Shown: in pieces, positions 1 to 64,000 of the stretch
Numbering within the stretch: the stretch's first letter is position 1
Layout of the letters: every line of letters starts with the position of its first letter
Origin: a virus
Taxonomy: Duplodnaviria > Heunggongvirae > Uroviricota > Caudoviricetes
Strand: one strand, 5' to 3'
DNA: 64,000 bases
IMG/VR virus record: IMGVR_UViG_3300010882_000010
The notes under the pieces: model-generated
The model's database searches: none
What the model was told of the DNA's origin: nothing
The model's input: the letters and a program-made list of their open reading frames with translations, nothing else
Program-made: the position numbers and the translations under genes

Positions 1-2
1 AT

Positions 3-1514
3 ACGTTTACGAACATATTAAGTAATCATACTGTAACTGCATACTTTGGACAGAATTTAGGAACCTTAGTATTTGATACGACGTTAGCAACAGAAGGAAC
101 GGTTGAATATAGTTACACAAGTGGAGGTCCTTACATTACAGTTCCTCCAAACGCAATAACACAAGTAAAAGCCTCTCCGGGAACATTGGTTTACAATCGA
201 GTATCGCCAAACTCTGGCTATATTTTAACAACAATTTTAACGGGAAGTACATTAAACGGTACTGACATTTTACCTCAACATGGTCCTTATCTTGCACATG
301 GTCCCGTTGCAGTTGCAAATATAACTATTCCAGGCACAAACCAAGTGCGGTATGTTAAATATTTGATTGAACAAAGATTCAGTAATACAACGTTTATCCC
401 TGACCCCATTTTTTTAATTGACTTTAAAGATAATAATGATACGATAAACAATGTGGTGCTAACTTGTAAAAATCCGAGTACAAATGTAGTATCTAAGTTT
501 AATTTAGTTCCTGACAGTCTTATTACAACACAAAACAGTTATGCAACCGATATGAGTGGTGATTTGAAACAATGTTTTCCGAATGTGTTAAAAGTGAATA
601 CAATAGGGTTCGACTACAAAAATCCTAATTGGAGCGCAATGAGAACAGCAATGGGTGAATTTAATCCAAGTAATATATCTCATACTGTTATCGTATTTTC
701 TACAAAAACGCCAAGAACTACGCACATCATCGATAATTCCGGTATCTGTGGAATAGATGGAGTTGGAACTATTGCAGGAGAGGCACATTCTACTATAGAA
801 CGAGGGATTTTTACTAATTTAGGGGGTATGGTAAGATATCCTGGTATTCATAATATGACATATCAGGCACATGGATTAACTTATGGTATTTTGGTTACTT
901 TTTACGATGCATCAAATTGGCGTGCTGATCACATTGTAATGACTGGAATGACATATAATGCAATAGAACAAAATGAGTTTGAAAAAGTAAAAGGTTGGGG
1001 TAATCAATCATATGAATTTCATAGTAAATTTATTGTACCCACACCTCTTAGTTATTCGCAACCTCTTGGGATTGTTCAAACGTTAGCAGGTAACGGAATT
1101 TTAAGTTTATTAAAGTCAAATGGATGTTTTGCGAAAGCAGACATGAAAATTGCCGGACTTGCAATCTATAACGGCGTTCTTACTGATGATCAGCTTCGTA
1201 AAATTTATACGACGAGAACACTTTTAGAGTTCAATTCACCTTTGCGTAACCCTACAATAACTGCAACCTGTTCCGATGGCACCGTGACTACACCAACCAG
1301 TACAATTGCACCCGATGGAAAAATTACAGTTCCAGTAGGCAGTACAATAACCTTTACTTTTACAAGGACAAATCCATTTCATGCACTTAATGCTTTTTAC
1401 ATTGATGGTGTTTTAGGAGATCCTGATACACTAAGTCCAGCAGTAACTTATACTTTCACGAATGTTACGTCAGACCACACAGTGCACGCAGTGTTTGGTA
1501 TGCCAATGAAATGA
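3..1514 (+). CDS. C-terminal part of a tail-fibre or other structural protein with a LamG/concanavalin-like lectin domain; the 5' end lies outside the window.
   Basis: The frame is open from nt 3 with no stop. The motif IAGLAIYNGVLTDDQLRKIY is typical of Laminin_G_3 domains. Thr/Asn-rich repeats such as ...HTVTAYFG and ...HTVHAVFG are present. The 186 start in the ORF track is a TTG inside a longer open frame. Confidence 0.6.
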   Translation, partial: TFTNILSNHTVTAYFGQNLGTLVFDTTLATEGTVEYSYTSGGPYITVPPNAITQVKASPGTLVYNRVSPNSGYILTTILTGSTLNGTDILPQHGPYLAHGPVAVANITIPGTNQVRYVKYLIEQRFSNTTFIPDPIFLIDFKDNNDTINNVVLTCKNPSTNVVSKFNLVPDSLITTQNSYATDMSGDLKQCFPNVLKVNTIGFDYKNPNWSAMRTAMGEFNPSNISHTVIVFSTKTPRTTHIIDNSGICGIDGVGTIAGEAHSTIERGIFTNLGGMVRYPGIHNMTYQAHGLTYGILVTFYDASNWRADHIVMTGMTYNAIEQNEFEKVKGWGNQSYEFHSKFIVPTPLSYSQPLGIVQTLAGNGILSLLKSNGCFAKADMKIAGLAIYNGVLTDDQLRKIYTTRTLLEFNSPLRNPTITATCSDGTVTTPTSTIAPDGKITVPVGSTITFTFTRTNPFHALNAFYIDGVLGDPDTLSPAVTYTFTNVTSDHTVHAVFGMPMK

Positions 1515-1590
1515 TAATACAAAATTTAAATTTAATAAAGTTCTAAAACTTTTTTCATTATTCGAGTAATAATAATAAATTTAAAACAAA

Positions 1591-2856
1591 ATGAATTATT
1601 ACTTAGATACAGAGTTTTATGAATATCATAAAGATATTTTAGTTGGTTTTAGAAATGTTAAGATTCCCACAATTGATTTAATTTCAATAGGAATTGTTTC
1701 AGATGATAATAGAGAGTATTATGCTCTTTGTAGTGAATGTGATATAGACGATGCATGGAATAATAAATGGTTACAGGATAATGTTTTTCGTCCTATTTTT
1801 GATGAACGTCGTCAAAATTGGTTAAAAGATAATCATCTTCCTTACGGTTTAGATAAGTTTTGTAAAAAGACAATAAAGAAAATTTTTAATACTTTTGGAT
1901 TTTCTCGTAAAGAAATTGCAAATCAAATTATACAGTTTGTTTATCCAGAAAAGTACATTGAAAGAGCAGGTTTTGATGTTGGTTGGAATTTTATACCATC
2001 TGATACACTTAATTATGTAAAGTTGGCAAAGGATCTTTGTCAGAATTTAGATTATCCCGTTTTTTATGGTTATTATGCTGATTATGATTGGGTTGTATTT
2101 GCACAGCTTTTTGGTAAGATGATAGATCTTCCTATTGGTTTTCCAATGTATTGTAGAGATTTAAAGCAGATGAAAGATGAAAGAATATTAGAAATTAAAT
2201 CTTTACATGGTAATGGAATTGGTAGATTATTAGGAGATAAAGATGTTACAAATTTAAGTTACGAGTATAATAAGACATGTGAATCTATTCGCCTAGAATT
2301 AGATGAATTACCAAGTTATCCGAAGCAAGAAAATGAGCATAATGCTTTAGCAGATGCAAGATGGAATAGAGAACTTTTTCATTGGCTTATGAAAATTAAG
2401 CCTGAATTTGAAAAACCGAGTACTGAAAATCATGGTAAATGGGAAAAGATTGCAGAAGAGATAGATACTTATTATGAGAAAACAAGACAAGCAGGACATA
2501 CTATAGCAACTTTCGCAAAATCAAAGGAAAAGAGTGGTGTTTATAATCCGGTTAGTGGTGAAATAGAACCAATAGAAGATAGAAAATTTTTTGCATTGGT
2601 ACCAAATAATGCAGATGTGTATGCAACTTTGTTGAATGTACCAATGAAAAATGTTATAACTTTAGAAACATTGCAAAAATTAAAAGGTAGTAGAAAGCCA
2701 ATTGTAATAGATCACACAGTTTTTCAAATGATAATGAGAGGATTATCAGGTGAACTTTATGGATTAAGAGAAATTATCAAAGATAAAGATTTGAAAATTA
2801 AGAAGTTGGAAGATACTATTGAACATGCAAAAGGAATTTTAGAACACTATTGCTAA
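1591..2856 (+). CDS. DEDDh-family 3'-5' exonuclease (DnaQ/RNase T-like) with a C-terminal extension.
   Basis: Exo I motif LDTEF near the N terminus, an Exo II-like YADYDWVVF, and Exo III HNALADARW (H-x-A-x-x-D-A). Confidence 0.75.
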   Translation: MNYYLDTEFYEYHKDILVGFRNVKIPTIDLISIGIVSDDNREYYALCSECDIDDAWNNKWLQDNVFRPIFDERRQNWLKDNHLPYGLDKFCKKTIKKIFNTFGFSRKEIANQIIQFVYPEKYIERAGFDVGWNFIPSDTLNYVKLAKDLCQNLDYPVFYGYYADYDWVVFAQLFGKMIDLPIGFPMYCRDLKQMKDERILEIKSLHGNGIGRLLGDKDVTNLSYEYNKTCESIRLELDELPSYPKQENEHNALADARWNRELFHWLMKIKPEFEKPSTENHGKWEKIAEEIDTYYEKTRQAGHTIATFAKSKEKSGVYNPVSGEIEPIEDRKFFALVPNNADVYATLLNVPMKNVITLETLQKLKGSRKPIVIDHTVFQMIMRGLSGELYGLREIIKDKDLKIKKLEDTIEHAKGILEHYC

Positions 2857-3290
2857 TGAAAACATGTTGGTATTCTTTTTGGCAAGGAGTTAGAAATTTA
2901 ATCCGATATTTTAAGATAGTTTGGAATCATAGAGAATGGGATTATGGTTTTGTATTAAGAATGTTAAAATTTCAGTTAACTGATTTAGGCAATTGTATAG
3001 CAAATGGACATGAAGAAGAAAAAAGTAGAGATAAAAAAGTAAAGAATATCCAAAGAGTTTGTGAAATTCTTGTAAATATCGAGAAAGATGACTACTTAGA
3101 AAGAAGTGGATGGATTCCCGGAAATGTTGAGTTCGTAAGAAAAGATGATAATATTTTTGAAACAAAGTTTGATAATAGACAAAGCGAAGAAGAGATAAAT
3201 CGAATTTTTAAGAAAGCACGGATTTTAGAAGATGGAGAATTTGAAGAGATGTTAGAATTGTTAAAAGGAATGAAAGGTTGGTGGGATTAA
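2850..3290 (+). CDS. Hypothetical protein.
   Basis: 146-aa ORF whose ATG overlaps the stop of the upstream gene (ATGA-type junction). Confidence 0.5.
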   Translation: MLMKTCWYSFWQGVRNLIRYFKIVWNHREWDYGFVLRMLKFQLTDLGNCIANGHEEEKSRDKKVKNIQRVCEILVNIEKDDYLERSGWIPGNVEFVRKDDNIFETKFDNRQSEEEINRIFKKARILEDGEFEEMLELLKGMKGWWD

Positions 3291-3460
3291 AAGATGGAAC
3301 GTAAAGAATTAGAAAGAATTGGGATAAAATTTTATAGTTAAACTAAAATGACATTTGTAATGGTAGATAAACCCGTTGTTATGAATAAATGTAATAAGGA
3401 ATTTTTAGAAAGAAAAGTTGATGGTAAGTATTATCAAGAAATTAAAATAAGTGAAGATTA

Positions 3461-3667
3461 ATGAAACTAGAAATTGAATTGTTAACTTTTGAGGAAGCGC
3501 CAGAATCTCTTAAAGAAAGAGTTTTAGAACATCCATGTAAAGAAAGGATGATGAAAAGTTGGTTTTTAACAAATGAAGAGAATACTACTTTTGTTGCAAT
3601 AGAAGAACCAACACAAGAGGGTTTAGTTGATACTTTTGGTAAGATAATGACATCAAGAGGATTTTAA
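3461..3667 (+). CDS. Hypothetical small acidic protein.
   Basis: 68-aa ORF in the + strand gene train. Confidence 0.4.
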   Translation: MKLEIELLTFEEAPESLKERVLEHPCKERMMKSWFLTNEENTTFVAIEEPTQEGLVDTFGKIMTSRGF

Positions 3668-3684
3668 AATTACAGAGATGAGAA

Positions 3685-4146
3685 GTGGGATTGTTACAAT
3701 TAGCAGGAATTTTGAATTGTCCTGATTTAGATGCAATTTCGGCTCCAGAATCGAGAGGATTAAGAGGTTGTATTGGTATGCAAGGAGTTAGAGGATGTAC
3801 TGGTTTACAAGGATCTCCGGGAATAGTTTTAGGACCAAGAGGAAGTACTGGTATTACAAAAGATTATCTTGAATTAAGAGAAGAGTACTTGGAAAGAAGT
3901 AAAGAATGGATAAGAAAACAAGAAGAGTATTGGAGAGATTGTCCAAAGGGAGATAAAGGTCCAAGAGGTATGATGGGTGTTGAAGATAAAGTTGAAGATA
4001 TTATTAAGGAATATCATGCAAAGAGAAAAGTAGATCATTGTGCCGGCGAAATGTGTCTTGATACTTTTAAAGAAGATTTTGATGTTTTGATTAAAGATTT
4101 ACAGAAGTATTACAATCAACTTTACAATAAGAAGAAAATTGACTAA
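3685..4146 (+). CDS. Collagen-like repeat protein.
   Basis: GTG start. About 11 consecutive G-X-Y triplets (GLRGCIGMQGVRGCTGLQGSPGIVLGPRGSTGI) and a second KGDKGPRGMMGV stretch. Confidence 0.55.
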   Translation: MGLLQLAGILNCPDLDAISAPESRGLRGCIGMQGVRGCTGLQGSPGIVLGPRGSTGITKDYLELREEYLERSKEWIRKQEEYWRDCPKGDKGPRGMMGVEDKVEDIIKEYHAKRKVDHCAGEMCLDTFKEDFDVLIKDLQKYYNQLYNKKKID

Positions 4147-4516
4147 AATGAGAAGACCTGATTATCTATTGATAATGGAAGATTTTAAATTTCCTAGAAC
4201 TATGGAAGATAATTTGTCTATGCAAGCAATTCAAAAGGTTCTTACAACCAACATAATTTCAAAAGATTTTGAAATTGAAGTAGATTTTAGAGATATTTGG
4301 AAAACAAGAGCAATAGAAGAAGGTTTTGATAAAATAGTAGGTTGTATTGAGACTTCTAAAACAGAAGAACAGTTTTTAGCAACAAAGAGGATGATTAAGA
4401 ATTATGATAGGTTGCATGAGTTTGAAAAATTAACAGAATTTTTGCAAATGATTTGTCATTTTTACGAAAGGGGAATTCAGAAGTTAGTAGCAAAAGGAGT
4501 TTTAACAGAATGGTAA
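4139..4516 (+). CDS. Hypothetical protein.
   Basis: 125-aa ORF whose start overlaps the upstream stop. Confidence 0.5.
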   Translation: MTKMRRPDYLLIMEDFKFPRTMEDNLSMQAIQKVLTTNIISKDFEIEVDFRDIWKTRAIEEGFDKIVGCIETSKTEEQFLATKRMIKNYDRLHEFEKLTEFLQMICHFYERGIQKLVAKGVLTEW

Positions 4517-4517
4517 G

Positions 4518-4736
4518 ATGGAAAAGAATTGTAATTTAGGATTATTTTCACACTTTGGATTTAAAGGAAATCCTAAAATTGAGTACAAAACAATAGAGAA
4601 AGCACAGAGGGCAGCAGAAATAATGAAGAAAAGACATGAAATTGAATTTGTACCATATTATTGTCCGCTTTGTCAAAACTACCATATTGGAAAAGATATC
4701 ATAGGAATTAAAGATGACAAAGAAAAGGAAGAGTAG
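4518..4736 (+). CDS. Small Cys-containing protein, paralogue 1 of a tandem triplet (shared C-terminal motif FVPYYCxxCxxYHIGK).
   Basis: 72-aa ORF. Its C terminus VPYYCPLCQNYHIGKD is shared with the next two loci. Confidence 0.55.
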   Translation: MEKNCNLGLFSHFGFKGNPKIEYKTIEKAQRAAEIMKKRHEIEFVPYYCPLCQNYHIGKDIIGIKDDKEKEE

Positions 4737-4914
4737 TAGGGGAATTTTTGGACATGTTAACCATAAAACTAAATTACCAAAAGTAGAATATCCAAATTTA
4801 GTAGAAGCAAGGAAAGTAGCGGAAAAGATGAAAGAAGAAACGGGAATGAATTTTGTACCATATTAGTGTGAATATTGTGGATTTTATCATATTGGAAAGA
4901 ATTACGAATTTTAG
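4714..4914 (+). pseudogene. Paralogue 2 of the small Cys-protein triplet, interrupted by an in-frame TAG (4864-4866) at the conserved Tyr position. Either a pseudogene or a read-through gene.
   Basis: Frame +1 reads MTKKRKSSRGIFGHVNHKTKLPKVEYPNLVEARKVAEKMKEETGMNFVPY*CEYCGFYHIGKNYEF*. The TAG replaces the TAT seen in paralogue 1 (a single T-to-G change). Conservation continues downstream of the TAG. Confidence 0.5.
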
Positions 4915-4916
4915 AA

Positions 4917-5192
4917 ATGAGAACAAGTTTTAAGAGAGTTTTAAAAGGAATTAAACATCAATTACCATTGAAAAGATTGTTTAGAAATTTTTTCATAACA
5001 GGTAATGCATGGGGAATGTTTTCTAAAAATTCTCACATAGTAAGTTCTACAGGTAAAGAAAAAGTTGGTTACAATACAAAAGAAAGTGCTAGAAAAGCAG
5101 CAGATTCAATGCAAAGAAAGTATGGCAATTATTATGCAATTTACTATTGCATATTTTGTGGAAAATATCACATCGGTAAAAATTTAAAGTAA
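4917..5192 (+). CDS. Small Cys-containing protein, paralogue 3 of the triplet.
   Basis: C terminus YYAIYYCIFCGKYHIGKN. The alternative upstream ATG at 4875 overlaps the tail of paralogue 2, so the start is ambiguous. Confidence 0.5.
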   Translation: MRTSFKRVLKGIKHQLPLKRLFRNFFITGNAWGMFSKNSHIVSSTGKEKVGYNTKESARKAADSMQRKYGNYYAIYYCIFCGKYHIGKNLK

Positions 5193-5193
5193 G

Positions 5194-5388
5194 ATGGACG
5201 GAAAAATTAAAGATTGGAAAGGATGGGTAATAGATCCTCCAACGGGTTGGAAGTATGGATTTCCAAAGAAAGTAATGGAAACATGTACTAATTTAGAAAC
5301 TTGGTTGTTAGAAAATGGCTATCCGCAATTTGAAATTGATGCTGGTATGGCTAATTATCTTAGAATGTGGAATGATGAAGAAAACTAG
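5194..5388 (+). CDS. Hypothetical protein.
   Basis: 64-aa ORF directly abutting the previous stop. Confidence 0.45.
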   Translation: MDGKIKDWKGWVIDPPTGWKYGFPKKVMETCTNLETWLLENGYPQFEIDAGMANYLRMWNDEEN

Positions 5389-5391
5389 ATT

Positions 5392-5883
5392 ATGGGATTA
5401 GAAATTGAAAGGAAGTTTTTAGTAGACAGTATAAAATGGTGGAATGAAGATTGGATTCACAAGTTTCATCCACAAGTAATTAAACAAGGTTACGTTACTT
5501 TGGGTGAGATTTTAATTAGATTCAGAACAGTAGACAATAAAGGAGTTGTTGGTTACAAACAAACGAGGGAAGATAATTTGTTGTCAAGAAAAGAGTTTGA
5601 ACAAGAAATTTCTAATAAAGATGCAGAACACTGTTTAGAAAATTTTTGTCACTCTAAAATTGAAAAAAGAAGATACAGAATTTTTCAATGTGAGAAATGG
5701 TGGGAAGTAGATGTTTTTGACGGAGAAAATTCCGGTTTAATAATTGCAGAAATTGAATTAGAGTCAGAAGATGAAAAATTTGAAATTCCTTGGTTTGCTA
5801 AAAAAGAAGTAACAGGAGACAAAAGATATTATAATGAATATCTTGTAATAAATCCTTTTAAAAAATGGAAAGTTGTTACTTAA
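5392..5883 (+). CDS. Hypothetical protein.
   Basis: 163-aa ORF. Confidence 0.55.
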   Translation: MGLEIERKFLVDSIKWWNEDWIHKFHPQVIKQGYVTLGEILIRFRTVDNKGVVGYKQTREDNLLSRKEFEQEISNKDAEHCLENFCHSKIEKRRYRIFQCEKWWEVDVFDGENSGLIIAEIELESEDEKFEIPWFAKKEVTGDKRYYNEYLVINPFKKWKVVT

Positions 5884-5913
5884 TAAAAATAGCTAATAAC
5901 TTCAAAAAATTTT

Positions 5914-5930
5914 GGAATAAATAGTAAAAG
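5914..5930 (+). promoter_or_regulatory. Copy 1 of the conserved 17-nt upstream motif GGAATAAATAGTAAAAG.
   Basis: Exact 17-mer, 15 nt upstream of the tnpB GTG start. Confidence 0.5.
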
Positions 5931-5945
5931 GATATTATTAATAAA

Positions 5946-7301
5946 GTGAAAATATCAAACATAGAAAAGAATCTTCAAATAGCAAAAACTCTTAATCAAA
6001 CAAGATTAAAGAGGAAGAATCAGATTTGTAAAGTTTTTACTGTAAAAATTCAAGAAGATGCTTTAAAACCACAACAGAAAGAGTTTCTTCAAATGGTTTT
6101 CTTAGAAGCAAAGTGGTTGGTTAATCATATCCTTAATTGGAGTCAAGAAAGTGAAGAGAACAAGATATGGGAGTTTAAAGTAGATGGATTAAAGAAAGTT
6201 CAAAGAAAATTAAGAGATGGTTCTTTTGTAGAACAGGAATTGAAGTTTTTAAAAAGTCAAATAAAACAAGAAATTTGTGCAGGAATAGTTGAAGATATTA
6301 AATCATTATTAAAGAAAAAAGAAAAAGGACAAAAAGTTGGTAAGTTAAAGTTTAGAAAAGAAATTACATCAATTGATTTAGTACAATTTGGAATAACTTG
6401 GAAATATTATGATATTACACATGTTGGTATTCAAGGAATGAGTGGTAAAAGAGGAAAGAAATCTAAACTCAAAGTTAATGGCTTATCTCAAATCCCTTCA
6501 AATGCTGAATTCGCAAATGCAAAATTACTTAAAAAACCTTCAGGATACTATCTTGCTATAACAACCTATCTACCTAAAGAATCAAAACAAACTAAACAAT
6601 ACAAAGCCCCTATCGGAATTGATATGGGTTGCCAAACATCATTAACTTTATCAACAGGTGAAAAGATTAATGTTTCGATTAAAGAAAGTGAACGCTTAAA
6701 AAGATTACAGAGAAAACATGCTCGTCAGTATTTGATGAATCCTAAAGGTTCTAATAATCGAAAGAAAACTTTACATCTAATTAAAATTGAGTATGAAAAA
6801 CAAACCAACAAGAAAAACGATCTCGCAAACAAAGTAATTAAGGATCTTTTAGAACATGAAATTATTTTTATGCAAAATGAGAATCTTAAAGGATGGAAGA
6901 AAAAGAAAAGAACTAAAAAAGGAAAGAAACTTAATCATCTTTCTTTTGGTAGACAGATCCAATCTTCAATCCTTGGAAGAGTTAAATCAAAACTTAAAGG
7001 ACATGAAAGAGTAGTTGTAGTAAATCAATTTGAACCTACTTCAAAAACATGTTTACAATGTGGATTTAAGAATGAAGATTTAAAACTTTCAGATAGAAAT
7101 TTTAAGTGTTCTCAATGTGGTTTTGAAATGGATAGGGATATCCATGCAGCTCAAAACATGATTAAGTTTGGTAAGAAACAATTAATAGGGCAGGGACTGT
7201 CCAAATTAACGCCTATAGAGATTGAAGCTCTACATGAAAATTCTTTAAGAAATTTTAATGCAACTTTGGTCGGTGAAGTAGGAACTCAAATAAAAATTTG
7301 A
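5946..7301 (+). CDS. tnpB: TnpB/OrfB-family RuvC-like nuclease (IS200/IS605 accessory protein; an RNA-guided OMEGA nuclease family).
   Basis: RuvC-I APIGIDMGCQT, C4 zinc finger TCLQCG...CSQCG, and RuvC-III DRDIHAAQNM. GTG start 15 nt after a copy of the GGAATAAATAGTAAAAG motif. Confidence 0.85.
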   Translation: MKISNIEKNLQIAKTLNQTRLKRKNQICKVFTVKIQEDALKPQQKEFLQMVFLEAKWLVNHILNWSQESEENKIWEFKVDGLKKVQRKLRDGSFVEQELKFLKSQIKQEICAGIVEDIKSLLKKKEKGQKVGKLKFRKEITSIDLVQFGITWKYYDITHVGIQGMSGKRGKKSKLKVNGLSQIPSNAEFANAKLLKKPSGYYLAITTYLPKESKQTKQYKAPIGIDMGCQTSLTLSTGEKINVSIKESERLKRLQRKHARQYLMNPKGSNNRKKTLHLIKIEYEKQTNKKNDLANKVIKDLLEHEIIFMQNENLKGWKKKKRTKKGKKLNHLSFGRQIQSSILGRVKSKLKGHERVVVVNQFEPTSKTCLQCGFKNEDLKLSDRNFKCSQCGFEMDRDIHAAQNMIKFGKKQLIGQGLSKLTPIEIEALHENSLRNFNATLVGEVGTQIKI

Positions 7302-7367
7302 GAGTTCATAATGAACACTTAAGCACTTGCCCATACAATAAATGGGAGAACAAAAATTAGAAGTAAA

Positions 7368-7817
7368 ATGAAAGGTTTGGATTTAATTGAGTTAGGTTTA
7401 GAAGAGAATACAATAGATGTTGAGATTCCATTTGACAGATTAGAATGTTTGGGACCGATTCAAGAGTATTATCAGTATTTAGTAGACAGAATAGTGTATG
7501 GAAATTCAGAAAGTAAAGACCATTATTCTCAGTGTGTAGAAATGATAGAAGATTTTCAACGGATACATGGTTGTTGGGAACTTACGGATAAACTATGGGA
7601 AATTATGATGTTGAAGTTTAAATTTGGAGATTGTTGGAAAGAAGACTATGAAGAGTTTAAAAGAAGGATTAAAGAAATGCACAAGGAATGGAAGAGTGGT
7701 AAGATGATGAGAGATTTATTGGAAAATTCAGAAGATTTAGATCCTGAAATAGTAGAAATGGTAAATGAAAATTTTTGGAAATTAATCGGGAATGATGAAG
7801 AAATTAGTGAAAATTAG
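7368..7817 (+). CDS. Hypothetical acidic protein.
   Basis: 149-aa ORF. Confidence 0.55.
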   Translation: MKGLDLIELGLEENTIDVEIPFDRLECLGPIQEYYQYLVDRIVYGNSESKDHYSQCVEMIEDFQRIHGCWELTDKLWEIMMLKFKFGDCWKEDYEEFKRRIKEMHKEWKSGKMMRDLLENSEDLDPEIVEMVNENFWKLIGNDEEISEN

Positions 7818-8076
7818 CAAACAAGATTTAGAATACTTGTGGGAGTTTTCTAAGAATGATCCTGGATATTTTTGTGAAGAAAAGCCGGCAGAATACAGAA
7901 AACATCGTAAGATAAAAAAGAGTTGTCCTAATTGTAACAAGTCTTTTGATTTAGCACGTTTACTTTTAGAAGTAGGCGGAGGATATTGGATAGAGAAATT
8001 ATTGGTTTCGGATGAATGTCCAATTTGGCCATGTGAAAAATGTAATGAGTTAATTTGGGTAGTTCAAGAAAGTTAA
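7792..8076 (+). CDS. Hypothetical zinc-ribbon protein.
   Basis: CPNC ... CEKC cysteine pairs. Overlaps the upstream gene. Confidence 0.45.
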   Translation: MMKKLVKISKQDLEYLWEFSKNDPGYFCEEKPAEYRKHRKIKKSCPNCNKSFDLARLLLEVGGGYWIEKLLVSDECPIWPCEKCNELIWVVQES

Positions 8077-8091
8077 AATTAGTTAAAAGAG

Positions 8092-8316
8092 ATGAGAACA
8101 GTTACAGTAACATATGAAACAAGACAAGGAGAACCGGGTTGGGGAGATGGAAGTATGCCACTTTGTGGATTTTACATGTGGGATTCTGATGTTGTAGGAG
8201 ACGGTTGGTGCTCAATTCAAAGCCATAAAACAGGCAATGGTTCAATTGATTTCAAAAAAGATTGCGATAATTGTCATGTTTTAAGAGAAAAAATCAGAGA
8301 ACAAAATGAAGGATAA
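8092..8316 (+). CDS. Hypothetical protein.
   Basis: 74-aa ORF. Confidence 0.4.
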   Translation: MRTVTVTYETRQGEPGWGDGSMPLCGFYMWDSDVVGDGWCSIQSHKTGNGSIDFKKDCDNCHVLREKIREQNEG

Positions 8317-9400
8317 AAGAGGTATTACACCTGGCAAATGGCATGCTATTGCTTGTATTGGTGCTAATAGAGAATTGGGTAAAGATGGTAAATTAATTTG
8401 GAATTTTCCTGAAGATATGAAACAGTTTAAGAAATTAACCGAAGGAAATGTTGTAATTATGGGAAGAAAAACTTGGGATAGTTTACCGAAAAAATTTAGA
8501 CCATTACCTAATCGTAAGAATATCATATTAACACGAAATTTGGATATAGCAGACCAGGAGTCAATTAGTGCGGGTGCTTTTTTTACAACATGTCCCATAA
8601 TAGCAGAAGAACTTGCAGAGGCTCATGCTGAAAGAGAAAATTGTGAAATTTTTGTTATTGGTGGCGCAGAAATTTATCGAATGTTTTGGAATTATGTTGA
8701 TTTTTTACATCTAACTTTAGTAGAAGATGCACATGGTGGTGCAGATACTTTTTTTCCTGAGTATGAAAAACAATTTCAATTTGAGTGTTGTCATGGTAAT
8801 TTAAAAGTTGATGAGTTTAATGGTTTGCAAATTCCAGGTGGTTTGGGTTTTTCATTTCAAAGATTTCACAGAGTTTCTAAAGAAGAACAAATTTTGAATG
8901 AGACTCTTAGAGAATTAGAAAGTGGAGATGAAATTTATCCGGTTTACGTTCCTGTAATGGAAAAACTTTATGATTTTGAAACAATTAAAAAAGCCATAGA
9001 TGATGAAATAGTAGATCATGATACTGTAATTGATTTAATGATAGACAGAAATTTGGGTAAACTTAGAAATTGGATTAGAAGATATCTTAAATTTCAGATA
9101 AGAGAATATCCAAAACCAAATTATCCTAATGGTTGTGTTGGGATTAGAGACAGTCAAGATCCTATTGGAATAAGTGCGCCGGAATATTACAAACAATTAA
9201 TTCGTGATGGTAAGTTTAGACAAGCAGAGCAGATGAAAAAGTACTGTAAACCAGCACCAGGATATGAAATTTGGGGTACTAAAGGTTTTTCAAGACAAGG
9301 ATGTTGTGATGGGGTTAAAGTGGAAGAAAAGAGAATGAAACATGCTTTGGATTACAATTGGGAAGAAATTAGAAATTTAATTCATCCAAAATTAGATTAA
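8306..9400 (+). CDS. Dihydrofolate reductase (N-terminal ~180 aa) fused to a C-terminal domain of unknown function (~180 aa).
   Basis: N terminus AIACIGANRELGKDGKLIWNFPEDMKQFKKLTEGNVVIMGRKTWDSLP...LPNRKNIILTR...IGGAEIY matches the FolA/DHFR signature. At 364 aa it is about twice DHFR length. Confidence 0.8.
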   Translation: MKDKRGITPGKWHAIACIGANRELGKDGKLIWNFPEDMKQFKKLTEGNVVIMGRKTWDSLPKKFRPLPNRKNIILTRNLDIADQESISAGAFFTTCPIIAEELAEAHAERENCEIFVIGGAEIYRMFWNYVDFLHLTLVEDAHGGADTFFPEYEKQFQFECCHGNLKVDEFNGLQIPGGLGFSFQRFHRVSKEEQILNETLRELESGDEIYPVYVPVMEKLYDFETIKKAIDDEIVDHDTVIDLMIDRNLGKLRNWIRRYLKFQIREYPKPNYPNGCVGIRDSQDPIGISAPEYYKQLIRDGKFRQAEQMKKYCKPAPGYEIWGTKGFSRQGCCDGVKVEEKRMKHALDYNWEEIRNLIHPKLD

Positions 9401-9419
9401 AAAGTGAGTTACTAGCATA

Positions 9420-9496
9420 AATTGTTAGTAACTTTTTTGATTTAAAGAGTTTCGTATCAGTATTTTTAGTATTTTTACAGTATCAAAACAATCAAA
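9420..9496 (+). promoter_or_regulatory. Intergenic promoter element copy A: AATTGTTAGTAAC box, then a ~45 bp spacer, then a Bacteroidetes-type -7 element.
   Basis: aattgttagtaactttttt...cgtatcagtatttttagtatttttacag, ending 1 nt before the ATG at 9497. Copies A and E share an almost identical 60 bp. Confidence 0.55.
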
Positions 9497-10234
9497 ATGA
9501 AACTCATCGGATTTGCTAGCCAATATTACACGCTTTGGAACGTTGAAGAAGAAACGATTTATCAAGCAGATGCCTATGGAAAACAGTGGCCATCTAATCA
9601 TATTACGAAGTACTTCTACATCAAGAATGTGAGTATGGATATTGAGAAAGTAAAGAGTCTTTATCCTGACCTTGCAATTGACGAGTCTCTTAAAGGGCAA
9701 TATCGTGATTTTCAAGTTTCTAAGAGATTACCAGGATTACCAATTAATTTCTTTAATTTTGGAAAGTATTCAGGTCATTCTATTGAAGAAGTTGCTGAGT
9801 TGGATTTTCCTTACTTACTTTGGTGTCTTAATGACTATTGTGGAAGTGCTGATTTCAGGGAAAAAGTAAAAGAGTTACCAAAAATTGTTGAACACTTTGC
9901 TGAAATTAAAAGACGTCAAGAAATGGAAATTGCTGAAAGAATGTCTGAAATTAAGCCCCTAGAATCTGGTGTTTATCGTTTATTGGTTGAAAGTAATCCA
10001 AGAGAAAAGCAAGTTTGGGTTCAAATCTCAGAATTTCACAATGTAGTTTTACAGTTTGATGAAGTTGAAAATTTGAACTATAACGGTTTTTGGTATGAGG
10101 TTCCGGTTTTTAACAATAAAATCAAAAGAATTAAGAACAAAGAACTTGCCTACAATCTTGAAATTTTAAGTTCAGAAATCTTACCAGAAGGAATTTGCAA
10201 CCAAGTAGCAAGAGTAATTTCAATAGAAAAATAG
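9497..10234 (+). CDS. Hypothetical protein.
   Basis: 245-aa ORF immediately downstream of promoter element copy A. Confidence 0.6.
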   Translation: MKLIGFASQYYTLWNVEEETIYQADAYGKQWPSNHITKYFYIKNVSMDIEKVKSLYPDLAIDESLKGQYRDFQVSKRLPGLPINFFNFGKYSGHSIEEVAELDFPYLLWCLNDYCGSADFREKVKELPKIVEHFAEIKRRQEMEIAERMSEIKPLESGVYRLLVESNPREKQVWVQISEFHNVVLQFDEVENLNYNGFWYEVPVFNNKIKRIKNKELAYNLEILSSEILPEGICNQVARVISIEK

Positions 10235-10278
10235 TTGTACCTAACTAAAACTTTTTGTCTTTTTCGTGTTTAAAAAAC

Positions 10279-10803
10279 ATGAGAAAGATAATTTTAATTT
10301 TAGCACTTTTGGTTCCATTTTTGGTTTTTGGTGGATCATTCGTAGATTCAACATCAGTAAAGAAAACTAAGCATACAAAAGGAGATTTAGGAATTTCACT
10401 TAATGTTAGTGCTTTTTCCGCGGATTGGGGATTTAAACCTGATGCAACACGAGATATTAATGCTGGTATTGGTTTTAACTACGTTTTTGTAGATAATTTT
10501 TCTTTTAATGTTTCAATTAATGGAGGATATCAACATCAAGAATCTTCTGAAACATCGGGTGGAAATTTAGGATTTTCTGCCGGAGTTCGATATCATCCAA
10601 AACTTTTTCTTTTGGGTGTTACTTACAATGGAGGAACTAATGATTTTAAGACCTATTCTCAAAGTTTAAGATTTGATTTTGGGTACACTTTTTTCATTAC
10701 TAAGATGTTTTCAATAGAACCGAGTTTGTACTACAAGAAATCAATCGGGAATACGAGTATTAATAGAATTGGTGCAGCAGTTGGATTTGGAATTAATTTT
10801 TAA
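10279..10803 (+). CDS. Secreted small outer-membrane beta-barrel protein (Ail/Lom/OmpX-like).
   Basis: Signal peptide MRKIILILALLVPFLVFG, alternating amphipathic beta-strands, and a C-terminal ...GFGINF ending in Phe, the usual OMP barrel terminus. About 175 aa, which fits an 8-strand barrel. Confidence 0.55.
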   Translation: MRKIILILALLVPFLVFGGSFVDSTSVKKTKHTKGDLGISLNVSAFSADWGFKPDATRDINAGIGFNYVFVDNFSFNVSINGGYQHQESSETSGGNLGFSAGVRYHPKLFLLGVTYNGGTNDFKTYSQSLRFDFGYTFFITKMFSIEPSLYYKKSIGNTSINRIGAAVGFGINF

Positions 10804-11102
10804 AAAATAGTAGCACATGTGTTTAAAAAGAAAAGCGAAAGTAACTTTCACAATAGAAGAGGTTGAAATAATGACTCAACTTTTAATAGACAAGTACAAT
10901 GATCTTCAAGCCAATATTAACAGAAATGATAGTTACAAAGGTAATTACATGCACAAACAGGCAGAAGTAATGAAAATTATTAAGAAATTGTAATGGGTAA
11001 AGAAAGAGAAAAGTTAGTTTTACATGATACTTTTTGGATGCCATTAGCATGTGGTGCTATTTTTGGTTTGCTTTTAGTTTTAATGATAGTTTTGATGCAG
11101 TC

Positions 11103-11507
11103 ATGTTAAAAGTAGAAACTTACCTTGATAAAAGTTCAATTCACGGAATTGGATGTTTTGCAAATAGAGATATTAAGCAAGATGAAATAGTTTGGCTTTT
11201 TGATGTCAGGTTTGATATTAAAGCACCTAAGAGTGTAATTGATTATCAACAAGAGGGTGTACTTTATGATTTTTTAATGATGAATGGTTGGTGGGTAAAC
11301 GAAAGAGATGAAATTTTCTTGATTTGTTGTGCAGATAATGCAAGATTTATCAACCACTCAAAAAATCCTAATGTAACAGGCGATTACATGCTTATTGCAA
11401 CTAAAGATATTGAAGCAGGGGAGGAGATATTACAGAATTATGAAGAGATGGGTGTAATAATAGAGAAAAAGAAAGATGGAAGTTTAAAATTTAAATCAAG
11501 ATACTAA
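11103..11507 (+). CDS. SET-domain protein (putative lysine methyltransferase-like).
   Basis: GIGCFA near the N terminus, ARFINHSKNPNV (the SET NHSCxPN motif with Cys replaced by Lys), and a post-SET-like GEEILQNYEE. Confidence 0.55.
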   Translation: MLKVETYLDKSSIHGIGCFANRDIKQDEIVWLFDVRFDIKAPKSVIDYQQEGVLYDFLMMNGWWVNERDEIFLICCADNARFINHSKNPNVTGDYMLIATKDIEAGEEILQNYEEMGVIIEKKKDGSLKFKSRY

Positions 11508-12415
11508 TGAAAAGAAAATTGCAAAATTGGTGGTGGAAAATTAGAACCGGTAAAAAATGGTACCGATTTGAGAGAAAAGTACTCATAGTTTGGTATTGGA
11601 TTACTAGACCTTATTGGAGGTGGAAACATGATAATTTTGATGGTACTAAAATTGGACCGGCAGATGATATTTCTGTTACAATAAATGGTAAGCCATTAGA
11701 ATTTACAAAGTACACAATGAATCCAGAACAATGGCTTAAAAAATTAGATTACTATTTAAAGAGTATTGGCGGTGTAGAAAATGGATACTTTGGAGATTGG
11801 AGACCTAGAATTTACGGAAGTTGGATGTTTAGTTCAGCTCCGGGTTGGAACATGTTAGTTTACGAACTCACTAAAGAGATAGTAGAAATGGGTTGGAATC
11901 GTCAGATTTGTCAAGTTAAAGAAAAGTTCGGTGGCTTAAGATATTATCCAAATGCTTGTAGTAATGAAGTTTGGGAAAAAATTTACAAAGCAGAGCAAGA
12001 AAGTTACACTATTTGTCAACACTGTGGAAATTACAACGCTGTTGCTTGTACTTATGGAGGAAATCCTTACGGTTGGATTGTAACACTTTGTGAAGACTGT
12101 AGGAAGACTAAAGATGGTGAGAATTACAAACCAATTCAAAATGAAGAAGATGTTTGTGATAAGGATATTGACTGTAAAGATTGTGTAGAAAAGGAATGTT
12201 TTGAAAAAGAAAGTACTGGAAAACTACCATTTAAAAGTTTGACTGTTTATTATGATGAGGAAGGAGTTGTAGGAGTTGACGGTTGTAAAGAAAATGAAGT
12301 AGTAGAGTTTAAAGAAGAGAACATACCAGAATTTGAAAGAAATTGCGATTGTAGCTTACCAAGTTGTGATGGATGTGAAAATTTAGAATTTAATCCTAAT
12401 TTGAAAGTAAACTAA
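11507..12415 (+). CDS. Cys-rich hypothetical protein.
   Basis: 302-aa ORF containing CQHCGNY, CEDCRK and multiple CxxC/CDC clusters. Confidence 0.55.
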   Translation: MKRKLQNWWWKIRTGKKWYRFERKVLIVWYWITRPYWRWKHDNFDGTKIGPADDISVTINGKPLEFTKYTMNPEQWLKKLDYYLKSIGGVENGYFGDWRPRIYGSWMFSSAPGWNMLVYELTKEIVEMGWNRQICQVKEKFGGLRYYPNACSNEVWEKIYKAEQESYTICQHCGNYNAVACTYGGNPYGWIVTLCEDCRKTKDGENYKPIQNEEDVCDKDIDCKDCVEKECFEKESTGKLPFKSLTVYYDEEGVVGVDGCKENEVVEFKEENIPEFERNCDCSLPSCDGCENLEFNPNLKVN

Positions 12416-12416
12416 G

Positions 12417-12590
12417 ATGGAATCGGGAGAATTTTATGCTATCATAATCTTGCTTGTACTTTTGAGTTTGTATGCTCTAATGGCACATTTGAATTACGCA
12501 AAGCAAAAACCTAAATTAGAAGAAGTATGGGCAGGACCAGATGAAGATGAAGAAACTTTAATAGAAATGAAAGGAGATAATAATGAGTGA
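12417..12590 (+). CDS. Small membrane protein.
   Basis: 57-aa ORF with one hydrophobic helix (AIIILLVLLSLYALM). Below the ORF-track length cutoff. Confidence 0.3.
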   Translation: MESGEFYAIIILLVLLSLYALMAHLNYAKQKPKLEEVWAGPDEDEETLIEMKGDNNE

Positions 12591-12822
12591 TAAATTTTAC
12601 GAGCTTTACGAAATAACTCGAGATGATTGGAGTTGGTTTGTAGTTGACTATTTTGGAAAGGGTTCTATGGATAAATTAGATGAACTTGCAGAACAAAAAG
12701 ATCCGAGTCTCTATTCACATCTTAATGATGTTTGGTATCATTTACCAGATAATCAGTTTAATATCAGAGAAAATCCTTCAGGATGGAGTGAGTTTTTGAG
12801 ATTGTTAGAATTTGAAGATTAA
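12583..12822 (+). CDS. Hypothetical protein.
   Basis: 79-aa ORF. Confidence 0.45.
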   Translation: MSDKFYELYEITRDDWSWFVVDYFGKGSMDKLDELAEQKDPSLYSHLNDVWYHLPDNQFNIRENPSGWSEFLRLLEFED

Positions 12823-12835
12823 AAAGAACAAGCAT

Positions 12836-13045
12836 ATGAAAAGGAAATTATTATTGACAAGTGCATTAGATGACGATGATAAAATTTTAGTTAATCTTGA
12901 TTTTGTAGTTGCTATAGAATGGGATTCAGCAAATGAACAATCTACTGTTATTATGAATGGTCAAGATGATTATGAAGTAAAAGAATCAGCAGTAGAGATT
13001 GACAAAATGATTAACAAGTTGAATGATAGTTTAATTAAAAAGTAA
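12836..13045 (+). CDS. Hypothetical protein.
   Basis: ORF 12812..13045; the internal ATG at 12836 is the more likely start. Confidence 0.4.
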   Translation: MKRKLLLTSALDDDDKILVNLDFVVAIEWDSANEQSTVIMNGQDDYEVKESAVEIDKMINKLNDSLIKK

Positions 13046-13051
13046 AGAGTT

Positions 13052-13474
13052 ATGGCAGAAATTAAAAATTACAAAAAGTTTGGTGATTTGCAAACAGGTA
13101 AGACCTACGTTTTACAATGTGATCAGCATGCAAGTTTGCATGAAATTCAAGTTTTAGAAAAAAGAAAAAATTCTCTTTGTGTTGTTTGGAATCCAAAAAC
13201 GGGTAATGCAACTTGTTGGGAAAAAGCTGATAAGGAAATTTGGGCTATTTTTGATGAGTGGGATACTTTTGTGCTTAGAACACAACCAATTGCAGTTCCA
13301 ATACCATCAAGATGTCCATATACTGGAGATTTAATACCATATCCATATTGGAATGGTGATCATTTTCCTCCTGGTTGGGAACACTGGTACACAACTTGCA
13401 GTTCTCAAACAGTACTACGAGGAGATACAGGAACCGTTTGTCAAGATGAAAATGGTAAATTAATTAAGTCCTAG
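13052..13474 (+). CDS. Hypothetical protein.
   Basis: 140-aa ORF. Confidence 0.55.
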   Translation: MAEIKNYKKFGDLQTGKTYVLQCDQHASLHEIQVLEKRKNSLCVVWNPKTGNATCWEKADKEIWAIFDEWDTFVLRTQPIAVPIPSRCPYTGDLIPYPYWNGDHFPPGWEHWYTTCSSQTVLRGDTGTVCQDENGKLIKS

Positions 13475-13524
13475 CAATAGGGCTTTTTTTCTATTAGATA
13501 GTTAGAAATCTCTTAAAAGAATCT

Positions 13525-13541
13525 GGAATAAATAGTAAAAG
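13525..13541 (+). promoter_or_regulatory. Copy 2 of the GGAATAAATAGTAAAAG motif.
   Basis: Exact copy; the ATG at 13581 lies downstream. Confidence 0.5.
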
Positions 13542-13580
13542 CAAATTACCGATTAGGTAAGATTAAAAAATTGAGATAAA

Positions 13581-13832
13581 ATGAACAGTAGAATCCCAAC
13601 TTTTCAAGATTTCATTCTTGAAAGAGAATTTTCAGATGAAGAACGTCAAAAACTTGCAGATGAAGGAAAAGCAATGAAAGATGGTAGTTTTCCAATTGAA
13701 ACAGAACAAGATTTGAAAAATGCAATTAAAGCGCACGGAAGAGCAAGTGATCCAGAAGAAGCTAAGAAGTGGATAATCAAAAGAGCAAAAGAAATGGGAA
13801 AAGCCGATATTCTCCCGGAAGATTGGCAATAA
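13581..13832 (+). CDS. Hypothetical small protein.
   Basis: 83-aa ORF about 40 nt downstream of a GGAATAAATAGTAAAAG motif copy. Confidence 0.5.
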   Translation: MNSRIPTFQDFILEREFSDEERQKLADEGKAMKDGSFPIETEQDLKNAIKAHGRASDPEEAKKWIIKRAKEMGKADILPEDWQ

Positions 13833-13835
13833 AGA

Positions 13836-14018
13836 TTGATGTGGCCACGCAAGTTCGAAGCACCAAAAGACTGTATTCTTTGTGGTAAGCCACTTGAGAT
13901 GGATTTTGAGTTTGAAGATTGGGTTTGCGAAGATTGTCAGTTAAAATTAAAATTTAAAGATCTTAAACCATATGAACAAAGTATTAACACCGAGCCAAAT
14001 GTTGGAAAAAACTCTTGA
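13836..14018 (+). CDS. Hypothetical zinc-ribbon protein.
   Basis: CILCG...CEDC motifs. Confidence 0.4.
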   Translation: MMWPRKFEAPKDCILCGKPLEMDFEFEDWVCEDCQLKLKFKDLKPYEQSINTEPNVGKNS

Positions 14019-14184
14019 TTACAGTTCACAAGCATACGAATTTAATCAGGAAGTTTTGAAATTGGGTACAAGAGATAATCTTTTTGATAAGTTCATGAAA
14101 AAGAACAAATTACCGGCGGATGATCTTTCAGATTTTATGCAGGCTGTAATTGATGATATTAAAAAGAGGTTTTATCTTTCATGA
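13972..14184 (+). CDS. Hypothetical protein.
   Basis: 70-aa ORF overlapping its neighbours. Confidence 0.4.
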   Translation: MNKVLTPSQMLEKTLDYSSQAYEFNQEVLKLGTRDNLFDKFMKKNKLPADDLSDFMQAVIDDIKKRFYLS

Positions 14185-15026
14185 AACAGTACATCCAAGA
14201 TTTTAACAATTTCTTAATAGAAGCAAAAGAACAGATAGATTTTGAAAAGTATGGTTATGATATTAGAAAATCTAGAGGTGGTATTTCTATTGATAAAAAA
14301 GTTTATGGTCATTGGACATTCATGTTACAGGTAAGTTCAAGGAAAGCAGCAGTAGAATGGATTAAAAAGGATATGGAAAAGAATGGAATAGTAATGGAGT
14401 CTTTTAGAATTGAATCGGGTTCTTCGGCAGATGTTTACATCGACAAAGGAGTTGTAGTAAAATTCACAAAAGATGAGTCAGAATTTCTTGCATGGTGTAA
14501 ACTTAGAGAAGCGGGTATTTTTCAAGTTTTAAAGAAATTTCCAGGAACTCCAAGAATTTACGAGTTGTTTTTAGATGAAACAAGAGATAAGAAGTTTATC
14601 ATTATAATGGAAGAAATTAATGAAATTCCAGATGATAAAGCAACTAAAATTGAAAAGTTCTTAATGAACAAATGGAGAACTACTTATCTTGAAAAAGTTT
14701 TATCATTTAAAGATGAGTTAACTAGGTTTAAAACTCTGGAAGAAGGTCTTACATGGGGTTTGTTAGATTTTTGTGCGAATTGGAAACAGTATTGTCAAAG
14801 TATTGGAATTAACATGAAAGAAATGGAAATTCAGAATATTGGACTAAAAAATGGTGAGTATGGATTTTTTGACATGGGAGAATCTAAAGTTTCAACCACA
14901 CTTAATGCAATGAAAAGATATTACATTAATGAACAAAGTTACTTTAGTTCAAAATTTAGAAATTTTGAAGAGAACAAATTAACCGATAAAGAATATGCCC
15001 AAAATTTGATTAATTATTACACATGA
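14181..15026 (+). CDS. Putative capsid-packaged internal protein carrying the N-terminal capsid-targeting-like sequence.
   Basis: N terminus MKQYIQDFNNFLIEAK fits the shared consensus MK(Q/R)(Y/R)I..F(E/D)(E/D)F(L/V).E.K. Confidence 0.6.
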   Translation: MKQYIQDFNNFLIEAKEQIDFEKYGYDIRKSRGGISIDKKVYGHWTFMLQVSSRKAAVEWIKKDMEKNGIVMESFRIESGSSADVYIDKGVVVKFTKDESEFLAWCKLREAGIFQVLKKFPGTPRIYELFLDETRDKKFIIIMEEINEIPDDKATKIEKFLMNKWRTTYLEKVLSFKDELTRFKTLEEGLTWGLLDFCANWKQYCQSIGINMKEMEIQNIGLKNGEYGFFDMGESKVSTTLNAMKRYYINEQSYFSSKFRNFEENKLTDKEYAQNLINYYT

Positions 15027-16069
15027 AAAGAATACTAAAGATTGAAAAAGTAAAACAATGCAAATTTTGTAAAGAAGATTTTGTGCCCAAAAATCCAGCA
15101 CAGATTTATTGTTCAGATGAATGCAAAAAAGAATCAAAATTCAAAGTAAAAAATTGTGAATTTTGTAGAAAAGAGTTTAAAACTAAAAGAAAGACAACAA
15201 GATTTTGTTCGGCATATTGTCGTTCTATGGTAGTAAACACAACAGAAGAATATCGAGAAATTATGTCAAATAGTCTTAAAAGCAGTCAAAAAGTTAAAGA
15301 GGGTAGAGTTAGACAAGCTGAAACAATGAAAGAAGTTCATCGACGTCCTGGATATAAAGAAAATCAATCATTAAAAATTTCTAAAGCAAAAAATTGTCCG
15401 GAATCAAAAGAAAAAACTTCAAAAAGTTCAAAAGAAGTTTGGCAAAGAGACGATTTTAAAGAAAAAATGATAATAATACGAAATGAACAATGGACTCCCG
15501 AATTAAGAAAAGCGAGGGGGATTTTAACTAAAAATAGTTGGCAAAATTTAGATTATCTTGAAAAAATGGAAAAAAGAAACAAAGAAAATTTAGAAAGATT
15601 TAAAAATGATGAATGGAGAAATTATTTTTGTCAACAAGTTTCAAAAGCATGTAATACACAAGAGAAAAAAGATTTACAATCAATAATTGCTACAAGTTTA
15701 TGGCAAATTCCAGAATATGTTGAAAAAGTAATGAATTCAAGTAGTCAATTTAAAGATTTTGTGATGCCATCTGGTAAAATGGTAAAATTACAAGGATATG
15801 AGCCTAAAGTTTTAACTGAATTATTAAAAACTTATCCAGAAGAAGATATCTTAACACAAAATGAAATTATCAGATATTTAGGACCAATTCTTTACATTGG
15901 AATAGATGGTAAAGAACACTCATACAGACCAGATTTTTACATCAAATCAGAAAACAAAATTGTAGAAGTTAAAGGAAAAAGATGGTATATCATGCATGAA
16001 GAAACATGCAAATTAAAAGAAAAAGCTTGTCTAAAAATGGGATTAAATTACGAAATTATCATATTATGA
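15023..16069 (+). CDS. Homing endonuclease-like protein: N-terminal zinc ribbon, NUMOD3-like repeats, and a C-terminal PD-(D/E)xK nuclease domain.
   Basis: CKFCKEDF...CSDEC; several S.ETK..EVH-type NUMOD-like repeats; C-terminal PDFYI...IVEVK (PD...E-x-K). Paralogous to 18624..19376. Confidence 0.65.
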   Translation: MKRILKIEKVKQCKFCKEDFVPKNPAQIYCSDECKKESKFKVKNCEFCRKEFKTKRKTTRFCSAYCRSMVVNTTEEYREIMSNSLKSSQKVKEGRVRQAETMKEVHRRPGYKENQSLKISKAKNCPESKEKTSKSSKEVWQRDDFKEKMIIIRNEQWTPELRKARGILTKNSWQNLDYLEKMEKRNKENLERFKNDEWRNYFCQQVSKACNTQEKKDLQSIIATSLWQIPEYVEKVMNSSSQFKDFVMPSGKMVKLQGYEPKVLTELLKTYPEEDILTQNEIIRYLGPILYIGIDGKEHSYRPDFYIKSENKIVEVKGKRWYIMHEETCKLKEKACLKMGLNYEIIIL

Positions 16070-17244
16070 AACAATTTATTGCAAATTTTAACATGTTTTT
16101 AAATGAGAGAAAAGCACAAGAAATTCCTCATAAAAAAAATCAGTGGGTTGAAATTAATCCAGCTGATTATGAAGATTTAAAAGATGATTTTTTTGAATTA
16201 GTTAAAATTGCATATGAGTCGATAGGAGGTAATCTTCAAGTTAAAAAACCGGCCGATTTATTTGATCAAGGAATTTCAGTTTTTAAAGCTGTGGATGTAG
16301 ATGGTGATAAGGATTTTGATGTAATGAAAGGATACAAAGAAACTCCATATGGGAAAAAATCAATTTTAATGGGAAGAGATGAATCTAAAGAAGCAAAAAA
16401 AAGTTATCTCGATAAGATGGGTGAAGAACTTAACAAGAAAGGATACTATGTGGAAGTTTCTCACAAACTTGCTGAAATCTTGATGAACAAGTATCATGTT
16501 CATGTAGTTACTAATCCAAAAGCAATAGAGACTGTTTTAGGAAAGCATATTGAGTTTCATGGTGAACATCCTACTGATAAGAATGCAACAGGAAATGGTT
16601 GGTATACAAGGAAGATTGGAGATAATAATGCAGTTAAAATCTTAGTAGGTAGACCATTAGTAAAGGAAAGTGTGGTTGAAGGTCTTAAAGCAATGAGTTA
16701 TGAAGTACAACCAAAACTTTTGATTTTACATGGTTACGAATCGAGTCATAATCCACCAAGAGTAGAAATTCTTAGAGATTTGGGTTTTAAAGTTTTTGCA
16801 GAAAAAATTGATTATGATTCAAGAAGTAGTGCAATTTTTAACAAGTACTTGAACTTGATTAGAGAGGAAAAAATTGATCTTATTGTAGGGTCTTCAATGG
16901 GTGGATATTTAGGATTTTACCTTGCAAAAGCAACAGGAGTTCCAGCAATAGTTTTTAATCCCGCACTAATTGAAACATCCAGCGGAGCGCCGAAACCTAT
17001 TGTAAATGTGAATGGTAGTCAAAAGCCCAAAATTATTGTAGTTACAGGATTAGAAGATGATGTAGTAAATTCTGAAAATTTGATAGAATGGTTAAAAGAG
17101 AATACAGGAAGTAATGTAAAGATAGAAAAAGAGAGAATAGGACATAGAATACCAGACAAACTTTACATCGACTACATTTTAGGTGAAGGTTTGTTAGAAG
17201 AGTACAAAGGAAAAAAAGACAAAAAATTAACACACTATTGGTAA
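16066..17244 (+). CDS. Alpha/beta-hydrolase (esterase/lipase-like) with the N-terminal capsid-targeting-like sequence.
   Basis: N terminus MKQFIANFNMFLNERK. The nucleophile elbow GSSMGG (GxSxG) lies in IDLIVGSSMGGYLGFYLAKATG. The ATG overlaps the upstream TGA (ATGA). Confidence 0.65.
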   Translation: MKQFIANFNMFLNERKAQEIPHKKNQWVEINPADYEDLKDDFFELVKIAYESIGGNLQVKKPADLFDQGISVFKAVDVDGDKDFDVMKGYKETPYGKKSILMGRDESKEAKKSYLDKMGEELNKKGYYVEVSHKLAEILMNKYHVHVVTNPKAIETVLGKHIEFHGEHPTDKNATGNGWYTRKIGDNNAVKILVGRPLVKESVVEGLKAMSYEVQPKLLILHGYESSHNPPRVEILRDLGFKVFAEKIDYDSRSSAIFNKYLNLIREEKIDLIVGSSMGGYLGFYLAKATGVPAIVFNPALIETSSGAPKPIVNVNGSQKPKIIVVTGLEDDVVNSENLIEWLKENTGSNVKIEKERIGHRIPDKLYIDYILGEGLLEEYKGKKDKKLTHYW

Positions 17245-17658
17245 ATGGAAAAAAGAATTGGAAATTTTGAAGAGTTTCTTAATGAAATGAAGTATGCTGA
17301 TCAAGGAGAAATTAAAATGCAGACTTTGGTAAATAAAGATATCTCTTGGGATGGATATCTTAGTACTTTCTTTAGAGATGCAATTTTGAAGTATTTTTTG
17401 GGACTTGATCCGAGAAAAGAATGGTATTCAAGATTAGACAAGAAGTATGCTAATTTGGATGTTGAATGGACACAAGATAATAATGTAATTAAGACTTTGG
17501 ATAGAAGAACTACTTTAGATAGTGCTGCTAATAGAAGAGGCGGTTATGTTACAGTTTATCAAATGAGACCTAATTATGTTGGGATTTTAGTAGAAGATAA
17601 TGATAGTATGGGATATCAAATTCTTTACGGATTTGATACTAATGATGTACTAAAATAA
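17245..17658 (+). CDS. Putative packaged internal protein (CTS-like N terminus).
   Basis: N terminus MEKRIGNFEEFLNEMK. Confidence 0.55.
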   Translation: MEKRIGNFEEFLNEMKYADQGEIKMQTLVNKDISWDGYLSTFFRDAILKYFLGLDPRKEWYSRLDKKYANLDVEWTQDNNVIKTLDRRTTLDSAANRRGGYVTVYQMRPNYVGILVEDNDSMGYQILYGFDTNDVLK

Positions 17659-17672
17659 AAAGAAGACAAGAT

Positions 17673-18131
17673 ATGAAACAAAGAATAGGAACTTTAGAAG
17701 ATTTCATTACAGAAAGTAAGAAAGATTTTGCAATTCGTTATCAGATGTTTAAGGGTAAAGACGGTGAAGTTGTAACAAAAGAGAAGTTTTTTCCATCTAA
17801 AGAAAAGTTAGATGCTTTTGTTGATAAAATAGTTGATGATAATAATTTTAAAGAAATTTTAGCTTTTTCAGATGGAGTTGAAGATACTTTTAATGAAAGT
17901 GCTGGATCACAAACAATAACAATGAGTGCTTTTGCAGAAGACTATTCAGAAAAAGCTTGGAAATTTTTGTTTGGTAGAAATCAGTTTGAGTTTGTTCCTA
18001 AATCTCAAGCTATTTTTGTTGAATCAGCAAAGAAGGGTGAAGAGTTTGATAATGGGGGTTCAAATTATTTTGAAATTCCATTATGGCTTTTCAAAAAATT
18101 AAAAGGAACAGAATTTTACGGAACAATTTAA
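17673..18131 (+). CDS. Putative packaged internal protein (CTS-like N terminus).
   Basis: N terminus MKQRIGTLEDFITESK. Confidence 0.55.
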   Translation: MKQRIGTLEDFITESKKDFAIRYQMFKGKDGEVVTKEKFFPSKEKLDAFVDKIVDDNNFKEILAFSDGVEDTFNESAGSQTITMSAFAEDYSEKAWKFLFGRNQFEFVPKSQAIFVESAKKGEEFDNGGSNYFEIPLWLFKKLKGTEFYGTI

Positions 18132-18147
18132 AAAAAATGATAAGAAC

Positions 18148-18624
18148 ATGGAAAAAAGAATTGGAACTTTTGATAATTTTCTAACAGAAGGAAAATTGAA
18201 TGAAGGTGTAATATCAAACTTTTTTAAGAATCCAAAAAATAGTAGTAAAACAGTTTTCTTTATTACAGATGATGAACACAAACCTGGATATTACAAAATT
18301 GCAAGTGCTACTAAAGTAACTTGGGATAAACCTGGTGAATGGGAAAATGAGGCAGAAGGTTTAACATACCAACAAGCAATAAAAGAAGCCACAAGTGGTA
18401 AGTTTGAATCTAAATGGGGAATGGAATACATCGGATCAATTGAAAATCCTAAAACGGGTATGTCTATTAAAGAAGGTGAAGATTTGGGAGAATTATTGGT
18501 AAAAATAGTAGGTAAAGTAGCTGGTGAAGTTAAGAAAGTTTTAGATAAAGGAGCAAAGGATTTAGAACTTGAAACTAAGGATATTATTGATGTTGTTTTC
18601 AAATTGATAAAATCAAAACTTTAA
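18148..18624 (+). CDS. Putative packaged internal protein (CTS-like N terminus).
   Basis: N terminus MEKRIGTFDNFLTEGK. Confidence 0.55.
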   Translation: MEKRIGTFDNFLTEGKLNEGVISNFFKNPKNSSKTVFFITDDEHKPGYYKIASATKVTWDKPGEWENEAEGLTYQQAIKEATSGKFESKWGMEYIGSIENPKTGMSIKEGEDLGELLVKIVGKVAGEVKKVLDKGAKDLELETKDIIDVVFKLIKSKL

Positions 18625-19376
18625 TGGAAAAACCAAAAAAGTTAATTGTTCTTGTAACTAAGATTTGTGAATATTGTAATACTGAATTTAAAACTTCTAA
18701 TAAAGATAAAAAATTTTGTACGAGAATTTGTCAAAATCAATCTTATTGGACAGAAAAACGCAGAAAAGAAAGATCAATTAAAAGTAAAGAAATTTGGAAT
18801 CGTCCTAATTTTTTAGAGAAAATGTCAGAAATTTCAAGTTTTAATCAAAACAAGATTGAATACAAAGAAAAACGTTCTAAAATTGCTAAAGAAATTAATA
18901 GTAGACCGGAAGTAATAGAACAACATCGAAATAATACTATAAAATTATGGCAACAAGAAGAATACAGAACAAAAAATTTAAATAGTAGAATAGAATTTTG
19001 GAAAGATAAAGAAAAAAGTGAAGAATATATTAAATCTTGTTTAAAGTACAAAGATTTTATTATGCCATCTGGAAAAATAGTTAAGATACAAGGATATGAA
19101 CCACAATTTTTAACAGAACTCTTAAAAACTTATCAAGAAGATGATATTATAATAAGAAAAAGAATTCATTATCAATTTAAAGAAAAAGAACATAATTATT
19201 TTCCTGATTTTTTTATTAAATCAAAAAATTGGATTATTGAAGTTAAAAGTGAATGGACTTTTAAACAACATGAAGAGCAAAATTTAGCAAAAAGAAAAGC
19301 ATGTTTAAAACAAGGATATAATTTTAGTTTTGTAATTTTTAACAAAAGAGGTACAATATGGAGATACTTAGAATAA
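18624..19376 (+). CDS. Homing endonuclease-like protein (zinc ribbon, NUMOD3-like repeats, PD-(D/E)xK domain); paralogue of 15023..16069.
   Basis: CEYCNTEF...CTRIC; C terminus DFIMPSGKIVKIQGYEPQFLTELLKTY...PDFFIKSKNWIIEVK aligns with the other copy. Confidence 0.65.
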   Translation: MEKPKKLIVLVTKICEYCNTEFKTSNKDKKFCTRICQNQSYWTEKRRKERSIKSKEIWNRPNFLEKMSEISSFNQNKIEYKEKRSKIAKEINSRPEVIEQHRNNTIKLWQQEEYRTKNLNSRIEFWKDKEKSEEYIKSCLKYKDFIMPSGKIVKIQGYEPQFLTELLKTYQEDDIIIRKRIHYQFKEKEHNYFPDFFIKSKNWIIEVKSEWTFKQHEEQNLAKRKACLKQGYNFSFVIFNKRGTIWRYLE

Positions 19377-20137
19377 ATTCAAAAGGAACATTAGTGAAAA
19401 AGTTACAAGAAATTCTTAATTTATTGGGATTTAAGTTAATAATTGATGGACAATTTGGAAAAGGAACAGAAAATGCAGTAAAAAGTTTTCAGTCCAAAAA
19501 CAAAATTTTAGCAGATGGAATTTGTGGTATGAAAACATGGGAATTACTTAATAAAGCAGTTATGGCTTTGAAACCAATTGTAGAAACAGTTAAAACTGTT
19601 AAGGTTCAATTTGATGCAGGTCTTGAAGGTCATGATATGATTGCAAAAGATTTGTTAGATTTACTTTTAGTTGCGGGTAAGGATTCAAAAAATGATATTG
19701 TTTTTGTTACCTCTTTACATCGTCCGCCAATTAGACAAGCAAATGCCATGTACAATAATCTTGCAAATGGAATAGTAGTTAGTTATGCTGAGCCAGGAAA
19801 AATAGTAACAAAATTAATCCAAGATGAGATTAAAAAGAAAACTAATCCGTCAACTATTGTAAAAATGGCAGAAGCTAAGATAATTGAATTAGCAGGTCAA
19901 GGTAAGTTGGTTTCTCGTCATTGTCAAACTGAAGCAGCATACAGAAAACTTAATGTGATTGATGTTACTAAAACAAGGATGAAAAATTACATCGAGTTTG
20001 TTAATAGTCTTTTGAAATCAAAGAAAATTTCAAGGATTATTACACCATTTGGAACTTTAGCAAATTACAATAATGATAAGAGAATTTTAGTTGACAAGAA
20101 TGAAAGTGCAGTGCATATTGAATATCAAGTGAGCTAA
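19358..20137 (+). CDS. Protein with an N-terminal peptidoglycan-binding domain (PG_binding_1-like); candidate cell-wall hydrolase or endolysin.
   Basis: LVKKLQEILNLLGFKLIIDGQFGKGTENAVKSFQSKNKILADGICGMKTWELL matches the PG_binding_1 pattern. The C-terminal ~170 aa are unassigned. Confidence 0.5.
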   Translation: MEILRINSKGTLVKKLQEILNLLGFKLIIDGQFGKGTENAVKSFQSKNKILADGICGMKTWELLNKAVMALKPIVETVKTVKVQFDAGLEGHDMIAKDLLDLLLVAGKDSKNDIVFVTSLHRPPIRQANAMYNNLANGIVVSYAEPGKIVTKLIQDEIKKKTNPSTIVKMAEAKIIELAGQGKLVSRHCQTEAAYRKLNVIDVTKTRMKNYIEFVNSLLKSKKISRIITPFGTLANYNNDKRILVDKNESAVHIEYQVS

Positions 20138-20144
20138 AATAATT

Positions 20145-20161
20145 GGAATAAATAGTAAAAG
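20145..20161 (+). promoter_or_regulatory. Copy 3 of the GGAATAAATAGTAAAAG motif.
   Basis: Exact copy, 12 nt upstream of the ATG at 20174. Confidence 0.5.
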
Positions 20162-20173
20162 GTAAATAGAGAA

Positions 20174-20917
20174 ATGTTAATTTTTGAAATTCAAGGAAAG
20201 AAAGGTTTTAGTGGAGTTGTTAAAATTCAGATTGATGATGAAGGTGTAATTCAAGGAAGTGTACATACAAAGTTTGATCCAAAGGTGAAAGAATTTAGCG
20301 GTACTACTAAGAATTTACCAGGGATGTTTGAATGGTTTTTAGAAAACATGCAATCTGATGAATTTAGTGCAAATCAAAGTTATCATGCTGTTAAAAGGTT
20401 GGTAGATAAAATGATGGATGATGTTATTTTTTATGCCAATAGAAAAGGAAGTGAAATCTACACTAAACAAAGAAAAGACATTTTAATAAAAGAGAATACC
20501 AATATGGAAAAAAGAATCGGAACACTTGCAGATTTTATAAATGAGTCTATAGAATTAGGAAAGCATATCGTTTTTGATTATGAAAAAGAACGATACATCA
20601 AAGAAAATTATCCAAAATTAATCCAACTTTTGCGAAAAATAATAGGTAAAGATTTTGTTTTGGTTCAAGATAGTACAACGCACTATATTGGTGATATTAT
20701 AGAATCACCTGTAGAATATGGAACAGAAGGAGATTTTGTTTATACTGAAGAAGGTGGTAAAAAAGTTTCGGTACTACCATACTTTTGGGGTAAATCTCCA
20801 ATTTATGCAGCAGTTGTAATTAAAGATGAGTTTTATGGTTTTGCGGTTCCTACTAAGAATTTGAAAGCAACATACAAAGTACAGATTCTTAGAGATATTA
20901 CCAATTTTGAAAATTAA
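20174..20917 (+). CDS. Two-part ORF: an N-terminal ~110 aa of unknown function, then a CTS-like motif at the internal Met (nt 20504) followed by ~138 aa.
   Basis: Internal NMEKRIGTLADFINESIEL matches the CTS consensus. No stop separates the two parts. A GGAATAAATAGTAAAAG copy lies at 20145-20161. Confidence 0.5.
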   Translation: MLIFEIQGKKGFSGVVKIQIDDEGVIQGSVHTKFDPKVKEFSGTTKNLPGMFEWFLENMQSDEFSANQSYHAVKRLVDKMMDDVIFYANRKGSEIYTKQRKDILIKENTNMEKRIGTLADFINESIELGKHIVFDYEKERYIKENYPKLIQLLRKIIGKDFVLVQDSTTHYIGDIIESPVEYGTEGDFVYTEEGGKKVSVLPYFWGKSPIYAAVVIKDEFYGFAVPTKNLKATYKVQILRDITNFEN

Positions 20918-20932
20918 AAAGAGATAATAATA

Positions 20933-22588
20933 ATGAAAAATTTTATCCCAAATTTTGAGAGTTTTTTAAATGAGTCTAAAGTAGCAGATGCTATTTTGGA
21001 TTTAATTATCAAAGTACATCAAAATCCAAATGATACAAAATCCTTACATCAGCTTGCTGAAATGTTAGGTCTTAATCCACAAGAAAAGAAAGAGTTAGAA
21101 AAGGTTAAGAAAATTATCAAGAATGCAGAAGATGCTTATGCAGCTTTTGATTTGCTTTTAGATTCAAGTAATGAGTCTGTTGTAGTTGAAGGTAATCTTT
21201 ACACGGGTGCAACTCCAATTAGAAATTTAGAACAGTTTTCTCATAAAGAGAATAATTTCATTTTAGACTATTTTCCAAGTGGAGATATCTTATGGTTAAT
21301 TTGGGGTATGAGAGGATTTAATGATATCTTTAAAGCTAAAGCAAAATGGAGAGTTTTGAGAACATATCAAGATGATCAGTACAGAATTATTGCATACAAA
21401 ACTAAATTCCGTGGAGATATTGTTTTAGGTGCTATTCTTAAATCAGATTTAGATGCAGGTAATGAAGAACTTACTGAATTTTTGATGGGAAAAAGAGTAT
21501 TACAAGAAAAATTACAAGGACCAGGAAAAGATACAGAATGGACTCAAATGAAGTTCGATGATGTTGTAGACAAACTTGAAGATATGGTTGAAGCTGCAGA
21601 AAAAACAGGAAATTATGATGCTATTGCACAATTTTGTGATTTGAAAGTAAAAGAAGTTAAAAAACTTTTTTTTGGTAATTATTCAGAAGGTGAAATAGTA
21701 CAAAAGATAATTGATATGATGGAGTCTGTTAAAACTCCCGAAGGTAAGAAAGTTAATGAAGTAAGAACTTGGTCAACAAATTATGGTAAAGTTACTTATT
21801 TTGAAGATTATAATGAGTTTCTAGATTTCTTTTCAATAAAGAGAAATATCACAAGAAAACCAGAATTTTCGGAAGTTGCTTTTTTGAATGATAGAAAAGG
21901 TAATACTAACAGATTAGTAAGAAATTGGTTTGGTGTAGAAGATCCTCATGGAGACTTTTTGATGGTAACAAATTTTCCAATTAAAAATGAAGTTTCATTT
22001 TATGATGTGGGCGGAAATTATATTGAAACAGATTTAGTTAAGAAGTTTAAACTCGATGATTATGCTAAAAATTATGAAAAAGGACTTTTTGAGTCTAAGA
22101 AAATTGATGAAAAACTTTCAATAGATACTAAAGTAGAGTTGGATTACTTAATTCAAAAAGCTTTAACAGAAGAAAGTTCAAAAGATGCTTATGCTGGTAT
22201 TGCTTTTATTATGAGAATGAAAGTTGATAAAGTTGCAGAAATTTTTCAGAAACATGGAAACAAAGAAAAAGCAATTTGGGATGAAATTATGGGAATTTTG
22301 AAAGAATCTGTTTTGAATGAAGATTTTTCTACGGATTGGGTAAAACCGGGTATTTTGATGCCATTAGGCGGAAAAACAGTAAAAGTAATTACAATAGATG
22401 ATTTTCAGAATGGAATAGTTTGGAGAATTAAAGTAAAGGACATGAATACTGGTAATTTCTATAAAGCAGTATGGAATGGTCAGATGTTTATCATGGGTGA
22501 ACAAATTGAAGCACCAATTTGCGATGAACCGGAAACTTTAGAAGATCCTGAAATAGAGTACAATGCACCTCTTCAATGGAGAGCTTAA
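20933..22588 (+). CDS. Large putative packaged internal protein (CTS-like N terminus), 551 aa.
   Basis: N terminus MKNFIPNFESFLNESK. Confidence 0.6.
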   Translation: MKNFIPNFESFLNESKVADAILDLIIKVHQNPNDTKSLHQLAEMLGLNPQEKKELEKVKKIIKNAEDAYAAFDLLLDSSNESVVVEGNLYTGATPIRNLEQFSHKENNFILDYFPSGDILWLIWGMRGFNDIFKAKAKWRVLRTYQDDQYRIIAYKTKFRGDIVLGAILKSDLDAGNEELTEFLMGKRVLQEKLQGPGKDTEWTQMKFDDVVDKLEDMVEAAEKTGNYDAIAQFCDLKVKEVKKLFFGNYSEGEIVQKIIDMMESVKTPEGKKVNEVRTWSTNYGKVTYFEDYNEFLDFFSIKRNITRKPEFSEVAFLNDRKGNTNRLVRNWFGVEDPHGDFLMVTNFPIKNEVSFYDVGGNYIETDLVKKFKLDDYAKNYEKGLFESKKIDEKLSIDTKVELDYLIQKALTEESSKDAYAGIAFIMRMKVDKVAEIFQKHGNKEKAIWDEIMGILKESVLNEDFSTDWVKPGILMPLGGKTVKVITIDDFQNGIVWRIKVKDMNTGNFYKAVWNGQMFIMGEQIEAPICDEPETLEDPEIEYNAPLQWRA

Positions 22589-22604
22589 AATTTAGAAAAT
22601 AATA

Positions 22605-23405
22605 ATGAAGCAATACATCGCAAAATTTGATGAGTTTGTTAGTGAAGCAAAAATAGTAGAGATGCCATTTAGAATGAGTTTGGATTCTTCAAAATCGGAT
22701 CCTGAATTTGGTGGAGCACAGATGTACATGACACCGGAAGCAGAGAATTTGGTTCGTAAGTACTTAGGTAATGATTTCTATGGTCTTAGATTTGATGGAG
22801 AATACAGACACAAGAATTTTAAGTACTTGCAGAAAAAAGTTAACTCTTGGAAAAAAGTTACAGAAAAGTATGCTAAAGTAGTCGATAAAGCAGATGAAGG
22901 AAAACCATTACAATACGTAGTTTTTCAATCTCCTGATAGACAAGATTTTATTATTGAAGTTTCATGGAAAGATTTTAATGCGGATGAAAGCACAAGAATA
23001 GTATTAGCATATTGGGCGAGTAAAGAATTTTTACTCGAAAATGAAGATAATGAAAGTATTACTTTGATGAGACTTAATGAAAAGGAAGATGTTGATTACA
23101 AAAAAGAGTTTGCAAATGTTCATGTAGAATTAAAGAAATTTTTTAATAATCCAAAGAATGCTGAAAAGATAGCTTGGTTTGTAACTAATGATATTGAAGC
23201 ACAATCAAAAGGAAAGTATTGGTTGCTTTATGCAAGTAAAGAGACCTATGATAATCCACAAGTTGGAACTCCAAATGCTTGGCAATATTATGGAGGTAAT
23301 ACTGAAATGACAAAAGCAGAAGCCATTAAAAGAGGTAAAAAGTACGTAACCGAATTTAGAAATGCAGGTGAGCAAGATGAATTCATTGGCGTAATTGAAG
23401 CATAA
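22605..23405 (+). CDS. Putative packaged internal protein (CTS-like N terminus).
   Basis: N terminus MKQYIAKFDEFVSEAK. Confidence 0.6.
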   Translation: MKQYIAKFDEFVSEAKIVEMPFRMSLDSSKSDPEFGGAQMYMTPEAENLVRKYLGNDFYGLRFDGEYRHKNFKYLQKKVNSWKKVTEKYAKVVDKADEGKPLQYVVFQSPDRQDFIIEVSWKDFNADESTRIVLAYWASKEFLLENEDNESITLMRLNEKEDVDYKKEFANVHVELKKFFNNPKNAEKIAWFVTNDIEAQSKGKYWLLYASKETYDNPQVGTPNAWQYYGGNTEMTKAEAIKRGKKYVTEFRNAGEQDEFIGVIEA

Positions 23406-23417
23406 AATTAAGATAGA

Positions 23418-26226
23418 AATGAAAAGATACATCCCATTATTTGAAGATTTTGTAGTAGAAAAGGTTGAATATCCAATTCCAGATTATAATGCAAAACAAT
23501 TAAAATCAACTTTTGAATTATCTTCAAAAGAATCTGAGGATATTTTTCAGTTTTTAAAAACTGATGCTTACAATATCTTAACACAAGATAAAACAGGTAG
23601 AAATCAATGGAAAATTATTGCCAATGAGATACACCAAAAAATTATCAAAGGTAAAGGAAAAGTAGATGGTATTGAAGGAAAATTAGAATTTTACACCTTA
23701 GGAAATGGTAATAGAGTAGTTGCAATTGATGATGATGGAATTGTTTTTATTATTCCAAATTGGACACTTTCTCTTTATGAAGCAAGAGGGCTTTCAGGAT
23801 TACATGCTAAAGGTGAAAAAGTTTTTACAGTAAGAGGAAACCTCAAAGATGCTATTAAGAAGATTAACTTTGGTAAGTACGTGGAGATTTTGTTTAGAGA
23901 TGGAGAGAAAGTAAGAGGAAAATTGGTAGATACTAATTTAGGATTGTACAGTATTACAATTGAAGATGATAAGAATACTTTTGAGTTTAATATCGACAAT
24001 ATTCAGGATATTAGAGTAATACGAGGGATGAATGATTACTCTTCAGATTTTGCAAATGAGTCAGAAGAACAGATTGATGAAGCAAAGAAAGAGTATTGGA
24101 TGCTAAAAGGTAAGCATACTTCAAAAAGAGGATATTCAGAAACAGAATACTTTGTTTATCTCTATCCATTTGATTCTAAAAAAGCAGCAAGTTGGAGTCG
24201 AGGACCAGCAGAAAGAAGGACAGATTTAACACAGACTTTTAACACAAAACAAGAATTAGAAGATGAAGGAAAGGATTTAGAAAAAGATGGTTATATCGTA
24301 AATTGGATTACTGAGTCAGAACAAATTAATGAAGGTGATGATATAGTAATGAAAAGATATTGGCTTGCTACAGAAGAAGATAAAGAGGAATTTTTGAAAT
24401 TTTTGAGAAAACTAAAGAAAGCAGAGAAAAAACCTAATTTCATATCATTTCTTTTTAGTGATATGGGTAAAGCAATGTACCAAGTAACAAAAGGAAAGGA
24501 TGGAAAAGAGGTATCAAGATACAATCAATGGGAAGTAGATGTTACGGCTTTTGATCCAAGTGTAATTCAAAAGGTTGAAAAATTTGGAAAGCTTTTAGAG
24601 TCAGAATCTGAATTTGAATCTTCAGAATTAATTAATGAAATTCAGATGTCTATTATTCCATTCAATAAAATTAGAACAGGAATGACTGTTTACACAGATG
24701 ATGGAGATGTTGTAGGTAAAATAGTTGATTTAGGTTCTGGTTGGAAAGGTCTTGCACATGCTATCAAAGTTCACAATACTTTTCAAGATAATGTGCCCGA
24801 TGAAATGTTAAATCCAAGTTCAGCTAATACTTTCAAATGGGTAATAGTAGATACTGGTATGGACAGAGAAGCATGGTTGTATGATAGTAAAAAATATCAA
24901 AGTGTGCAGGTTTTTGAATGTGAAGAAATTACAGAACAACTTAATGAAGCAGGTGAACAATGTTACTACAAAATTTTAGTTAATACTGTTTTGAAACAAA
25001 AGCATACTGGAAATGATTGGAAAGAATTGGTAAGAGGAACACATCAAATCATGGATATTTGCAAAAAGATTGGAATTATTACTAATGTAGAGGTTAATGG
25101 ACCTAATGTTAAATTGGTTTTAATTAAATCTGGTAAAGTAAACAATACTAGGTTGTATGATGAAATTTCGGAGAGATTCTGGAAAATTTGGGAAGATGAT
25201 AATTCACTTTTTCAAATTTCACAAAACTATGCTACAATAGAATTGAAAATGAAAGAGATAAAATCAATTGATGAAAGCAGAGCAGATACATATGAAGAGT
25301 TAATTGACAAATTAGATAATGAAGCGCACAATTTAATGGGTGTTGTAACAGGATGGACAGATGACGAAAAGATTTACAGTGCTTTTAATAGTGAGTTTGA
25401 TATGAAACATGCTATTAAAACTCTTGAAAAATGGGGATTTAAAAAAGGTGATATTATAATTCACAAGAAAGAGAAAAATCTGAGTCCAAGTTTTGACAAA
25501 ACTTTTCCATTTGTAATTAGTCTTGCTTTGTACCTTGATGAGAATTTGCAATTACAAGAAGCAATTAAAACAGTTCCAACACAATCAACAGAAGTGCATA
25601 AAGCTTATGCTGGTGGACAAAAGATTAAAGTTCATGAAGTAGTAGGTTTGACGGCTTATGGTCCGGATGGAAAAATTGGTGATATTATGCAAGTAGGTCA
25701 AGGAGTTAAAGATCTTAAAAAATTCAGAGCTTTACCTGGAATAGTAGACAAAACACCAGAAGGATTTAATGAAGATACCGTAATTGTACAAATTAAGAAT
25801 CATTATACTAAGGATATTGAACTTTGGATTTATTACACACCAGAACTCGATGATACTAGAAATTCTGTTTTAGTTTGGGAATCGGTTCAAAATAGTGGTG
25901 AACAATTAGATGAAGCACTTAATTACAAAAGAAAACAACCCGGATATGCAAGATTTCATCCGAAAAATCAAGGTAAAATAGAAGCTAAAATTACATCAAT
26001 AGACCAACTTAATAGAAAAGATGTCTACATGATAGCACTTAAACGTAATGATATCTTAGAATGGACAGATGATTGGAAACTACAAAAAGAATGGGATAAT
26101 GGAGAGGGGATGTATATGTACTTGTTTAAAACGACTAATGGCTATCTTTTTAAAGATACTTTAGAAATTGATTTAATAGGTTTAGAGTTAATGGTAAAAG
26201 ATAAAGAAATTGCAATTCAAAAATAG
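23418..26226 (+). CDS. Very large putative packaged internal or ejected protein (~935 aa) with a CTS-like N terminus.
   Basis: Likely start MKRYIPLFEDFVVEK at 23418; the ORF track starts at an upstream ATG (23395). Confidence 0.6.
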
Positions 26227-26253
26227 TAAAACAAACATAAAATACAGTTAATA

Positions 26254-26925
26254 ATGAAAAGAATGATAGAAAGCTTTAATGAGTTTGTTGATAAACAGAC
26301 AGTTAATGAAAAAGATACAAGCGCAGTACAATATTCTAAGCCATTTCATTTGATGAAAATTCGTGATAATGTTTTTGATCCCGTTGGTAATAAGATTGGG
26401 ATTGTTTTTGATTTTGGTAGAGGTGAAAAAGAATTAGATCAAACTGTTAAGAGATTTGGTCTTATTGATGAAATTCCAAAAGAAAAGAAAGTTGGTAATT
26501 TTCCATGGGTTGCTATTGATTATGGTGGTGCAGACGATAAAAAAGTTTTTGCATATGATAGAAATCGAGATATGGAATTTAGAGTTTTTGAGTCAGAACA
26601 ACTTAATGAAAATTTTTCAATTGGTGTAGGTGAAGTAAAATTGGGTACTTTGGAAGAATTTGTGAGATTTGTGAATTTTGGTACAAAGCATATCATGAAA
26701 TCAGAAATTAAAAGATGGTTTGAGTCATCAATGGGATTTAAAAATAGTCAAGAATCTGTGGATCTTTATGAAGGATTTAAAAATGAAACACTTGCTTTTA
26801 GAGGTTATTGGGCAGATCCAAAGATTAACAAAATGTTTAATAGAGAAGAGTTAGTAGAAATAGAATATCAACTTGGAAAAGATTTGAAAGGAAAACCAAG
26901 AGTGATTTACACCTATATTGAATAA
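26254..26925 (+). CDS. Putative packaged internal protein (CTS-like N terminus).
   Basis: N terminus MKRMIESFNEFVDKQ. Confidence 0.55.
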   Translation: MKRMIESFNEFVDKQTVNEKDTSAVQYSKPFHLMKIRDNVFDPVGNKIGIVFDFGRGEKELDQTVKRFGLIDEIPKEKKVGNFPWVAIDYGGADDKKVFAYDRNRDMEFRVFESEQLNENFSIGVGEVKLGTLEEFVRFVNFGTKHIMKSEIKRWFESSMGFKNSQESVDLYEGFKNETLAFRGYWADPKINKMFNREELVEIEYQLGKDLKGKPRVIYTYIE

Positions 26926-26960
26926 TTGAAGTAGGATGTTTGATGGATTGAGTTACTGAC

Positions 26961-27051
26961 AATTGTTAGTAACTTTTTTCTTTTTAAAGATGTTAGTAAA
27001 GATTTTTTCATTATTTTTGCTTTAGATTAAGAAAAATTAAAATTCAAGAAA
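26961..27051 (+). promoter_or_regulatory. Promoter element copy B.
   Basis: aattgttagtaacttttttc ... cattatttttg (TAtTTTTG at 27012-27019) upstream of the ATG at 27052. Confidence 0.55.
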
Positions 27052-27336
27052 ATGGAAAAACTTTTTATCGTAAGAAACACAAGAGGCGAAACATCAGATA
27101 TGTGGGGAAGTTATGCAATTGCAGCAGATGTAGACAAGTTGAATTATTTTAAAAAATCTAATTCAACATCTTGGCTTGGACCAGATATGAAAAATGAAGA
27201 AATTTGGGTACCAGAATGTAACGGTTTAGATTACTTAGTTGGTGATATTAAGAATAGTTGTAGTGAAGTAATGTTAATTGCATCTTTGAATTACTTGAAA
27301 AATTACTACAAAATTGAAATTTTTGCAAAACTTTAA
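27052..27336 (+). CDS. Hypothetical protein.
   Basis: 94-aa ORF downstream of promoter element copy B. Confidence 0.45.
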   Translation: MEKLFIVRNTRGETSDMWGSYAIAADVDKLNYFKKSNSTSWLGPDMKNEEIWVPECNGLDYLVGDIKNSCSEVMLIASLNYLKNYYKIEIFAKL

Positions 27337-27348
27337 ATTAAGATAGAA

Positions 27349-27690
27349 ATGAAAACACTTTATTGTTGCTCAATTACTGAGTATGAAGAAGGCTGGGGAA
27401 GTAGACCAGATGGTTATTATCTTTCAACATCAATGGAAGAATTAAAAAAGTACATCCAATTGTATGGAAATTCAGGCGAGTATGCTATGTTTTGGAGATG
27501 TGGAACTCCATATGAAGTTTTTGTAGAGGAGTGTGAAGCGGTTGAAAAATTAGTAGAAACAATCGAAACACCAAAACAGGAAATTGATGAAAATGGAGTT
27601 CAATACAATGTTCAAAATGGTAGAGGTGCTATGAAAGTACTTTGGGTTAGACATCTTGAAGATATTGGAATTGAATTTTTTAAAAAGTAG
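27349..27690 (+). CDS. Hypothetical protein.
   Basis: 113-aa ORF. Confidence 0.45.
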   Translation: MKTLYCCSITEYEEGWGSRPDGYYLSTSMEELKKYIQLYGNSGEYAMFWRCGTPYEVFVEECEAVEKLVETIETPKQEIDENGVQYNVQNGRGAMKVLWVRHLEDIGIEFFKK

Positions 27691-27711
27691 AAATCATTAA
27701 AATTCAAAGAT

Positions 27712-28071
27712 ATGACAAAGAAAGAAATTCATGACATCATTTATCCTCTTGGACTATTTTGCATGTTTGTAGGAGGGATGATTTTTGGAACTGGAGATTA
27801 CTTAATAGGTGGTTTGGTTTTAGGTGCCGGATTAGTTTGTTTTGGTATTTCCATTTTTATTGATCCAAAAAGAGAACCTAAGTGGACTGGAAAATGTGAA
27901 AGATGTGATAAAATTTTAATTAGAGATTATCAAAAATGGTTAGAAGTAAAAGATACTTTGGGAGAAAATGATTGGGATTTTCCACGATTAGAAGGACAAA
28001 AATGGTATTGTGAAACTTGTTTTCAAGAAAGGTTTAAAGAAATAGTAAAAGACGGAAGTAATGAAAGCTAA
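27712..28071 (+). CDS. Membrane protein with two transmembrane helices and a C-terminal zinc ribbon.
   Basis: LGLFCMFVGGMIFGTGDYLIGGLVLGAGLVCFGISIFI, then CERCDK...CETC. Confidence 0.45.
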   Translation: MTKKEIHDIIYPLGLFCMFVGGMIFGTGDYLIGGLVLGAGLVCFGISIFIDPKREPKWTGKCERCDKILIRDYQKWLEVKDTLGENDWDFPRLEGQKWYCETCFQERFKEIVKDGSNES

Positions 28072-28372
28072 GCAAATAACAAAATTACGATTAAAGATAG
28101 CTAATTACAAAAAGTATTGGATAGAAGATACAGACAGACTTTTTGGAAGTTTTGGTATTTGGGGATTGAGTGATATTGAAAATCATGCAAAATACAATAC
28201 TAAAGCAAGTTCTCATGAACAAGCACTTAGAAGATATCTTAGATGGTACAAGGAAAAGTACAAAGAGAGACATGAACATGATGATGTTTTTGATTCTCAT
28301 GGAGAAACAGTAAGAAATTGGGCACACTTTGTTGTAATAGATGAAAATGGATACAAAAAATTTTACCAATGA
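28061..28372 (+). CDS. Hypothetical basic protein.
   Basis: 103-aa ORF. Confidence 0.45.
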   Translation: MKAKQITKLRLKIANYKKYWIEDTDRLFGSFGIWGLSDIENHAKYNTKASSHEQALRRYLRWYKEKYKERHEHDDVFDSHGETVRNWAHFVVIDENGYKKFYQ

Positions 28373-28698
28373 AAAAGAAAACTACAAAATCTAAAGTTGA
28401 CGTAAGTGAGATTAAGTTGCTTACCTATGATGAAATTGAAAGAGGCTTTAAAGTTTCTAAAGAAGACATCCAAAAATTTCTGAAAGCTAAAAACAGTGAT
28501 ACTAATTATTATTATCCAGGCTTGACTTTTGATGAGAAAATAACAAGGGAAATAGTAAAACTTTTTGTTATGGCTTTTCCCGGTATTGATGTTTTAGACA
28601 AATCAAAAAATCATCAGTATATCGAGATTTTTCTGAATACAATGGAACGTCATGTTTTCAGGTATTCAGTTGAAAAACATTTCAAGAGGAATTGTTAG
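28369..28698 (+). CDS. Hypothetical protein; its last codons and stop (AAT TGT TAG) lie inside promoter element copy C.
   Basis: 109-aa ORF. Confidence 0.45.
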   Translation: MKKKTTKSKVDVSEIKLLTYDEIERGFKVSKEDIQKFLKAKNSDTNYYYPGLTFDEKITREIVKLFVMAFPGIDVLDKSKNHQYIEIFLNTMERHVFRYSVEKHFKRNC

Positions 28699-28778
28699 TA
28701 ACTTTTTGAGAAATCTTGAAATTGGTAAAGATTTTTTCCGTATTTTTGCTGTATCAAAATTAATCAAAATTCAATAGT
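28690..28778 (+). promoter_or_regulatory. Promoter element copy C; overlaps the stop codon of the upstream gene.
   Basis: aattgttagtaactttttga ... ccgtatttttg (28741-28748); ATG at 28779. Confidence 0.55.
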
Positions 28779-29087
28779 ATGAAAAGAACAGAACAACAAC
28801 TTTACTTTTTGGACAAACTTTTTCGTTGTATTAAGGGAGGAAAAGTTAATTTTAATACTGATGTAACTTTTGTCGCTACAGACATGTTCATGAGTATGTG
28901 TGATTATTTCGGCTGTAATTCAGCAGATAATGTGAAAAAAGGTGTCTACGTTTTTCAAAATGTTTTGACACAAAAGAGTCTTTTTGACTTTTACTTACCA
29001 AATGCAACTTTTCATTGCTATGAAACAGATCAAAAATTGTACTTTTTTGATTTAGATAATATCCAAGAAGTAGAAGAAACCAATTAA
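28779..29087 (+). CDS. Hypothetical protein.
   Basis: 102-aa ORF. Confidence 0.45.
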
Positions 29088-29101
29088 AATTCAAGCAAGA
29101 T

Positions 29102-29317
29102 ATGAAACAAGAAAACATGCAATTTTCTGGAATTGTAGTCGAGTCTTTACCGAATGCAATGTTTAGAGTAGAATTAGACAATGGACACAAGGTCCTTGCA
29201 ACACTCTCAGGAAAGATGAGAGTACACTATATCAAAGTATTAGAAGGAGACCGAGTAGATTTAGAAGTTTCTCCTTATGATTTAAACAAAGGTCGAATCA
29301 CTAAAAGATTAAAATAA
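29102..29317 (+). CDS. infA: Translation initiation factor IF-1 homologue (S1-like OB fold).
   Basis: [61 protein letters not shown] aligns along its full length with bacterial IF-1 (...GTV.E.LPN.MFRVEL.NGH.V.AHISGKMR...I..GD.V..E..PYDL.KGRI). Confidence 0.8.
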
Positions 29318-29637
29318 TGAGAACAGTTGATTACATCATTTCACTCGCCGGTATTTTTACTGTTATTTTCATAATGATGGTTTCTTGTGTAGGAACCGAT
29401 TTCGAATCTGAAGGTTCAAAAGGTCGTAGACTTTATGGAGACTACAAATTTAGAGTAAAAGAGTTTCCAAAAGCACCAAAATCTTACTTTCAAGAACATT
29501 GGATTTATTGTGATAGTATGCAACAAATTGGACCAAAAGAAATTGAAGTTTGGGTAGATGGTATTAAGATAAGAAAGTTAACAAATGGAGAATTCGTAAT
29601 TGTATCAAATCCTTACTATTCATCTAAAGAAGATTAA
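29317..29637 (+). CDS. Small membrane-anchored protein.
   Basis: N-terminal hydrophobic helix IISLAGIFTVIFIMMVSCVG. Confidence 0.45.
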   Translation: MRTVDYIISLAGIFTVIFIMMVSCVGTDFESEGSKGRRLYGDYKFRVKEFPKAPKSYFQEHWIYCDSMQQIGPKEIEVWVDGIKIRKLTNGEFVIVSNPYYSSKED

Positions 29638-29640
29638 GAT

Positions 29641-30399
29641 ATGGAAAGAGAAGTATGGCTATGCCCATTTTGTAAAACAGAATTAGAATATTGGGAAACA
29701 ATGGTGGTTGAAACTTTAGTAGACCATGTTTGTGATCCTAATGGTCCAGGAAGTGCACAAAGTATGGTAAAATGTTCTAATCCTGAATGTTATTCTAATC
29801 AAGAAGAAGTTCAAATGAGATGGGATACTTATGGAGATTCTTACACTTTTGGTACTAAGTATGAAGTAAGAGAAGATAAAGCAATAGGAAAGAATGTTGG
29901 ACCATTTGGAAGTGTTGCAAGAAAATCGGGGGTTGAAATTTACCGAAATGGAGTTAAAAAAGAAACATGGTTTAAGATTAATCCTTGTTGGTTAACTTTT
30001 AATTTAGGAATTTTTGGTGAATATCAATATCAAGCCGATTATGATGGTAATGTTTTGAAAAAATCTATCAAATGGAAAAGAGTAAAGAAAGAAAAAGATG
30101 GTGCTATAATTTTGTATCCAACTATTTTTCATGATATTTGTCAAAAATTAAAATGGTTTTATTCTGATAGAAGATACTTTTTTAAAGATCCTAAGGGATC
30201 TTTTAGTCAAGATGAATTGTTAAAACATTATGAAGCAAAGTTGCCAGAATGGGATACAAGATTTTATCGTAAATTTTGCAAATGGTGGGTTAACACTTTT
30301 TACATCAAAACTTTCCGGAAATTACAGTTTGCTATGGGTAAACATAGTATTGCAGTTCAATGGGCTGTAGATGATTTAAAAGGAAAGAAGAGTAACTAA
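29641..30399 (+). CDS. Cys-rich hypothetical protein.
   Basis: 252-aa ORF with CPFCKTEL...CDPNG...CSNPEC. Confidence 0.55.
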   Translation: MEREVWLCPFCKTELEYWETMVVETLVDHVCDPNGPGSAQSMVKCSNPECYSNQEEVQMRWDTYGDSYTFGTKYEVREDKAIGKNVGPFGSVARKSGVEIYRNGVKKETWFKINPCWLTFNLGIFGEYQYQADYDGNVLKKSIKWKRVKKEKDGAIILYPTIFHDICQKLKWFYSDRRYFFKDPKGSFSQDELLKHYEAKLPEWDTRFYRKFCKWWVNTFYIKTFRKLQFAMGKHSIAVQWAVDDLKGKKSN

Positions 30400-30580
30400 T
30401 TACTCAAAATTAAAATTTTTCAAAAACATAGAGACAATCAACTTTTAGTGAGTTGAATTGTAACATCAATCAAAAACTCAAAAAATTCTCAAATTGTTAA
30501 CAACTTTTTGAAACTAATCCAAAGTTTTGAATAGTAGTAACAAGTGAAGTAGATGAAATTATTAACTAAACAATAACAAA

Positions 30581-31144
30581 ATGTTACAAAGTACAATTTT
30601 CTTTTGGCTTGCAATAGCCATTTCAACAATTTTCGTATTCCAATTTTTACTATCATTATTGGGAGCCGATTCAGATCATAGTGTAGAATTAGATTCTCCA
30701 GGAGGATTTGCACATGATGCTTTTTCATTTAAGGGTGCTATCCATTTTATCTTAGGATTTTCTTGGTTCATGTATCTAATTGACGTTTACACTTTAGCCA
30801 GCTATGGAATGGGGATTGGTGTAGGACTTGTTTTTGTCTTCGTACTCTTCTTCTTTTACAAAGGGGTCTATTCCTTGAGAAATGAGATTCCGAAAGAATC
30901 TGGACAAGATTTGGTAGGTAGAATTGCAACCATCTACAGTGCTTTAGAGAATGGAGATTATCTTGTTACAGTAGAAATTAATGGTGCAGGAAAACAAATC
31001 CAAGTTACACCAGATCCAGGAATTGTAGAAAAATTAAAAACCGGTTCAATGGTACAAATTGGATCCTATATGGGTGGAGTTTACTATATCATAGATTCAA
31101 TGTGGGGAGTGAATGCTAAAAATGAAATTAAAGAACAAAATTAA
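30581..31144 (+). CDS. NfeD-like membrane protein (YuaF/YqiJ-type partner of SPFH proteins).
   Basis: Three hydrophobic helices followed by a soluble beta-rich C-terminal domain. Sits immediately upstream of the flotillin gene, as in yuaF-floT and yqiJ-yqiK operons. Confidence 0.6.
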   Translation: MLQSTIFFWLAIAISTIFVFQFLLSLLGADSDHSVELDSPGGFAHDAFSFKGAIHFILGFSWFMYLIDVYTLASYGMGIGVGLVFVFVLFFFYKGVYSLRNEIPKESGQDLVGRIATIYSALENGDYLVTVEINGAGKQIQVTPDPGIVEKLKTGSMVQIGSYMGGVYYIIDSMWGVNAKNEIKEQN

Positions 31145-31175
31145 CAATTAATTACTAACTAAATTTTTTAAAACT

Positions 31176-32852
31176 ATGGAAAACGTTTCAAGTTTGTTCA
31201 GCAATGGTGCTGTGTACGGATGGATGATTGGAATTCTCGCCGTACTAATGTTTATCACGTTTATCGCTATTGTAAAGCGGTACAAAAAATGTCCATCTAA
31301 CAAGGTGCTTGTTGTGTATGGAAAAACAAGAGGTAAAAAGAGTGCAAAAATGTACCACGGTGGTGCGGCGTTCATTTGGCCTATCATTCAATCTTTCGAA
31401 TTTTTGGACTTAGAGCCGATGAATGTTAAGTGTGACTTGGCAGATGTTCTTTCTGGTCAAATGATTCGTGTATCCGTTCCGATTAATCTTACTGTCGGTA
31501 TTTCAACAGATGAGACTATTATGCAAAATGCAGCAGAACGTCTTTTAGGTATGAAACAACCGGACATCGAGAAGTTAATTAAGGAAGTATCTCATGGTCA
31601 AATGCGTTTGGTAATTGCCAGTATGCAAATTGAAGACATGAATTCTGACAGAGACAAATTCTTAAGTGAAGTTAAAACTAAAGTAGATCTTGAATTAAAC
31701 AAACTCGGTTTATCTCTTATCAATATCAACATGTCAGACATCCAAGACAATGCAGAATATCTTTTGAATTTGTCTCGTGAAGCTGAATCTAAAGCACGTA
31801 ATGAAGCTCTTGCAAGTATTGAAGAACAAAACAAAATTGGTGCTATTAAAATTGCTGCTCAGGTTAGAGAAAAAGAAATTAAAACATCTGAGCAAAACAA
31901 AGATAAAGAAATTCAAGTAGCTGAAATTAAGAAAGAAGAAGCTACAAAAGTTTCTGAGGCAGATAAATTGAAAGCTATTGCAGTTGCTGAAAACAAATCC
32001 ATTGAGGATTCAAAAGTAGCAGCAGCAGAAGCACAAGCTGTTGAAAATGTTACACAAGCTAATACCGAAAGGGACTCTAAAGTTGCAGAATACAATGCGC
32101 AATTACAAAAACGTCAAGCAAAAGCAAATCAAGATGGACAGTTAGCAGAAAACTTGGCACAAGAAGAAATTGCAAAATCTGGTGCTAAATTGAATGTTAC
32201 AAAAGCTGAAGCAAAACAAAAATCGGGTGAAGCATTTGAAATAGCAGAAGCCGGTATCAAACAAAAGAAAGAAGAAGCAGCTAAAGCAGTTGAAGAAGCA
32301 AGAGCAAGAAAAGTAGAGGCACAATTGCAAGCAGATAATATTGTACCAGCAGAACAGGCTAAGAAAGAAAAAGTAATTCAAGCCGCAGCAATTGGAGATG
32401 CAGCCAAAACTCAAGCAGAAGGTGAAGGTGAAGCAGAATTAATTCGTGCTAAAAAAGCTGCAGAAGCACTTAGACTTAAAGGTCAAGCAGAAGGTGATGC
32501 AAAGAAAGCTGTATTACTTGCAGAAGCAGAAGGTGTTAAAGCTAAAGCTCTTGCAGAAGCAGAAGGTTTTAGTGCTATGATGGAAGCTGCCCAACAAAAT
32601 TCTGAAATCGCAGTTCAGTACAAAATGATTGAACAATGGAAAGAAATTGCAGGTGAACAAGTTAAAGCATTTGAAAACATCAAATTAGGAGAAATTACTG
32701 TTTTTGATGGTGGAAATGCAACAGGTAATTTCTTAAACAATATTGTGAAAACAGTAGCACCGGCTTTGAACATCATGGATCAATTGCCAATAGGTGAAAC
32801 ATTCAAAGGAATCTTAAAACCTGGTACAAAAACCGAAGTTAAGAAAGACTAA
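31176..32852 (+). CDS. Flotillin-like SPFH/band-7 protein (FloT/YqiK-like).
   Basis: N-terminal TM helix, an SPFH-like region, and a long coiled coil with Ala/Glu-rich EA repeats (...KAKALAEAEGFSAMMEAAQQN) typical of flotillins. Confidence 0.8.
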   Translation: MENVSSLFSNGAVYGWMIGILAVLMFITFIAIVKRYKKCPSNKVLVVYGKTRGKKSAKMYHGGAAFIWPIIQSFEFLDLEPMNVKCDLADVLSGQMIRVSVPINLTVGISTDETIMQNAAERLLGMKQPDIEKLIKEVSHGQMRLVIASMQIEDMNSDRDKFLSEVKTKVDLELNKLGLSLININMSDIQDNAEYLLNLSREAESKARNEALASIEEQNKIGAIKIAAQVREKEIKTSEQNKDKEIQVAEIKKEEATKVSEADKLKAIAVAENKSIEDSKVAAAEAQAVENVTQANTERDSKVAEYNAQLQKRQAKANQDGQLAENLAQEEIAKSGAKLNVTKAEAKQKSGEAFEIAEAGIKQKKEEAAKAVEEARARKVEAQLQADNIVPAEQAKKEKVIQAAAIGDAAKTQAEGEGEAELIRAKKAAEALRLKGQAEGDAKKAVLLAEAEGVKAKALAEAEGFSAMMEAAQQNSEIAVQYKMIEQWKEIAGEQVKAFENIKLGEITVFDGGNATGNFLNNIVKTVAPALNIMDQLPIGETFKGILKPGTKTEVKKD

Positions 32853-32895
32853 ACAAACTGAAACGTCTTAGACGTAGACTACCTTAAACACGGAA

Positions 32896-32944
32896 TCTCT
32901 CAAGTTTGGACTTTGTAATCCGAGTTCGAGTCTCGGTGAGAGAT
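32896..32944 (+). ncRNA. tRNA-like minihelix with a 7-bp acceptor stem and a canonical T arm but no D or anticodon arm.
   Basis: tctctca-agtttggactttgtaa-tccgag/ttcgagt/ctcgg-tgagaga-t. The 7-bp stem is perfect and the T stem-loop is CCGAG-TTCGAGT-CTCGG. Confidence 0.4.
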
Positions 32945-32958
32945 CAAAAACAAAAACA

Positions 32959-33120
32959 ATGAAAGAATTTAAAGTTCAAGAAATTGAAGTTGATAAAGAT
33001 TTAATGAGAGCATATCAAAATTGGGATGACATGTGTGGTGGTTGTGCACCAGCATATGATGAGAATGATGAAACTCCTGATTTGGTAATTTTGAAACCAA
33101 AAGAAATTAAAAAGCAATAA
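32959..33120 (+). CDS. Small hypothetical protein (53 aa).
   Basis: ATG ORF MKEFKVQEIEVDKDLMRAYQNWDDMCGGCAPAYDE... Below the ORF-track cutoff. Confidence 0.3.
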   Translation: MKEFKVQEIEVDKDLMRAYQNWDDMCGGCAPAYDENDETPDLVILKPKEIKKQ

Positions 33121-33121
33121 C

Positions 33122-33472
33122 ATGAAAAGATTTTTACTATTATTAGGATTCTTAGTTGTACTTTCTACAGTAAGTTTTAGTTGTAAACAGACACCTGAAC
33201 AACAAAGAAAATCAGCCGAAAGAAAAGAACAAAGAGAAAGGGAACAGAAAGCAAGAGAAGCAGTTTACAATGCTGGTAAAGTTGTTTCAGCAAAAGATGC
33301 TCCTATTGAAAACAGATTTTCAGCTACTGACTATTTTTGGGGAGAAGGTAGTGTAACTAAATCGACTACAGTTTACTATCTTTATTCAGAAGATGGTTAC
33401 AGTTTGGAAGTAGACAGAAAAGTTTATCATCAAACAAAAATTGGAGATAGAGTAAAAGGTCATTGGCAGTAG
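33122..33472 (+). CDS. Putative lipoprotein.
   Basis: Signal peptide MKRFLLLLGFLVVLSTVSFSC with a lipobox-like ...FSC. Confidence 0.5.
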   Translation: MKRFLLLLGFLVVLSTVSFSCKQTPEQQRKSAERKEQREREQKAREAVYNAGKVVSAKDAPIENRFSATDYFWGEGSVTKSTTVYYLYSEDGYSLEVDRKVYHQTKIGDRVKGHWQ

Positions 33473-33723
33473 AGATGAGACATATTCGAATTTTAAGAGA
33501 CCGAAAAGAAGTAGGCAATGTTTTACTTGATGCAAGAATCAAGGGAATTACAGACTCAGATGAAGAAATTTTGAGTAATTGGGATGAAGCTTTTAAGCTG
33601 TATGATCAAATTGCTTATTGTGTAGAAACAGGAGATTTTTTAGCTGTTGTAGACAAGCAAGGATATCTTCAAGTTGTTCTACCAGAACATCGTACTATTA
33701 ATCCAGGAGTTGCTTTAAAATGA
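33463..33723 (+). CDS. Hypothetical protein.
   Basis: 86-aa ORF. Confidence 0.45.
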   Translation: MAVEMRHIRILRDRKEVGNVLLDARIKGITDSDEEILSNWDEAFKLYDQIAYCVETGDFLAVVDKQGYLQVVLPEHRTINPGVALK

Positions 33724-34109
33724 AAAAGGAAAAGTTAAAGGATGTTACTGATGTAATTTTTGTGGTTTGTCCAAACAGAGAATGCAAGAAGTATTATGAT
33801 GAACCAAGAAGACCAAAAATTGATGAAATACCTGATAATTTTGTAGCATGGGATTGTGATGGAGGATGTCCTTGGGATTGTCAGCACTATATCATTTGTC
33901 CAGCATGTCATCATAAAATTTTCTTTGATCCTAAAAACAATTCAAGATGGGCAAGAGAAACTTGTCCTCATGTTACTGAAATTTTAGGAGCCGGAAGAGA
34001 TACTTGGAGATGTGATGGTTACAGTTTTGCTAAAATGAGTAATTGTTTTCTATTAAAATTTAAAGATGAAGAAAATGGAAGAGAAGATGAAAAAGTTTAC
34101 AGTCTCTGA
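33720..34109 (+). CDS. Cys/His-rich zinc-binding hypothetical protein.
   Basis: CPNREC...CDGGCPWDCQHY..CPACHH...CPH. Confidence 0.5.
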   Translation: MKKEKLKDVTDVIFVVCPNRECKKYYDEPRRPKIDEIPDNFVAWDCDGGCPWDCQHYIICPACHHKIFFDPKNNSRWARETCPHVTEILGAGRDTWRCDGYSFAKMSNCFLLKFKDEENGREDEKVYSL

Positions 34110-34500
34110 TGGAGATGAAATAGTAATAACAAGTTGCTATTTTCAAATTGAAGATTGGTCAGAAGGTTCACCGGTTGTAATTTTAGAACCATGTTTAGTT
34201 TATCGAGAAGATGTTTCATGTGAAAGTGTGATTGAAGATTTTCTTGAAGATTTAGTTTGTTGTAATGGTGTAGATGTAGGGGATGAAGAAATTGTAGATG
34301 AAGATTTAAGATGGGCAGGAAAATCTTTGAAATCTGTTAAAGATAAAGTTAAGAAAGGATTAAAAGAAGGTAAGAAACCATACAAAGGTACTTACTCTGA
34401 AATAGTACAAAAGAAAGTACAATTTTTCATGAATCCAAATTGTGCTTGGTCGGGTGAAGAAGGTTTGGATTACAAAGTAATGTGGACACTAACAATTTAA
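34066..34500 (+). CDS. Hypothetical acidic protein.
   Basis: 144-aa ORF; an alternative ATG lies at 34078. Confidence 0.45.
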   Translation: MKKMEEKMKKFTVSDGDEIVITSCYFQIEDWSEGSPVVILEPCLVYREDVSCESVIEDFLEDLVCCNGVDVGDEEIVDEDLRWAGKSLKSVKDKVKKGLKEGKKPYKGTYSEIVQKKVQFFMNPNCAWSGEEGLDYKVMWTLTI

Positions 34501-34503
34501 CAG

Positions 34504-34884
34504 ATGACAATTTTTGAAACTTTTGCTAGTAAAATTGAGTTTCTTGAAAAATTAGGAGCCAAGAAGTACAATTTGCAAATGACCGATTTTCATTACAGAC
34601 CATATTGCTGGAGACACAATAATGGTAAAGCAGAAGATACATCATTTCTTACGATTGATTACAGACGTAAGGATGTTTGGTTTACTTTAGATTTTTATTG
34701 GAACGAGGATCAAGAAATTAAATTGTTAATTCATGTTAGAATAGTTACTGATGTAATTTTTAATCGTTCTGAATATCATAATTTTGATCTTTTTCATCAA
34801 TGGGATAAAACTGAAACTTTTGAAGAAAACTTGATAAAAATAATGGGAAAAGTTAACAATACAATAATAGGATTAAAGAAATGA
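34504..34884 (+). CDS. Hypothetical protein.
   Basis: 126-aa ORF. Confidence 0.45.
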   Translation: MTIFETFASKIEFLEKLGAKKYNLQMTDFHYRPYCWRHNNGKAEDTSFLTIDYRRKDVWFTLDFYWNEDQEIKLLIHVRIVTDVIFNRSEYHNFDLFHQWDKTETFEENLIKIMGKVNNTIIGLKK

Positions 34885-35327
34885 AACAACAAGACTTAAA
34901 GGGGTACACAATAGCAGTAGATTTTGATGGTACAATTACAATGGGTTCAAATTATCCAGATATTGGAGAAATGAGACCATTGATTAATGTTTGCATAGAA
35001 CAACTTTGGAATAGAGGTGCGGAGATTATTATTTGGACTTGTCGTCATGACCATGGAACTCCTGAAACACATGCAGCATATCAAGCAATGATTGATTTTC
35101 TTAAAGAGCACGATATTAAGCATGATGCTATTAACAAAAATTTAGTAGAATTAGCACCTAATCCAGGACCTAAAATCTATGCTGATTTGTACTTAGATGA
35201 CAAAACTTTATGCTGGAATCCAGAATGTAATGGACATCAGCTTTATGGAAAAATTGACGAGTATTTTAAGAAAAATCCGAAATCAATTAAAGAAACCTAT
35301 CATTTAGAAGGAGGAACTAAGATATGA
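34881..35327 (+). CDS. HAD-superfamily phosphatase-like protein.
   Basis: Motif I YTIAVDFDGTIT (DxDGT). Confidence 0.55.
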   Translation: MKQQDLKGYTIAVDFDGTITMGSNYPDIGEMRPLINVCIEQLWNRGAEIIIWTCRHDHGTPETHAAYQAMIDFLKEHDIKHDAINKNLVELAPNPGPKIYADLYLDDKTLCWNPECNGHQLYGKIDEYFKKNPKSIKETYHLEGGTKI

Positions 35328-35524
35328 GAATAATTAAAGAAGGGGTATTACCAATAAGAGCAATTGATGCAACTTGTCAGAATTGTAAGTGTGAATTTGA
35401 AGTGGATATTGATGTAGATGATATTATTTTCGAGTACAGTCAAGATTTTGGTTCAGATGTTTACAGTTTTGATTGTCCATGTTGTAGTAAAAAATGTTGG
35501 GGTTCAGAAAGAAGTAGATACTAA
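35324..35524 (+). CDS. Small zinc-ribbon protein.
   Basis: CQNCKC...CPCCSKKC. Confidence 0.4.
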   Translation: MRIIKEGVLPIRAIDATCQNCKCEFEVDIDVDDIIFEYSQDFGSDVYSFDCPCCSKKCWGSERSRY

Positions 35525-35600
35525 TTGTTAGTAACTATTTTTAATAATTGGAGATTTGTGTCAAAATTTTCAGTATTTTTGTGTTTAAAATTAAAATAGA
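35523..35600 (+). promoter_or_regulatory. Promoter element copy D.
   Basis: aattgttagtaactattttt ... cagtatttttg (35574-35581); ATG at 35601. Confidence 0.55.
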
Positions 35601-36041
35601 ATGAAGAGTTTAATCGTTTTAAGAGGATTACCTGGTGCAGGAAAATCAACTTTAGCAGAAGTACTTTCAGCTGGAATACATCCAATTGCTTGTGCTGATG
35701 ATTATTTTATGGTAGATGGGGAGTACAAGTTTGATGCAAGAAAATTGGGTGAAGCACATGCTAATTGTAGAAATAGAGTAGAAGTTGCAATGCAAACATC
35801 ATGGCTTAATTCTTTGAAGTTTGATTACAATATCAATGAAGATCCATATCGTACAATAATTGTAGCCAATACTAACACAGTTTCAAGTGAATGGTATGAT
35901 TTCTATTCAGAACTTGCAGAAAAGTATGGTTATCAAATCCATTCTGTAATAGTAGAGAATAGACATGGAAACAAAAGTATTCACAATGTGCCAGAGGAAA
36001 CTATGGAAAGAATGAGAAACAGATTTGAAGTAAAACTATAG
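35601..36041 (+). CDS. P-loop NTPase kinase (polynucleotide kinase / nucleoside-monophosphate kinase-like).
   Basis: Walker A LRGLPGAGKSTLAEVL at the N terminus and small size, comparable to the T4 Pnk kinase domain. Sits downstream of promoter element copy D. Confidence 0.6.
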   Translation: MKSLIVLRGLPGAGKSTLAEVLSAGIHPIACADDYFMVDGEYKFDARKLGEAHANCRNRVEVAMQTSWLNSLKFDYNINEDPYRTIIVANTNTVSSEWYDFYSELAEKYGYQIHSVIVENRHGNKSIHNVPEETMERMRNRFEVKL

Positions 36042-36046
36042 TAGAA

Positions 36047-36667
36047 ATGAAAGTTTGGTTGCAAGTAACTTCAGGAAGAGGACCAGTAGAATGTTGTAGA
36101 GTTGTTGTAGAAGTATGTTCAGAGATAATTTGTGAAGGAAGTGAACAAGGATTAGAGGTTGAATTTTTAGCGGGTGAATCAGGTCCGGTAAAGAGAACTT
36201 GGTATTCTTCAATAATAACAGTAGAAGGAGATGAAAAACAGGTAGAAGATTTTGTTAAATCATGGGAGGGTACAGTACTTTGGATAACAAACAGTCCATA
36301 CCGATTACATCACAAAAGAAAGAATTGGTTTGTTGGTGTGAAAAGATTGGAAGTTGCAAAGGTTCAAGATTTTAAGGAAAATGAAGTTGAGTTTACTACA
36401 ACAAGATCTTCAGGACCTGGTGGACAACATGTGAACAAAACAGAATCTTGTGTAGTTGCAATACACTTACCAACAGGAATTAAAGTTACATCAAGCAATA
36501 GAAGTTCGCAATTTCAAAACAAGCAGATTGCAATAGAATTACTTAAAGCTAAATTAGCAACTTTAGAAGCAGAAAAAGAACTTAAAGTAGAACAAACTAA
36601 TTGGCAAAATCATAATGAATTGGAAAGAGGAAATCCAGTTAGAACTTTTAAAAGAAGATTAACATGA
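36047..36667 (+). CDS. prfH: PrfH-like peptidyl-tRNA hydrolase / release factor H (a GGQ-domain protein lacking RF domain 1).
   Basis: TTRSSGPGGQHVNKTESCVVAIHLPTGIKVTSSNRSSQFQNKQIAIELLKAKL is the class-I release-factor GGQ domain. At 206 aa with the motifs GPVECC, SPYRLHHKRKNWFVG and C-terminal ERGNPVRTF, the layout fits PrfH, not RF1/RF2 or ArfB. Confidence 0.8.
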   Translation: MKVWLQVTSGRGPVECCRVVVEVCSEIICEGSEQGLEVEFLAGESGPVKRTWYSSIITVEGDEKQVEDFVKSWEGTVLWITNSPYRLHHKRKNWFVGVKRLEVAKVQDFKENEVEFTTTRSSGPGGQHVNKTESCVVAIHLPTGIKVTSSNRSSQFQNKQIAIELLKAKLATLEAEKELKVEQTNWQNHNELERGNPVRTFKRRLT

Positions 36668-37218
36668 GTAAGAGAACAATGGAAGAGTACTTAAGACCGA
36701 GTTTAAAATCAAACAAACCGATTTGTTTTTGTGATATGGATGGATGTGTTGCAGATTATGATAAAAGAGTACAAGAAAATAGGGTAGCAGGTATTAAGGA
36801 ACATGAATTAACAAGAGCAAAAAATGCTTACAAAGATTTGGAGTTAATTCCTGGTGCTTATGATGCTGTACAATGGTTATCAGAACATTTTGATTTCTAT
36901 CTTGCAAGTACCTCTCCATGGAGTTGTCCAGATGCTTGGATGCAAAAGAGAATCTGGGCAGAAGAATATCTTGGAAAAGTTGTTAAAAAGCGTTTGATTT
37001 TAACACACAATAAAGGACTTTTAAAAGGAGATCTTTTGATAGATGATAGAATTGCAAATGGTGTAGCCGATTTTGAGGGTACTTTCATTCATTTTGGTTC
37101 TCTTCAATTTCCGGATTGGGATACAACTATCGAATGGTTGAAAAATGGAGATGGTCAGAAGATTTTTGAAAGGTTTGAAGTCAGACAAAGAATCTTAAAA
37201 TCAAAATGTTACCGATAA
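36664..37218 (+). CDS. HAD-family 5'(3')-deoxyribonucleotidase-like phosphatase (NT5C family).
   Basis: ICFCDMDGCVADYDKR matches the NT5C motif I (DMDGVLAD); a downstream ...LLIDD motif is also present. Confidence 0.6.
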   Translation: MSKRTMEEYLRPSLKSNKPICFCDMDGCVADYDKRVQENRVAGIKEHELTRAKNAYKDLELIPGAYDAVQWLSEHFDFYLASTSPWSCPDAWMQKRIWAEEYLGKVVKKRLILTHNKGLLKGDLLIDDRIANGVADFEGTFIHFGSLQFPDWDTTIEWLKNGDGQKIFERFEVRQRILKSKCYR

Positions 37219-37233
37219 TTAAAACACAAAATA

Positions 37234-37461
37234 ATGAGTAAGTACGAAACACTTTCAAGATTAGATGAACTTAGAGAAGAAGAAAAATGGCCAGTGGTAG
37301 AAATGGAATTATGGGATGGTCAAGTTTTGCATGGTCTTTACAGAGGTATGGATGGAGATGATACTTTAATGTTGAAAAACATGGAAAGAACATCCACACT
37401 TGGTTGGCATGTTGAAACTATTAAGAACATTACACTTTTAAAAGAAGATCAAAATGACTAA
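37234..37461 (+). CDS. Hypothetical protein.
   Basis: 75-aa ORF. Confidence 0.4.
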   Translation: MSKYETLSRLDELREEEKWPVVEMELWDGQVLHGLYRGMDGDDTLMLKNMERTSTLGWHVETIKNITLLKEDQND

Positions 37462-37699
37462 AGAAGAACAAGTTATTATTAAAACATCTTCATACACCGA
37501 GACTTTTCCGGAATCTTCTTGTAAAGTTAAAGTTGCTATTAGAGCAGTTGGATGGGATAAAAATGATTGTTTCAAAACTTACGTCTATGAAGATGCCATC
37601 TATGATGGTGGATTTGTTACTATTCCAGAAAAGAAACAGTCCTACCTTGCTTTTAATTTTCTCTTTCACAAGTTGAAACGTGAAGATTTAAAGAACTAA
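37454..37699 (+). CDS. Hypothetical protein.
   Basis: 81-aa ORF. Confidence 0.4.
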   Translation: MTKEEQVIIKTSSYTETFPESSCKVKVAIRAVGWDKNDCFKTYVYEDAIYDGGFVTIPEKKQSYLAFNFLFHKLKREDLKN

Positions 37700-37714
37700 A
37701 AAAGACTAAAAACA

Positions 37715-38473
37715 ATGAGTTTGATTAATGTTCTTAAACGAGCAAAACAATACAGTAATGTTATTGCTGTTGGTGATATTCATGGTCAGACATCTGAGTT
37801 AGGTTACAGGATTAAAAAGCGTTACAATATTGAGAATAGTGTTATTATTCTTTGCGGTGATATTGGAGTTGGTTTTCACAAGTTTAACTACCATAAAGAT
37901 GACTTTGCACGGTTAGATACTATTGCTAAATCTAGCAAAAATTTGATTATTGTAGTACGTGGAAATCATGATGATCCTACTTATTTTGATGGAAGTTTTA
38001 ACATGTTTACCAATATTGCTTTTGTACCAGATTACACAGTAGTAGAGACAAAAAACCAAAGAATACTTTGTGTAGGTGGTGGTGTTTCTATTGATAGGAC
38101 AGATCGAAAATTGGGAAGTTCTTATTGGGGTGATGCGGAGTTACCTGTTTATGATGAAGAGTTGTTAAAATCAGCAGGAGAAATTGATGTAATCTGTGCA
38201 CATGGAGCACCATCTTGGTGTGAACCGAGTAATAAAGATGGAATTGACTATTGGATTTCAAAAGATTCAGAATTAAGCAAGGACATCGACTATGAACGAA
38301 AAGTGATGGATCAGATTTTTAATTACTTAGAGAAAAACACAAAGAGTTTGAATTTTTGGGTTTATGGTCATTATCACATGTCAAAATCTCAAAATTATGA
38401 TGGGATGCGATATCGTGCTATTGATTGTATGGAATTTTTTCCAATTCCAGACCTTGATAGAAAATCGGAATAG
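37715..38473 (+). CDS. Calcineurin-like metallophosphoesterase (Ser/Thr phosphatase / ApaH / RNA-repair phosphoesterase family).
   Basis: IAVGDIHGQ (GDxHG), CGDIGVG (GDxxDRG-like) and VRGNHDD (GNHE/D). Confidence 0.7.
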   Translation: MSLINVLKRAKQYSNVIAVGDIHGQTSELGYRIKKRYNIENSVIILCGDIGVGFHKFNYHKDDFARLDTIAKSSKNLIIVVRGNHDDPTYFDGSFNMFTNIAFVPDYTVVETKNQRILCVGGGVSIDRTDRKLGSSYWGDAELPVYDEELLKSAGEIDVICAHGAPSWCEPSNKDGIDYWISKDSELSKDIDYERKVMDQIFNYLEKNTKSLNFWVYGHYHMSKSQNYDGMRYRAIDCMEFFPIPDLDRKSE

Positions 38474-38484
38474 ATAGTAAAAGG
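38467..38484 (+). promoter_or_regulatory. Copy 4 of the motif (GGAATAGATAGTAAAAGG).
   Basis: One mismatch (A to G); 11 nt upstream of the ATG at 38496. Confidence 0.5.
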
Positions 38485-38495
38485 AATAGTAAGAA

Positions 38496-39491
38496 ATGAC
38501 AGGTCATACAGTTTACCTTAAAGATACAGAAGAAAATCAATCACCTCTTTATACTAAAGAATTTTTTGATTATTCTAAAAACACAAGCGCACAATTTGAA
38601 GCATACATCAGTGGTCAGAATTATTGGAATAAGCCGTTAAGTAGACTTGATATTCATGGAGTTTACTATATTGGAAGTGGTTCACAATATGAAGGACAAT
38701 CTGGGGGTATTTCAGGAATACTTTTAGTGCATCATGAACCCGGGACTGTAAAAGAAGAGTTTGCACCATTAGATATTAAGTTAGACCAATTATTGCAAAC
38801 TGAAATTACTAACTTAGGACAAATTTTAAATGTTAGATTAACTCAAGATTCAGAATGCCCGCCTGTTGATATGAGAGAATTTGGTATTGAAAATTCAGCA
38901 GGAGAAATAGCATCACTTTACATCAACGAGAAAAAACAATTCAGATTTTTTAGTCATCATATTGGAAGACCAATTTTGGATATGGAAGGAGAGCGAGAAG
39001 AAAACAAATGGTTTACAATTACAAGACTTAATCAAAGTGCAACATCTGGATTTGATAGTCGTGAATTAAAATCATCCATGAATCCGATAGCAGATAATGA
39101 TACTAAAAAATATCGGTTGATTTTTTGGGATTTGACAAAGCGTTGTATGCTTTATGTTTACAAAGCACCGGCAAATCTTGGAGATGTAGGCGAGTTCTAT
39201 GAAAATTTGGAATTGATAGCAAAAACTGTAACTAACAAAGGATTTGATTTGGCGGCTGATGTTACTTTGGGATTTGGTACTTACTTTATCAGATTGAGAA
39301 TAATTGAAGATGGTTGTACTAAATTTAATCTTGATTTAAGAGAAATTGGTACTAATAGTGGAGAAATCGGATTTGAGTTTGAAAATCCATTTAGCAATAC
39401 AATAATAATGCCAATTACAGGAGATGGTCCTCCTACAGGAGAAACAGGAACAACAGGTTCTACCGGAAGTACCGGGGTTACAACAAGATAA
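38496..39491 (+). CDS. Probable structural (tail or fibre) protein with a C-terminal collagen-like G-X-T repeat tail.
   Basis: The C terminus is GDGPPTGETGTTGSTGSTGVTT. An immediately upstream GGAATAGATAGTAAAAG copy lies at 38467-38484. Confidence 0.5.
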   Translation: MTGHTVYLKDTEENQSPLYTKEFFDYSKNTSAQFEAYISGQNYWNKPLSRLDIHGVYYIGSGSQYEGQSGGISGILLVHHEPGTVKEEFAPLDIKLDQLLQTEITNLGQILNVRLTQDSECPPVDMREFGIENSAGEIASLYINEKKQFRFFSHHIGRPILDMEGEREENKWFTITRLNQSATSGFDSRELKSSMNPIADNDTKKYRLIFWDLTKRCMLYVYKAPANLGDVGEFYENLELIAKTVTNKGFDLAADVTLGFGTYFIRLRIIEDGCTKFNLDLREIGTNSGEIGFEFENPFSNTIIMPITGDGPPTGETGTTGSTGSTGVTTR

Positions 39492-39527
39492 AACAAAAAA
39501 TTTTGCTTTTTTAGTTACTATCGAGAA

Positions 39528-39615
39528 ATTGTTAGTAACTTTTTTCTTTTAAAGACGTTTCGTATCAGTATTTTTAGTATTTTTACAGTATCAAAACAAT
39601 CAAAATTCAATCAAA
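39528..39615 (+). promoter_or_regulatory. Promoter element copy E (near-duplicate of copy A).
   Basis: aattgttagtaacttttttcttttaaagacgtttcgtatcagtatttttagtatttttacagtatcaaaacaatcaaaat. Confidence 0.55.
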
Positions 39616-39972
39616 ATGTCACAAGAAAAATTAACAAAAGAACACATCCAACTGAAGCTGGAAACTGACATCCGTTGGTTAGAAAGAGCAGTTGTAGCAA
39701 TTTGGGAATTCCAAACTGAACAAGAAAAATCTTACCAATCTACTTTAGAGTTTAATGGTGTAGGTTTTAATGGTTCAGATGCTCCATTTTTAACGAGTAT
39801 TGCCAATCATCTTAACAAAGGAAGACATCTTACTGAAAAGCAAATCCCTTACGTTCGTAAGAAAATGAAAAAGTATGCTGGTCAACTTTTGAGAATTGCA
39901 AATGCTAAAGCAGTAGCTAAAGCACAGAGAGAAGAAAATCAATCAAATTATCAACTTAAAATCAATTACTAA
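39616..39972 (+). CDS. Hypothetical protein.
   Basis: 118-aa ORF downstream of promoter element copy E. Confidence 0.45.
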   Translation: MSQEKLTKEHIQLKLETDIRWLERAVVAIWEFQTEQEKSYQSTLEFNGVGFNGSDAPFLTSIANHLNKGRHLTEKQIPYVRKKMKKYAGQLLRIANAKAVAKAQREENQSNYQLKINY

Positions 39973-39973
39973 G

Positions 39974-40165
39974 ATGAACACAATTAGAATTTCCATGTCA
40001 ATAATGTCCTATCTTTCAGATGCACAAGCAATGATAGAATTAGGTATGCTTAAAGAAGCAAATGCCAGAATTAACTGTGCAAAATCAATTTTGTTAGATT
40101 TTCCGAATACTAATGAGGAAGTAGACAAAAGAGCAATTTACGAATCAATTAAAGAATGGTTGTAA
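39974..40165 (+). CDS. Hypothetical protein.
   Basis: 63-aa ORF. Confidence 0.4.
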   Translation: MNTIRISMSIMSYLSDAQAMIELGMLKEANARINCAKSILLDFPNTNEEVDKRAIYESIKEWL

Positions 40166-41430
40166 TGGAAGGAATAGTAATAATTAACAATGCACAGACA
40201 CAAGCAGGTAAGATTTTATTGGAACTTGAATGTGAACGAATAGTAAACCAAGAACCATTCATTACAAATCTTATTGCAATAGGTGGAAAGCCATATTATG
40301 TTGGCGGTTTTGTAAGGGACTATTTAATGGGTAGACCTAATAAAGATATTGACATCATAGTTGAAGGGCTTAATATTGAACAGATTAGAAAATCTTTGAC
40401 TTACTTTGGTAAAGTAGATGTTGTTGGAGAAAGTTTTGCGGTTGTAAAGTTTAAATCTTCAGATACCGGAATTGAGTATGATATTGCAGCACCAAGAATC
40501 GACAAGAAAGTTGCAGAAGGTCACAAAGGGTTTGAAGTTGTTTCAGGAAGTGAAGTAACTTTAGAAGAGGATCTTTTGCGTAGAGATTTCAGAATTAATA
40601 GTATTGCAGTTGACATCCAAACAGGGAAAATAGTGGATCCATTTAATGGAATTGCTGATATTGAAAAACGTAGAATTACAATGACAAATCCTCAAGCTTT
40701 TCTTGATGATCCATTGAGAATTTTAAGGGCTGTTCAATTTTCTATTCGGTTTGATTTTTCAATAACAGATGGAACTTTCCAATTGATGAGAGAACATATG
40801 AAGTTGATTAAAGAAATTCCTGGCGAGAGAATACATGAAGAGTTTGTTAAAATTGCTATGAAAAATGGCAGTGCTATTAAGACTTACCAATTATTAAGAC
40901 AGTTGAATTTTCATCAATACTTTAATAGTAGTATGCAATGGGTAATTAATTCAGTTCAAGATCTTAAGATTGGAAGATTAAAGACAGGAATTTACGAGTA
41001 CAATACAATGGGTGAGTTTTTTACTATCATTTGCGGTTGTCATTCTAAAGCACCGGAATTTTATCAAGAAGTTTTGAAGGGTGAAACAAGCACATATAAA
41101 CAGATGAAAGCCATTCTATTTTACAAGAAAAACAGGTTTGAACATCCGGGAATTTTGGCAAGTAAAATGGTGAAGATTACGAATGATAGTTTTAGTTTTA
41201 CTAAAAATGTTGTGCCAGATGATGAAGTAAGAAGGTACTTGCATGATATGAGAGATGAGATATTGCCGGCATACGTAAAGGATTTGAAAATTAATGGTAA
41301 TGATGCAATAGAAGCAGGATATGAAGGTAAAAGAATTGGAGATATCTTGCAACGACTTTACGAAGGGGTAATAATGGGATGGTTTCCAAATGAACGTGAA
41401 AAATTGTTAGAACTTTTAAAATTAAAGTAA
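40156..41430 (+). CDS. tRNA nucleotidyltransferase (CCA-adding enzyme / poly(A) polymerase family, class II).
   Basis: Head-domain signature GGKPYYVGGFVRDYLMGRPNKDIDIIVEG (GGxVRD ... DxD). Confidence 0.75.
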   Translation: MVVMEGIVIINNAQTQAGKILLELECERIVNQEPFITNLIAIGGKPYYVGGFVRDYLMGRPNKDIDIIVEGLNIEQIRKSLTYFGKVDVVGESFAVVKFKSSDTGIEYDIAAPRIDKKVAEGHKGFEVVSGSEVTLEEDLLRRDFRINSIAVDIQTGKIVDPFNGIADIEKRRITMTNPQAFLDDPLRILRAVQFSIRFDFSITDGTFQLMREHMKLIKEIPGERIHEEFVKIAMKNGSAIKTYQLLRQLNFHQYFNSSMQWVINSVQDLKIGRLKTGIYEYNTMGEFFTIICGCHSKAPEFYQEVLKGETSTYKQMKAILFYKKNRFEHPGILASKMVKITNDSFSFTKNVVPDDEVRRYLHDMRDEILPAYVKDLKINGNDAIEAGYEGKRIGDILQRLYEGVIMGWFPNEREKLLELLKLK

Positions 41431-41609
41431 TGAATCCGGTATTTAAAAATAACATGAATCTTAGTTTAAAAATGGAAAATCTAAGATTACAAAGAGAATT
41501 AGAAAAAATTAAACAACAAGAACAAGTAGATGAAGAATCTTTGTATGTGGTTTTGATTTGTACTGTGGTTTTTGTTTTTGGAATTTTAATCGGTTGTTCA
41601 ATTTTCTAA
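41430..41609 (+). CDS. Small membrane protein (59 aa) with a coiled-coil N terminus and a C-terminal TM helix.
   Basis: MNPVFKNNMNLSLKMENLRLQRELEKIKQQ...LYVVLICTVVFVFGILIGCSIF. Below the ORF-track cutoff. Confidence 0.3.
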   Translation: MNPVFKNNMNLSLKMENLRLQRELEKIKQQEQVDEESLYVVLICTVVFVFGILIGCSIF

Positions 41610-41652
41610 AACTATTGGGAAAATTCGTGTTTAAATTAAAAAGATTTGAGTA

Positions 41653-41925
41653 ATGGAAGATATCAAAATATTAAAAGAAGGGAATCTTTATACTATTATT
41701 TTAGATGATCAGACTATTAAAACTAAAGTAACGGAACAATTTTTAGAGGATTTTAAACTTTTGGGTATTCTTCCTGAAGAAGGAACAGAAGAAGAAATTC
41801 AACAAGCACTTGAAAATTACTTAATTCAAGGCGCTAAACAATACGTAGAGAAAGGTTTAAACAAACCAAAAACTCTAAGACAAGAATTAGAACAAGAAGA
41901 TTTAGAAGAACTAGAAAATTACTAA
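41653..41925 (+). CDS. Hypothetical acidic protein.
   Basis: 90-aa ORF. Confidence 0.4.
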   Translation: MEDIKILKEGNLYTIILDDQTIKTKVTEQFLEDFKLLGILPEEGTEEEIQQALENYLIQGAKQYVEKGLNKPKTLRQELEQEDLEELENY

Positions 41926-41930
41926 ACAAT

Positions 41931-42188
41931 ATGGCTGAAAAGAAACTTGAAAAATTACATCTTGAAAATCTTTGGATTCGATATTCAGATTATGGTAAAA
42001 CATACTCGGGTTCAATTGAATTTGCAAACAAGAAAGTAGAGTTCAAATTACAATTTGGAGATGAAATGGCAAAACGTCTTATTGCTTTACTTGCTAATGA
42101 AATCCAAGAAGCAAAAGATACTCTTGCACAAGAAATGGTTAAAGCTATTGAAGAAACAACAGAAGAAAAAATTGAAGAAACAGTATGA
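41931..42188 (+). CDS. Hypothetical protein.
   Basis: 85-aa ORF. Confidence 0.4.
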   Translation: MAEKKLEKLHLENLWIRYSDYGKTYSGSIEFANKKVEFKLQFGDEMAKRLIALLANEIQEAKDTLAQEMVKAIEETTEEKIEETV

Positions 42189-42571
42189 TTGAACAAAGAG
42201 AAATAATGAAAATTTTATGGCTTATCATTAAAGAACAAATTGTTATTAATAAAAAACTGGAAGATAGATTAAGAAGTGTAGAAAGAAAGAATAAGAAGAT
42301 AGGACCTAGCACCGGACTTAATGAAAGTAGTGGAATTAAGAGAGGTTTGGATAAAATGGAATACTTGCACAAAAATTTAACAAAATCTTTTGTTGCTAAA
42401 AATCCAAATCAAAGTGATGAAGAAGTTGAAAAGATGATGGCGGAGTATGAAGAACAATATTATCCGACTATTGAAGAAGAAAAAGATTTTTTTCCAAAAA
42501 TTGAAGAGTTGGTAAAGCATGTGCAAAATTTAAATCTTCAAAATAAAGCATGGGAACAATTAAACAGTTAG
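42185..42571 (+). CDS. Hypothetical protein.
   Basis: 128-aa ORF. Confidence 0.45.
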   Translation: MIEQREIMKILWLIIKEQIVINKKLEDRLRSVERKNKKIGPSTGLNESSGIKRGLDKMEYLHKNLTKSFVAKNPNQSDEEVEKMMAEYEEQYYPTIEEEKDFFPKIEELVKHVQNLNLQNKAWEQLNS

Positions 42572-42577
42572 AGAATT

Positions 42578-43039
42578 ATGGAAATTGAAAAATTAGGTGA
42601 GTCATTACAGTTAGTTTCTTTTGAACAAGCTTTAGAATTAAAAGATGTAGGTTTTAATTGGTTTTGTGAAAGATACTATCATGTTGATGGTGGTTGGTTA
42701 GATGACGATGGAGATAAGTATGCTTACAATTGGAATACAACCAACAATGAAGATTTATCAGAAAGACTTTTTGATGGAGATGAAGTTGTTAATGTTTGTT
42801 CAGCACCTCCGGTAGATTTAGTTTTCCGGTGGTTTTATCAAGTTCATGAAATTCATCCGGTTGTTCACATGTACTTTGATACAAAAACAGGTGCAGAATT
42901 TTTTGGTGCTTTTCAAGATATCAATTCAACAGAAAAAAGAACACATCACTATACTAACAAAAATTACAAAGACAAAGACGAAGCAGCACTAGAATTAGTG
43001 AGTAGAATAATCAGTTACATGCAAAGCAAATTAAATTAA
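42578..43039 (+). CDS. Hypothetical protein.
   Basis: 153-aa ORF. Confidence 0.5.
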   Translation: MEIEKLGESLQLVSFEQALELKDVGFNWFCERYYHVDGGWLDDDGDKYAYNWNTTNNEDLSERLFDGDEVVNVCSAPPVDLVFRWFYQVHEIHPVVHMYFDTKTGAEFFGAFQDINSTEKRTHHYTNKNYKDKDEAALELVSRIISYMQSKLN

Positions 43040-43506
43040 TGAAAAAGTACACCATTTACTTAGATTTTGACGGAACAGTAGTAGAACATGACTATCTTAG
43101 AATGGGTAGACCTAATTATGGTTTTGTAGAACCATTGATGAAGTTACAAAATGCAGGTCATGAAATTATTCTCAATACTACAAGAATTGAATTAAGTAAA
43201 GAGTCTTTTGATGATAGTATAGAATTTTTTGATAGTGCTTGGATGTTTATTACGGATAGAAACAGAATTAATGATGAAGAGTATATTAATAGTATTAATA
43301 TCAAGATAGACAAGCATACTGATAAAAAATTGACACCATGGCCTTGGGATTGGAAATTATTTCATGAAAAGAATACAATTTTCATTGATGATTGGTGTTC
43401 AAAAATACCACTAAAACAAACAGGTTATGATTGTGGAATGATGGTAAATTGGGATGAACTTGATAAACAATTTGAAAAAGAAGGACTCTATGAAAACATT
43501 GCCTAA
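43039..43506 (+). CDS. HAD-superfamily phosphatase-like protein.
   Basis: Motif I YTIYLDFDGTVVEHD (DxDGT). Confidence 0.55.
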   Translation: MKKYTIYLDFDGTVVEHDYLRMGRPNYGFVEPLMKLQNAGHEIILNTTRIELSKESFDDSIEFFDSAWMFITDRNRINDEEYINSINIKIDKHTDKKLTPWPWDWKLFHEKNTIFIDDWCSKIPLKQTGYDCGMMVNWDELDKQFEKEGLYENIA

Positions 43507-43729
43507 TTTTTGTCCTTATTGCGGGACTAAGGTTTTAATTCACTATGATAATGGTAAGATAAAATGTCATGAGTGTGAAAAGGTTTTTACAGTAAAGTTA
43601 ATTGAGAAGAAAATTTTACCATCTCCTCAAATTGATAAGGATGTTACTTTGATAAAGAAAACAGAGGTGCCAGCAATTAGAAGAACAATAGCAACATCAT
43701 ACATTAAGAACGGTTACACTTTTAATTAG
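43490..43729 (+). CDS. Small zinc-ribbon protein.
   Basis: CPYCGTKV...CHECEK. The likely ATG at 43490 lies within the 43454 ORF. Confidence 0.4.
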   Translation: MKTLPNFCPYCGTKVLIHYDNGKIKCHECEKVFTVKLIEKKILPSPQIDKDVTLIKKTEVPAIRRTIATSYIKNGYTFN

Positions 43730-43735
43730 AATATT

Positions 43736-44281
43736 ATGGAAGGATTTGTTACAAATGAACAAGCTAAGCAATTAAAGAAATTAGGATTTCCACAAAGTTG
43801 GTCAGAAGATAATCTTTTTGATAGAAGTGAACCTAATTGTAAAGATTGCATATCATTAAGAAGTGATAAAAAGAGTAAAGATGAAATTTTTAGAACATCT
43901 TGGAATAAAGCTTGTTACTATGATTGTATTGAATTTTCCGGAGATGATTCAGAAAGATGGGTGCTTGCAAGAACATCAAAGAAAAGAGCAGAAAGTTGTA
44001 GAGATTTTGCAAGAGAACAGTGGACAATACCATCAATTTCTGAAGCAATATCTTGGTTTAGAAATAATCTAGATTTTAAGATTAAGTGTGGTGTTGGTGT
44101 AGGAGTGGATGATGTTTTAATGGAGCCAACATATGAATGGACTTTTGATGTTGGAGTTGGTTTAATTCATGCAAAAACAGGCTATTATTCTTACGAAGTT
44201 GCAGAAAAAGCTTTATTAGAACATATTCTGGAAGGTTTTGAAAAATGGGAATCTTTGATTAAAAAGAAGATACCAAACTAA
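43736..44281 (+). CDS. Hypothetical protein.
   Basis: 181-aa ORF. Confidence 0.5.
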   Translation: MEGFVTNEQAKQLKKLGFPQSWSEDNLFDRSEPNCKDCISLRSDKKSKDEIFRTSWNKACYYDCIEFSGDDSERWVLARTSKKRAESCRDFAREQWTIPSISEAISWFRNNLDFKIKCGVGVGVDDVLMEPTYEWTFDVGVGLIHAKTGYYSYEVAEKALLEHILEGFEKWESLIKKKIPN

Positions 44282-44287
44282 AACTTT

Positions 44288-44761
44288 TTGAACTTTCAGC
44301 ATATTAAAACTAAGCAGAGTTTTAAAAAAGAATTAAAATTACTACAAAATACTATGAGACATGAAATTGAACGCGCGGAAAATGGCGTGATATGGAGAGA
44401 TATCTGGGGTCCTCAAGAATGGGATGATACAGATAATGAAAAAATTGATACTACAGTTTTTGAAATGCCTACTTTCGTAGATGGTTGGCATGAATTTGAT
44501 GAAGAAGAAATTGGAAAAATACGCGGATTTCTTTGGACTGTTCTTGATAAATTAGGTCTTGATTGGAACAAGTACCGTAAGAACAATATCTCTATTACAA
44601 CAGATCATGGTGATCACTATGAATTTCAAGAATACGATAGAGATTTTATTTTGGAAAAAATTAAAGAACATCAATTTGAACTTGAATGTTGGGAAGAACA
44701 ATTGGGATATCTCGACGAAGCCAAGAAAGAGAAAGAAGAAAAGCAAACTAAGAACGACTAA
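44288..44761 (+). CDS. Hypothetical acidic protein.
   Basis: 157-aa ORF. Confidence 0.5.
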   Translation: MNFQHIKTKQSFKKELKLLQNTMRHEIERAENGVIWRDIWGPQEWDDTDNEKIDTTVFEMPTFVDGWHEFDEEEIGKIRGFLWTVLDKLGLDWNKYRKNNISITTDHGDHYEFQEYDRDFILEKIKEHQFELECWEEQLGYLDEAKKEKEEKQTKND

Positions 44762-44771
44762 AATACTACTA

Positions 44772-45392
44772 ATGAAAAGAGAAGATTGTCCATTCTGTAA
44801 TGTTGCAGAATTGGGTCATGAAATTATCATAGAAACAGAAAATTGTGTTTCGTTTTACAACAAGTTTCCAATTTGCAAAGGTCATGCACTTGTTGTTTGT
44901 AAAGATCACCGAGGATTAAAATCAAAGTGGTACAATGAGTATTGGCAATTGATTGAAGATACAGTTAAAATTTTAGAAGTAAAGTTCCATCCTGATGGTA
45001 TGAACATCGGAATGAATCGAGGTTTTTATGCTGGTCAATCAGTAGAGCATGAACATATGCACTTAATTCCGAGATACAAAGGAGATGTTGAAAATCCTAT
45101 CGGAGGGGTTTGCAATATTGTACCACATCTTCCGAGTTATTACAAAAATGAAGAAAATGAAACTTGCCATTTACCAGCAAATTTAAAGCCCGGTGAAGCA
45201 ATGAAGTATGGAAATTTTGCTATTACATGCTTGGATTTTACTAAAATAGAAACAAAAGAATCAATGCCTGTTCCTTGTGAGTATTGTGATTTGCAATATC
45301 ATGATGTTTTCAATCAATGTCAAAATTTTGTTGATTGTGATCTTTCAGGTGATACAACAGTTTACAGAGTAACTAACTTAATGAAAGAATAA
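44772..45392 (+). CDS. HIT-family (histidine triad) nucleotide hydrolase with a Cys-rich C-terminal extension.
   Basis: N-terminal CPFCNV, the histidine triad EHEHMHLIPR (HxHxHxx), and a C-terminal CEYCDLQYHDVFNQCQNFVDCD cluster. The start is set at the ATG at 44772; the track's upstream start overlaps the previous gene. Confidence 0.7.
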   Translation: MKREDCPFCNVAELGHEIIIETENCVSFYNKFPICKGHALVVCKDHRGLKSKWYNEYWQLIEDTVKILEVKFHPDGMNIGMNRGFYAGQSVEHEHMHLIPRYKGDVENPIGGVCNIVPHLPSYYKNEENETCHLPANLKPGEAMKYGNFAITCLDFTKIETKESMPVPCEYCDLQYHDVFNQCQNFVDCDLSGDTTVYRVTNLMKE

Positions 45393-46339
45393 TGAGAATT
45401 TTAGTTTTTGGTTCAACTGGTCAATTGGGACAGTGTTTCAAGGAGATTCACAAGAATTATCCAGAACATGATTTTGTTTTCTTGACAAGACATGAGCTTG
45501 ATTTAATGAAATGTTGTCTTGAAGATAAGACTAGACTTTCAAATTATTTTAGGTTAACACATCCTGATATTGTAATTAATTGTGCTGGTTACACAGATGT
45601 AGAAAAAGCAGAGTATGATACTTTAAATTGTTTTACTTTAAATGCTTTAGTTCCACAGGAAATGGCACTTAGATGTAAAGAGCAAAATATCAAGTTTATC
45701 CATTTTTCAACAGATTACGTTTTTAATGGAACTAAGAAAGGTGAGTATGTTGAAGGAGATGATATTGTGTTTCAAAGAGCAACCAATTTCTATGGTTTTT
45801 CAAAACAATTGGGCGAGCAATACGTACTACATGAAAATCCGGTAGGTTTTATCATTAGAATTTCAGGATTAGTTTCTACTTATGGTAAGAACTTTGTGAA
45901 AACTATGATTAAAAAATTTCAAGATAATGCAAATTTCAAAGATCTTAAAGTAGTTAGAGATCAATGGACTAAGTTAACATCCGGACATGATTTAGCAGAA
46001 TTTGTGATGCACTTGATTAATGACTATGAATGCAAGCCACAATGTATGATTAAAGGTCCTATTCAAGGAATTGACATCTTACACTATGGAAATGCGCCAT
46101 CTAATTCTTGGTATTATTTTGCAAGATTAATTCAAGAAAAGATGATAGAACTTGAAATTCCTAATGAATGCACTTTAATACCGGTTGATACAGATAAAGA
46201 ATCTACAATAGCCAAAAGACCACAAAATTCAGTACTTAATAATCTAAAGACAATAATCCAATACAATGATACTCCGGGATTGATAGATGATACTATTAAA
46301 AGAATTATCCAATCTGAGTTAAAAGAAAATTGTTCGTAA
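45392..46339 (+). CDS. NAD(P)-dependent epimerase/reductase (RmlD-like short-chain Rossmann protein).
   Basis: N-terminal MRILVFGSTGQLGQ glycine-rich dinucleotide-binding motif and ~315 aa length. The last codons and stop (AAT TGT TCG TAA) lie in promoter element copy H. Confidence 0.65.
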   Translation: MRILVFGSTGQLGQCFKEIHKNYPEHDFVFLTRHELDLMKCCLEDKTRLSNYFRLTHPDIVINCAGYTDVEKAEYDTLNCFTLNALVPQEMALRCKEQNIKFIHFSTDYVFNGTKKGEYVEGDDIVFQRATNFYGFSKQLGEQYVLHENPVGFIIRISGLVSTYGKNFVKTMIKKFQDNANFKDLKVVRDQWTKLTSGHDLAEFVMHLINDYECKPQCMIKGPIQGIDILHYGNAPSNSWYYFARLIQEKMIELEIPNECTLIPVDTDKESTIAKRPQNSVLNNLKTIIQYNDTPGLIDDTIKRIIQSELKENCS

Positions 46340-46408
46340 CTTTTGACAAAGAACTAAAGAACGTAAACTAATTTTCACTATTTTTACCAACTTTTAAACA
46401 CTAACACG
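46328..46408 (+). promoter_or_regulatory. Promoter element copy H, a variant (TTGTTCGTAAC) upstream of the sigma-factor gene.
   Basis: aattgttcgtaacttttgacaaag ... cactatttttacc; ATG at 46409. Confidence 0.45.
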
Positions 46409-47116
46409 ATGGCAACGAAAAAAACAAAAGAAGCTAAAGAACAACGAAACACTAAAGATATTCAATTGCTTGCAACTGAATTTATCAATACTAAATCAGA
46501 AGAAGCATACACTCAAATTGTGAAGAGATTAACACCGGGTTTGCACAAGCATATCATGGAAATTGAACCTAACCAAGAAAAAAGAAAAGAAATCATCAAT
46601 GATGTTTTTGTTAAAGTTTGGACAAAAATCCATCAATATAATCCAGAATTTGGTGCTTTTTCAACTTGGATCTACAAAATAGCATACAATGACGTTTTAC
46701 TTTCAAAAAGAAACAGTTTTAGAACAACTTCTATTGATGGTGGAAATGAAGACACAACAAACGTAACTTTATCTCCTCTTAACTCTATTCAATATTCCTA
46801 CAAAATGAATGAGGAGTTTGATACTTACAAAGATAACAATGTTATTGATGAATTGTATGGAATGGTTAAAACAATGATTTTGAATTTTCCAGAATCAGAG
46901 AAGTACAAAAATTGGAAAACAGCTTTCTTGCTTAAAGATATTGAGGGATACCAATTTAATGAAGTTGCTGAATTAATGAATGAAAATGAAAACACAGTAA
47001 AAGGATGGGTTTGTAAAGCTCGTAGACACTTAGCAAAAATGACCAATAAAGAAGATCAAAATTTGGTTGAAGATTACTTTGCTTATCGCTACGAGTATGA
47101 AAACAATCCGTATTAA
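46409..47116 (+). CDS. Sigma-70-family (ECF-like) RNA polymerase sigma factor.
   Basis: Region-2-like FSTWIYKIAYNDVL and a region-4 helix-turn-helix YQFNEVAELMNENENTVKGWVCKARRHLAK. Confidence 0.75.
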   Translation: MATKKTKEAKEQRNTKDIQLLATEFINTKSEEAYTQIVKRLTPGLHKHIMEIEPNQEKRKEIINDVFVKVWTKIHQYNPEFGAFSTWIYKIAYNDVLLSKRNSFRTTSIDGGNEDTTNVTLSPLNSIQYSYKMNEEFDTYKDNNVIDELYGMVKTMILNFPESEKYKNWKTAFLLKDIEGYQFNEVAELMNENENTVKGWVCKARRHLAKMTNKEDQNLVEDYFAYRYEYENNPY

Positions 47117-47131
47117 AAATACTACACTATA

Positions 47132-47539
47132 ATGACTACATTTGGACTATATTGGAGAGAGATACTTTATTATTTCTACATCCGAAGAACTATCAAAAAA
47201 GAGAAAAAGAAAGGTGATATATGGAATACTTTGAGATTAAGAGCAGATTGGGTTGGTAGAATCTACACTGTAATTAATCTTAGAAAAGAAGATGTAGGCG
47301 AAGAAGACCTTGTTAAACGTGCAAAAATTGCAGATAAAATTAAGCCAATTAATGATTACCTTGTTTCTCTTGATATGACTGAAATTGTTTTTCCGGCAAT
47401 TCAGCAACTTTCAGATCAATCATTTCTTATTGTTTACTCACCGATTTTTCGGAAGTTCACTTGGATAAGAACAATTTGGTACTTAATTGTATTAGGTGCT
47501 ATTATTACAGGAGCAATTTACGGAATCAAACTACTTTAA
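47132..47539 (+). CDS. Membrane protein.
   Basis: C-terminal TM helix WYLIVLGAIITGAIYGI. Confidence 0.45.
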   Translation: MTTFGLYWREILYYFYIRRTIKKEKKKGDIWNTLRLRADWVGRIYTVINLRKEDVGEEDLVKRAKIADKIKPINDYLVSLDMTEIVFPAIQQLSDQSFLIVYSPIFRKFTWIRTIWYLIVLGAIITGAIYGIKLL

Positions 47540-47540
47540 T

Positions 47541-47787
47541 TATGAAACCAAAAGAATCACAAAAAGAAGGACCTTACATCAATTGTCCAGAATTACTAAA
47601 ATTTCAAAAGTACACACTCGATAAAGGAAGAACAACTGAGTGTGAGGTAATTTTGTTAAATTTTGGAAAAATCTATGGTGAGGTTTGCTTACCATATTGT
47701 GGATTACTTGAAGATAAACCTAAATCAATGCAAGTTATGCTTAATCGTTTGACAAAAATTAACACTAATTGGCATGAAGGAAATTAG
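47541..47787 (+). CDS. Hypothetical Cys-containing protein.
   Basis: ATG at 47541 directly after the upstream stop; the track's 47461 start overlaps the previous gene. Confidence 0.4.
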
Positions 47788-48538
47788 AGGAACAAGAGAA
47801 TACGGATTTTACACTATTGATTATGAAGCTGATTGTTACAGATTCCCATCTGTTACATCGGTTCTTAGTCATATCAAAGATCCGGATTTAGAAGAGTTGA
47901 AAGAATTATTAGGACCTGAAAAGTTTGCAGAAGTTTCTAAAAATGGTGCAGATAGAGGAACTATTATGCATGGATTTCTTGAGAATTATTGTAAAGCAAT
48001 GAAACATTTTAAGGATAAAGATAAAGCATTACAATACATGCAACAGAAAACACCAAAACAATTTGAAGAGTTTTTTCCTAAGACTATGATAGATACTGCA
48101 AGAGATATGGCTTACAGTATTTTGAATGGTGGATTTGAAGAAGAGTTAAAAATGCCATTTTTAATTGAAGGATTAATGGCAAATTTTGATTTAGGTTATG
48201 CTGGTAGAACCGACATCATTTTTGTTAATCAAAAGAATGAACTCATTTTAGGCGACTACAAATCTTCTTCAAAAAAGTTAGATCCATGTTGTAATAAAGT
48301 TTTGAAGTACAAGTTACAACTTTCCGCTTATTGGGTTGCTTTTGAGAAATTTTACGAAAAGAAAATTAAAGAGGGTGTAATTTTTGTAGCATATCCAGAT
48401 GCAAATCAAGGATTTCAAAAGATAACACTTTCAGAGTTTGAAAAAGAGATTTACTATGCTTACTTTGAGAAGATTTTTAGGGATTGTTACGAGTTCATAG
48501 AAGGAAAGTACAAAGTAGGAATGATTTGCCCGTTTTAA
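47774..48538 (+). CDS. PD-(D/E)xK nuclease (RecB/Cas4/YqaJ-exonuclease-like).
   Basis: GRTDIIFV...ELILGDYKSS carries the D ... E-x ... D-Y-K motif arrangement of RecB-family nucleases. C-terminal cysteines CPF. Confidence 0.6.
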   Translation: MKEIRGTREYGFYTIDYEADCYRFPSVTSVLSHIKDPDLEELKELLGPEKFAEVSKNGADRGTIMHGFLENYCKAMKHFKDKDKALQYMQQKTPKQFEEFFPKTMIDTARDMAYSILNGGFEEELKMPFLIEGLMANFDLGYAGRTDIIFVNQKNELILGDYKSSSKKLDPCCNKVLKYKLQLSAYWVAFEKFYEKKIKEGVIFVAYPDANQGFQKITLSEFEKEIYYAYFEKIFRDCYEFIEGKYKVGMICPF

Positions 48539-48561
48539 GAAAAAATTAGGCCAAAATTTTT

Positions 48562-48578
48562 GGAATAGATAGTAAAGG
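48562..48578 (+). promoter_or_regulatory. Copy 5 of the motif (GGAATAGATAGTAAAGG).
   Basis: 8 nt upstream of the ATG at 48587. Confidence 0.5.
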
Positions 48579-48586
48579 AAGATATT

Positions 48587-49195
48587 ATGGAAATGTTTAA
48601 AGAATTTTGTGAAAAATCATTATTGGATAATTTTGTTGAAAAATTGTTTGAAATGGAATTTTCATTATTTGTTGATGATTCTAATGATGTTGATATTAAA
48701 GAAATTGATTTAAAATCAGCACTATTAAAAATCAGAGAAATTAAAAACCATACTATTAAAAAGGGTAATTTAGGAGATAGTCTCTACATTAAAGTAAAGA
48801 AAAACAAGAAAATTGTTTTCATAATAAGAATTTCTTATCATAAGCCATTATCAACTTTTGGTATGAAAAAAGGAGAAGAGGATGTTATTAATGTACTTTG
48901 TCTTGATATTTTATCTTGGGCTGATGAAATTAAAGTACACAAAATACGAACAGAAAATTATCCATCTGAATTAAATGATTCTGGATTAAAAGATAAAGAA
49001 GAACACAAAGGGGTAGTTTTTAAAAAAATTAAACCATTTTTTCCAAATTTAAAATTCATGGATTTAGAAGATGATAATTATTCTAAAGTAAAAAATGCTA
49101 TTAAAATGTTTTTACAGGAAAATGGTTTTGAAGTTTTAGAAAACATGAATTTAGAAGAGTACACTTTAGAGTATGAGATTATTAATGAAGATTAA
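48587..49195 (+). CDS. Hypothetical protein.
   Basis: 202-aa ORF 8 nt downstream of GGAATAGATAGTAAAGG (48562-48578). Confidence 0.5.
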   Translation: MEMFKEFCEKSLLDNFVEKLFEMEFSLFVDDSNDVDIKEIDLKSALLKIREIKNHTIKKGNLGDSLYIKVKKNKKIVFIIRISYHKPLSTFGMKKGEEDVINVLCLDILSWADEIKVHKIRTENYPSELNDSGLKDKEEHKGVVFKKIKPFFPNLKFMDLEDDNYSKVKNAIKMFLQENGFEVLENMNLEEYTLEYEIINED

Positions 49196-49219
49196 AACAA
49201 TAAAAAGAAAAACTAAGAG

Positions 49220-49729
49220 ATGAAAAAAGAAGAAAATGTTACAGTAGAAAAAGTAACAACTGAAAAAGAACTAAAGAAAGAACAAAACAAAAAATTGTTA
49301 GAAGAGTTAACTAAAAAACTTGAAGATCTACAGAAAGATCTTGATGTGAAAAGGTTTTTAGTGGATGGTGGTACAGAATCGGCTAAGAAATTTTTGAATT
49401 TTGTAGAAACTAAAGCAAAATGGAAATTTACTGAGGTACTTGGTATTGTTGAATTACAAAGAGTTTTTAAAGATTTCTTAAAAGGTGGAAAAAGTAAAGA
49501 ATTTTTAATGGGACCTATCGAAATTGAAGCACTTTACTACTTTTTATCAAAAGAAGAAGGAATTGGTACAGAAGGAACTATAGAATACAATGAATTACTG
49601 AAATTAATTAACACTCCGAAATCTAAAATGGATGCTATGCGAAAAGAATTTGAACAACTACAATTTAGAATGGCATCAGTAGAAAATGGCATAGATCCAG
49701 ATCAGGTTGAGGAAGAACTGAAAAAATAG
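49220..49729 (+). CDS. Hypothetical coiled-coil protein.
   Basis: 169-aa ORF. Confidence 0.5.
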   Translation: MKKEENVTVEKVTTEKELKKEQNKKLLEELTKKLEDLQKDLDVKRFLVDGGTESAKKFLNFVETKAKWKFTEVLGIVELQRVFKDFLKGGKSKEFLMGPIEIEALYYFLSKEEGIGTEGTIEYNELLKLINTPKSKMDAMRKEFEQLQFRMASVENGIDPDQVEEELKK

Positions 49730-49736
49730 GACAATA

Positions 49737-50087
49737 ATGGACGAAATCAAAAAAATCCAGGAAGTACTAAAAAACATCCAAATCTACGTTTGGATTGGTT
49801 TTGTAACACTTTTCTTGATGTCAATGATGAGTACTTGTAATAGTTGTACATCTAAAAATGATGTTAAAAAAGTTCAAAAAGAAATGCAAGTGCAAATAGT
49901 TGAAAAGGATTCAACAATTAATGCACAGTCTTTTTACATCATCGAACTTGAAAGAGAAAAAGCTGCACTTGGTGCACAAGTTACTGTATTACAAGCAGAA
50001 AATGATAAAAAAACAGGATTAGTTACTAAATCATTGGAAAAGCCCACAAACGTAACAGTGAAAGTTTCTGAGACTGATAAGAAGTAA
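49737..50087 (+). CDS. Membrane-anchored coiled-coil protein.
   Basis: TM helix IQIYVWIGFVTLFLMSMMS followed by a coiled coil. Confidence 0.45.
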   Translation: MDEIKKIQEVLKNIQIYVWIGFVTLFLMSMMSTCNSCTSKNDVKKVQKEMQVQIVEKDSTINAQSFYIIELEREKAALGAQVTVLQAENDKKTGLVTKSLEKPTNVTVKVSETDKK

Positions 50088-50089
50088 AG

Positions 50090-50896
50090 ATGGATTCAAG
50101 AAAAAACAAAATCATCCATTGGTTCATACTTTGTACTATGGCGGGTTTGTATTGTTTTGTGAGTGTAATTTCAATGTTACATGTTATTGAGTTTTTTGAA
50201 CTTAGTAATACACGAGGCATGGCAATAGCACTTGCAATAGCATTTGAGTTAGGTGCTATGGCCTCACTTTGTAGTATACTTATCATGGATAAAATGAAAG
50301 CTTGGATTGTTTGGGGTTTGTTTATTATTCTTACAATTTATCAAGCGGCAGGAAATACCTATTTTGCTTTTGCACACTTAGAAAATTATCAAGGGTGGAT
50401 AGAATTGTTTGGACTTGCAGATTTAGAAATAATTACACAGAAAAGAATTTTAGCAATAGTTTCCGGTGCTATTCTTCCAATAGTTGCGCTTGGCTTTATC
50501 AAAACTTTAGTAGATTACATCCGACCTGAAAAACAGGAAACCGGTGCGATACTTGCAAATCAACGATATGACTCATATGGTTTACCAAATTTGCAAGATG
50601 AAAAATCATTAGAATTTTTGTTAAACAAACCATTAACTATTGGTGAAACGCAACCTATTGTAGAAGAGTTGGTTCCTGATGATCTAGAAAATCTGAATAC
50701 AGAAATAATACCCGATGAAATAATTGAAGAATTTAAAGTAGGCGAAAAGGATAATTTTGCAAAGGTAATGGATGAGTATATCGAAAAAGCTGAAATGGAA
50801 AAACCATTAGAATCTGAAAAACAAACTGAAACAATAACTAAAGTAATTGGTAATAATCCTGATGTGCATCCTCATATAATTCCGGGTATTGGATAA
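50090..50896 (+). CDS. Integral membrane protein with 4 or more TM helices.
   Basis: Multiple hydrophobic helices in the N-terminal 150 aa and an acidic C-terminal tail. Confidence 0.55.
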   Translation: MDSRKNKIIHWFILCTMAGLYCFVSVISMLHVIEFFELSNTRGMAIALAIAFELGAMASLCSILIMDKMKAWIVWGLFIILTIYQAAGNTYFAFAHLENYQGWIELFGLADLEIITQKRILAIVSGAILPIVALGFIKTLVDYIRPEKQETGAILANQRYDSYGLPNLQDEKSLEFLLNKPLTIGETQPIVEELVPDDLENLNTEIIPDEIIEEFKVGEKDNFAKVMDEYIEKAEMEKPLESEKQTETITKVIGNNPDVHPHIIPGIG

Positions 50897-50915
50897 AAGA
50901 GTTCAAAAATAATCT

Positions 50916-50932
50916 GGAATAAATAGTGAAAG
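50916..50932 (+). promoter_or_regulatory. Copy 6 of the motif (GGAATAAATAGTGAAAG).
   Basis: Upstream of the GIY-YIG endonuclease gene. Confidence 0.45.
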
Positions 50933-50980
50933 ATAACTATTTATGCATGAATAATTATCTTTAAAATTTGTGAAATTTAG

Positions 50981-51433
50981 ATGTACATCTACAAAACTAC
51001 ATGTAAAATTAATGGAATGATTTACGTTGGACAGTCTTCAAAGACACCAAACGAATCAAAGAGATATTTGGGTTCTGGAGCTGGACATTTTAATAATGCA
51101 CTTAAAAAGTATGGAAAAAATGCTTTTGGAAAGGAAATTTTAGAAGATAACATACAGTCTAAAGAAGAACTTAATAATCGAGAAATTTACTGGATTGCTC
51201 ATTACAAAGATTTGTATCCAGAATTGGTTTACAATATTGCAAAGGGTGGACAAGGTGGAAATTTTGGTGAAGATGTTAATAAGAAGATTTCTAAAGCATT
51301 AAAAGGAAAAAAGCATACACCTGAACATATTGCTAAAACTCGAGTAGAATTTACAGAAGAAGTAAGAAAAAAATTGAGCAAAGCTCAACTTGAAAGATTT
51401 GAAAAAAAAATCCAACATCAACCAAAACAATAG
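50981..51433 (+). CDS. GIY-YIG homing endonuclease (I-TevI-like), catalytic domain plus a first NUMOD3-like repeat.
   Basis: MYIYKTTCKINGMIYVGQS...YLGSG...REIYWIAHY (GIY...YVG...E) and ISKALKGKKHTPEHIAKT (NUMOD3-like). The frame ends just after an A9 run at 51402-51410. Confidence 0.75.
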   Translation: MYIYKTTCKINGMIYVGQSSKTPNESKRYLGSGAGHFNNALKKYGKNAFGKEILEDNIQSKEELNNREIYWIAHYKDLYPELVYNIAKGGQGGNFGEDVNKKISKALKGKKHTPEHIAKTRVEFTEEVRKKLSKAQLERFEKKIQHQPKQ

Positions 51434-51498
51434 AAAAATGGATTAAATCAAGAAAAGAAAATGGTTGGTATAAAGAGCCAGAAACAACTAAGCAAAAA

Positions 51499-51717
51499 AT
51501 GAGCGCAAAGGGTAAGGGGAGAAAAGCATCTTTAGAAACAAGAGAATTGCAATCTAAACAAAGAAGAGGAACGCAAACAGGTAAAGATAATCCTATGTTT
51601 GGTAGATGTGCATATGATATTTGGGTAGAAAAGTATGGAATAGAAGAAGCAGATAGAAAAAGAGAACAGCAAGTTAGGAAGAGTATTGAGACAAAAAAAA
51701 ATTGTAATGTTAACTAA
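51499..51717 (+). CDS. NUMOD3-like DNA-binding segment, probably the C-terminal part of the GIY-YIG endonuclease reached through a frame change at the A9 run.
   Basis: The +1 frame opens at 51403, immediately at the A9 run, and reads ...TIEKWIKSRKENGWYKEPETTKQKMSAKGKGRKASLETRELQSKQRRGTQTGKDNPMFGR, which has NUMOD-type repeats. Confidence 0.45.
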   Translation: MSAKGKGRKASLETRELQSKQRRGTQTGKDNPMFGRCAYDIWVEKYGIEEADRKREQQVRKSIETKKNCNVN

Positions 51718-51814
51718 CAATCTCGGACTTCAGTGTCCAACACTTTGTAATAATAAAATTTTACTACAATTCTTAGATCCTATGAAGTTTGGAATTATTT
51801 TTGGTTCTTAAACT

Positions 51815-52702
51815 TTGGGATCTTTTTCTTTAGCAGGTTTTTTTGAAACTATTGAGAGACACTTAATTACAACAGTTACAGTAAGACCTGGTGAAATTAC
51901 AAGAATTGAGTTAGGTAATATTGGATCAAGAGGAGAGCGTAGAGATATTAGACGAGTTGAAATACCTGAATCCTTACTTGAAGAGAATCGACCTGTAATG
52001 GTAATGACCGGAATTAAAGGACAAGAAAATGCTATTGAGTTTACATCATCTTCAAGTTTTGTTACTTTGATGCAAAATTTTAGAACAGAACTCAAAAAAA
52101 GTTGTTGTCTTAGTTCAAATGTTGAAATTATCAATATCGACAATAGTACAAGAACTTTTGAAATAGCAACTATTAATTTTGGAGTTGAGTTAGCATGGTT
52201 AATGACTATTAATAATGTTCAAATACCAGCAATTCAGATACAAAATCCAATTCGTTATCCTAATGGTCGTTGTAAGTTCATGTTTTTAATGCCAAATTTT
52301 GGTGATATTACAGGAAATGTTACAATGCCAGGAATGATGACAGGTGGTAATAGAATACCAGGAACTAATGTCAATGTTTTACCGTTTGGAATTTCGCCAC
52401 AAATGGCATCTATGAGTGCTTTTATGCCAATGGGTAATAATTGTGGATCGGGTGCAGGCGGGGGAACTGGTAGTATTCCAGGGTCGAATCAAAAACATTT
52501 AGAGTATGCTTTTGATGATGAGTATCAAGAACATGCAAAAACAGGTCATTGGGAACTAATTAATTGGCGTAGAATGGGTAAGATGTTTGTACTAAGTTCA
52601 GATTCAGATGTAACAGAACAGGATATGAATTTGAATGAAACAATTTGGATTAAAAATCCTCAAAATTACATGATTTCAGTTCAAGTAATGATAGCAACTT
52701 AA
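51815..52702 (+). CDS. Hypothetical Asn/Gly-rich protein.
   Basis: 295-aa ORF. Confidence 0.55.
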   Translation: MGSFSLAGFFETIERHLITTVTVRPGEITRIELGNIGSRGERRDIRRVEIPESLLEENRPVMVMTGIKGQENAIEFTSSSSFVTLMQNFRTELKKSCCLSSNVEIINIDNSTRTFEIATINFGVELAWLMTINNVQIPAIQIQNPIRYPNGRCKFMFLMPNFGDITGNVTMPGMMTGGNRIPGTNVNVLPFGISPQMASMSAFMPMGNNCGSGAGGGTGSIPGSNQKHLEYAFDDEYQEHAKTGHWELINWRRMGKMFVLSSDSDVTEQDMNLNETIWIKNPQNYMISVQVMIAT

Positions 52703-52717
52703 AATTAAGAATACAGA

Positions 52718-53203
52718 ATGAAACAAAGAGTTGAAACAAAATTAGGTGATTACATTAATTCTATTAATGAGGCATTTTACGTTAATGGATACAATAAAGA
52801 GGGACAATGTGAGATAGAAGAAGAATTTAAAACAAGAGCCAAAGCCGAAGCATTTTTCAGCAAGAAAGCAAGAGAAAATGGAACTTTAGATTTTTTCTTG
52901 ATGGATGAAGATGGTAATAATTTAAGAGAATTGTTTCAGTCTAAATCAAAGAAAAATGAAAATCTTAAAGAAGGGTTTGTGAACGGAGAAGGAACGGCAG
53001 AACATTATGCATATGAATTTGCAAGTAGCATGATGCACAGTAATGGTAAGTTTAATTTAGAACCAGCAAGAGCATGGACTATGCTTTTTATGAAACAACA
53101 TCCTGATGTTAAGTTTGATCAAAATTGGAAGGAAGAAGCTTTTTCATACTTAGAACAATGGGATGCCAAGTTTACTTTAAAAGAATTTCTTAAAATTTTC
53201 TAA
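52718..53203 (+). CDS. Hypothetical protein with only a weak CTS-like N terminus.
   Basis: N terminus MKQRVETKLGDYINSINEAFY. Confidence 0.5.
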   Translation: MKQRVETKLGDYINSINEAFYVNGYNKEGQCEIEEEFKTRAKAEAFFSKKARENGTLDFFLMDEDGNNLRELFQSKSKKNENLKEGFVNGEGTAEHYAYEFASSMMHSNGKFNLEPARAWTMLFMKQHPDVKFDQNWKEEAFSYLEQWDAKFTLKEFLKIF

Positions 53204-53207
53204 AGAT

Positions 53208-53888
53208 ATGAAGAGAGTTCAAACATTAGATGAGTTTGTTACTAACGAAACAAGTAAAGTTCCATATGGAATTAATAGTTCAGGTGGAATTGAAGCTATG
53301 ATGAAATTGAAGGGGATTGTAGAAAGATACCATAAGAATTGGGAGACTGAAGTTAGAAATGAACTTGATGATATGGTAGTTATTGATGGATATGGAGATA
53401 CAATTGCAAGGATGTACTATGCAATAGGTTGGAAAATGTGGAGAGTTGATGTAGTTGCAAATTATGATGTAAATCCTTCAAAAAGATTAGAATTTGAAAA
53501 GTTTGTCGATCAAATTATTGCAACTCCAGGATTGAATGTAGAAGAAATTTCAAACAAAGAATTTCAGAAAAAATTAGTTGAGTCTGATAATTCTGAACAA
53601 CTTTCTGAATCAATGTTAGGTCTTAATCTTAATTCTGAACAGAAAAAAGAATTAAAAGATTTTGTTTTTAATAATGCAGAAAAAATTTTGACTGAAAGAG
53701 GTGTTAGAAATGTTGTTAAAGTTTTGGAAGTAAATGCGCCTGGTGATAGTGTTAATATTGTTTATCGAAATGATAAGGGGGTTAGAATGAGTAAAAGTTT
53801 TAGTCAAGATGGTGATCCAACAATGGGTGTTCATGGATTAGGATCAAGTGATATAATTAGAGAATTTTCTAAGAAGTACAAAAAGTAA
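53208..53888 (+). CDS. Putative packaged internal protein (CTS-like N terminus).
   Basis: N terminus MKRVQTLDEFVTNETSK. Confidence 0.55.
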   Translation: MKRVQTLDEFVTNETSKVPYGINSSGGIEAMMKLKGIVERYHKNWETEVRNELDDMVVIDGYGDTIARMYYAIGWKMWRVDVVANYDVNPSKRLEFEKFVDQIIATPGLNVEEISNKEFQKKLVESDNSEQLSESMLGLNLNSEQKKELKDFVFNNAEKILTERGVRNVVKVLEVNAPGDSVNIVYRNDKGVRMSKSFSQDGDPTMGVHGLGSSDIIREFSKKYKK

Positions 53889-53902
53889 AATTAAGACCAA
53901 CA

Positions 53903-54232
53903 ATGAAAAGATTAGAAACATTAGAAGAGTTTGTTACTGAAGCAAAAAGTTTAGATTGGGTTGATGTAGATCCTAAAAAAATTGCAAAAGAAATTGTGAA
54001 AGTTTTTGGTAATAATGGAACCTTAGCAACAGAAAAAGGAAAAACTGGAATTTCATTAGAACAATGGGTTGATAATTACAAAGTAGAAAAGTTAGGAAAG
54101 GCTGAAAATCAGATGTGTCATGTAGATTGGGAATGGACTGATAAAGTTTGGGATGAAATTGAAAAGTTGTTGCCGAAAAATAGAGTGAGTGGTGATGAAT
54201 TAGGTGAAATTTTCATGAGACATATCGACTAA
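53903..54232 (+). CDS. Putative packaged internal protein (CTS-like N terminus).
   Basis: N terminus MKRLETLEEFVTEAKSL. Confidence 0.5.
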   Translation: MKRLETLEEFVTEAKSLDWVDVDPKKIAKEIVKVFGNNGTLATEKGKTGISLEQWVDNYKVEKLGKAENQMCHVDWEWTDKVWDEIEKLLPKNRVSGDELGEIFMRHID

Positions 54233-54284
54233 AATTGCAAAAAATTACTAAAAATTAAAAAGTGGAAAAACTTTTTTAAAAATC

Positions 54285-54300
54285 GGAATAGATAGTAAAG
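54285..54300 (+). promoter_or_regulatory. Copy 7 of the motif (GGAATAGATAGTAAAG).
   Basis: Upstream of the small lipoprotein ORF at 54330. Confidence 0.45.
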
Positions 54301-54329
54301 AAAAGAGATTAAAAAATTAAAACAATAAC

Positions 54330-54500
54330 ATGAAAAAATTAGTAGGACTATTACTTAGTATTATCTTAGTAGCAACAGCTTGTTCATACGGGCATAAAGT
54401 AAACAATGAAACAATTGAAATTGATTCTTTGGAATTTGTTGTAGATACAGTAAATTATGATATAGATACAACTTTTGTAGAAATTGATACTTTAAACTAA
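54330..54500 (+). CDS. Small putative lipoprotein (56 aa).
   Basis: MKKLVGLLLSIILVATACSYGH... is a signal peptide plus Cys. Preceded by GGAATAGATAGTAAAG at 54285-54300. Below the ORF-track cutoff. Confidence 0.35.
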   Translation: MKKLVGLLLSIILVATACSYGHKVNNETIEIDSLEFVVDTVNYDIDTTFVEIDTLN

Positions 54501-54691
54501 AACTTTTTATAACTCGCGCATAATAATTAAAACAATAAAATTACAATAATGAAACTTCAAGCAATTAATTTTAGAAAGAATTGGGAAAACATAGTGGATT
54601 TTATCATTGAGAGAATGGATGATAAAGTTGATTGTGATATGGGTTTTTATTGTAGTAGATGAAGTAAGTGAGATAATTAAGAAACAATGAA

Positions 54692-54722
54692 AGCCCGAAT
54701 CCAAAAAAGTTCGGGTTTTTTT
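54692..54722 (+). terminator. Rho-independent terminator.
   Basis: GC-rich hairpin cccgaa-tccaaaaaag-ttcggg followed by tttttttgtttt. Confidence 0.6.
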
Positions 54723-54741
54723 GTTTTAAGAGAAATGATGA

Positions 54742-54810
54742 AATTGTTAGTAACTTTCTGAACTAACTGAAAAATCAGAAAGAAAAAAGTGCTATTTTTG
54801 TGTTTCAAAA
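54742..54810 (+). promoter_or_regulatory. Promoter element copy F, at the 5' edge of the tRNA array.
   Basis: aattgttagtaactttctg ... gctatttttgtg (54793-54800), followed by the aaaatgc x3 repeat. Confidence 0.5.
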
Positions 54811-54831
54811 ATGCAAAATGCAAAATGCAAA
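54809..54831 (+). repeat. Short tandem repeat (AAAATGC)x3.
   Basis: aaaatgcaaaatgcaaaatgcaaat lies directly downstream of promoter copy F. Confidence 0.5.
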
Positions 54832-54866
54832 TAGCATAGAGTACTTTGAAAAAGTGAAAAATTTTA

Positions 54867-54941
54867 CCGTTTTCGTGGTGTAATGGCGTGCATAACTCCC
54901 TGTCACGGAGTAGGTCGGAGTTCGAACCTCCCGGGGACGGC
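54867..54941 (+). tRNA. Putative tRNA-Asp (anticodon GTC); weak acceptor and D stems.
   Basis: Anticodon arm actcc-CTGTCAC-ggagt and T arm ggag-ttcgaac-ctcc. The acceptor ccgtttt/gggacgg needs 3 G-U pairs. Confidence 0.4.
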
Positions 54942-54965
54942 AAAACAAAAAGAGCAAAAAACTAA

Positions 54966-55030
54966 AATTGTTAGTAACTTTTTCCAACTATTAGAAGTTG
55001 GTATTGAAATTTTTAGTATTTTTGTACTGT
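54966..55030 (+). promoter_or_regulatory. Promoter element copy G, upstream of the main tRNA array.
   Basis: aattgttagtaactttttcc ... tagtatttttgtac (55017-55024). Confidence 0.5.
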
Positions 55031-55145
55031 TCTTTGACATCTTGAATGAAAAAGTAAAGTAAAAAAGCAGATTCACTTTACTACCATGAACGAGGGATCC
55101 TATGGGTAAACTCTTAAAATGGAATTGTAATGGATTTGCTATTAT

Positions 55146-55218
55146 GCTCCTGTCATCTAAGGGTTTAGGATAAGTGATTTTCGATCACTAAATCGGGGTT
55201 CGAATCCCCGTGGGAGTA
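55146..55218 (+). tRNA. tRNA-Glu (anticodon TTC).
   Basis: Acceptor gctcctg/tgggagt, D stem atct/ggat, anticodon arm agtga-TTTTCGA-tcact, T arm cgggg-ttcgaat-ccccg. No encoded CCA. Confidence 0.7.
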
Positions 55219-55624
55219 CAAAGTTGTTAAAAGACGTTTTAATAACCTGGAGAGTTCGAAATCTCCGATCGAGCATAGTTTAGAGGGAACAGCCTGTCTG
55301 TGTAGGTCTAATTGACCGATAAGACGGGCGGGTGTAAGGTTCGAATCCTTATGGTTTGGCAGAATTTTGATTTGAAATTATCATTAGAGGTGTTAGTCCA
55401 TGTAGATTAACACCTCAGTGGTTAGGAAATCAAAGAAAAAACAACAACAGAATACTAAACATTGCGATGAGGGTCTGCAATATGGTACTAGTAAAACATC
55501 TCCCAAGGTGAATTAGAGGCGGGTTCCGCGGCATGTTAAACCTTAAAACATTGAAGTTTGGTAATTCTGTTTTTTTAATTAGGTACAATAGTTAAAATGA
55601 AAAGGCAATAAGCCCAATAAAAAT

Positions 55625-55644
55625 AGAGATACATAGTAAAAAGA
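55625..55644 (+). promoter_or_regulatory. Copy 8 of the motif, degenerate (GAGATACATAGTAAAAAG).
   Basis: Upstream of the ATG at 55653 (Vsr-like endonuclease). Confidence 0.35.
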
Positions 55645-55652
55645 AGATTACT

Positions 55653-56471
55653 ATGCCTCGAAAAATTATTGATACTTTAAGAAATTGTGAAAATTGTGAA
55701 ATTGAATTTTTTGGACATACAAGGTTTTGTTCATTAAGTTGTAAAGGAAAGTATCTTGCCAAACGTTCATTAGAAGTACGAAAAGAATTGGGTGTATCTA
55801 TCGGAGCTAAAGTAGGTAGAAAAAACAAGAATGCACTTGGAAATTGGAAATGTGAAATTTGTGAAGAAGTTTTTAGAACAAGAAGAGAATTACAAGATCA
55901 TAAAAAAGTTCATGGAACAAGCATAGAACGAAACAAAGAAAAATTAAAAAAGGAGTACACTTGTCAATATTGTGGTAGATTGAAAATAACTACAAAAGAA
56001 GGTGCAACTAATCACGAAAGAGTTTGTAAAGAAAATCCTAATAGACAAAAAACATCACAAGAAGGAAAATCATTAACAGTAGAACACAAACAAAATGTTT
56101 CTAGAGGAATGAAAAAAGCACACGAAGAAGGACGAGCTTGGAATATTGGAAAAAGTAGATGGAATAATGAACCTTCTTATCCTGAAAAATGGTTTATGCA
56201 AGTAATAGAAAATGAGTTTAATGATAAATTGTATGAAAGAGAGTATTCTTGTAGTATTTACTCAATTGATTTTGCATGGGTGCATAAAATGAAAGGTATT
56301 GAAATTGATGGTTCACAACATCAAAGATTTAAAGAATATCAAGAAAGAGATGAGAGAAAAATGAAAAAGTGTACTGAATTTGGATGGAAAATTTTAAGAA
56401 TATCGTGGAAAGAATGTTTTAATAATCCAAAACAATGGATTAAAATAGCAAAAGAATTCATTGAAAATTAA
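55653..56471 (+). CDS. Homing endonuclease-like protein: C2H2/zinc-ribbon motifs, a NUMOD3-like segment, and a C-terminal DUF559/Vsr-like PD-(D/E)xK domain.
   Basis: CENCEIEF..CSLSC; CEICEEVFRTRRELQDHKKVH; NUMOD3-like LTVEHKQNVSRGMKKAHEEGR; C-terminal YSIDFAWVHKMKGIEIDGSQHQ...ERDERKMKKCTEFGWKILRISWKE. Inserted inside the tRNA array. Confidence 0.65.
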   Translation: MPRKIIDTLRNCENCEIEFFGHTRFCSLSCKGKYLAKRSLEVRKELGVSIGAKVGRKNKNALGNWKCEICEEVFRTRRELQDHKKVHGTSIERNKEKLKKEYTCQYCGRLKITTKEGATNHERVCKENPNRQKTSQEGKSLTVEHKQNVSRGMKKAHEEGRAWNIGKSRWNNEPSYPEKWFMQVIENEFNDKLYEREYSCSIYSIDFAWVHKMKGIEIDGSQHQRFKEYQERDERKMKKCTEFGWKILRISWKECFNNPKQWIKIAKEFIEN

Positions 56472-56472
56472 A

Positions 56473-56544
56473 GGGCTGGTAGCTCCAATGTAGAGCGGAA
56501 TCCTGTTAAGATTATGGTTGGTGGTTCAAGTCCACCCCAGCCCG
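56473..56544 (+). tRNA. tRNA-Asn (anticodon GTT).
   Basis: Acceptor gggctgg/ccagccc (perfect), D arm gctc-caatgta-gagc, anticodon arm gaatc-CTGTTAA-gatta, T arm ggtgg-ttcaagt-ccacc. Starts 2 nt after the upstream stop codon. Confidence 0.85.
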
Positions 56545-56745
56545 CAAAAAAATCAACAAACTGGATCCGACGTAATACAGAAGAAAAAACGGGGAAACAG
56601 AATTGCAATTAGATTGCTAATTTTGCTAATCATTTAGCTCATCCACAGTAGTCAGTTTGTTTTTAAAGAAATAGTGCGGGATAGACTGGAGGTGGTTCCA
56701 GCTCGGTCTCAATAAAGTATCCAACTTACTGTTAATTAGTTGGTT

Positions 56746-56791
56746 ACCGGAAAATAGTTGGAATATTAGGGTTCGAATCCTTATTCCGGTA
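56746..56791 (+). ncRNA. tRNA-like minihelix (acceptor stem plus T arm only).
   Basis: accggaa-aatagttggaatat-taggg/ttcgaat/cctta-ttccggt-a, with a perfect 7-bp acceptor-like stem. Confidence 0.4.
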
Positions 56792-56843
56792 CTAAGCCGA
56801 ACTACGTGGGTTCGACTCCCACTCCCGCTACAAAGTTTGATAC

Positions 56844-56897
56844 TTTTGATTTTTTGGGAAAAATCCGGATAGGTGAGTTCGAATCTCACATCAAAAG
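56844..56897 (+). ncRNA. tRNA-like minihelix (acceptor stem plus T arm only).
   Basis: ttttgat-tttttgggaaaaatccggatag-gtgag/ttcgaat/ctcac-atcaaaa-g, with a perfect 7-bp stem. Confidence 0.4.
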
Positions 56898-57119
56898 TAA
56901 AGAACCTAAAAGATAGGTTGTTAAGTGACTGAGCCTGAACGTATTCACTCTATGTACTCGGCTTTAACATGAAAGTAAAGGAAATTCCTGGGTGAACTAG
57001 CAGGTGGTAAAACTAGAACGAAGTAAGATGCTCTGTTTGAAGAATGAAACATCATCTGGCAACGGGGTTGTGTAGCCAAAGTTGACAACCAAGATCAACA
57101 CTTACTATCTTTTTCTCAT

Positions 57120-57192
57120 AGTGCTGAGGTCAAACGGTTAAGATGTCGCCCTGTCACGGCGTACGGAGCGGGTTCAACTCCCGTCAGCACTG
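57120..57192 (+). tRNA. tRNA-Asp (anticodon GTC).
   Basis: Acceptor agtgctg/cagcact (perfect), anticodon arm cgcc-CTGTCAC-ggcg, T arm gcggg-ttcaact-cccgt. Confidence 0.7.
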
Positions 57193-57600
57193 CATAATTA
57201 TCTAAAAAGATGCGGATTGAGTACTTTTGGTGAAACATGTGGAGAAACCAAAAGGATTAGCAAATTCAAGAAGGTGTTTTTAGGATTATGGCTTATTTGG
57301 ACTGCTATTCAAGTAGGTTGCAATAATTTCTAACTATTGGTGTAATTAGGTAACACGCTCTTCGAGGAGGAGGGAATTGAGAGTTCGAGTCTTTCATAGT
57401 AAGAAAGGTTTGCGTAGGTATTGCATAGCATTAAGGTTTAATGTGCTGGGAGGAAATCCCGGAGAATGGGTTCGAATCTCAACAATATCACAAAATGGCG
57501 AAGTACGCCCGTAATTGGTACACGGGGTCAATCTGAAAATTAAAAGATTGAATACTGCAAAGATTTCATTGTAAGTTCGATTCTTTCCTTCGCCGCAAAT

Positions 57601-57730
57601 TAGGGTGTAGCTCAGTGGTTAGAGCGCGTAAAATTCAACAACTAAAATCTGATAGTCAAAGGTTTTATGCAGCAAAAAATTAGAAATTGCATTCAGGAGC
57701 ACGATGTCGGTGGTTCGAATCCATCCACCC
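57601..57730 (+). tRNA. tRNA-like gene with a ~55-60 nt insertion in the anticodon region (candidate intron-containing or otherwise atypical tRNA).
   Basis: Canonical 5' half tagggtg-ta-gctc-agtggtta-gagc-g and 3' end ggtgg-ttcgaat-ccatc-cacccta (perfect 7-bp acceptor), but about 83 nt lie between the D stem and the T stem where about 22 are expected. Confidence 0.4.
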
Positions 57731-57817
57731 TAACTTTTTAAGTGCTTGTAGCAAAACGGCTTCGCCGCTGGCTTTTAACCAGCAGAAGGAGGTTCGACTC
57801 CTCCCAGGCACACTTAG

Positions 57818-57890
57818 GCTCTTATGGCGCAATTGGTAGCGCTGCTGGTTCTTACCCAGTAGGTTGGTGGTTCGAATCCATCTAGGAGTA
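57818..57890 (+). tRNA. tRNA-Lys (anticodon CTT).
   Basis: Acceptor gctctta/taggagt, D arm gcgc-aattggta-gcgc, anticodon arm gctgg-TTCTTAC-ccagt, T arm ggtgg-ttcgaat-ccatc. Confidence 0.7.
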
Positions 57891-58080
57891 CACAAAGGTT
57901 TCTTACAGCAACTTTTAGGACTCAACTTTTAATTGAACATTCTGAATGAAACCTGAAATTTTACATCCACAGTTTAATGGTTAAATACCTGAGATGCATG
58001 TCATGAAACTTGGGAGTTTGTCAGTTCGAGTCTGACTGGATGTGCTAAAAATCTTAACAAAATGGAAAACTTTAAGTAAT

Positions 58081-58156
58081 GGCCGAGTAGCTGCAATTGG
58101 TACAGCGCGGGTGTGAAGTACCCGGACTCTTGTAGGTTCGACTCCTACCTTGGCCA
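58081..58156 (+). tRNA. tRNA-Phe (anticodon GAA).
   Basis: Acceptor ggccgag/cttggcc, D arm gctg-caattggta-cagc, anticodon arm cgggt-GTGAAGT-acccg, T arm gtagg-ttcgact-cctac. Confidence 0.8.
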
Positions 58157-58165
58157 CAAAATCAT

Positions 58166-58241
58166 TGACCTCTAGCGAAATTGGTTTAATGCAGCGCGCT
58201 CATAACGCGAAGATGTACAGGTTCGAGTCCTGTGGGGTCAA
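58166..58241 (+). tRNA. tRNA with anticodon CAT (Met, initiator, or a lysidine-Ile tRNA).
   Basis: Acceptor tgacctc/ggggtca, anticodon arm gcgc-CTCATAA-gcgc, T arm acagg-ttcgagt-cctgt. Confidence 0.65.
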
Positions 58242-58247
58242 CAATAT

Positions 58248-58318
58248 TGGAGATTGTTGTAACAGTAGCGATTTGGTTTTACATACCAACAGAGGCGGGG
58301 CAGCACCGTCATCTCCAA
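58248..58318 (+). tRNA. tRNA-Val (anticodon TAC).
   Basis: Acceptor tggagat/atctcca (perfect), anticodon arm ttggt-TTTACAT-accaa, and a non-canonical T loop (ggcgg-ggcagca-ccgtc). Confidence 0.6.
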
Positions 58319-58327
58319 CAAACTTAT

Positions 58328-58399
58328 TGCCTGCTAGCTCAGAAGTAGAGCAATCGGCTGATATCCGATAGGTGCGAGGAGCATTACCTCGGCAGGCAA
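58328..58399 (+). tRNA. tRNA-Ile (anticodon GAT).
   Basis: Acceptor tgcctgc/gcaggca (perfect), D arm gctc-agaagta-gagc, anticodon arm atcgg-CTGATAT-ccgat, T arm cgagg-agcatta-cctcg (non-canonical loop). Confidence 0.7.
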
Positions 58400-58508
58400 C
58401 TAATCATAAAACACTTATGGATGCAATTCTTATCTATTGTTATCGTGGTAAGTTGCAGAATTTTTAAGTCGACTATGGAATTTTAAGTGCCCTTTGATGA
58501 TTCTTTAT

Positions 58509-58578
58509 TGCAATGTAGATAATGATAGTCATACGGTTTCATGAACCGGAAGTCTTGGTTTGAATCCAAGCATTGCAA
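58509..58578 (+). tRNA. Second tRNA with anticodon CAT (Met, fMet or Ile2); degenerate D arm.
   Basis: Acceptor tgcaatg/cattgca (perfect), anticodon arm cggt-TTCATGA-accg, T arm cttgg-tttgaat-ccaag. Confidence 0.5.
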
Positions 58579-58585
58579 CAATTAA

Positions 58586-58658
58586 GCCTCTGTAGTTCAA
58601 TTGGATAGAACAAGAGATTTCTAATCTCTAAATCGGGAATCATGCTCCTGTGGAGGTA
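58586..58658 (+). tRNA. tRNA-Arg (anticodon TCT).
   Basis: Acceptor gcctctg/tggaggt (3 G-U pairs), D arm gttc-aattggata-gaac, anticodon arm agaga-TTTCTAA-tctct, T arm cggga-atcatgc-tcctg. Confidence 0.65.
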
Positions 58659-58686
58659 CTAAATTTTAGTTTTCAAAAAATTACTT

Positions 58687-58703
58687 GGAATAGATAGAGA
58701 AAA
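58687..58703 (+). promoter_or_regulatory. Copy 9 of the motif, degenerate (GGAATAGATAGAGAAAA).
   Basis: Upstream of the HD-domain gene at 58707. Confidence 0.35.
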
Positions 58704-58706
58704 CAC

Positions 58707-59207
58707 TTGCCTATGGTAAGAAAATCTAATCAGGAAATAGTGGACCTAGCGGCACAACTCGCAAAAGAAATTCATGGTTCACAAGCTGATAAACAAGGTG
58801 TTAACTATTTTCAAGGTCATTTGACAGAAGTAGCAAGTCATTGTCGAGAATGGAAAGAAAAAATCATTGCATATTTGCATGATGTTAGTAAGTTCACAGA
58901 CATTTCAGAGTCTGAATTGGTAATGATTTTGCAAGATCGTTCAAATGGTAGATTAACAGACAAAATTGCAATAAAATTAAAGAAAGCACTTTGGCTTTTA
59001 GATCCAAAGAATTCAAAAACAAGAGAAGATTACATCGAGGGGATTAAAACTAATTATCTTGCAACAAAAGTAAAATTATGGGATTTGCAAGATAACATGA
59101 ACCTTGTTAAGATGAAAAATCCAAAACAGAAAGATTTTTTGAGAATACAAAAATACTATAAAGAGTATGCTAATTTGATTAATCTTTCTCATTACAAAGT
59201 ATTATAA
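58707..59207 (+). CDS. HD-domain phosphohydrolase-like protein.
   Basis: H ... HD arrangement: IHGSQADKQGVNYFQGHLTEVASH...IIAYLHDVSK. Preceded by a degenerate GGAATAGATAGAGAAAAC motif (58687-58703). Confidence 0.55.
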   Translation: MPMVRKSNQEIVDLAAQLAKEIHGSQADKQGVNYFQGHLTEVASHCREWKEKIIAYLHDVSKFTDISESELVMILQDRSNGRLTDKIAIKLKKALWLLDPKNSKTREDYIEGIKTNYLATKVKLWDLQDNMNLVKMKNPKQKDFLRIQKYYKEYANLINLSHYKVL

Positions 59208-59343
59208 TACAGGTCTTACCCAATGGATAGGGGGAATCGGTTACAACCCGATTAAAAATGTGCATTCGAATCGTCAAAGACCTGCTATTAAAAAAATCAA
59301 TAAAACTAAAACTTTTTTCATTCAAGGTATAATAATATTAAAT

Positions 59344-59473
59344 TGAAGGGTGGTGGAATTGGTATGCACCGGAGTCGAAAGGTTTTCTGAGATAAAAGAA
59401 AGTATGTAGTAATTATCGAATGGTAAAACCGGCGCTTAAAAAGCAATTGTAGGTTCAAGTCCTACCTCTTCAA
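59344..59473 (+). tRNA. tRNA-like gene with intact acceptor, D and T arms but a ~55 nt expanded central region.
   Basis: Acceptor tgaaggg/ctcttca, D arm ggtg-(g)aattggtatg-cacc, T arm gtagg-ttcaagt-cctac; total 130 nt. Confidence 0.35.
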
Positions 59474-60142
59474 CAAAATTAAAGGTTCCATACGGCAACT
59501 AATTCCAATTTGACTGTTACTCAAACTCCAACGGAACCTGAAGAAATCGCGACGGAAAAATGTGAAGTAAAAGGAGTCTCAAAAACCGTAATGGATATGA
59601 GATAGAGGTATGTGGTAGACCATTAATTGTAGGAAACTAGAATTAAAAAGTAATGAAAATTACAATCATAATAAGCAATTTTTCAAACAGTTACTTTAGT
59701 TGGTTCAAATCCAACACCGTCGCCAAAATACGTGATTATCCCGGTTCCCTTCGAGTTGAAAAATTCTAGAACACCGCGCTTAGGATAATCCTTTTTTACT
59801 GAATGGAATGTTAGTTTGGAAGCAGCTATTCATCTAAGGGGTGCGTAACAGCTCACCATTCAGAAGTCTCTAACAACCTCCATATGAATCAAGCCAGATT
59901 TTGTTCATTGTTAGAGTAAAAGCAAGAGTATGGATAGACAGAAATTGCAGGTGCAAAGTTGTGAGTAGTGGCGAGCGAAAACAGAGTGTCAGACATCAAG
60001 AACTTGAAAAGAACTGGCTGCGACAATCAAGTTCTTAATAATAGAGAGTGTTTAGAAATAGGCACTCTTTTTTCATTTTAACAGATTTTTAGCAAAACTT
60101 TTCCTAATTTTTGAGTTTAATTAAAAGCAAAAATTAAAATTA

Positions 60143-60159
60143 AGAATAGATAGTAAAAG
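60143..60159 (+). promoter_or_regulatory. Copy 10 of the motif (AGAATAGATAGTAAAAG).
   Basis: 8 nt upstream of the second TnpB-like gene (ATG at 60168). Confidence 0.45.
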
Positions 60160-60167
60160 TAATTAAC

Positions 60168-61406
60168 ATGATTTTATCAGAACAACACATCATTAAAAAA
60201 TCAAATCCTCTTTATCAAGAGTTAGATATGTTGTGTTTTTTATCTAAAAATCTCTACAATTTAGCTCTTTATTCTGTACGCCAACACTATTTTGAAACAG
60301 GAAAGTTTTTGGGAAAATTTGAGTTAATTAAGAACTTCACAAAGGAGAAACAGAAAGATTTTAAAAAATTAACGCATAGAGTAGCACAACAAATTATTTT
60401 TCAAGTAGAACAAGATATGCGTTCATTTTTTGCTCTTTTAAAGTTAAAACAAAAAGGACAATATCAAGGTAAAGTTAAATTACCTAAGTACAAAGAAAAA
60501 CAAGGTAGGAATGTAGCAATTTTTGAGATAATGGGTATTTCAGGAAAAGAATTAAAGAAAGGAATTATCAAATTTGGTGGAATGGAAATTAACAAAAAGT
60601 TTGTTCCGTTGGTTAAAAGAACCATCAAAACCAAACAATCTAAAGTTCAACAAGTTAGAATAATCCCTAAAAACGGATACTATACTGTAGAAGTGCTTTA
60701 CAAAGTAGAATCAAAACAAAAGAAAGAAGATAATCAAAAGTACTTATCAATTGATTTGGGCATAAACAACTTAGCAACTTTAACTTCTAATGTAACTAAA
60801 CCTATCATAGTAAACGGGAAACCTGTAAAGAGTATTAACCAATTTTACAATAAAACTAAAGCAAAACTCTCTTCACAATTAGAAACAGTAAACAAAACTA
60901 AATCATCAAAAAGAACTCAATCTTTATCCTTAAAGAGAAACAACAAAATTAAAGATTACTTTCACAAGACATCTAGATTCATAGTGAATCACGCAATTTC
61001 TAATGACCTTAATACCATAATTATCGGTAAAAATCAAGGCTGGAAACAAGACACAAATCTAGGTAGAGTTAATAATCAAAAGTTTGTTTCAATTCCGTTT
61101 AACAATTTAATTCAAATGATAAGCTACAAAGCTGAATTACAAGGAATTAAAGTTATTGTAAGAGAAGAAAGTTACACAAGCCAAGCAAGTTTCTTAGATA
61201 ATGATTTCATACCAAAGTATGGGGATAAGGAAATTAAGGAATTTAGCGGGAAAAGGATTAAGAGAGGTCTCTACCAGACTAAAAATGGTAGATTAATTAA
61301 TGCTGATGTTAACGGAAGTTTAAACATCATGAAAAAAGAAGTTCCAAATGCCTTAAATGGATATGGAATAGAGGTGTGCAGCACGCCATTAGTTGTAGGA
61401 TTCTAG
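60168..61406 (+). CDS. TnpB-like RuvC nuclease (IS200/IS605 OrfB family) with no zinc-finger cysteines.
   Basis: RuvC-I YLSIDLGINNLATL, RuvC-II VIVREESYTSQ, RuvC-III ADVNGSLNIMKK. There is no CxxC pair between the RuvC-II and RuvC-III motifs. Preceded by AGAATAGATAGTAAAAG (60143-60159). Confidence 0.75.
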   Translation: MILSEQHIIKKSNPLYQELDMLCFLSKNLYNLALYSVRQHYFETGKFLGKFELIKNFTKEKQKDFKKLTHRVAQQIIFQVEQDMRSFFALLKLKQKGQYQGKVKLPKYKEKQGRNVAIFEIMGISGKELKKGIIKFGGMEINKKFVPLVKRTIKTKQSKVQQVRIIPKNGYYTVEVLYKVESKQKKEDNQKYLSIDLGINNLATLTSNVTKPIIVNGKPVKSINQFYNKTKAKLSSQLETVNKTKSSKRTQSLSLKRNNKIKDYFHKTSRFIVNHAISNDLNTIIIGKNQGWKQDTNLGRVNNQKFVSIPFNNLIQMISYKAELQGIKVIVREESYTSQASFLDNDFIPKYGDKEIKEFSGKRIKRGLYQTKNGRLINADVNGSLNIMKKEVPNALNGYGIEVCSTPLVVGF

Positions 61407-61480
61407 AACTAAGAAAATTTCAGAAAATTAAAACTTTTTGAAAGTTAGTTGTAATAATAGCAATTAAAATTACTAAGAAG

Positions 61481-61810
61481 ATGAAGTATGTTAAAAAACC
61501 TATCCCGGTAGAATGTTACACTTGGGATGAAGTAATCCAAGATTTTCATGAAGAAAAGTTTGTTAAGAATGTTGTTATGCACACGAATGTAAAGGGTGAT
61601 ATCAATGGTGCTACTTTTGAAATTAACAATAGAACTATGAAATGGGATCCAATTAATGGAGTGATGAGAATTGGAACTTTAGAAGGAGAAATGACAATGC
61701 AACGTGCTGACATCCTGATAATTGGGGTTCGGGGGGAATGTTATCCCTGTAGAGGTGATATTTTTGAAGAGACATACGAATTGTATGTTGAAAATCACAA
61801 TTTCAATTAG
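61481..61810 (+). CDS. Hypothetical protein.
   Basis: 109-aa ORF. Confidence 0.5.
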   Translation: MKYVKKPIPVECYTWDEVIQDFHEEKFVKNVVMHTNVKGDINGATFEINNRTMKWDPINGVMRIGTLEGEMTMQRADILIIGVRGECYPCRGDIFEETYELYVENHNFN

Positions 61811-61815
61811 AAACT

Positions 61816-62112
61816 ATGAGCACATCAGAAATTAAAGCATGTCCAAGAACAATAGAGGAAATTTTTCCATTGACTATTGTAATGATGAGATATGGTGGTA
61901 AAATTGTGATTTGCAATACAATAGCTGATAATTCAACAATTCAGGATTTGCAAGAAAGTGAAGAGCCGATGTATGATATTGATGGGTACATAACAAAATG
62001 GAGTTGTTTTGACTATGGATATGGTGATACAATATGGCAAGCTTTTGAAGATTACCAAAAGAGAATTTTAGGAGAATGGCAAGTTCCTGGATTATCAAAA
62101 AGAAAAGACTAA
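61816..62112 (+). CDS. Hypothetical protein.
   Basis: 98-aa ORF. Confidence 0.45.
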   Translation: MSTSEIKACPRTIEEIFPLTIVMMRYGGKIVICNTIADNSTIQDLQESEEPMYDIDGYITKWSCFDYGYGDTIWQAFEDYQKRILGEWQVPGLSKRKD

Positions 62113-62129
62113 AAAGACTAAGAATACTA

Positions 62130-63740
62130 ATGAAACAATACCTTGAATTATGCAAAGAGATAATCCAAGATGGAGAATTAAAAACGCCGGCGAGAAAAAA
62201 CATGCCAGCAACCATAGAACTTTTTAAGAGAGATTTGAGTTTTGATCTCAGAGAAGGTTTTCCGTTATTAACAACAAAAAAAGTTAACTTAAAGAACATC
62301 ATTACTGAATTATTTTGGTTTTTGAATGGTGAGAGTGATGTTAGATTTCTCACCAAACGAGGTTGTAATATCTGGAATGAGGATACTTTCAAGTTTGTTA
62401 AAGCGCAATATGAAAAAGAAAGTGAACCGGTTTTTAAATCACTGGGATTTGATGTGAAATTTCCAACCTATGAAGAGTGGATTAAGATTGGTAAAGGTGA
62501 GATGGAATGGCAATTTACACCAAATGCAGAAGCACCTATTAACAGGTATTTTGAAGGCGGCGAAGTGTATGGAAGACACTGGAGAAACTTTAACAATTTG
62601 ATACTTAATGATATACCTGTAATTAAGGATGGCGCTGATAGAGGATTTACCGATTTAATAATGAACGGAACAGATCAATTTTTGGCTTTAATTAATGGAA
62701 TTTTAACTAATCCCGATTCTCGTTATCATATTGTGAGTGCCTGGAATCCAACTGTTTTAGAAAAGAAAATGGCATGTTTACCAAGTTGTCATATCCTCTA
62801 TCAGTGTTCAATTTCAAAATCACGTTATCTTGATCTTTACATCTATCAAAGGAGTTGTGATTTTCCATTGGGTGTACCATATGATATCGCAAGTTATGCT
62901 ACTTTAATGCACATCATTTGCTATTTGACCGGATATGAACCTGGAATGTTACATTGGACGGGTGGAAGTTGTCATCTTTATGAAAATCAAATTACTACAA
63001 TGAGAGAACAGGTAGAGAGAAATCCAAAAGTACTACCAAAACTAAAGTGTGAATTAAAAGATGTTTTAGAACCAAACACAGAAGGAAGTGAATTAGGTCT
63101 TAAAATTTCTAGGCATATTAATGATAGTACACCATACACCAAAGAAGAACTTGCTGAGATTTTTGTTCCTGAAAGTTGGATTATTGAACTTGAAAATTAT
63201 GATAGTTATCCTGTGATAAATTATCCATTCTCTTCAGGCAAGGACAGATTTTGTAATGTTGCAGCAATAATTACCGTGCAAAATGGTGAAGAATTTACCT
63301 ACAAGCAAAATGTTGAAGAGTGGATGGTACATAATCCGAGAATGTTCAAGAATTTTGCAAAGAATGGAGTTGTTGTAACAGATGAAAATGGAAGAGCTTT
63401 GCTAAGTTCAAGATTAGGAATTGAAAATTGTTACACTTTGATGGAAGGAGACGATCCTAAAGAATTTTTAGAAGAGTTAAGAAAAACACAAGATCAAGTA
63501 GTTTACCTTTTTGGAAACTGGTCTTTGTATGAAAAGTTTTTGAAAGCAAGTTTGGTAGATGTAATTTACGGAACTTTTTGGTGTCAAGCATACGATTATT
63601 CAGATAAGAAATCTGTTAATGTTGATTGGGTAATGGATGATTTTGAAAGTGTATGGAGTTCTAATATCGAAGAAAACGGAAGGAAAAGTTATCAGTACAT
63701 TTGGCACAATAAAGAGTTCATTAAAAAATATCGAAAGTAA
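62130..63740 (+). CDS. Thymidylate-synthase-family enzyme, probably a dCMP hydroxymethylase or methylase (Asp at the ThyA Asn177 position), fused to a ~230 aa C-terminal domain.
   Basis: MKQYLELCKEI...GFPLLTTKKVNLKNIITELFWFLNG; catalytic Cys in LPSCHILYQ; RSCDFPLGVPYDIASYATLMHII, where ThyA has ...PFNIASY. The C-terminal half has a DHFR-like ...VVYLFGNWSLYEKFL segment. Confidence 0.75.
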   Translation: MKQYLELCKEIIQDGELKTPARKNMPATIELFKRDLSFDLREGFPLLTTKKVNLKNIITELFWFLNGESDVRFLTKRGCNIWNEDTFKFVKAQYEKESEPVFKSLGFDVKFPTYEEWIKIGKGEMEWQFTPNAEAPINRYFEGGEVYGRHWRNFNNLILNDIPVIKDGADRGFTDLIMNGTDQFLALINGILTNPDSRYHIVSAWNPTVLEKKMACLPSCHILYQCSISKSRYLDLYIYQRSCDFPLGVPYDIASYATLMHIICYLTGYEPGMLHWTGGSCHLYENQITTMREQVERNPKVLPKLKCELKDVLEPNTEGSELGLKISRHINDSTPYTKEELAEIFVPESWIIELENYDSYPVINYPFSSGKDRFCNVAAIITVQNGEEFTYKQNVEEWMVHNPRMFKNFAKNGVVVTDENGRALLSSRLGIENCYTLMEGDDPKEFLEELRKTQDQVVYLFGNWSLYEKFLKASLVDVIYGTFWCQAYDYSDKKSVNVDWVMDDFESVWSSNIEENGRKSYQYIWHNKEFIKKYRK

Positions 63741-63741
63741 C

Positions 63742-64000
63742 ATGAAAGAAGAGAAAACAATTCAAGAAGAATTAAAATTGCAGCCCGATGGAAGAAGATT
63801 GGGTGAAATGAGTGAAGCAGATTTAGATGTACTTAGAGAGTTAGAAGATAGAGATGAAGATGAAGAGAGGTCGATGATGAAACCTCCTACAGGATTGATG
63901 CCAAAATGGTTGTTAGAAGAAAAGAGAAAAAGTGCTATTAGACAAGCAGTTAATCGTTATTTTATGGCAGGAGGATATCAAATTCCAATAGAATGGATAG
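63742..64000 (+). CDS. Hypothetical acidic protein; the 3' end lies outside the window.
   Basis: ATG ORF open to the end of the window (MKEEKTIQEELKLQPDGRRLGEMSEADLDVLRELEDRDEDEE...). Confidence 0.4.
   Translation, partial: MKEEKTIQEELKLQPDGRRLGEMSEADLDVLRELEDRDEDEERSMMKPPTGLMPKWLLEEKRKSAIRQAVNRYFMAGGYQIPIEWI

What the first reader, a model, noticed from the sequence alone, without database searches (positions are those of the whole stretch)
5946..7301. Two TnpB-like RuvC nucleases under phage promoter motifs; one lacks the zinc finger.
ORF 5946-7301 is a full TnpB with RuvC-I/II/III motifs and a C4 zinc finger. ORF 60168-61406 has the same RuvC triad (SIDLGINN / EESYTSQ / ADVNGSLNI) but no cysteines in the zinc-finger region. 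Neither has an adjacent TnpA.

Both start 8-15 nt after a copy of the GGAATA.ATAGTAAAAG motif, so they appear wired into the phage transcription programme. They do not look like passive IS passengers. TnpB proteins are RNA-guided nucleases whose guide RNA is encoded at the 3' end of the gene and just beyond it. The regions 7302-7367 and 61407-61480 are therefore candidate guide-RNA scaffolds. A phage-domesticated RNA-guided nuclease, for example for homing or competitor exclusion, would be notable.
Basis: partly seen in the sequence, partly recalled or inferred. Interest (0 to 1): 0.6.

Follow-up and report, generated by a model that had tools for sequence, protein, structure and literature searches.

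The report
Two TnpB guide-RNA modules in phage
A large phage genome carries two transposon-derived RNA-guided DNA cutters (TnpB), each with an intact guide-RNA scaffold but no transposase and no detectable left transposon end; TnpB in phages is already known, and the unusual details are the phage start-of-gene motif in front of both genes and an extra guide-RNA-like copy nearby.

Summary
Both ORFs are real TnpB genes with intact RuvC triads. TnpB1 (5946-7301) belongs to the "typical" DRDxN clade, has a C4 zinc finger, and has relatives next to Y1 TnpA. TnpB2 (60168-61406) belongs to the "derived" NADxN clade, whose relatives sit next to IS607-type serine recombinases. The missing zinc finger of TnpB2 is a trait of its whole clade (cyanobacteria, Chloroflexi, jumbo phages), and zinc-finger loss in large TnpB branches is already published.

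Covariance models built only from relatives find a canonical omega-RNA scaffold at each 3' end: 7186-7309 (70.9 bits, E 3e-15) and 61335-61452 (51.1 bits, E 9e-7). They also find a third, gene-less scaffold at 59570-59682 (38.5 bits, E 1.6e-4).

I found no TnpA in the 64 kb window, no recognisable left end, and no CRISPR array. The GGAATARATAGTAAAAG motif is real (8 copies against 0.25 expected). Every copy lies 8-48 nt before an ORF start, including both tnpB genes.

Best reading: these are immobilised TnpB-omega-RNA modules expressed like phage genes, probably acting as selfish RNA-guided homing or exclusion nucleases. Domestication is not shown. This is a new member of a known kind, of moderate interest.

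The parts
5914..5930 (+). Class-1 phage upstream motif GGAATAAATAGTAAAAG, ending 15 nt before the TnpB1 start codon
   Evidence: 8 copies against 0.25 expected, each 8-48 nt before an ORF start.
5946..7301 (+). tnpB1: TnpB of the 'typical' DRDxN clade, with an intact RuvC triad and a C4 zinc finger
   Evidence: Some relatives lie next to Y1 TnpA.
7186..7309 (+). Omega-RNA scaffold and right end of the TnpB1 element, ending ...TTTGAGAGTTCAT. Relatives end ...TAGTTCAC.
   Evidence: Model R2, built from 12 relatives only, scores 70.9 bits (E 3e-15) and is the only significant hit in the window. Family covariation: 94% of cells paired against 35-43% in the slid controls. Right-end comparison.
7310..7329 (+). 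Predicted guide segment of the TnpB1 omega-RNA: AATGAACACTTAAGCACTTG, the flank immediately 3' of the right end
   Evidence: Inferred from the right-end boundary. The sequence is unique in the window.
59306..59335 (+). Class-2 promoter-like motif (CTAAAACTTTTT-N-TATAAT) at the head of the ORF-less RNA-rich region
   Evidence: Six copies with at most 1 mismatch in the 12-mer.
59570..59682 (+). Gene-less omega-RNA-like scaffold of the TnpB2 type, followed by a different flank (TTTTCAAACAGTTACTTTAG)
   Evidence: Model R3, trained without the window, scores 38.5 bits (E 1.6e-4) and is the second of only two hits with E<=1. It is 78% identical to the tnpB2 3' end over 60 nt. Stems P1 and P3 are kept through compensatory changes (and direct reading). 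It is enclosed by a tRNA-like acceptor stem plus T-arm, with fold z = -3.65.
60043..60076 (+). Terminator-like hairpin plus T-run that closes the RNA-rich region upstream of tnpB2
60143..60159 (+). Class-1 motif copy AGAATAGATAGTAAAAG (1 mismatch), ending 8 nt before the TnpB2 ATG
60168..61406 (+). tnpB2: TnpB of the 'derived' NADxN clade, with an intact RuvC triad and no zinc-finger cysteines
   Evidence: The predicted structure (pLDDT 80) matches ISDra2 TnpB and AsCas12f (E about 1e-14). Relatives lie next to a serine-recombinase TnpA.
61335..61464 (+). Omega-RNA scaffold and right end of the TnpB2 element, with four hairpins P1-P4. The exact right-end boundary is uncertain: 61452 by the covariance model, 61464 by tail similarity to relatives (AATAATAGCAAT against AATAATAACTAT).
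   Evidence: R1, built from 6 cyanobacterial sequences, scores 26.8 bits and is the top hit in the window. R3 scores 51.1 bits, E 9e-7. Fold z = -4.47. Family covariation: 92% paired against 41-51% in the slid controls. Right-end comparison. A class-2 promoter-like motif overlaps 61428-61457.
61465..61484 (+). Predicted guide segment of the TnpB2 omega-RNA (TAAAATTACTAAGAAGATGA). It overlaps the ribosome-binding region and ATG (61481) of the next gene. It would start at 61453 if the right end is at 61452.
   Evidence: Inferred from the right-end boundary. The sequence is unique in the window.

Best explanation
The window is part of a jumbo phage genome of at least 219 kb. It carries two unrelated TnpB-omega-RNA modules.

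What each module is. TnpB1 derives from an IS200/IS605-type element and TnpB2 from an IS607-type element. Each keeps an intact nuclease gene and a canonical omega-RNA scaffold and right end. Neither has a transposase, and neither has a detectable left end. Where relatives carry a left end or a tnpA gene, each has a copy of a repeated phage upstream motif, spaced from the start codon as in native phage genes. These anatomical points are shown.

How it most likely works. These steps are inferred.
1. The motif drives transcription of tnpB through the scaffold and into the 16-20 nt flank.
2. TnpB processes the 3' part of its own mRNA into omega-RNA. This is known for TnpB (PMC10278001).
3. The ribonucleoprotein cuts DNA in which a TAM is directly followed by the flank sequence. 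That arrangement exists only in phage genomes lacking the insert.
4. In a mixed infection, a relative without the module is cut. It is then either repaired from the TnpB-bearing genome, which copies the module (homing), or it is lost (exclusion).

The modules therefore behave like the free-standing homing endonuclease genes of T4-type phages: selfish elements, with a possible side benefit to the carrier phage. A second TnpB2 copy (P0002, 88% identity) elsewhere in the genome and a gene-less scaffold at 59570-59682 show that this element family has been active or duplicated in this phage lineage.
For: - Family membership and catalytic residues.
- Omega-RNA scaffolds found by models trained only on relatives. 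Covariation in both families.
- Right ends that match relatives exactly where homology to flanks stops.
- No TnpA in the window. Relatives do have one: Resolvase next to P0005; Y1 TnpA upstream of L158, L166 and L124.
- Relatives carry conserved left-end hairpins of about 100-150 nt. nhmmer does not find these in the window. Only 59 nt separate the upstream gene from the TnpB1 start.
- The motif is phage-wide and always precedes an ORF.
- A terminator-like hairpin lies upstream of the tnpB2 motif, so tnpB2 needs its own start signal.
- Multiple copies per genome occur in other jumbo-phage contigs, and a paralogue lies on the same 219,030-bp contig.
- Homing by TnpB, and the concept of non-restorative homing between co-infecting phages, are described in PMC10690162 and PMC13565253.
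Against: - There are no expression data, so the motif's promoter role rests on repetition and position only. The sigma-70 scans show no enrichment.
- No TnpB-less relative of this phage could be found. No empty site, no TAM, and no evidence of presence/absence polymorphism is therefore available.
- The left boundary of both elements is undefined.
- The exact right end of TnpB2 is uncertain (61452 against 61464). Its last hairpin overlaps a second phage promoter-like motif, so the 3' part of that scaffold could be partly remodelled.
- The fold energy of the TnpB1 3' region alone is not exceptional (z = -0.9).
- Nuclease activity of the zinc-finger-less clade has not, to my knowledge, been tested. 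The zinc-finger-equivalent segment is modelled with low confidence (residues 336-359).
Confidence: 0.55

Rival explanations
1. Domesticated phage tools. TnpB2, and perhaps TnpB1, serves the phage rather than itself. It would be programmed by more than one guide RNA, including the gene-less scaffold at 59570-59682, which would be expressed from the ncRNA unit 59306-60076 and trimmed through its tRNA-like frame. Targets would be host DNA, a host defence locus, or competing phages.
For: - Phage-type upstream motif on both genes.
- No detectable left end and no TnpA.
- A gene-less scaffold with a different 3' flank matches the family model significantly. It keeps its stems through compensatory changes.
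- That scaffold lies between a promoter-like motif and a terminator-like hairpin, inside a tRNA-like acceptor/T-arm frame.
- Relatives in alternative-code jumbo phages carry recoded in-frame stops inside tnpB, which suggests long residence.
Against: - No target is known.
- The only exact 20-nt match to the extra guide in IMG/VR is inside an ORF of an unrelated 58-kb contig and is compatible with chance.
- The compensatory differences may predate decay of a second IS copy.
- The two full-length guides are simply the adjacent flanks, as in any IS.
- Known domesticated TnpBs are nuclease-dead (TldR, sigma-TnpB in PMC10705468 and PMC10691335). These two are not.
Confidence: 0.15
2. Passive or decaying IS relics. 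The modules are leftovers of insertions whose left end and tnpA were lost. They are transcribed only because they lie in a unidirectional phage operon, and they have no current activity.
For: - No detectable left end, no TnpA.
- A clearly truncated third copy exists.
- TnpB2 has a lower G-over-C skew than other phage genes (0.07 against 0.26 +/- 0.10), compatible with a relatively recent foreign origin.
Against: - Both ORFs are full length, with all catalytic residues and, in TnpB1, all four zinc-finger cysteines.
- Both scaffolds score as full-length matches to family models.
- Each start codon is spaced from the motif as in native genes.
- The TnpB1 and TnpB2 proteins are identical in the three (TnpB1) and two (TnpB2) source collections that record them.
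Confidence: 0.2
3. Still-mobile non-autonomous IS. Left ends exist but are too divergent to recognise, and a TnpA encoded elsewhere (the rest of the phage genome or the host) mobilises the elements in trans.
For: - Most TnpB loci lack tnpA, yet IS1341-type elements show some mobility (PMC10691335).
- An 88% paralogue lies elsewhere in the genome.
- Only 64 of at least 219 kb was inspected.
Against: - Only 8-15 nt lie between the phage motif and the start codons. That leaves no room for the 100-150 nt left ends seen in relatives, unless the left end contains the phage motif itself.
- nhmmer with the relatives' left-end profile finds nothing near 5800-5945.
Confidence: 0.1

Closest known systems
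ISDra2-type IS200/IS605 TnpB with omega/reRNA ('typical' DRDxN clade; PDB 8bf8, 8exa, 8h1j)
   Same: TnpB1 aligns to ISDra2 TnpB over residues 124-419. It has the DRD motif, the C4 zinc finger, a scaffold overlapping the 3' end of the gene, and a right end ending ...AGTTCA(T/C). Some relatives carry a Y1 TnpA.
   Different: No tnpA and no detectable left-end hairpins. A phage motif replaces the left end. The module resides in a jumbo phage. About 49% identity to the nearest relatives outside this phage's own assemblies.
IS607-associated 'derived' (NADxN) TnpB clade of cyanobacteria, Chloroflexi and jumbo phages
   Same: TnpB2 shares 42-62% identity with this clade. It shares the invariant D/E/D, the degenerate zinc-finger region, the conserved C-terminal YGIEVCSTP peptide, and the four-hairpin scaffold ending in ...AACTAT-like sequence. 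Close relatives sit behind a Resolvase-type TnpA.
   Different: No tnpA. None of the roughly 150-nt left-end hairpin seen in other jumbo-phage copies. The tail sequence diverges (AGCAAT or AGTTGT in place of AACTAT). An additional gene-less scaffold lies nearby.
IS1341-type stand-alone TnpB elements
   Same: A single tnpB gene with its omega-RNA and no transposase.
   Different: IS1341-type elements keep both IS ends. Here no left end is detectable, and a host-genome (phage) regulatory motif abuts the start codon.
Free-standing homing endonuclease genes of T4-like phages (Seg and Mob; SegB in the T4 tRNA region)
   Same: A nuclease gene inserted between conserved phage genes and expressed from phage signals. 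The predicted effect is localized marker exclusion or homing in mixed infection. tnpB2 lies beside the tRNA cluster and two genes upstream of thyA. This is a functional analogy only (PMC13565253).
   Different: Target recognition would be RNA-guided (TAM plus about 16-20 nt) rather than protein-based. No homology.
TldR and sigma-TnpB (domesticated, nuclease-dead TnpB with separate or arrayed omega-RNAs)
   Same: Immobilised TnpB. There is possibly an extra omega-RNA gene apart from the one overlapping tnpB.
   Different: The RuvC triad is intact here. No associated regulator genes. The guide targets are unknown.
Phage-encoded type V effectors (Cas12j/CasPhi, Cas12f-like)
   Same: Same fold (Foldseek E about 1e-14 to AsCas12f). 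Huge-phage context.
   Different: No CRISPR array anywhere in the window. The guide is fixed by the flank.

Membership tests
TnpB (OMEGA RNA-guided nuclease family) | Sequence match to the curated family model above its cutoff | tested here: met
   NF040570: 130.5 bits (TnpB1) and 188.4 bits (TnpB2) against a cutoff of 100. Pfam PF01385 and PF07282 both above the gathering score.
TnpB (OMEGA RNA-guided nuclease family) | RuvC D-E-D catalytic triad present | tested here: met
   TnpB1: D226 and D396/D398 invariant, E312 nearly invariant, aligned to ISDra2 TnpB. TnpB2: D196/E334/D380 invariant in 16 relatives. Predicted fold matches TnpB and Cas12f.
TnpB (OMEGA RNA-guided nuclease family) | C4 zinc finger between RuvC-II and RuvC-III (common, but not universal according to PMC10691335) | tested here: inconclusive
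   TnpB1 meets it (C369, C372, C388, C391). TnpB2 does not: 0 Cys, which is clade-wide. The literature states that the zinc finger is lost in large TnpB branches, so this is not disqualifying.
TnpB (OMEGA RNA-guided nuclease family) | Structured omega/reRNA scaffold overlapping the 3' end of the gene and ending at the element's right end | tested here: met
   R2: 70.9 bits at 7186-7309. R3: 51.1 bits at 61335-61452. Covariation.
TnpB (OMEGA RNA-guided nuclease family) | RNA-guided, TAM-dependent DNA cleavage | not testable with these tools
   Needs biochemistry or a plasmid-interference assay. The TAM could not be read because the left boundary is unknown.
Autonomous IS200/IS605 element | Adjacent Y1 (HUH) TnpA | tested here: not met
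   No Pfam Y1_Tnp on genes within 6 kb. tblastx with six TnpA-bearing upstream regions of relatives finds nothing in the window.
Autonomous IS200/IS605 element | Left end with subterminal hairpins | tested here: not met
   Relatives share TTCTAC..GTAGAAAA..ATGATATC left-end motifs. nhmmer with that profile finds no hit near 5800-5945 (best E 0.16, elsewhere). The test has limited sensitivity.
IS607 element | Adjacent serine-recombinase TnpA | tested here: not met
   Present beside relatives (PF00239 next to P0005; L003, L013, L014, L092). Absent in the window.
Type V CRISPR-Cas (Cas12) | CRISPR array near the effector gene | tested here: not met
   No array-like repeats in the window.
TldR / nuclease-dead TnpB repressors | Inactivated RuvC site | tested here: not met
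   Triads intact.
pro-Fanzor / Fanzor | DPG motif in RuvC-I and a relocated glutamate 6 residues before CxxC (PMC10711439) | tested here: not met
   TnpB2 has SIDLG, a canonical EESYTS and no CxxC. TnpB1 has GIDMG.
IStron / RAGATH-18 IS607 reRNA | Group I intron 5' of tnpB, or a RAGATH-18 motif 3' of it | tested here: not met
   No Rfam hit at gathering score in the window and none at E<=5 in 58600-61600.

The most novel reading that the evidence does not exclude
TnpB2 is a nuclease-active TnpB that the phage programmes with more than one guide. Besides the RNA overlapping its own gene, it would use a separate, gene-less omega-RNA at 59570-59700. That RNA would be transcribed from a dedicated ncRNA unit and released by tRNA-processing enzymes through its acceptor/T-arm frame, and it would direct the nuclease to a second target in the host or a rival phage. 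This would be a natural multi-guide, tRNA-processed TnpB system: an intermediate between a fixed-guide transposon nuclease and a CRISPR-like programmable effector, recruited by a virus.
Probability: 0.1. Interest if true: 0.8.

Novelty: new member of a known kind. Interest (0 to 1): 0.4.

Why it matters
If the modules act as inferred, this phage is a compact natural case of RNA-guided homing or exclusion between co-infecting viruses. That role has been proposed for OMEGA systems but not demonstrated in phages. It also offers two small, AT-rich TnpB/omega-RNA pairs, one of them without a zinc finger, with defined scaffolds that can be tested as editors. The replacement of the transposon's left end by a host-genome promoter motif marks a concrete step on the path from mobile element to resident gene. 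If the gene-less scaffold is functional, it would show how extra guides can be added.

Tried and rejected
- **Close relatives of the phage, to find an empty site.** Megablast against phages found nothing. IMG/VR scans with the ThyA and DHFR neighbours gave only distant hits or none. The ORFan downstream of tnpB1 has no homologue among 5.8 billion proteins except itself. No empty site, TAM or left-end boundary could be obtained.
- **The P0002 paralogue locus.** Its DNA was not retrievable.
- **Left-end detection.** A hairpin at 5823-5844 resembles part of one relative's left end. The left-end profile from the relatives does not support it.
- **RIIIr-4 clade (zinc-finger-less, D-to-H in RuvC-III).** Rejected, because TnpB2 keeps NADVN.
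- **Other families.** pro-Fanzor, IStron, RAGATH-18, Cas12 and TldR were all rejected (see the membership tests).
- **Second targets for the three guides.** None within the window. One exact 20-mer match for the extra guide exists in IMG/VR, inside an ORF of an unrelated contig. I judged it compatible with chance.
- **MAFFT plus RNAalifold on the raw 3' ends.** This gave no structure because of register shifts. I solved it with hand-defined seed structures and covariance models.
- **rRNA similarity of other parts of 59200-60050.** Only 59807-59856 is significant. blastn against E. coli found nothing.
Full report
**Context.** The window is AT-rich (about 31% GC) and is transcribed almost entirely from the + strand, with strong G-over-C skew. 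It encodes phage-type accessory functions (RNase H, tRNA nucleotidyltransferase, DHFR, ThyA) and at least 11 tRNA genes. The same sequence occurs on a 160-kb ENA contig and, by the protein records, on a 219,030-bp JGI contig. Relatives of its TnpB2 lie on IMG/VR contigs of 120-380 kb. It has no close relative among deposited phages. I treat it as part of a jumbo phage genome.

**The observation.** Both ORFs exist as described.
- Both pass the curated NCBIfam threshold for RNA-guided TnpB, and both Pfam domains.
- TnpB1 aligns to ISDra2 TnpB and ISFba1 TnpB. D226 and D396/D398 are invariant and E312 nearly invariant, and its four zinc-finger cysteines are invariant, among 16 relatives.
- TnpB2 keeps D196/E334/D380, invariant in 16 relatives.
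- The TnpB2 AlphaFold model (pLDDT 80) matches ISDra2 TnpB and AsCas12f at Foldseek E about 1e-14. Only the zinc-finger-equivalent segment and one loop are modelled with low confidence.
- In the classification of PMC10691335, TnpB1 (DRDIH) belongs to the "typical" clade and TnpB2 (NADVN) to the "derived" clade.

**The zinc finger.** TnpB2 has no cysteine between RuvC-II and RuvC-III. The same holds across the clade: 48 of 71 loci have none, and none of the rest showed a C4 set. The single count of 4 was a motif-search artefact in L086. The clade includes multicopy elements in Microcoleus, Okeania and Ktedonobacter. [quoted passage not shown] So this part of the finding is correct but ordinary.

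**Guide-RNA scaffolds, TnpB1.**
- Relatives on 77 viral loci share three features: a hairpin with a GGAAC/GGGAC loop, a long-range stem, and a terminal hairpin [stem]CTTTAG[stem'] followed by TAGTTCAC. Similarity between copies stops after that point.
- A covariance model built from 12 relatives, without the window, gives one significant hit in 64 kb: 7186-7309, 70.9 bits, E 3e-15, ending exactly at ...GAGTTCAT.
- Across 64 family matches, 94% of cells pair, against 35-43% when partners are slid. There are 406 double-sided changes against 50-105. That alignment is model-fitted, which favours the structure.
- The guide is therefore predicted to begin at 7310.

**Guide-RNA scaffolds, TnpB2.**
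- The family shares four hairpins around the conserved strings AAAG..TCCC..GGGATAGAGG..., and a tail ending AACTAT at the element end.
- A model from six cyanobacterial sequences alone ranks the tnpB2 3' end first in the window (26.8 bits). It ranks a second site, 59570-59653, next.
- A family-wide model trained without the window gives only two hits with E<=1: 61335-61452 (51.1 bits, E 9e-7) and 59570-59682 (38.5 bits, E 1.6e-4).
- Covariation: 92% paired against 41-51% in the slid controls. The tnpB2 3' region also folds better than shuffles (z = -4.47).
- The exact right end is uncertain. The model ends at 61452. The tail AATAATAGCAAT (to 61464) matches AATAATAACTAT of the closest phage relatives L199 and L201.
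- A second phage motif class (CTAAAACTTTTT-N12-TAATAA, six copies) overlaps 61428-61457. This stretch may therefore also serve as the promoter of the next gene.

**What is missing.**
- No Y1 or serine-recombinase TnpA is detectable in the window. Relatives have them: Resolvase directly upstream of P0005, serine-recombinase ORFs in L003, L013, L014 and L092, and Y1 TnpA in L158, L166 and L124.
- Relatives without tnpA carry 100-150 nt left ends with conserved hairpins that show compensatory changes.
- In the window only 59 nt separate the upstream CYTH gene from the TnpB1 start. An nhmmer profile of the relatives' left end finds nothing there.
- Upstream of tnpB2 there is a terminator-like hairpin (60043-60076) and then about 90 nt of AT-rich sequence.
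- No CRISPR array, group I intron or RAGATH-18 motif is present.

**The motif.** GGAATARATAGTAAAAG occurs 8 times against 0.25 expected, always on the + strand and preceded by an A-rich stretch. Each copy lies 8-48 nt before an ORF start. Because it precedes six unrelated genes and two unrelated TnpB families, it belongs to the phage, not to the IS elements. The two tnpB genes are placed behind it as native genes are. It remains positional evidence only, and sigma-70 consensus scans are uninformative.

**The third scaffold.**
- Region 59570-59682 has no coding capacity beyond the last 15 codons of a tnpB2-like gene. It nevertheless matches the whole scaffold model.
- Relative to the full copy, it keeps P1 (TTCC/GGAA changed to TCTC/GAGA) and P3 (TTAGTT/AACTAA changed to TTAATT/AATTAA) by compensatory changes. 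It has its own P4 hairpin and is followed by a different flank.
- It is enclosed by a 7-bp stem (GCGACGG/CCGTCGC) and a T-arm-like hairpin, with fold z = -3.65.
- It lies in an ORF-less, GC-richer region bounded by a class-2 promoter-like motif (59306) and the terminator-like hairpin.
- It is either the stump of a decayed copy inserted in a tRNA-like gene or an expressed extra omega-RNA. The data do not decide between these.

**Interpretation.** The best-supported reading is two immobilised TnpB-omega-RNA modules that are expressed as phage genes. They most likely persist as RNA-guided homing or exclusion elements in mixed infections. This would be analogous to the Seg/Mob endonucleases of T4 (PMC13565253) and consistent with the demonstrated homing role of TnpB (PMC10690162). 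Rival readings are true domestication with extra guides, inert relics, and trans-mobilised IS. They cannot be excluded, because no TnpB-less relative, no TAM and no expression data are available.

**Novelty.** TnpB is already known to be frequent in phages (PMC12607003), and a cyanophage tnpB is induced during infection (bioRxiv 10.64898/2026.02.14.705889). This is therefore a new member of a known kind, with two details worth following: the apparent left-end-to-promoter replacement and the gene-less scaffold.

Noticed in passing
window 59797-59868 (core 59807-59856): A hairpin-closed segment aligns to the E. coli 23S rRNA region of about nt 1056-1104, the L11/L10-binding GTPase-associated centre. 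Smith-Waterman score is 51 against 23.2 +/- 2.8 for shuffles. No Rfam family matches. It may be an rRNA-domain mimic encoded by the phage.
   Followed up: partly
window 59552-59723: The gene-less omega-RNA-like scaffold sits inside a tRNA-like frame: a 7-bp acceptor-like stem GCGACGG/CCGTCGC plus the T-arm GTTGGTTCAAATCCAAC. The fold z-score is -3.65. The phage also encodes a tRNA nucleotidyltransferase (40156-41430).
   Followed up: partly
window 56675-56831 and 57601-57734; also 59345-59476: Two tRNA genes carry long internal insertions: 81 nt, and 48 nt (Rfam tRNA hit of 133 nt). A tRNA-Tyr-like 3' half at 59439-59466 is identical over 28 nt to Acinetobacter phage tRNA-Tyr, but no complete tRNA is called there.
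   Followed up: no
window, six sites: 1543, 10245, 44278, 54497, 59306, 61428: A second repeated upstream motif, CTAAAACTTTTT-N12-TA(T/A)AAT-like. Four copies precede ORFs and two precede RNA-gene regions. A third class, AATTGTTAGTAAC...AGTATTTTTGC, has six copies at 26961, 28690, 35523, 39527, 54742 and 54966. These probably reflect several promoter classes.
   Followed up: partly
L201/L202 3001-4233 (ENA contigs of 133-188 kb; relatives occur on contigs up to 414 kb): TnpB2 relatives in these jumbo-phage contigs contain in-frame stop codons that the protein database reads as glutamine. This points to an alternative genetic code with recoded tnpB genes. There, too, tnpB lies two genes upstream of thyA, as in the window.
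   Followed up: no
outside the window (219,030-bp JGI contig): P0002, a 414-aa paralogue 88% identical to TnpB2, is recorded, like P0001, on a JGI contig of 219,030 bp, presumably the same contig. Its DNA could not be retrieved.
   Followed up: partly
L203 1009-1028 (IMGVR_UViG_3300019886_000006): This is the only exact 20-nt match in IMG/VR to the flank of the gene-less scaffold (TTTTCAAACAGTTACTTTAG). It lies inside an ORF of an unrelated 58-kb viral contig. It could be chance.
   Followed up: partly
window 55650-56470 (L009 1486-2304): A 272-aa ORF with DUF559/MTES_1575 endonuclease-like domains sits inside the tRNA cluster. It may be another selfish nuclease gene.
   Followed up: no
window 7303-7316: The right end of the TnpB1 element and the start of its flank form a perfect palindrome (GTTCAT A ATGAAC) across the predicted boundary. 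I read this directly.
   Followed up: no

Follow-up and report, generated by a model that had tools for sequence, protein, structure and literature searches.

T4 early promoters carry conserved upstream A/T blocks, and T4 middle promoters rely on sigma appropriation with AsiA and a MotA box at -30. UP elements are normally A/T-rich and contain no invariant G or C, the dyads of P2 Ogr and P4 Delta are centred at about -55, and an ECF sigma gene is usually controlled by its own product through a promoter directly 5' of it. The closest described systems further include the promoter-early stem-loop (PeSL) cassettes of T4-type phages (Arbiol et al. 2010, PMC2839356; Comeau et al. 2014, PMC4122927). 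The sigma-ABfr promoters of Bacteroidetes combine a -33 TTTG with a -7 TAnnTTTG element (Bayley 2000 via PMC2483708; Baez 2019, PMC6847099), and the class I activator CRP has its site at -61.5 (PMC4132738).

Here we analysed a 64,000-nt stretch of DNA (the window), which belongs to the 160-kb contig ERZ27257304 k141_515881 and whose source is a large uncultured myovirus-like phage of Bacteroidota. It contains eight repeats which, as far as can be judged from sequence, are probably promoter, often terminator-plus-promoter, cassettes with a previously undescribed upstream box of 10-13 bp; many kin phage contigs share this layout. Like PeSLs, the repeats are intergenic composites of about 100 bp, combining a terminator stem-loop, an A/T-rich upstream region, a putatively strong early promoter for the host primary sigma factor, a leader and a start codon. 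Both occur in many copies, on a single strand and in ORFan-rich early regions, and near-identical copies (here A and E) suggest recombination between cassettes. In contrast to the sigma-70 -35/-10 promoter of PeSLs, the phage promoter is of the Bacteroidota type (-7 TAnnTTTG, no Shine-Dalgarno motif), and its hairpin is optional, A/U-rich and able to share bases with the box. Moreover, an invariant box at -63 to -51 is not described for PeSLs (PMC2839356, PMC4122927).

Repeat census, hairpins and stop-codon overlap

The initial annotation reported eight repeats of shared layout and proposed a genome-level motif search. Run on the 64,000-nt window, this search yielded 15 matches to the box TTGTTAGTAAC with at most one mismatch, compared to 2.0 expected. 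Seven exact copies and one TTCG variant, all eight on the + strand, start at 9422, 26963, 28692, 35525, 39529, 46330, 54744 and 54968, so that the repeats are real and lie where they had been reported, apart from a shift of the box start of copy 5 from 39528 to 39527. The extended box is AATTGTTAGTAAC, the most over-represented 13-mer of the window, in seven copies and the TTCG variant in copy 6; two additional copies lie just outside the window. Genes follow six of the eight window copies, one of them encoding a phage ECF-type sigma factor, and tRNAs follow the other two. The features are as follows.

Copy 1: 9397..9496, + strand; box 9420-9432, T-tract 9433-9438, -7 box TATTTTTA 9470-9477
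Copy 1 hairpin: 9406-9434, A/U flank pairing from 9397 to 9440, box as 3' arm; -14.7 kcal/mol, z -5.05
Copy 1 downstream: predicted start site ~9482; ATG 9497 of a 245-aa ExoX-like_C protein
Copy 2: 26950..27051, + strand; box 26961-26973, -7 box TATTTTTG 27012-27019, predicted start site ~27024, ATG 27052
Copy 2 hairpin: 26950-26975 plus T-run, box as 3' arm; z -4.48
Copy 3: 28690..28778, + strand; box 28690-28702, -7 box 28741-28748, ATG 28779; hairpin absent (z 0.06)
Copy 4: 35510..35600, + strand; box 35523-35535, -7 box 35574-35581, ATG 35601 of a P-loop kinase/ATPase-like protein
Copy 4 hairpin, weak: 35510-35542; z -2.2
Copy 5: 39513..39615, + strand; box 39527-39539, -7 box TATTTTTA 39578-39585, ATG 39616
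Copy 5 hairpin: arms 39513-39520 and 39533-39540 plus T-run; z -3.12
Copy 6: 46328..46408, + strand; variant box AATTGTTCGTAAC 46328-46340, -7 box TATTTTTA 46379-46386, ATG 46409
Phage ECF-type sigma gene: 46409..47116, + strand; 235 aa, Sigma70_r2 and Sigma70_r4_2, predicted promoter = copy 6
Copy 7: 54694..54867, + strand; box 54742-54754, -7 box 54793-54800, predicted start site ~54805
Copy 7 separate GC-rich terminator, 5' of the box: stem 54694-54699 / 54710-54715, T7 54716-54722
tRNA-Asp: 54868-54941, after copy 7
Copy 8: 54966..55145, + strand; box 54966-54978 directly 3' of tRNA-Asp, -7 box 55017-55024
tRNA-Glu: 55146-55219, after copy 8
Orphan candidate: 30492..30545, + strand; variant box AATTGTTAACAAC plus T-tract

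In copies 1, 2 and 5 an AGTTACT(A) arm 5' of the box pairs with (T)AGTAACT of the box and is followed by a T-run (z = -5.1, -4.5 and -3.1, respectively); the same pairing is weaker in copy 4. Three to four window copies thus owe the 3' arm of their terminator hairpin to the box, and the hairpin of copy 2, with 11 pairs, is the top terminator-like site. Like the missing -33 TTTG and the family-wide conservation described below, these hairpins had escaped the initial annotation. Counting all 32 copies, the box is a stem arm in 12-13 (~40%) and has no pairing partner in ~60%. The loop varies from 10 to 16 nt, whereas the interval from box to -7 element does not change. The spacer of copy 8 contains a short inverted repeat (CCAACT/AGTTGG). 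In relatives, the position of the hairpin varies: it may precede the box, enclose it in its loop or lie 3' of it, ahead of the -7 element, with the spacing unaltered.

The box also overlaps coding sequence, as had been noted for two copies: ORF 28369-28698 takes its final codons and stop (AAT TGT TAG) from the box of copy 3, and ORF 45392-46339 its own (AAT TGT TCG TAA) from that of copy 6. As a third overlap, the TAA of ORF 35324-35524 covers the first two bases of the copy 4 box.

Spacing, core promoter and host

Instead of the loose 35-50 bp spacer assumed initially, the distance from the start of the box to the T of TATTTTT[GA] is fixed, amounting to 51 nt in seven window copies and 50 nt in copy 1. 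A spacing of 51 nt (occasionally 50) is likewise found in both copies just outside the window, in 22 further copies of a related 146-kb phage contig and L014, and in 23 of 24 promoters of distant relatives. In IMG/VR, TGTTAATAAC-N38-TAWWTTTR outnumbers the N37 form by 89 to 30, the chance expectation being 1:1. Numbered after Flavobacterium johnsoniae (T-12...G-5, start site 4-5 nt past the element; PMC6847099), the box covers -63 to -51 rather than the -65 to -75 first estimated, and is followed by the T-tract (-50 to -46), A/T-rich blocks at about -28 and -18, the -7 element and the conserved start region CAGTATCAAAA. A start codon does follow the -7 box in six copies, at 20-33 nt and not at the 25-45 bp given before, whereas copies 7 and 8 precede tRNA-Asp and tRNA-Glu. 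At the orphan candidate (30492..30545), which carries the variant TGTTAACAAC also used by relatives, a -7 box at +51 is absent and a class-C-like TTGAATAGTAGTAAC is found instead.

The assignment of the downstream box to the Bacteroidota-type -7 element (TAnnTTTG/TAhhTTTG) holds: TATTTTTG fits TAhhTTTG and agrees with F. johnsoniae promoters (PMC6847099), as do the A/T blocks one and two helical turns upstream (-18 and -28). The leaders of 20-33 nt are A-rich with a purine at -3, SD-like motifs precede only 10 of 85 ATG genes and the GC content amounts to 31%; by RNase H, the closest relatives in culture infect Cellulophaga. Together these traits make a member of the Bacteroidota very probable as host, in line with the initial annotation. 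Sigma-70-type promoters are not enriched in the window (90 found, 88 expected), and there the box copies represent the only intergenic -7 elements that lie at the usual 20-33 nt 5' of an annotated gene start or else ahead of a tRNA.

Compared to sigma-ABfr promoters, two differences stand out. The canonical -33 TTTG is absent from the window copies, which have tTnGTA at -31 to -26 instead, and position -5, a near-invariant G in host-type promoters (PMC6847099), is replaced by A in three of the eight copies here and in the majority of those on the 146-kb contig. The polymerase that reads these promoters may thus be a modified or non-host holoenzyme. The sources cited here for sigma-ABfr promoters (PMC2483708, PMC6847099) describe no host element between -63 and -51.

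The layout recurs at least 24 times in the 146-kb contig. Between ~80 kb of the phage and ~95 kb of that contig, the element itself is almost the sole DNA or translated similarity, one 90-nt copy being 93% identical to copies A and E. In the form TGTTA[A/G]nAAC-N38-TAnnTTTR, the layout precedes the sigma gene of distant relatives, and a further 119 IMG/VR sequences contain a match; even where sigma identity has fallen to 25-39%, box and spacing are retained in the promoter of the orthologous gene. All window copies are co-directional with the genes, and at the relatives' loci the box core occurs 36 times on the + and five times on the - strand. In these relatives, the box is accompanied by a canonical -33 element, TTT[G/A]C, some 20 nt 5' of the -7 box. 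By contrast, box-less close relatives have their sigma gene behind a TTTG-N20-TATATTTG promoter; the box is absent upstream of sigma in L191, L194, L196 and L199 (49-57% sigma identity) and from Cellulophaga phage phi4:1. Owing to this patchy distribution, the box is no general requirement in Bacteroidota.

Function of the upstream box

We consider it reasonably probable that the repeats are PeSL-like promoter cassettes for the host primary sigma factor, probably early, with a position-locked upstream recruitment box. The core would be a sigma-A(Bfr)-type promoter with a -7 TATTTTT[G/A] and A/T-rich blocks at ~-18 and ~-28, from which transcription is predicted to initiate ~4 nt past the -7 element, at the A of CAGTATCAAAA, giving an A-rich leader devoid of a Shine-Dalgarno motif. 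Box (family core TGTTnnnAAC, containing the inverted repeat GTT-N3-AAC) and T-tract cover -63 to -46, and the box would act at the DNA level. Since the canonical -33 TTTG is missing in the window lineage, its promoters probably depend on the box. Because the genes follow each other closely on a single strand, the cassette must also end the upstream transcript, which could be solved in two ways, by a hairpin 5' of the box or by box and T-run as 3' arm. The box can be read even as the final codons and stop of the upstream gene, and the ~100 bp of shared sequence may double as recombination homology, as for copies A and E.

Two modes of recruitment are conceivable. A dimeric activator bound to the box might touch RNA polymerase from ~-55 in class I style. 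The phage element resembles such sites as a short dyad 5' of the core promoter with stringent helical phasing, many co-regulated phage promoters and a weak or missing upstream hexamer, but the dyad is very short (GTT-N3-AAC) and P2-type sites belong to late, not early, promoters. No candidate for a box-binding protein was identified for the phage. Alternatively, the box might make a sequence-specific UP-like contact with the alpha C-terminal domain. The region from -63 to -46 corresponds to the distal UP subsite region, an A-rich stretch precedes the T-tract, box-less relatives have A-tracts there, and an extra factor would not be needed, as immediate-early promoters require. However, UP elements tolerate variation whereas the phage box is near-invariant and partly palindromic, and its invariant G/C makes the alpha-CTD reading fit poorly. 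T4 middle promoters offer a further parallel in that the host downstream element is kept (-10 in T4, -7 here) while a phage-specific box replaces the upstream hexamer, as in the window lineage without -33. Yet the MotA box lies at -30 and the phage box at -57, and the phage's relatives keep a normal -33 beside it; MotA/AsiA homologues were not found among the proteins scanned.

The box could instead be the operator of a phage repressor or switch protein that shuts off or retimes all class A (box) promoters as early proteins accumulate, the promoter itself working without it. We regard this as unlikely, although near-invariance and a short inverted repeat (GTT-N3-AAC) are common in operators, the relatives' full canonical -33/-7 perhaps renders the box dispensable for initiation there, and the three promoter classes imply a temporal programme needing early shut-off. 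A site centred at ~-55 lies outside the core contacts of RNA polymerase, strict family-wide 51-nt phasing is more typical of productive polymerase contact, and the lack of a canonical -33 in the window lineage suggests dependence on the box, not inhibition.

Rather doubtful is a role of the box as AACTT-type -35 element of a phage ECF-like sigma, class A then being dual, with host sigma-A first and positive autoregulation thereafter. The box is the conserved motif 5' of the sigma gene family-wide, which would suit the typical ECF autoregulation; its AAC end and the T-tract resemble ECF -35 elements and the class B motif, and GTAACTT-N17-TTnGTA in the window lineage resembles ECF -35/-10 geometry. 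In relatives, however, the host-type -33 sits where a conserved -10-like motif would be expected, 16-18 nt past AAC, the invariable partner at fixed distance is the host-type -7 box, and the nearest relatives by sigma have no box 5' of that gene. Furthermore, a sigma homologue is nearby at only four of 120 further box-promoter loci, and the first downstream ORFs are varied (62 singletons), the sole large cluster comprising the 19 sigma genes of loci retrieved via sigma itself.

Copies A and E (copies 1 and 5), called near-identical in the initial annotation, agree at 92 of 102 positions, including a 50-nt exact run. Together with the 93% identical copy in a contig sharing almost no other DNA, and with PeSLs as documented recombination substrates (PMC4122927), this could mark the element as chiefly a repeat that moves or recombines, its box being kept, unread, by gene conversion and spread. 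We judge this improbable: beyond the A/E pair, spacers have diverged to about 40-70% identity while box, spacing and -7 box are fixed, and the box is kept at the orthologous sigma promoter in phages that differ in GC content and share only 25-39% sigma identity. A box that persists across such distant phages cannot be the product of gene conversion inside a single genome, and the family-wide architecture argues against a simple recent mobile repeat unrelated to transcription, which had been considered at the outset. Selection thus appears to act on the box rather than on the repeat.

It is very improbable that the box works as RNA, either forming the 3' arm of intrinsic terminators or marking a processing site in upstream transcripts, with its distance to the promoter incidental. 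The strong box hairpins with U-run in copies 1, 2 and 5 and in ~40% of all copies agree with it, but the hairpin-less majority already largely refutes it, relatives place the hairpin elsewhere, and the distance to the -7 box stays constant despite variable loops.

Finally, the window encodes two TnpB/Cas12f-like proteins besides the ECF-type sigma, and dCas12f-sigmaE of Flavobacteriia starts transcription at a fixed distance of ~46 bp from the target-adjacent motif, but it is scarcely credible that the box is the target of a TnpB/Cas12f-like protein whose guide RNA recruits phage ECF sigma-RNAP: the sigma gene is not adjacent to TnpB genes in the window or in any of 48 related loci, an alignment reading of one TnpB gene (5946-7301) shows the RuvC motifs GIDMG, ENL and DRD, so that its product is unlikely to be nuclease-dead, counting 46 bp from the box's G bases would put the start at the -7 box or 5' of it and leave that element unexplained, and a second box copy (guide) is absent beside either TnpB gene.

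Downstream genes and promoter classes

As host primary-sigma cassettes, the box promoters would probably constitute the early class. They precede genes for the sigma factor, tRNAs, nucleotide and replication functions and small ORFans, and the sigma gene and tRNAs as cargo would fit early transcription by host RNAP. Class A may nevertheless be "middle" rather than "early" if canonical immediate-early promoters and an activator gene lie in the other approximately half of the genome. The phage has three promoter classes: besides the box promoters (A), class B has the motif CTAAAACTTTTT-N12-TAATAAT, and the tail and baseplate genes stand behind a distinct motif, class C.

The repeated cassette and its promoter geometry

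The most over-represented 13-mer of the window is AATTGTTAGTAAC, and TTGTTAGTAAC with at most one mismatch is found at 15 places compared to 2.0 expected; the repeated cassettes are real and well above chance. The window motif search returned all eight copies located by the initial annotation, of which copies 1 and 5 are also called A and E:

Copies of the cassette, by start of the box
9420, + strand: copy 1 (A)
26961, + strand: copy 2
28690, + strand: copy 3
35523, + strand: copy 4
39527, + strand: copy 5 (E)
46328, + strand: copy 6
54742, + strand: copy 7
54966, + strand: copy 8

All seven exact boxes and the TTCG variant are thus on the + strand, in a window of 31% GC with strong, constant GC skew and genes essentially all on +. 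Once the copies are aligned on the downstream box, seven of them have 51 nt from the start of the box to the T of TATTTTT[G/A] and the remaining one has 50 nt; the loose spacer described initially was not borne out. A start codon had been expected behind every copy. It is present 20-33 nt downstream in six, but copies 7 and 8 are followed by tRNA-Asp and tRNA-Glu at the head of the tRNA array. As the initial annotation had noted, the box itself provides the last codons and stop of two upstream genes (ORFs 28369-28698 and 45392-46339); it also overlaps the stop of 35324-35524. The near-identity of copies A and E likewise holds (92/102 positions), with spacers between the remaining pairs being about 40-70% identical. 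The window lies in ENA contig ERZ27257304 k141_515881 (160,151 bp), from which about 8 kb per side was added for the count. Hereby, two further exact copies appeared in the downstream flank (window-equivalent 68461 and 68728), giving 10 copies across about 80 kb of the phage; the upstream flank of about 8 kb holds very large structural-type genes and no box copies.

Alignment of 32 copies, the eight of the window plus 24 of related contigs, yields the consensus A-AATTGTTAGTAAC-TTTTT-N15-tTnGTA-N5-(A/T tract)-TATTTTT[A/G]-CAnTATCAAAA. Positions were numbered by the scheme for Flavobacterium johnsoniae promoters (PMC6847099), which are characterized by T-12, A-11, T-8, T-7, T-6 and G-5 with a start 4-5 nt past the element (PMC6847099), by A/T-rich motifs at -18 and -28 and by a weak -33 (Baez 2019, PMC6847099). 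This numbering puts the predicted start site at the A of CAGTATC, for copies 1 to 8 at about 9482, 27024, 28753, 35586, 39590, 46391, 54805 and 55029; the A/T tract then lies at about -18, tTnGTA at -31 to -26, the T-tract at -50 to -46 and the box at -63 to -51. The box is hence nearer to the promoter than the -65 to -75 first proposed; centred at about -55, it is nevertheless too far upstream for a -33 element, as had been argued.

The downstream box was correctly recognized as a Bacteroidota-type -7 element: it matches TAnnTTTG (TAhhTTTG) and reads TATTTTTG in five of the eight copies and TATTTTTA in the other three. A -33 TTTG 19-21 nt upstream of it is absent from the copies of the window and of a box-rich 146-kb contig from a related phage, which carry tTnGTA 13-15 nt upstream instead. 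Because the -33 element is missing and A is frequent at -5, promoters of the window lineage are suggested to depend on the box. Within the window, an intergenic TAhhTTT[G/A] stands 20-33 nt ahead of an annotated gene start, or ahead of a tRNA, in cassette copies only; the other listed intergenic matches are placed inconsistently. TAhhTTTG shows no strand bias in the window (40 on + vs 45 on -), and sigma-70-type promoters are not enriched there (90 found vs 88 expected). Start-codon contexts are of the Bacteroidota type, with an SD-like motif in 10 of 85 genes, A-rich positions -16 to -11 and a purine at -3. By RNase H, Cellulophaga phages come closest among cultured relatives (36-40% identity); the whole genome of one of them, phi4:1, lacks the box and has canonical TTGC-N19-TAnnTTTG promoters.

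Related phages and accompanying motifs

Two further intergenic motifs accompany the box promoters (class A), and one orphan site was found:

Further promoter-like motifs of the window
Class B, + strand, intergenic, CTAAAACTTTTT-N12-TAATAAT(A): 1543, 54497, 59306, 61428; weaker at 10245, 44278
Class C, + strand, (T)GGAATA[A/G]ATAGTAAA(A)G: 5914, 13525, 20145, 38467, 48562, 50916, 54285, 55626, 58687, 60143
30492-30545: orphan box variant AATTGTTAACAAC with T-tract, followed by class-C-like TTGAATAGTAGTAAC, ahead of gene 30581-31144

Class B has an ECF-like geometry, with an AAC -35 element and 17 nt from its C to the -10. It recurs in the 146-kb contig and, as CTA[A/G]AACTTTTT-N12-TATAAA[C/T]A, in distant relatives; these motifs are plausibly promoters read by a phage ECF-type sigma factor. 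Class C, with ten copies on + and none on -, stands 15-45 nt ahead of start codons and resembles the T4 late TATAAATA; since it lies upstream of tail and baseplate genes in the 146-kb contig, it is probably a late promoter. The orphan site lacks a -7 box at +51 and may be a hybrid or decayed cassette.

An exact IMG/VR search for box-N37/38-TATTTTT retrieved a single contig, IMGVR_UViG_3300010167_000014 (Ga0123354_10000014), the 146-kb contig, in which 14 box copies are exact and tolerating one mismatch raises the count to at least 22; two more are on a 30-kb contig. When about 80 kb of the window phage was compared with about 95 kb of the 146-kb contig (blastn, tblastx), the element was almost the sole similarity; one copy in the contig shares 93% identity with copies A and E over 90 nt. 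The notion that unrelated phages share the element, which would thus be host-determined, was dropped, as the 146-kb contig carries class B and C motifs and a related sheath. Its sheath (L188:3-854) is 78% identical to that of Ga0373119_1124039 (L191:669-1520), a contig that is box-negative in the 16 kb seen and whose sigma factor shares 57% identity with the one encoded in the window. Because of these motifs and this sheath, the 146-kb contig is placed in the same family as the window phage, with divergent early regions. The sheath identity across a box-negative and a box-rich phage further means that close structural modules exist with and without box promoters.

The sigma factor of the window (46409-47116, 235 aa, domains Sigma70_r2 and r4_2) is of the ECF type and is preceded by copy 6. 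Its homologues were used as anchor and led to 48 viral loci, many of which (25-39% identity, GC 0.32-0.43) show a promoter nnnTGTTA[A/G][T/A/C]AAC-TTT...-TAnnTTT[G/A] about 100 nt upstream. Of the 24 distinct promoters of these distant relatives, 23 have a spacing of 51 nt and the last one has 50 nt; the relatives also have a canonical -33 TTT[G/A]C, some 20 nt ahead of the -7 element. Orthologous sigma promoters with TGTTAATAAC, TGTTAAAAAC and, in the window, TGTTCGTAAC reduce to a family core TGTT-N3-AAC, within which lies the inverted repeat GTT-N3-AAC. The closest sigma relatives (49-57%; L191, L194, L196, L199) have no box upstream of sigma; their promoter is TTTG-N20-TATATTTG, with A-tracts at the box-equivalent position. 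In the window and in L191, L194 and L196 the sigma gene heads a conserved operon, followed by a protein of about 135-176 aa and a PD-(D/E)XK nuclease. The small protein of the window (47132-47539), which matches nothing in Pfam or PHROG, could act as an anti-sigma factor or as a co-factor.

Scanning IMG/VR for TGTTAATAAC-N37/38-TAWWTTTR gave at least 120 loci, many on contigs of 100-270 kb. Among the 119 distinct sequences listed, N38 (89) outnumbers N37 (30), which by chance would be equal (binomial estimate p ~1e-7). A sigma homologue is nearby in 4 of 120 loci, among the matches listed. Clustering of the 109 distinct first ORFs behind box promoters, in all related loci, was used to look for an autoregulated activator. 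The sole large cluster consists of the sigma genes of the sigma-retrieved loci, and beyond it only small clusters of varied early-type genes emerged (FEN-like nuclease, ATPases, kinases, small ORFans). A scan with the downstream half TATTTTTRCANTATCAAA was too unspecific (more than 100 single matches), and its unrelated viral loci were kept as negative-control set; the box/-7 composite occurs in it once (L140), on a contig also bearing the family sigma. Megablast of 24 kb against GenBank phages gave no match, and tblastn with the sigma factor found, among deposited phages, only about 20-28% identity (Lak megaphages, including 23%, and other uncultured or metagenomic records), so that no cultured relative or literature handle was obtained.

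To look for a bacterial source of the box, bacterial genomes were scanned with the exact window variant, which gave 17 single matches compared to a hand estimate of about 10 by chance in AT-rich genomes; the 8-kb flanks of these matches hold no further copies. A host regulon or host origin of the box is not supported by this roughly chance-level number. Six of the 17 are orthologues of a single chromosomal promoter, each from a different Flavobacterium species (L039, L041, L043, L047, L048, L050). It reads AATTGTTAGTAAC-TTT-N-TTTTTAGTGTTTTTA-TATTTTTA-CAGTA and precedes the gene for a 138-aa membrane protein. Its box, T-tract, -7 box and start region agree with those of the phage cassette, the spacing being 50; this promoter could be due to chance, a phage-derived remnant or a hint of a host factor reading the box.

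Terminator hairpins and comparable systems

The box of copies 1, 2 and 5 contributes (T)AGTAACT(T) to a stem whose other arm, (A)AGTTACT(A), lies upstream. The energies of these hairpins are -14.7, -14.8 and -9.6 kcal/mol (z -5.1, -4.5 and -3.1), and each runs directly into a T-run. These three copies thus combine a stable hairpin and an immediate U-run downstream of a gene, as is typical of intrinsic terminators, and the copy 2 hairpin is the top match of an independent terminator scan. The hairpin of copy 4 is weaker (z -2.2), a separate GC-rich terminator lies upstream of copy 7, and copies 3, 6 and 8 have none. As the pairing arm is present in only 12-13 of the 32 aligned copies and the loop varies from 10 to 16 nt, the hairpin is an optional addition making use of box and T-run; it leaves the conservation of the box unexplained. 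In relatives, terminator hairpins sit upstream of the box, around it, or between box and -7 element, the spacing always being kept. The box lies within the hairpin loop in L248, L255 and L325, and the hairpin stands between box and -7 element in L250, L269, L296, L298, L302 and L350. Such hairpins around the box or in the spacer are GC-rich, with the -33 T-run in the loop, and represent terminators embedded within promoters that retain the 51-nt spacing.

The closest published analogue are the promoter-early stem-loop (PeSL) cassettes of T4-type phages (PMC2839356, PMC4122927), and the window element can be regarded as a Bacteroidota-phage counterpart with an extra box. As in PeSL, promoter and stem-loop terminator are united in a repeated intergenic motif, here in copies 1, 2 and 5, weakly in 4, and with the terminator set apart before 7. 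Unlike in PeSL, the promoter is of the Bacteroidota rather than the sigma-70 type, and the phage family is uncultured and not T4-type. PeSL copies recombine (shuffling, mini-circles); an exchange of this kind may lie behind the likeness of A and E and the 93% copy in another phage contig. A full-text literature search for the box sequences returned only unrelated GUIDE-seq oligonucleotides. As far as these searches show, the box is previously undescribed.

Readings of the box

We identify the box as a putative DNA-level promoter element working with the host-type -7 element, because of its fixed phasing, its single orientation, its intergenic position ahead of genes and tRNAs and a conservation that outlasts its surroundings. 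Position, phasing and the short dyad would fit either the site of a class I-type activator or an UP-like contact that is sequence-specific. Compared to the UP element (-40 to -60, alpha-CTD), the position of the box and its A-then-T composition agree, but its invariant G and C do not. That close relatives have the box only patchily agrees equally with an accessory phage factor and a host-lineage factor. Box promoters would open a three-class programme: they drive the sigma gene and tRNAs, relatives lacking the box place sigma behind a plain host promoter, and class C precedes tail and baseplate genes, from which we infer their early timing. The initial interpretation was broadly right but incomplete. 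With somewhat more doubt than confidence, we further propose that TGTTnnnAAC(TTT) is a third Bacteroidota promoter element, which would be read by a family-conserved activator, phage-encoded or brought in with the virion, or by a sequence-specific contact of the host polymerase, could replace the -33 element and would define the early regulon of a large family of uncultured 100-270-kb phages.

Among the rivals to a promoter element, the box could be the operator of a repressor, the cassette a pure recombination repeat, or the box an RNA-level terminator or processing site. A further alternative, the box as -35 element of a phage ECF sigma factor, is in line with its AAC and T-tract but fails, since no conserved -10 (CGT-like) follows 16-17 nt downstream across the family; the ECF geometry is better matched by class B. 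The remaining alternative, TnpB-guided transcription, would draw on genes of the window that each lie directly behind a class C motif:

TnpB/Cas12f-like genes (OrfB_IS605 with Cas12f1-like zinc ribbon)
5946-7301
60168-61406

In dCas12f-sigmaE systems a nuclease-dead Cas12f stands beside an ECF sigma factor and the start lies about 46 bp from the target-adjacent motif; this reading is rejected because sigma and TnpB genes lie apart, the only TnpB gene checked (5946-7301) seems to have intact RuvC motifs, the geometry disagrees and a guide-like second box copy was not found.

For Bacteroidota and their phages transcription signals are poorly mapped, with only the -7 and the weak -33 established. 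Read as a promoter element, a near-invariant box with single-bp phasing offers a testable entry into Bacteroidota polymerase recruitment and marks a probable early regulon across an uncultured large-phage family, whose temporal classes may become annotatable from sequence with the class B and C motifs. The L191/L188 pair is suited to a search for the box-binding factor via gene presence and absence. In terms of genome economy, promoter element, terminator arm and stop codon share one 13-mer. Possible uses include a metagenome signature of the phage family and promoter parts with which to engineer Bacteroides and Flavobacterium; a third recognition element, if true, would provide a portable strong-promoter module for Bacteroidota.

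The tRNA array behind copies 7 and 8 (54868-60160) exceeds the ARAGORN calls. Rfam adds tRNAs at 57120-57192 and 57601-57733, the latter of 133 nt with an apparent insertion, and T-arm-like fragments GGTTCGAATCC are numerous between 55220 and 60000. A DUF559/MTES_1575 endonuclease-like ORF (55653-56471) lies inside the array.

Follow-up and report, generated by a model that had tools for sequence, protein, structure and literature searches.

A family of short N-terminal leaders on mostly unrelated proteins of an uncultured jumbo phage, probably an expanded variant of the T4 capsid-targeting system

Proteins that are delivered together with phage DNA act ahead of phage gene expression. The T4 internal proteins IPI, IPII and IPIII carry a capsid-targeting sequence (CTS), a short N-terminal propeptide that begins with MK and is found on otherwise unrelated proteins (Mullaney and Black, 1996; PMC9026906, PMC3012670). 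In IPIII, residues 4 and 7 are needed for targeting and residues 8 and 10 for processing (PMC9026906). All three characterised T4 internal proteins disarm restriction enzymes (PMC12373910), and PMC9026906 and PMC12373910 describe Ip1-3 as inhibitors of GmrSD type IV restriction enzymes and cite Repoila et al. (1994) for hypervariability of the internal-protein loci of T-even phages. Alt, a T4 ADP-ribosyltransferase, is a large enzyme loaded into the head via a cleavable N-terminal propeptide that ends in Glu. In the jumbo phages phiKZ and SPN3US, a gp21-related prohead protease also cuts after Glu, setting free numerous proteins of the head interior that go on to enter the host (PMC5694885, PMC10052503), but most propeptides of these ejection proteins exceed 100 residues and have no short tag in common (PMC5694885).

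The locus described here lies in a window of 64,000 nucleotides (the whole stretch of DNA that was analysed) from a jumbo phage with a genome of ~219 kb. Around 15 of its proteins, with mostly orphan cargos, begin with a common leader; 11 of the genes are located in 13581-26925, three in 52718-54232, and one more lies ~4 kb beyond the window. A first-pass annotation had reported at least ten proteins with the same N-terminus in the main cassette and two or three at 52718-54232, which agrees with the 11 and three counted here, but it placed the start of the cassette at 14181 instead of 13581. The main cassette is organized as follows (a slash marks the predicted cleavage site):

13466..13485, + strand: terminator-like hairpin with T-run, in the 106-nt gap just upstream of leader gene 13581
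13581..13832, + strand: leader gene 1, 83 aa; leader MNSRIPTFQDFILE/REF; cargo a three-helix domain
14181..15026, + strand: leader gene 2, 281 aa; leader MKQYIQDFNNFLIE/AK; orphan cargo
15023..16069, + strand: DUF7487 homing-endonuclease-like gene (PF24308); no leader, inserted within the cassette
16066..17244, + strand: leader gene 3, 392 aa; leader MKQFIANFNMFLNE/RK; N-terminal domain and YqiA/UPF0227-type alpha/beta hydrolase
17245..17658, + strand: leader gene 4, 137 aa; leader MEKRIGNFEEFLNE/MK
17673..18131, + strand: leader gene 5, 152 aa; leader MKQRIGTLEDFITE/SK
18148..18624, + strand: leader gene 6, 158 aa; leader MEKRIGTFDNFLTE/GK; cargo domain in common with the C-terminus of 22605
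18624..19376, + strand: second DUF7487 homing-endonuclease-like gene; no leader, within the cassette
19358..20137, + strand: PG_binding_1 protein, possibly a peptidoglycan hydrolase; no leader, embedded within the cassette
20504..20917, + strand: leader gene 7, 137 aa, start ATG at 20504; leader MEKRIGTLADFINE/SI
20933..22588, + strand: leader gene 8, 551 aa; leader MKNFIPNFESFLNE/SK; orphan cargo, net charge -18
22605..23405, + strand: leader gene 9, 266 aa; leader MKQYIAKFDEFVSE/AK
23419..26226, + strand: leader gene 10, 935 aa; leader MKRYIPLFEDFVVE/KV; near-orphan
26254..26925, + strand: leader gene 11, 223 aa; variant leader MKRMIESFNEFVDKQTVNE/K
26950..26975, + strand: terminator-like hairpin of 11 pairs with T-run, 25 nt past the last cassette gene

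The leader occupies the extreme N-terminus and is 13-14 residues long, with the consensus M-(K/E/N)-x-x-I-x-x-(F/L)-x-x-F-(L/I/V)-x-E. When a strict form of this motif (M...I..[FL]..[FW][ILV].[ED]) was run on the six-frame translation of the window, 10 matches were obtained, against 0.05 expected from residue frequencies and a maximum of 1 in 300 residue shuffles. All 10 are on the + strand between 13581 and 23419, each at the ATG with which an ORF opens; the ATG at 20504 is in frame, inside a 247-aa ORF as called (20174-20917). A degenerate DNA pattern of the leader matched 6 times in the window and never in 100 dinucleotide shuffles. F or L at position 8 and F at position 11 are present in all 10 canonical copies. 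In the main cassette, 10 of the 11 genes bear out the proposal that every copy ends in F(L/I/V)xE, with Val at P3 extending the T4 consensus, and the variant 26254 does not; there and in 52718 the Glu is missing at the aligned position and the motif is displaced by 4-5 residues. In 26254, FVDK is followed five residues later by VNE, and the protein scores 9.5 bits with the leader HMM.

Conservation of the leader resides in the peptide. Between the leaders in the window, different codons are used at 36% of the identical residues, with synonymous variation in the conserved columns (Ile ATC/ATT/ATA; Leu TTA/CTT/CTA; Glu GAA/GAG), and a comparison of the leader genes in the window found no conservation of the DNA upstream of their ATGs. 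Together these observations show that the leaders form a genuine family and that selection works on the peptide itself. A signal in the RNA that helps translation to initiate, for example a downstream box or a start region free of structure in an AT-rich genome, would fit a leader that begins at the ATG and the A-rich AAAATTAAGA-like words before several starts. We regard it as most improbable, since the conserved columns are amino-acid columns in which synonymous codons vary, and ~90 remaining genes in the window lack the leader; the upstream word, which we also rejected as a cassette-specific signal, is only mildly enriched and present throughout the window. That the leader is an evolutionary by-product with no targeting function, either a remnant of serial duplication or a 5' recombination anchor for cargo swapping, is very unlikely as well. 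Some cargos are indeed paralogous, the cassettes are hypervariable with homing endonucleases inside, and leader-cargo pairings are reshuffled between phages. However, the 42-nt leader region has a mean nucleotide identity of 65% and about a third of the conserved residues are written in different codons, too divergent for a recombination anchor within this genome, and the maintenance of the peptide across phages of 25-48% GC and dissimilar cargos requires purifying selection on it.

Most cargos show no mutual similarity when compared within the window, but the earlier description of unrelated proteins does not hold for two pairs. Gene 18148 resembles the C-terminus of gene 22605 (E 7e-6, cargo against cargo), and the cargo of gene 26254 is paralogous to an internal domain of the 935-aa protein (residues 396-491 of 23419, E 1e-6). 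Searches of the cargos against Pfam, PHROGs, NCBIfam and PDB sequences gave almost no matches, a concatenated-cargo query gave none, and near-identical DNA was not found in GenBank phages. The predicted mature cargos in the window range from 69 to 921 aa and are neutral to acidic (pI 5.0-7.8, net charge as low as -26).

For a few members more can be said. The cargo of gene 13581 shares 45-61% identity with the C-terminal ~70-90 aa of actinophage capsid maturation proteases, a domain that forms the C-terminus of gp30 of Gordonia phage ChisanaKitsune, directly before its capsid gene. In contrast to the actinophage proteases, where the homologous domain is a protease tail, it is here a free-standing 83-aa protein with a leader. 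The AF2 model of this protein is of moderate quality (pLDDT 70.5), and a PDB fold search with it returned no match. In another phage, an 88-aa ortholog with a leader is encoded 2 kb downstream of the Gp23 capsid gene. The 281-aa cargo of 14181, for which the single-sequence AF2 model was unusable (pLDDT 36), might be kinase-like, an impression from reading its sequence. An alpha/beta hydrolase had been listed among the members, and a YqiA/UPF0227-type domain is indeed present at 16066, with homologs of this gene in the huge phages LR745206.1 and LR756504.1. The 551-aa and ~935-aa proteins had likewise been listed as of no recognised function, and were found to be an orphan (20933) and a near-orphan (23419), respectively. 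Among 1.84 billion representative proteins, the 935-aa cargo has only three weak homologs, all matching its last ~95 residues; one of these has a clear leader at its start (MKTHIPTFNEFISE/A), and the remaining two begin with variants that resemble a leader. A tblastn search with the 935-aa cargo gave no match.

How far does the leader resemble the T4 tag? Its positions 8, 11, 12 and 14 have the 3-1-2 spacing of IPIII residues 4, 7, 8 and 10, so that the aromatic/hydrophobic spacing corresponds to Y4 and F7 of IPIII and L/I/V-x-E to I8 and E10; a small residue often follows the Glu, and 10-residue versions occur in this genome and its clade. The cleavage site of T4 gp23 reads FGSFLTE/A. A leader HMM built from the window, with a peptide too short for a significant profile score against the T4 tag, gave 6.3 bits for IPIII, 1.5 for IPI and -1.2 for Alt, with the best random T4 hits at 6.3-13.1. 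The close resemblance noted in the first-pass annotation therefore stands for the four-position spacing, and does not extend to the profile, which scores the T4 tag at noise level; homology with the T4 tag rests on four positions and the MK start. In contrast to the T4 CTS, the usual leader here has 13-14 residues, an additional I/L conserved at P10 and, frequently, N at P2, and it is present in ~15 copies per genome, compared to 3-4 in T4. The T4 internal proteins are small and basic, whereas the cargos here are acidic and up to 935 aa; this argues against a classical internal protein and not against CTS-type loading, for which T4 Alt, at 682 aa, is a precedent. Alt is also the precedent for an enzymatic cargo such as the esterase-like protein 16066, although its propeptide MELITELFDE is off the leader profile and no ADP-ribosyltransferase was found among the window cargos by profile searches. 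Similar to phiKZ and SPN3US this is a jumbo phage, but its leader is uniform at 13-14 aa with L/I/V at P3, and long propeptides are not a feature of this family.

To place the family, the leader DNA pattern of the window was searched against IMG/VR, yielding 61 loci of which ~35 are at true ORF N-termini. The same leader is thus present in ~35 unrelated viral contigs, often in runs of 5-10 consecutive genes, and the neighbours that complete these runs are further leader genes that the search had not targeted. The runs lie within virion modules of the T4 type that contain Portal_T4, Peptidase_S77 (gp21 family) and Gp23 capsid genes. One precedes the genes for a gp20 portal, a fusion of gp21 protease and scaffold, and a gp23 capsid protein, another is bounded by a Peptidase_S77 and a Gp23 gene (Pfam-confirmed), and in one group the run follows a gp18-like sheath and a gp19-like tube. 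In the closest relative of the cassette, leader genes are interleaved with gp5-, gp13-, gp25- and gp6-like genes. In 80 portal-centred loci, 208 of 1008 genes bear a leader, compared to 4 of 256 in T4, where three of the four are IPII, IPIII and gp61.1. The leader family is tightly tied to T4-type head and virion modules in other phages. This low-GC jumbo/huge-phage lineage has its best matches among Bacteroidota phages and uncultured huge phages. A cultured relative that carries the leader family was not found; Tenacibaculum phage PTm1, considered as a cultured model, was rejected because it has the same type of head module and no leader family (2 of 302 genes), so a T4-type protease does not predict leaders.

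Across these phages, the leader pattern is held at 25-48% GC and on cargos without detectable similarity, and leader-cargo combinations are reshuffled. The 188 distinct leaders collected are conserved at P10 (L/I), P7 (F/Y, with a range of F/Y/L), P4 (F, with a range of F/Y/W), P3 (L/V/I), P2 (N) and P1 (E), the P7 and P4 columns being constrained by the collection regex itself. Right after the Glu the information content drops sharply, with 4.3 bits at P1 and 0.45 bits by P3'. Comparable sites recur in other proteins of the clade: capsid proteins have a near-invariant H-x-L-x-E around residue 43, proteases start with L-(V/I)-L-E/R, and one scaffold region contains KMHFFNFLAE/SK. The T4-length form of 10 residues also exists in the clade (MKKYSEFISE/S).

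We propose, with a probability of roughly two in three, that the leader is a capsid-targeting propeptide of the T4 type and represents a new and enlarged form of the capsid-targeting system of T4. The leader looks like the T4 head-loading tag and is positioned like it, so the proteins are probably packaged and perhaps injected. This was the central idea of the earlier annotation, a T4-like targeting propeptide ending in a prohead-protease site, and it is supported, having survived all tests that could be run: leaders fill T4-type head modules (Portal_T4, Peptidase_S77, Gp23) in many uncultured phages, the ortholog of gene 13581 carries a leader near Gp23, the positions match those of IPIII, and conservation collapses after the Glu. 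In the proposed mechanism, the hydrophobic leader positions I5, F/L8, F11 and L/I/V12 would be bound by the prohead scaffold core during head assembly, and any protein behind a leader would consequently be enclosed in the prohead. A prohead protease of the gp21 family (Peptidase_S77) would then cut after the Glu of (L/I/V)-x-E, freeing the mature cargo inside the head, and at infection the cargo would exit with the DNA. Core binding, cleavage and the presence of the protease in this genome are what we infer; ejection and any effector role are speculative. The variable arsenal would comprise ~15 packaged proteins, from the cassette 13581-26925, the trio 52718-54232 and the gene past the window, and would include the esterase-like hydrolase and the 551-aa and 935-aa orphans.

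A different partner for the leader is rather improbable. As an uncleaved tag, it could be recognised by a chaperone of the phage, direct proteins to a membrane or secretion pathway or to a different part of the virion (the baseplate, for instance), or mark them for degradation. The leader genes of the closest relative are among baseplate and neck genes and not head genes, in one group they come after the tail tube gene, and the T4 tag is not retrieved statistically, all of which would fit such a tag. On the other hand, a signal-peptide-like hydrophobic stretch is absent from the leader, and the invariant Glu, the L/I/V two residues before it and the collapse of conservation behind it fit a protease site. 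Moreover, (L/I/V)-x-E recurs in capsid, protease and scaffold proteins of the clade, and other leader runs are situated between the S77 protease and the capsid gene.

Alternatively, the leader may target the prohead while the proteins are assembly components (core, scaffold or decoration, like T4 gp67, gp68 and gp22) rather than injected effectors, and are degraded or expelled during maturation or retained in the head. We consider this unlikely. In relatives, leader genes do occur among the portal, protease and capsid genes, in the places taken by gp67, gp68 and gp22 in T4, an internal leader-like segment is present in a scaffold region, the cargo of 13581 corresponds to a domain that elsewhere forms the C-terminus of maturation proteases, and the cargos are acidic, as are T4 scaffold proteins. 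However, PTm1 makes the same head type without the family, and the cargos include an esterase-type enzyme and proteins as large as 551 and 935 aa. The extreme diversity of the cargos, most of them orphans, their variation from relative to relative and the homing endonucleases scattered among them bear the signature of accessory rather than essential genes.

If the leader is a capsid-targeting propeptide, the T4-type tag appears not to be confined to coliphages but widespread, and much expanded in phages with Peptidase_S77 head maturation. A broader reading is plausible but held tentatively, a little short of an even chance: jumbo and huge phages whose heads are of the T4 type would have made the tag a general means of loading cargo, and the ~15 mostly orphan acidic proteins would be injected here as a fast-evolving arsenal for host takeover or anti-defence, unrecognised in uncultured phages. 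With a recognisable leader, the packaged proteome of uncultured jumbo phages could be read from their sequence, hundreds of orphan proteins would become candidates for early effectors, and new tags for loading foreign proteins into capsids would be gained.

Two features of this genome count against the proposal. Its cassette is located outside the head module, among auxiliary genes ~12 kb downstream of the tail-fibre genes, and in the window and its +/-10 kb flanks no gene for a prohead protease, scaffold or capsid protein was found. A cut tail-fibre gene that ends the upstream contig is not in the protein database, a scan of JGI metagenomes with the tail-fibre fragment gave no match, and no record was found for a 412-aa JGI-style gene call. 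A capsid-protein profile matched 3524 Gp23 proteins, and this genome is not among the 120 listed; in a capsid-motif DNA scan, the 425-kb relative is not among the matches listed. The hairpin at 13466..13485 is the probable upstream boundary of the cassette transcription unit, a reading suggested by its position only, as the count of terminator-like sites in the region equals chance expectation. A scan for sigma-70 promoters gave a count close to that in shuffled sequence.

Similar to the internal-protein loci of T-even phages, these accessory-gene clusters are recognisable only by their common leader and vary between related phages, and homing endonucleases are adjacent. In the main cassette, these endonucleases had been described as flanking, but both DUF7487 genes (15023-16069 and 18624-19376; paralogous, E 1e-29) lie inside and are leaderless, and the former has a homolog inside a related cassette. 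In contrast to the T-even loci, these clusters belong to a distant lineage, jumbo and huge phages of low GC. None of the cargos is similar to Ip1-3, and the cassettes are much larger, with one fifth of the genes around the portal bearing leaders in some relatives. The leader genes elsewhere in this genome are the following:

52718..53203, + strand: weak variant leader, 161 aa; MKQRVETKLGDYINSINE/AF; 4.9 bits with the leader HMM, membership uncertain
53208..53888, + strand: short-form leader gene, 226 aa; MKRVQTLDEFVTNE/T; 10.2 bits
53903..54232, + strand: short-form leader gene, 109 aa; MKRLETLEEFVTE/AK; 14.2 bits
Window-equivalent position 68165: leader gene outside the window; MKTLDQFLNE/K, 10 residues as in T4

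A tRNA array is located directly downstream of the leader gene at 53903..54232, which places this cluster beside tRNA genes, as ipI is in T4.

The leader, a 13-14-residue N-terminal peptide common to about 15 genes, has the consensus M-(K/E/N)-x-x-I-x-x-(F/L)-x-x-F-(L/I/V)-x-E and opens ten ORFs between 13581 and 23419. The strict regular expression gives 10 matches against 0.05 expected, each at an ORF start on the coding strand, in agreement with the first-pass annotation, which had reported a common N-terminal peptide on many ORFs of the window. The degenerate DNA form of the leader matches six times in the window and not at all in shuffled sequences. Variant leaders are found at 26254, 53208 and 53903, and a weak variant at 52718. 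The leader takes forms such as MKQRIGTLEDFITE, and a T4-length form, MKTLDQFLNE, occurs 4 kb beyond the window end (MKTLDQFLNE|K; the bar denotes the proposed cleavage point). The DNA upstream of the leader starts is not conserved, and 36% of the identical leader residues are encoded by different codons, so that the peptide is what selection acts on.

The main cassette (11 leader genes, up to 26925) starts at 13581, and not at 14181 as originally proposed, and the homing endonucleases thought to flank it are the products of two leaderless DUF7487 genes located inside it. The claim that every copy ends with F(L/I/V)xE breaks down at 26254, a main-cassette member in which the aligned residue is not Glu. 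The leader at 20504 lies within a longer called ORF (20174-20917, 247 aa; the leader starts at residue 111, ATG 20504); either the start was mis-called or an upstream gene has become fused to a leader gene via stop-codon loss. Terminator-like hairpins lie on each side of the main cassette, at 13466 and 26950, but as brackets they are only suggestive, because shuffled sequences contain such sites just as often.

In IMG/VR the leader DNA pattern was found at 61 loci, about 35 of which are true ORF N-termini, and near these matches there are additional, untargeted leader genes in consecutive runs of 5 to 10 (e.g. MKNYINTFEGFLNE, MKHILTFKNFLNE, MKNRIPTLTEFINE). The leader runs are located in T4-type virion modules, and this genomic context is the key result. 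Some runs come after gp18-like sheath and gp19-like tube genes, some lie upstream of the gp20 portal, gp21 protease-scaffold fusion and gp23 capsid genes (one 207-kb contig), and others have a Peptidase_S77 gene, confirmed by Pfam, on one side and a Gp23 gene on the other. The closest relative of the cassette, on a 425-kb contig, contains eight genes with MxxRIPxFxxFxxE-type leaders, interleaved with gp5-, gp13-, gp25- and gp6-like genes, and also carries a DUF7487 endonuclease and a copy of the gene 13581 cargo (the part behind the leader) that is 65% identical. The core motif is present at the start of 208 of the 1008 genes in 80 portal-centred loci, compared to 2 of 302 in Tenacibaculum phage PTm1, in which the head module is present and the leader family absent, and 4 of 256 in T4, three of these being IPII, IPIII and gp61.1. 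The capsid clade corresponds to Pfam Gp23; among its members are Lak phages as well as other huge phages and jumbo phages of Bacteroidota. The window's main cassette lies among auxiliary genes, not head genes; we infer a prohead protease in its own genome.

In the huge phage LR745206.1 (634 kb; 576-578 kb), the homolog of the 16066 hydrolase gene is split in two ORFs, the first of which starts MKHLKAFEEYEF, and the genes beside it start MKYLKTFES and MKDLKHIKLFEAFE. A related leader dialect is therefore present in huge phages.

Mutagenesis of the T4 IPIII tag MKTYQEFIAE assigned targeting to residues 4 and 7 and processing to residues 8 and 10 (PMC9026906). The best-conserved leader positions, 8, 11, 12 and 14, match these residues in spacing and chemistry. 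Among 188 distinct leaders, conservation extends to unconstrained positions (L/I at P10 and N at P2, counted back from the terminal Glu as P1), and the information content, 4.3 bits at the Glu, is down to 0.45 bits three residues further on, as would be expected if this were a junction or cleavage site. The (L/I/V)-x-E motif occurs as well in the T4 gp23 cleavage site FGSFLTE|A and at the start of the protease sequences of the clade, and the capsid proteins of the clade have a near-invariant H-x-L-x-E. It is also found internally in a scaffold segment, KMHFFNFLAE|SKR, of IMG/VR contig 3300027733_000028 (L111:11656-13557), where a gp21-type protease is fused to a lengthy scaffold-like region. 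As this region contains such a leader-like segment, the leader may mimic part of the scaffold. In a leader profile search of T4, its own tags did not rise above noise.

The cargos were described as mutually unrelated, which is mostly the case, apart from two cargo pairs that have a domain in common. Nearly all are without a match in Pfam, PHROGs, NCBIfam and PDB sequence searches; only the gene at 16066, with a YqiA/UPF0227-type hydrolase domain, and the one at 13581, encoding an 83-aa protein, depart from this. For the 935-aa protein only three relatives, all weak, were found among 1.84 billion representative proteins, one with a clear leader at its start and two with leader-like variants. 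By prediction, the mature cargos range from neutral to acidic. The gene 13581 cargo has homologs in the C-terminal domain of capsid maturation proteases, and a Gp23 gene lies 2 kb upstream of an ortholog, leader included. Some leader proteins may serve as accessories in assembly and not as effectors.

Diverse internal proteins with common leaders, grouped in variable loci, are known from T-even phages (PMC3012670, PMC9026906), and the injected T4 Ip1-3 inhibit GmrSD restriction enzymes (PMC12373910). The propeptides of phiKZ-like giant phages are long and individual (PMC5694885). We rate the leader cassette as an expanded variant of the T-even system, with capsid loading predicted, since leader clusters are established for T-even phages and searches of an open-access library gave none elsewhere, which is absence of evidence only. 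In contrast to the small basic internal proteins of T4, the cargos are more numerous, larger and acidic, the leader is longer, and the phage lineage is distant. Mid-cassette, a leaderless PG_binding_1 protein is encoded at 19358-20137, comparable to the T4 lysozyme gene e adjoining ipIII. T4 gp61.1 (NC_000866 18966-19130), a 54-aa hypothetical protein, starts MKTFKEFIKE, with residues 1-7 identical to IPI and a motif ending I-K-E, and may be an unrecognised CTS-bearing protein.

The source of the window is an uncultured jumbo phage. The window is AT-rich (GC about 31%), with almost all genes on the + strand, and tail-fibre genes lie immediately upstream. Its proteins are also present on a 160-kb ENA contig, Logan contigs and a 219,030-bp JGI contig. 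A GenBank search gave no close relative; the best matches, all weak, are Bacteroidota phages (Cellulophaga, Tenacibaculum, Prevotella Lak phages) and uncultured huge phages. Further features of the window are as follows.

5946-7301, TnpB-like gene (OrfB_IS605 and Cas12f1-like TNB domain)
8306-9400, dihydrofolate reductase fused to an additional C-terminal domain of about 200 aa
31176-32852, SPFH/flotillin protein, 558 aa, preceded by a membrane protein (30581-31144)
36047-36667, RF-1 domain (peptide-chain release factor) in a protein of 206 aa
40156-41430, CCA-adding enzyme, near the RF-1 domain gene
46409-47116, sigma factor of the sigma-70 family with regions 2 and 4, distinct from late sigmas of the T4 gp55 type
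54868-58659, array of 11 tRNA genes
55653-56471, DUF559/VSR-like endonuclease gene within the tRNA array
60168-61406, TnpB-like gene (OrfB_IS605 and Cas12f1-like TNB domain)
62130-63740, thymidylate synthase with an insert of about 270 residues

The second leader cluster (52718, 53208, 53903) lies directly upstream of the tRNA array, as T4 ipI adjoins the T4 tRNA genes. Together with an RNA ligase gene beyond the window end, the RF-1 domain protein and the CCA-adding enzyme suggest a translation/tRNA repair toolkit. The TnpB-like gene at 60168-61406 shows 38% identity to one that adjoins the head module in LR756500.1, a huge phage, and in PTm1 an HNH endonuclease is annotated at the match to the thymidylate synthase protein. 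A second Band_7 gene is located in the flank beyond the window (L002, from 19910).
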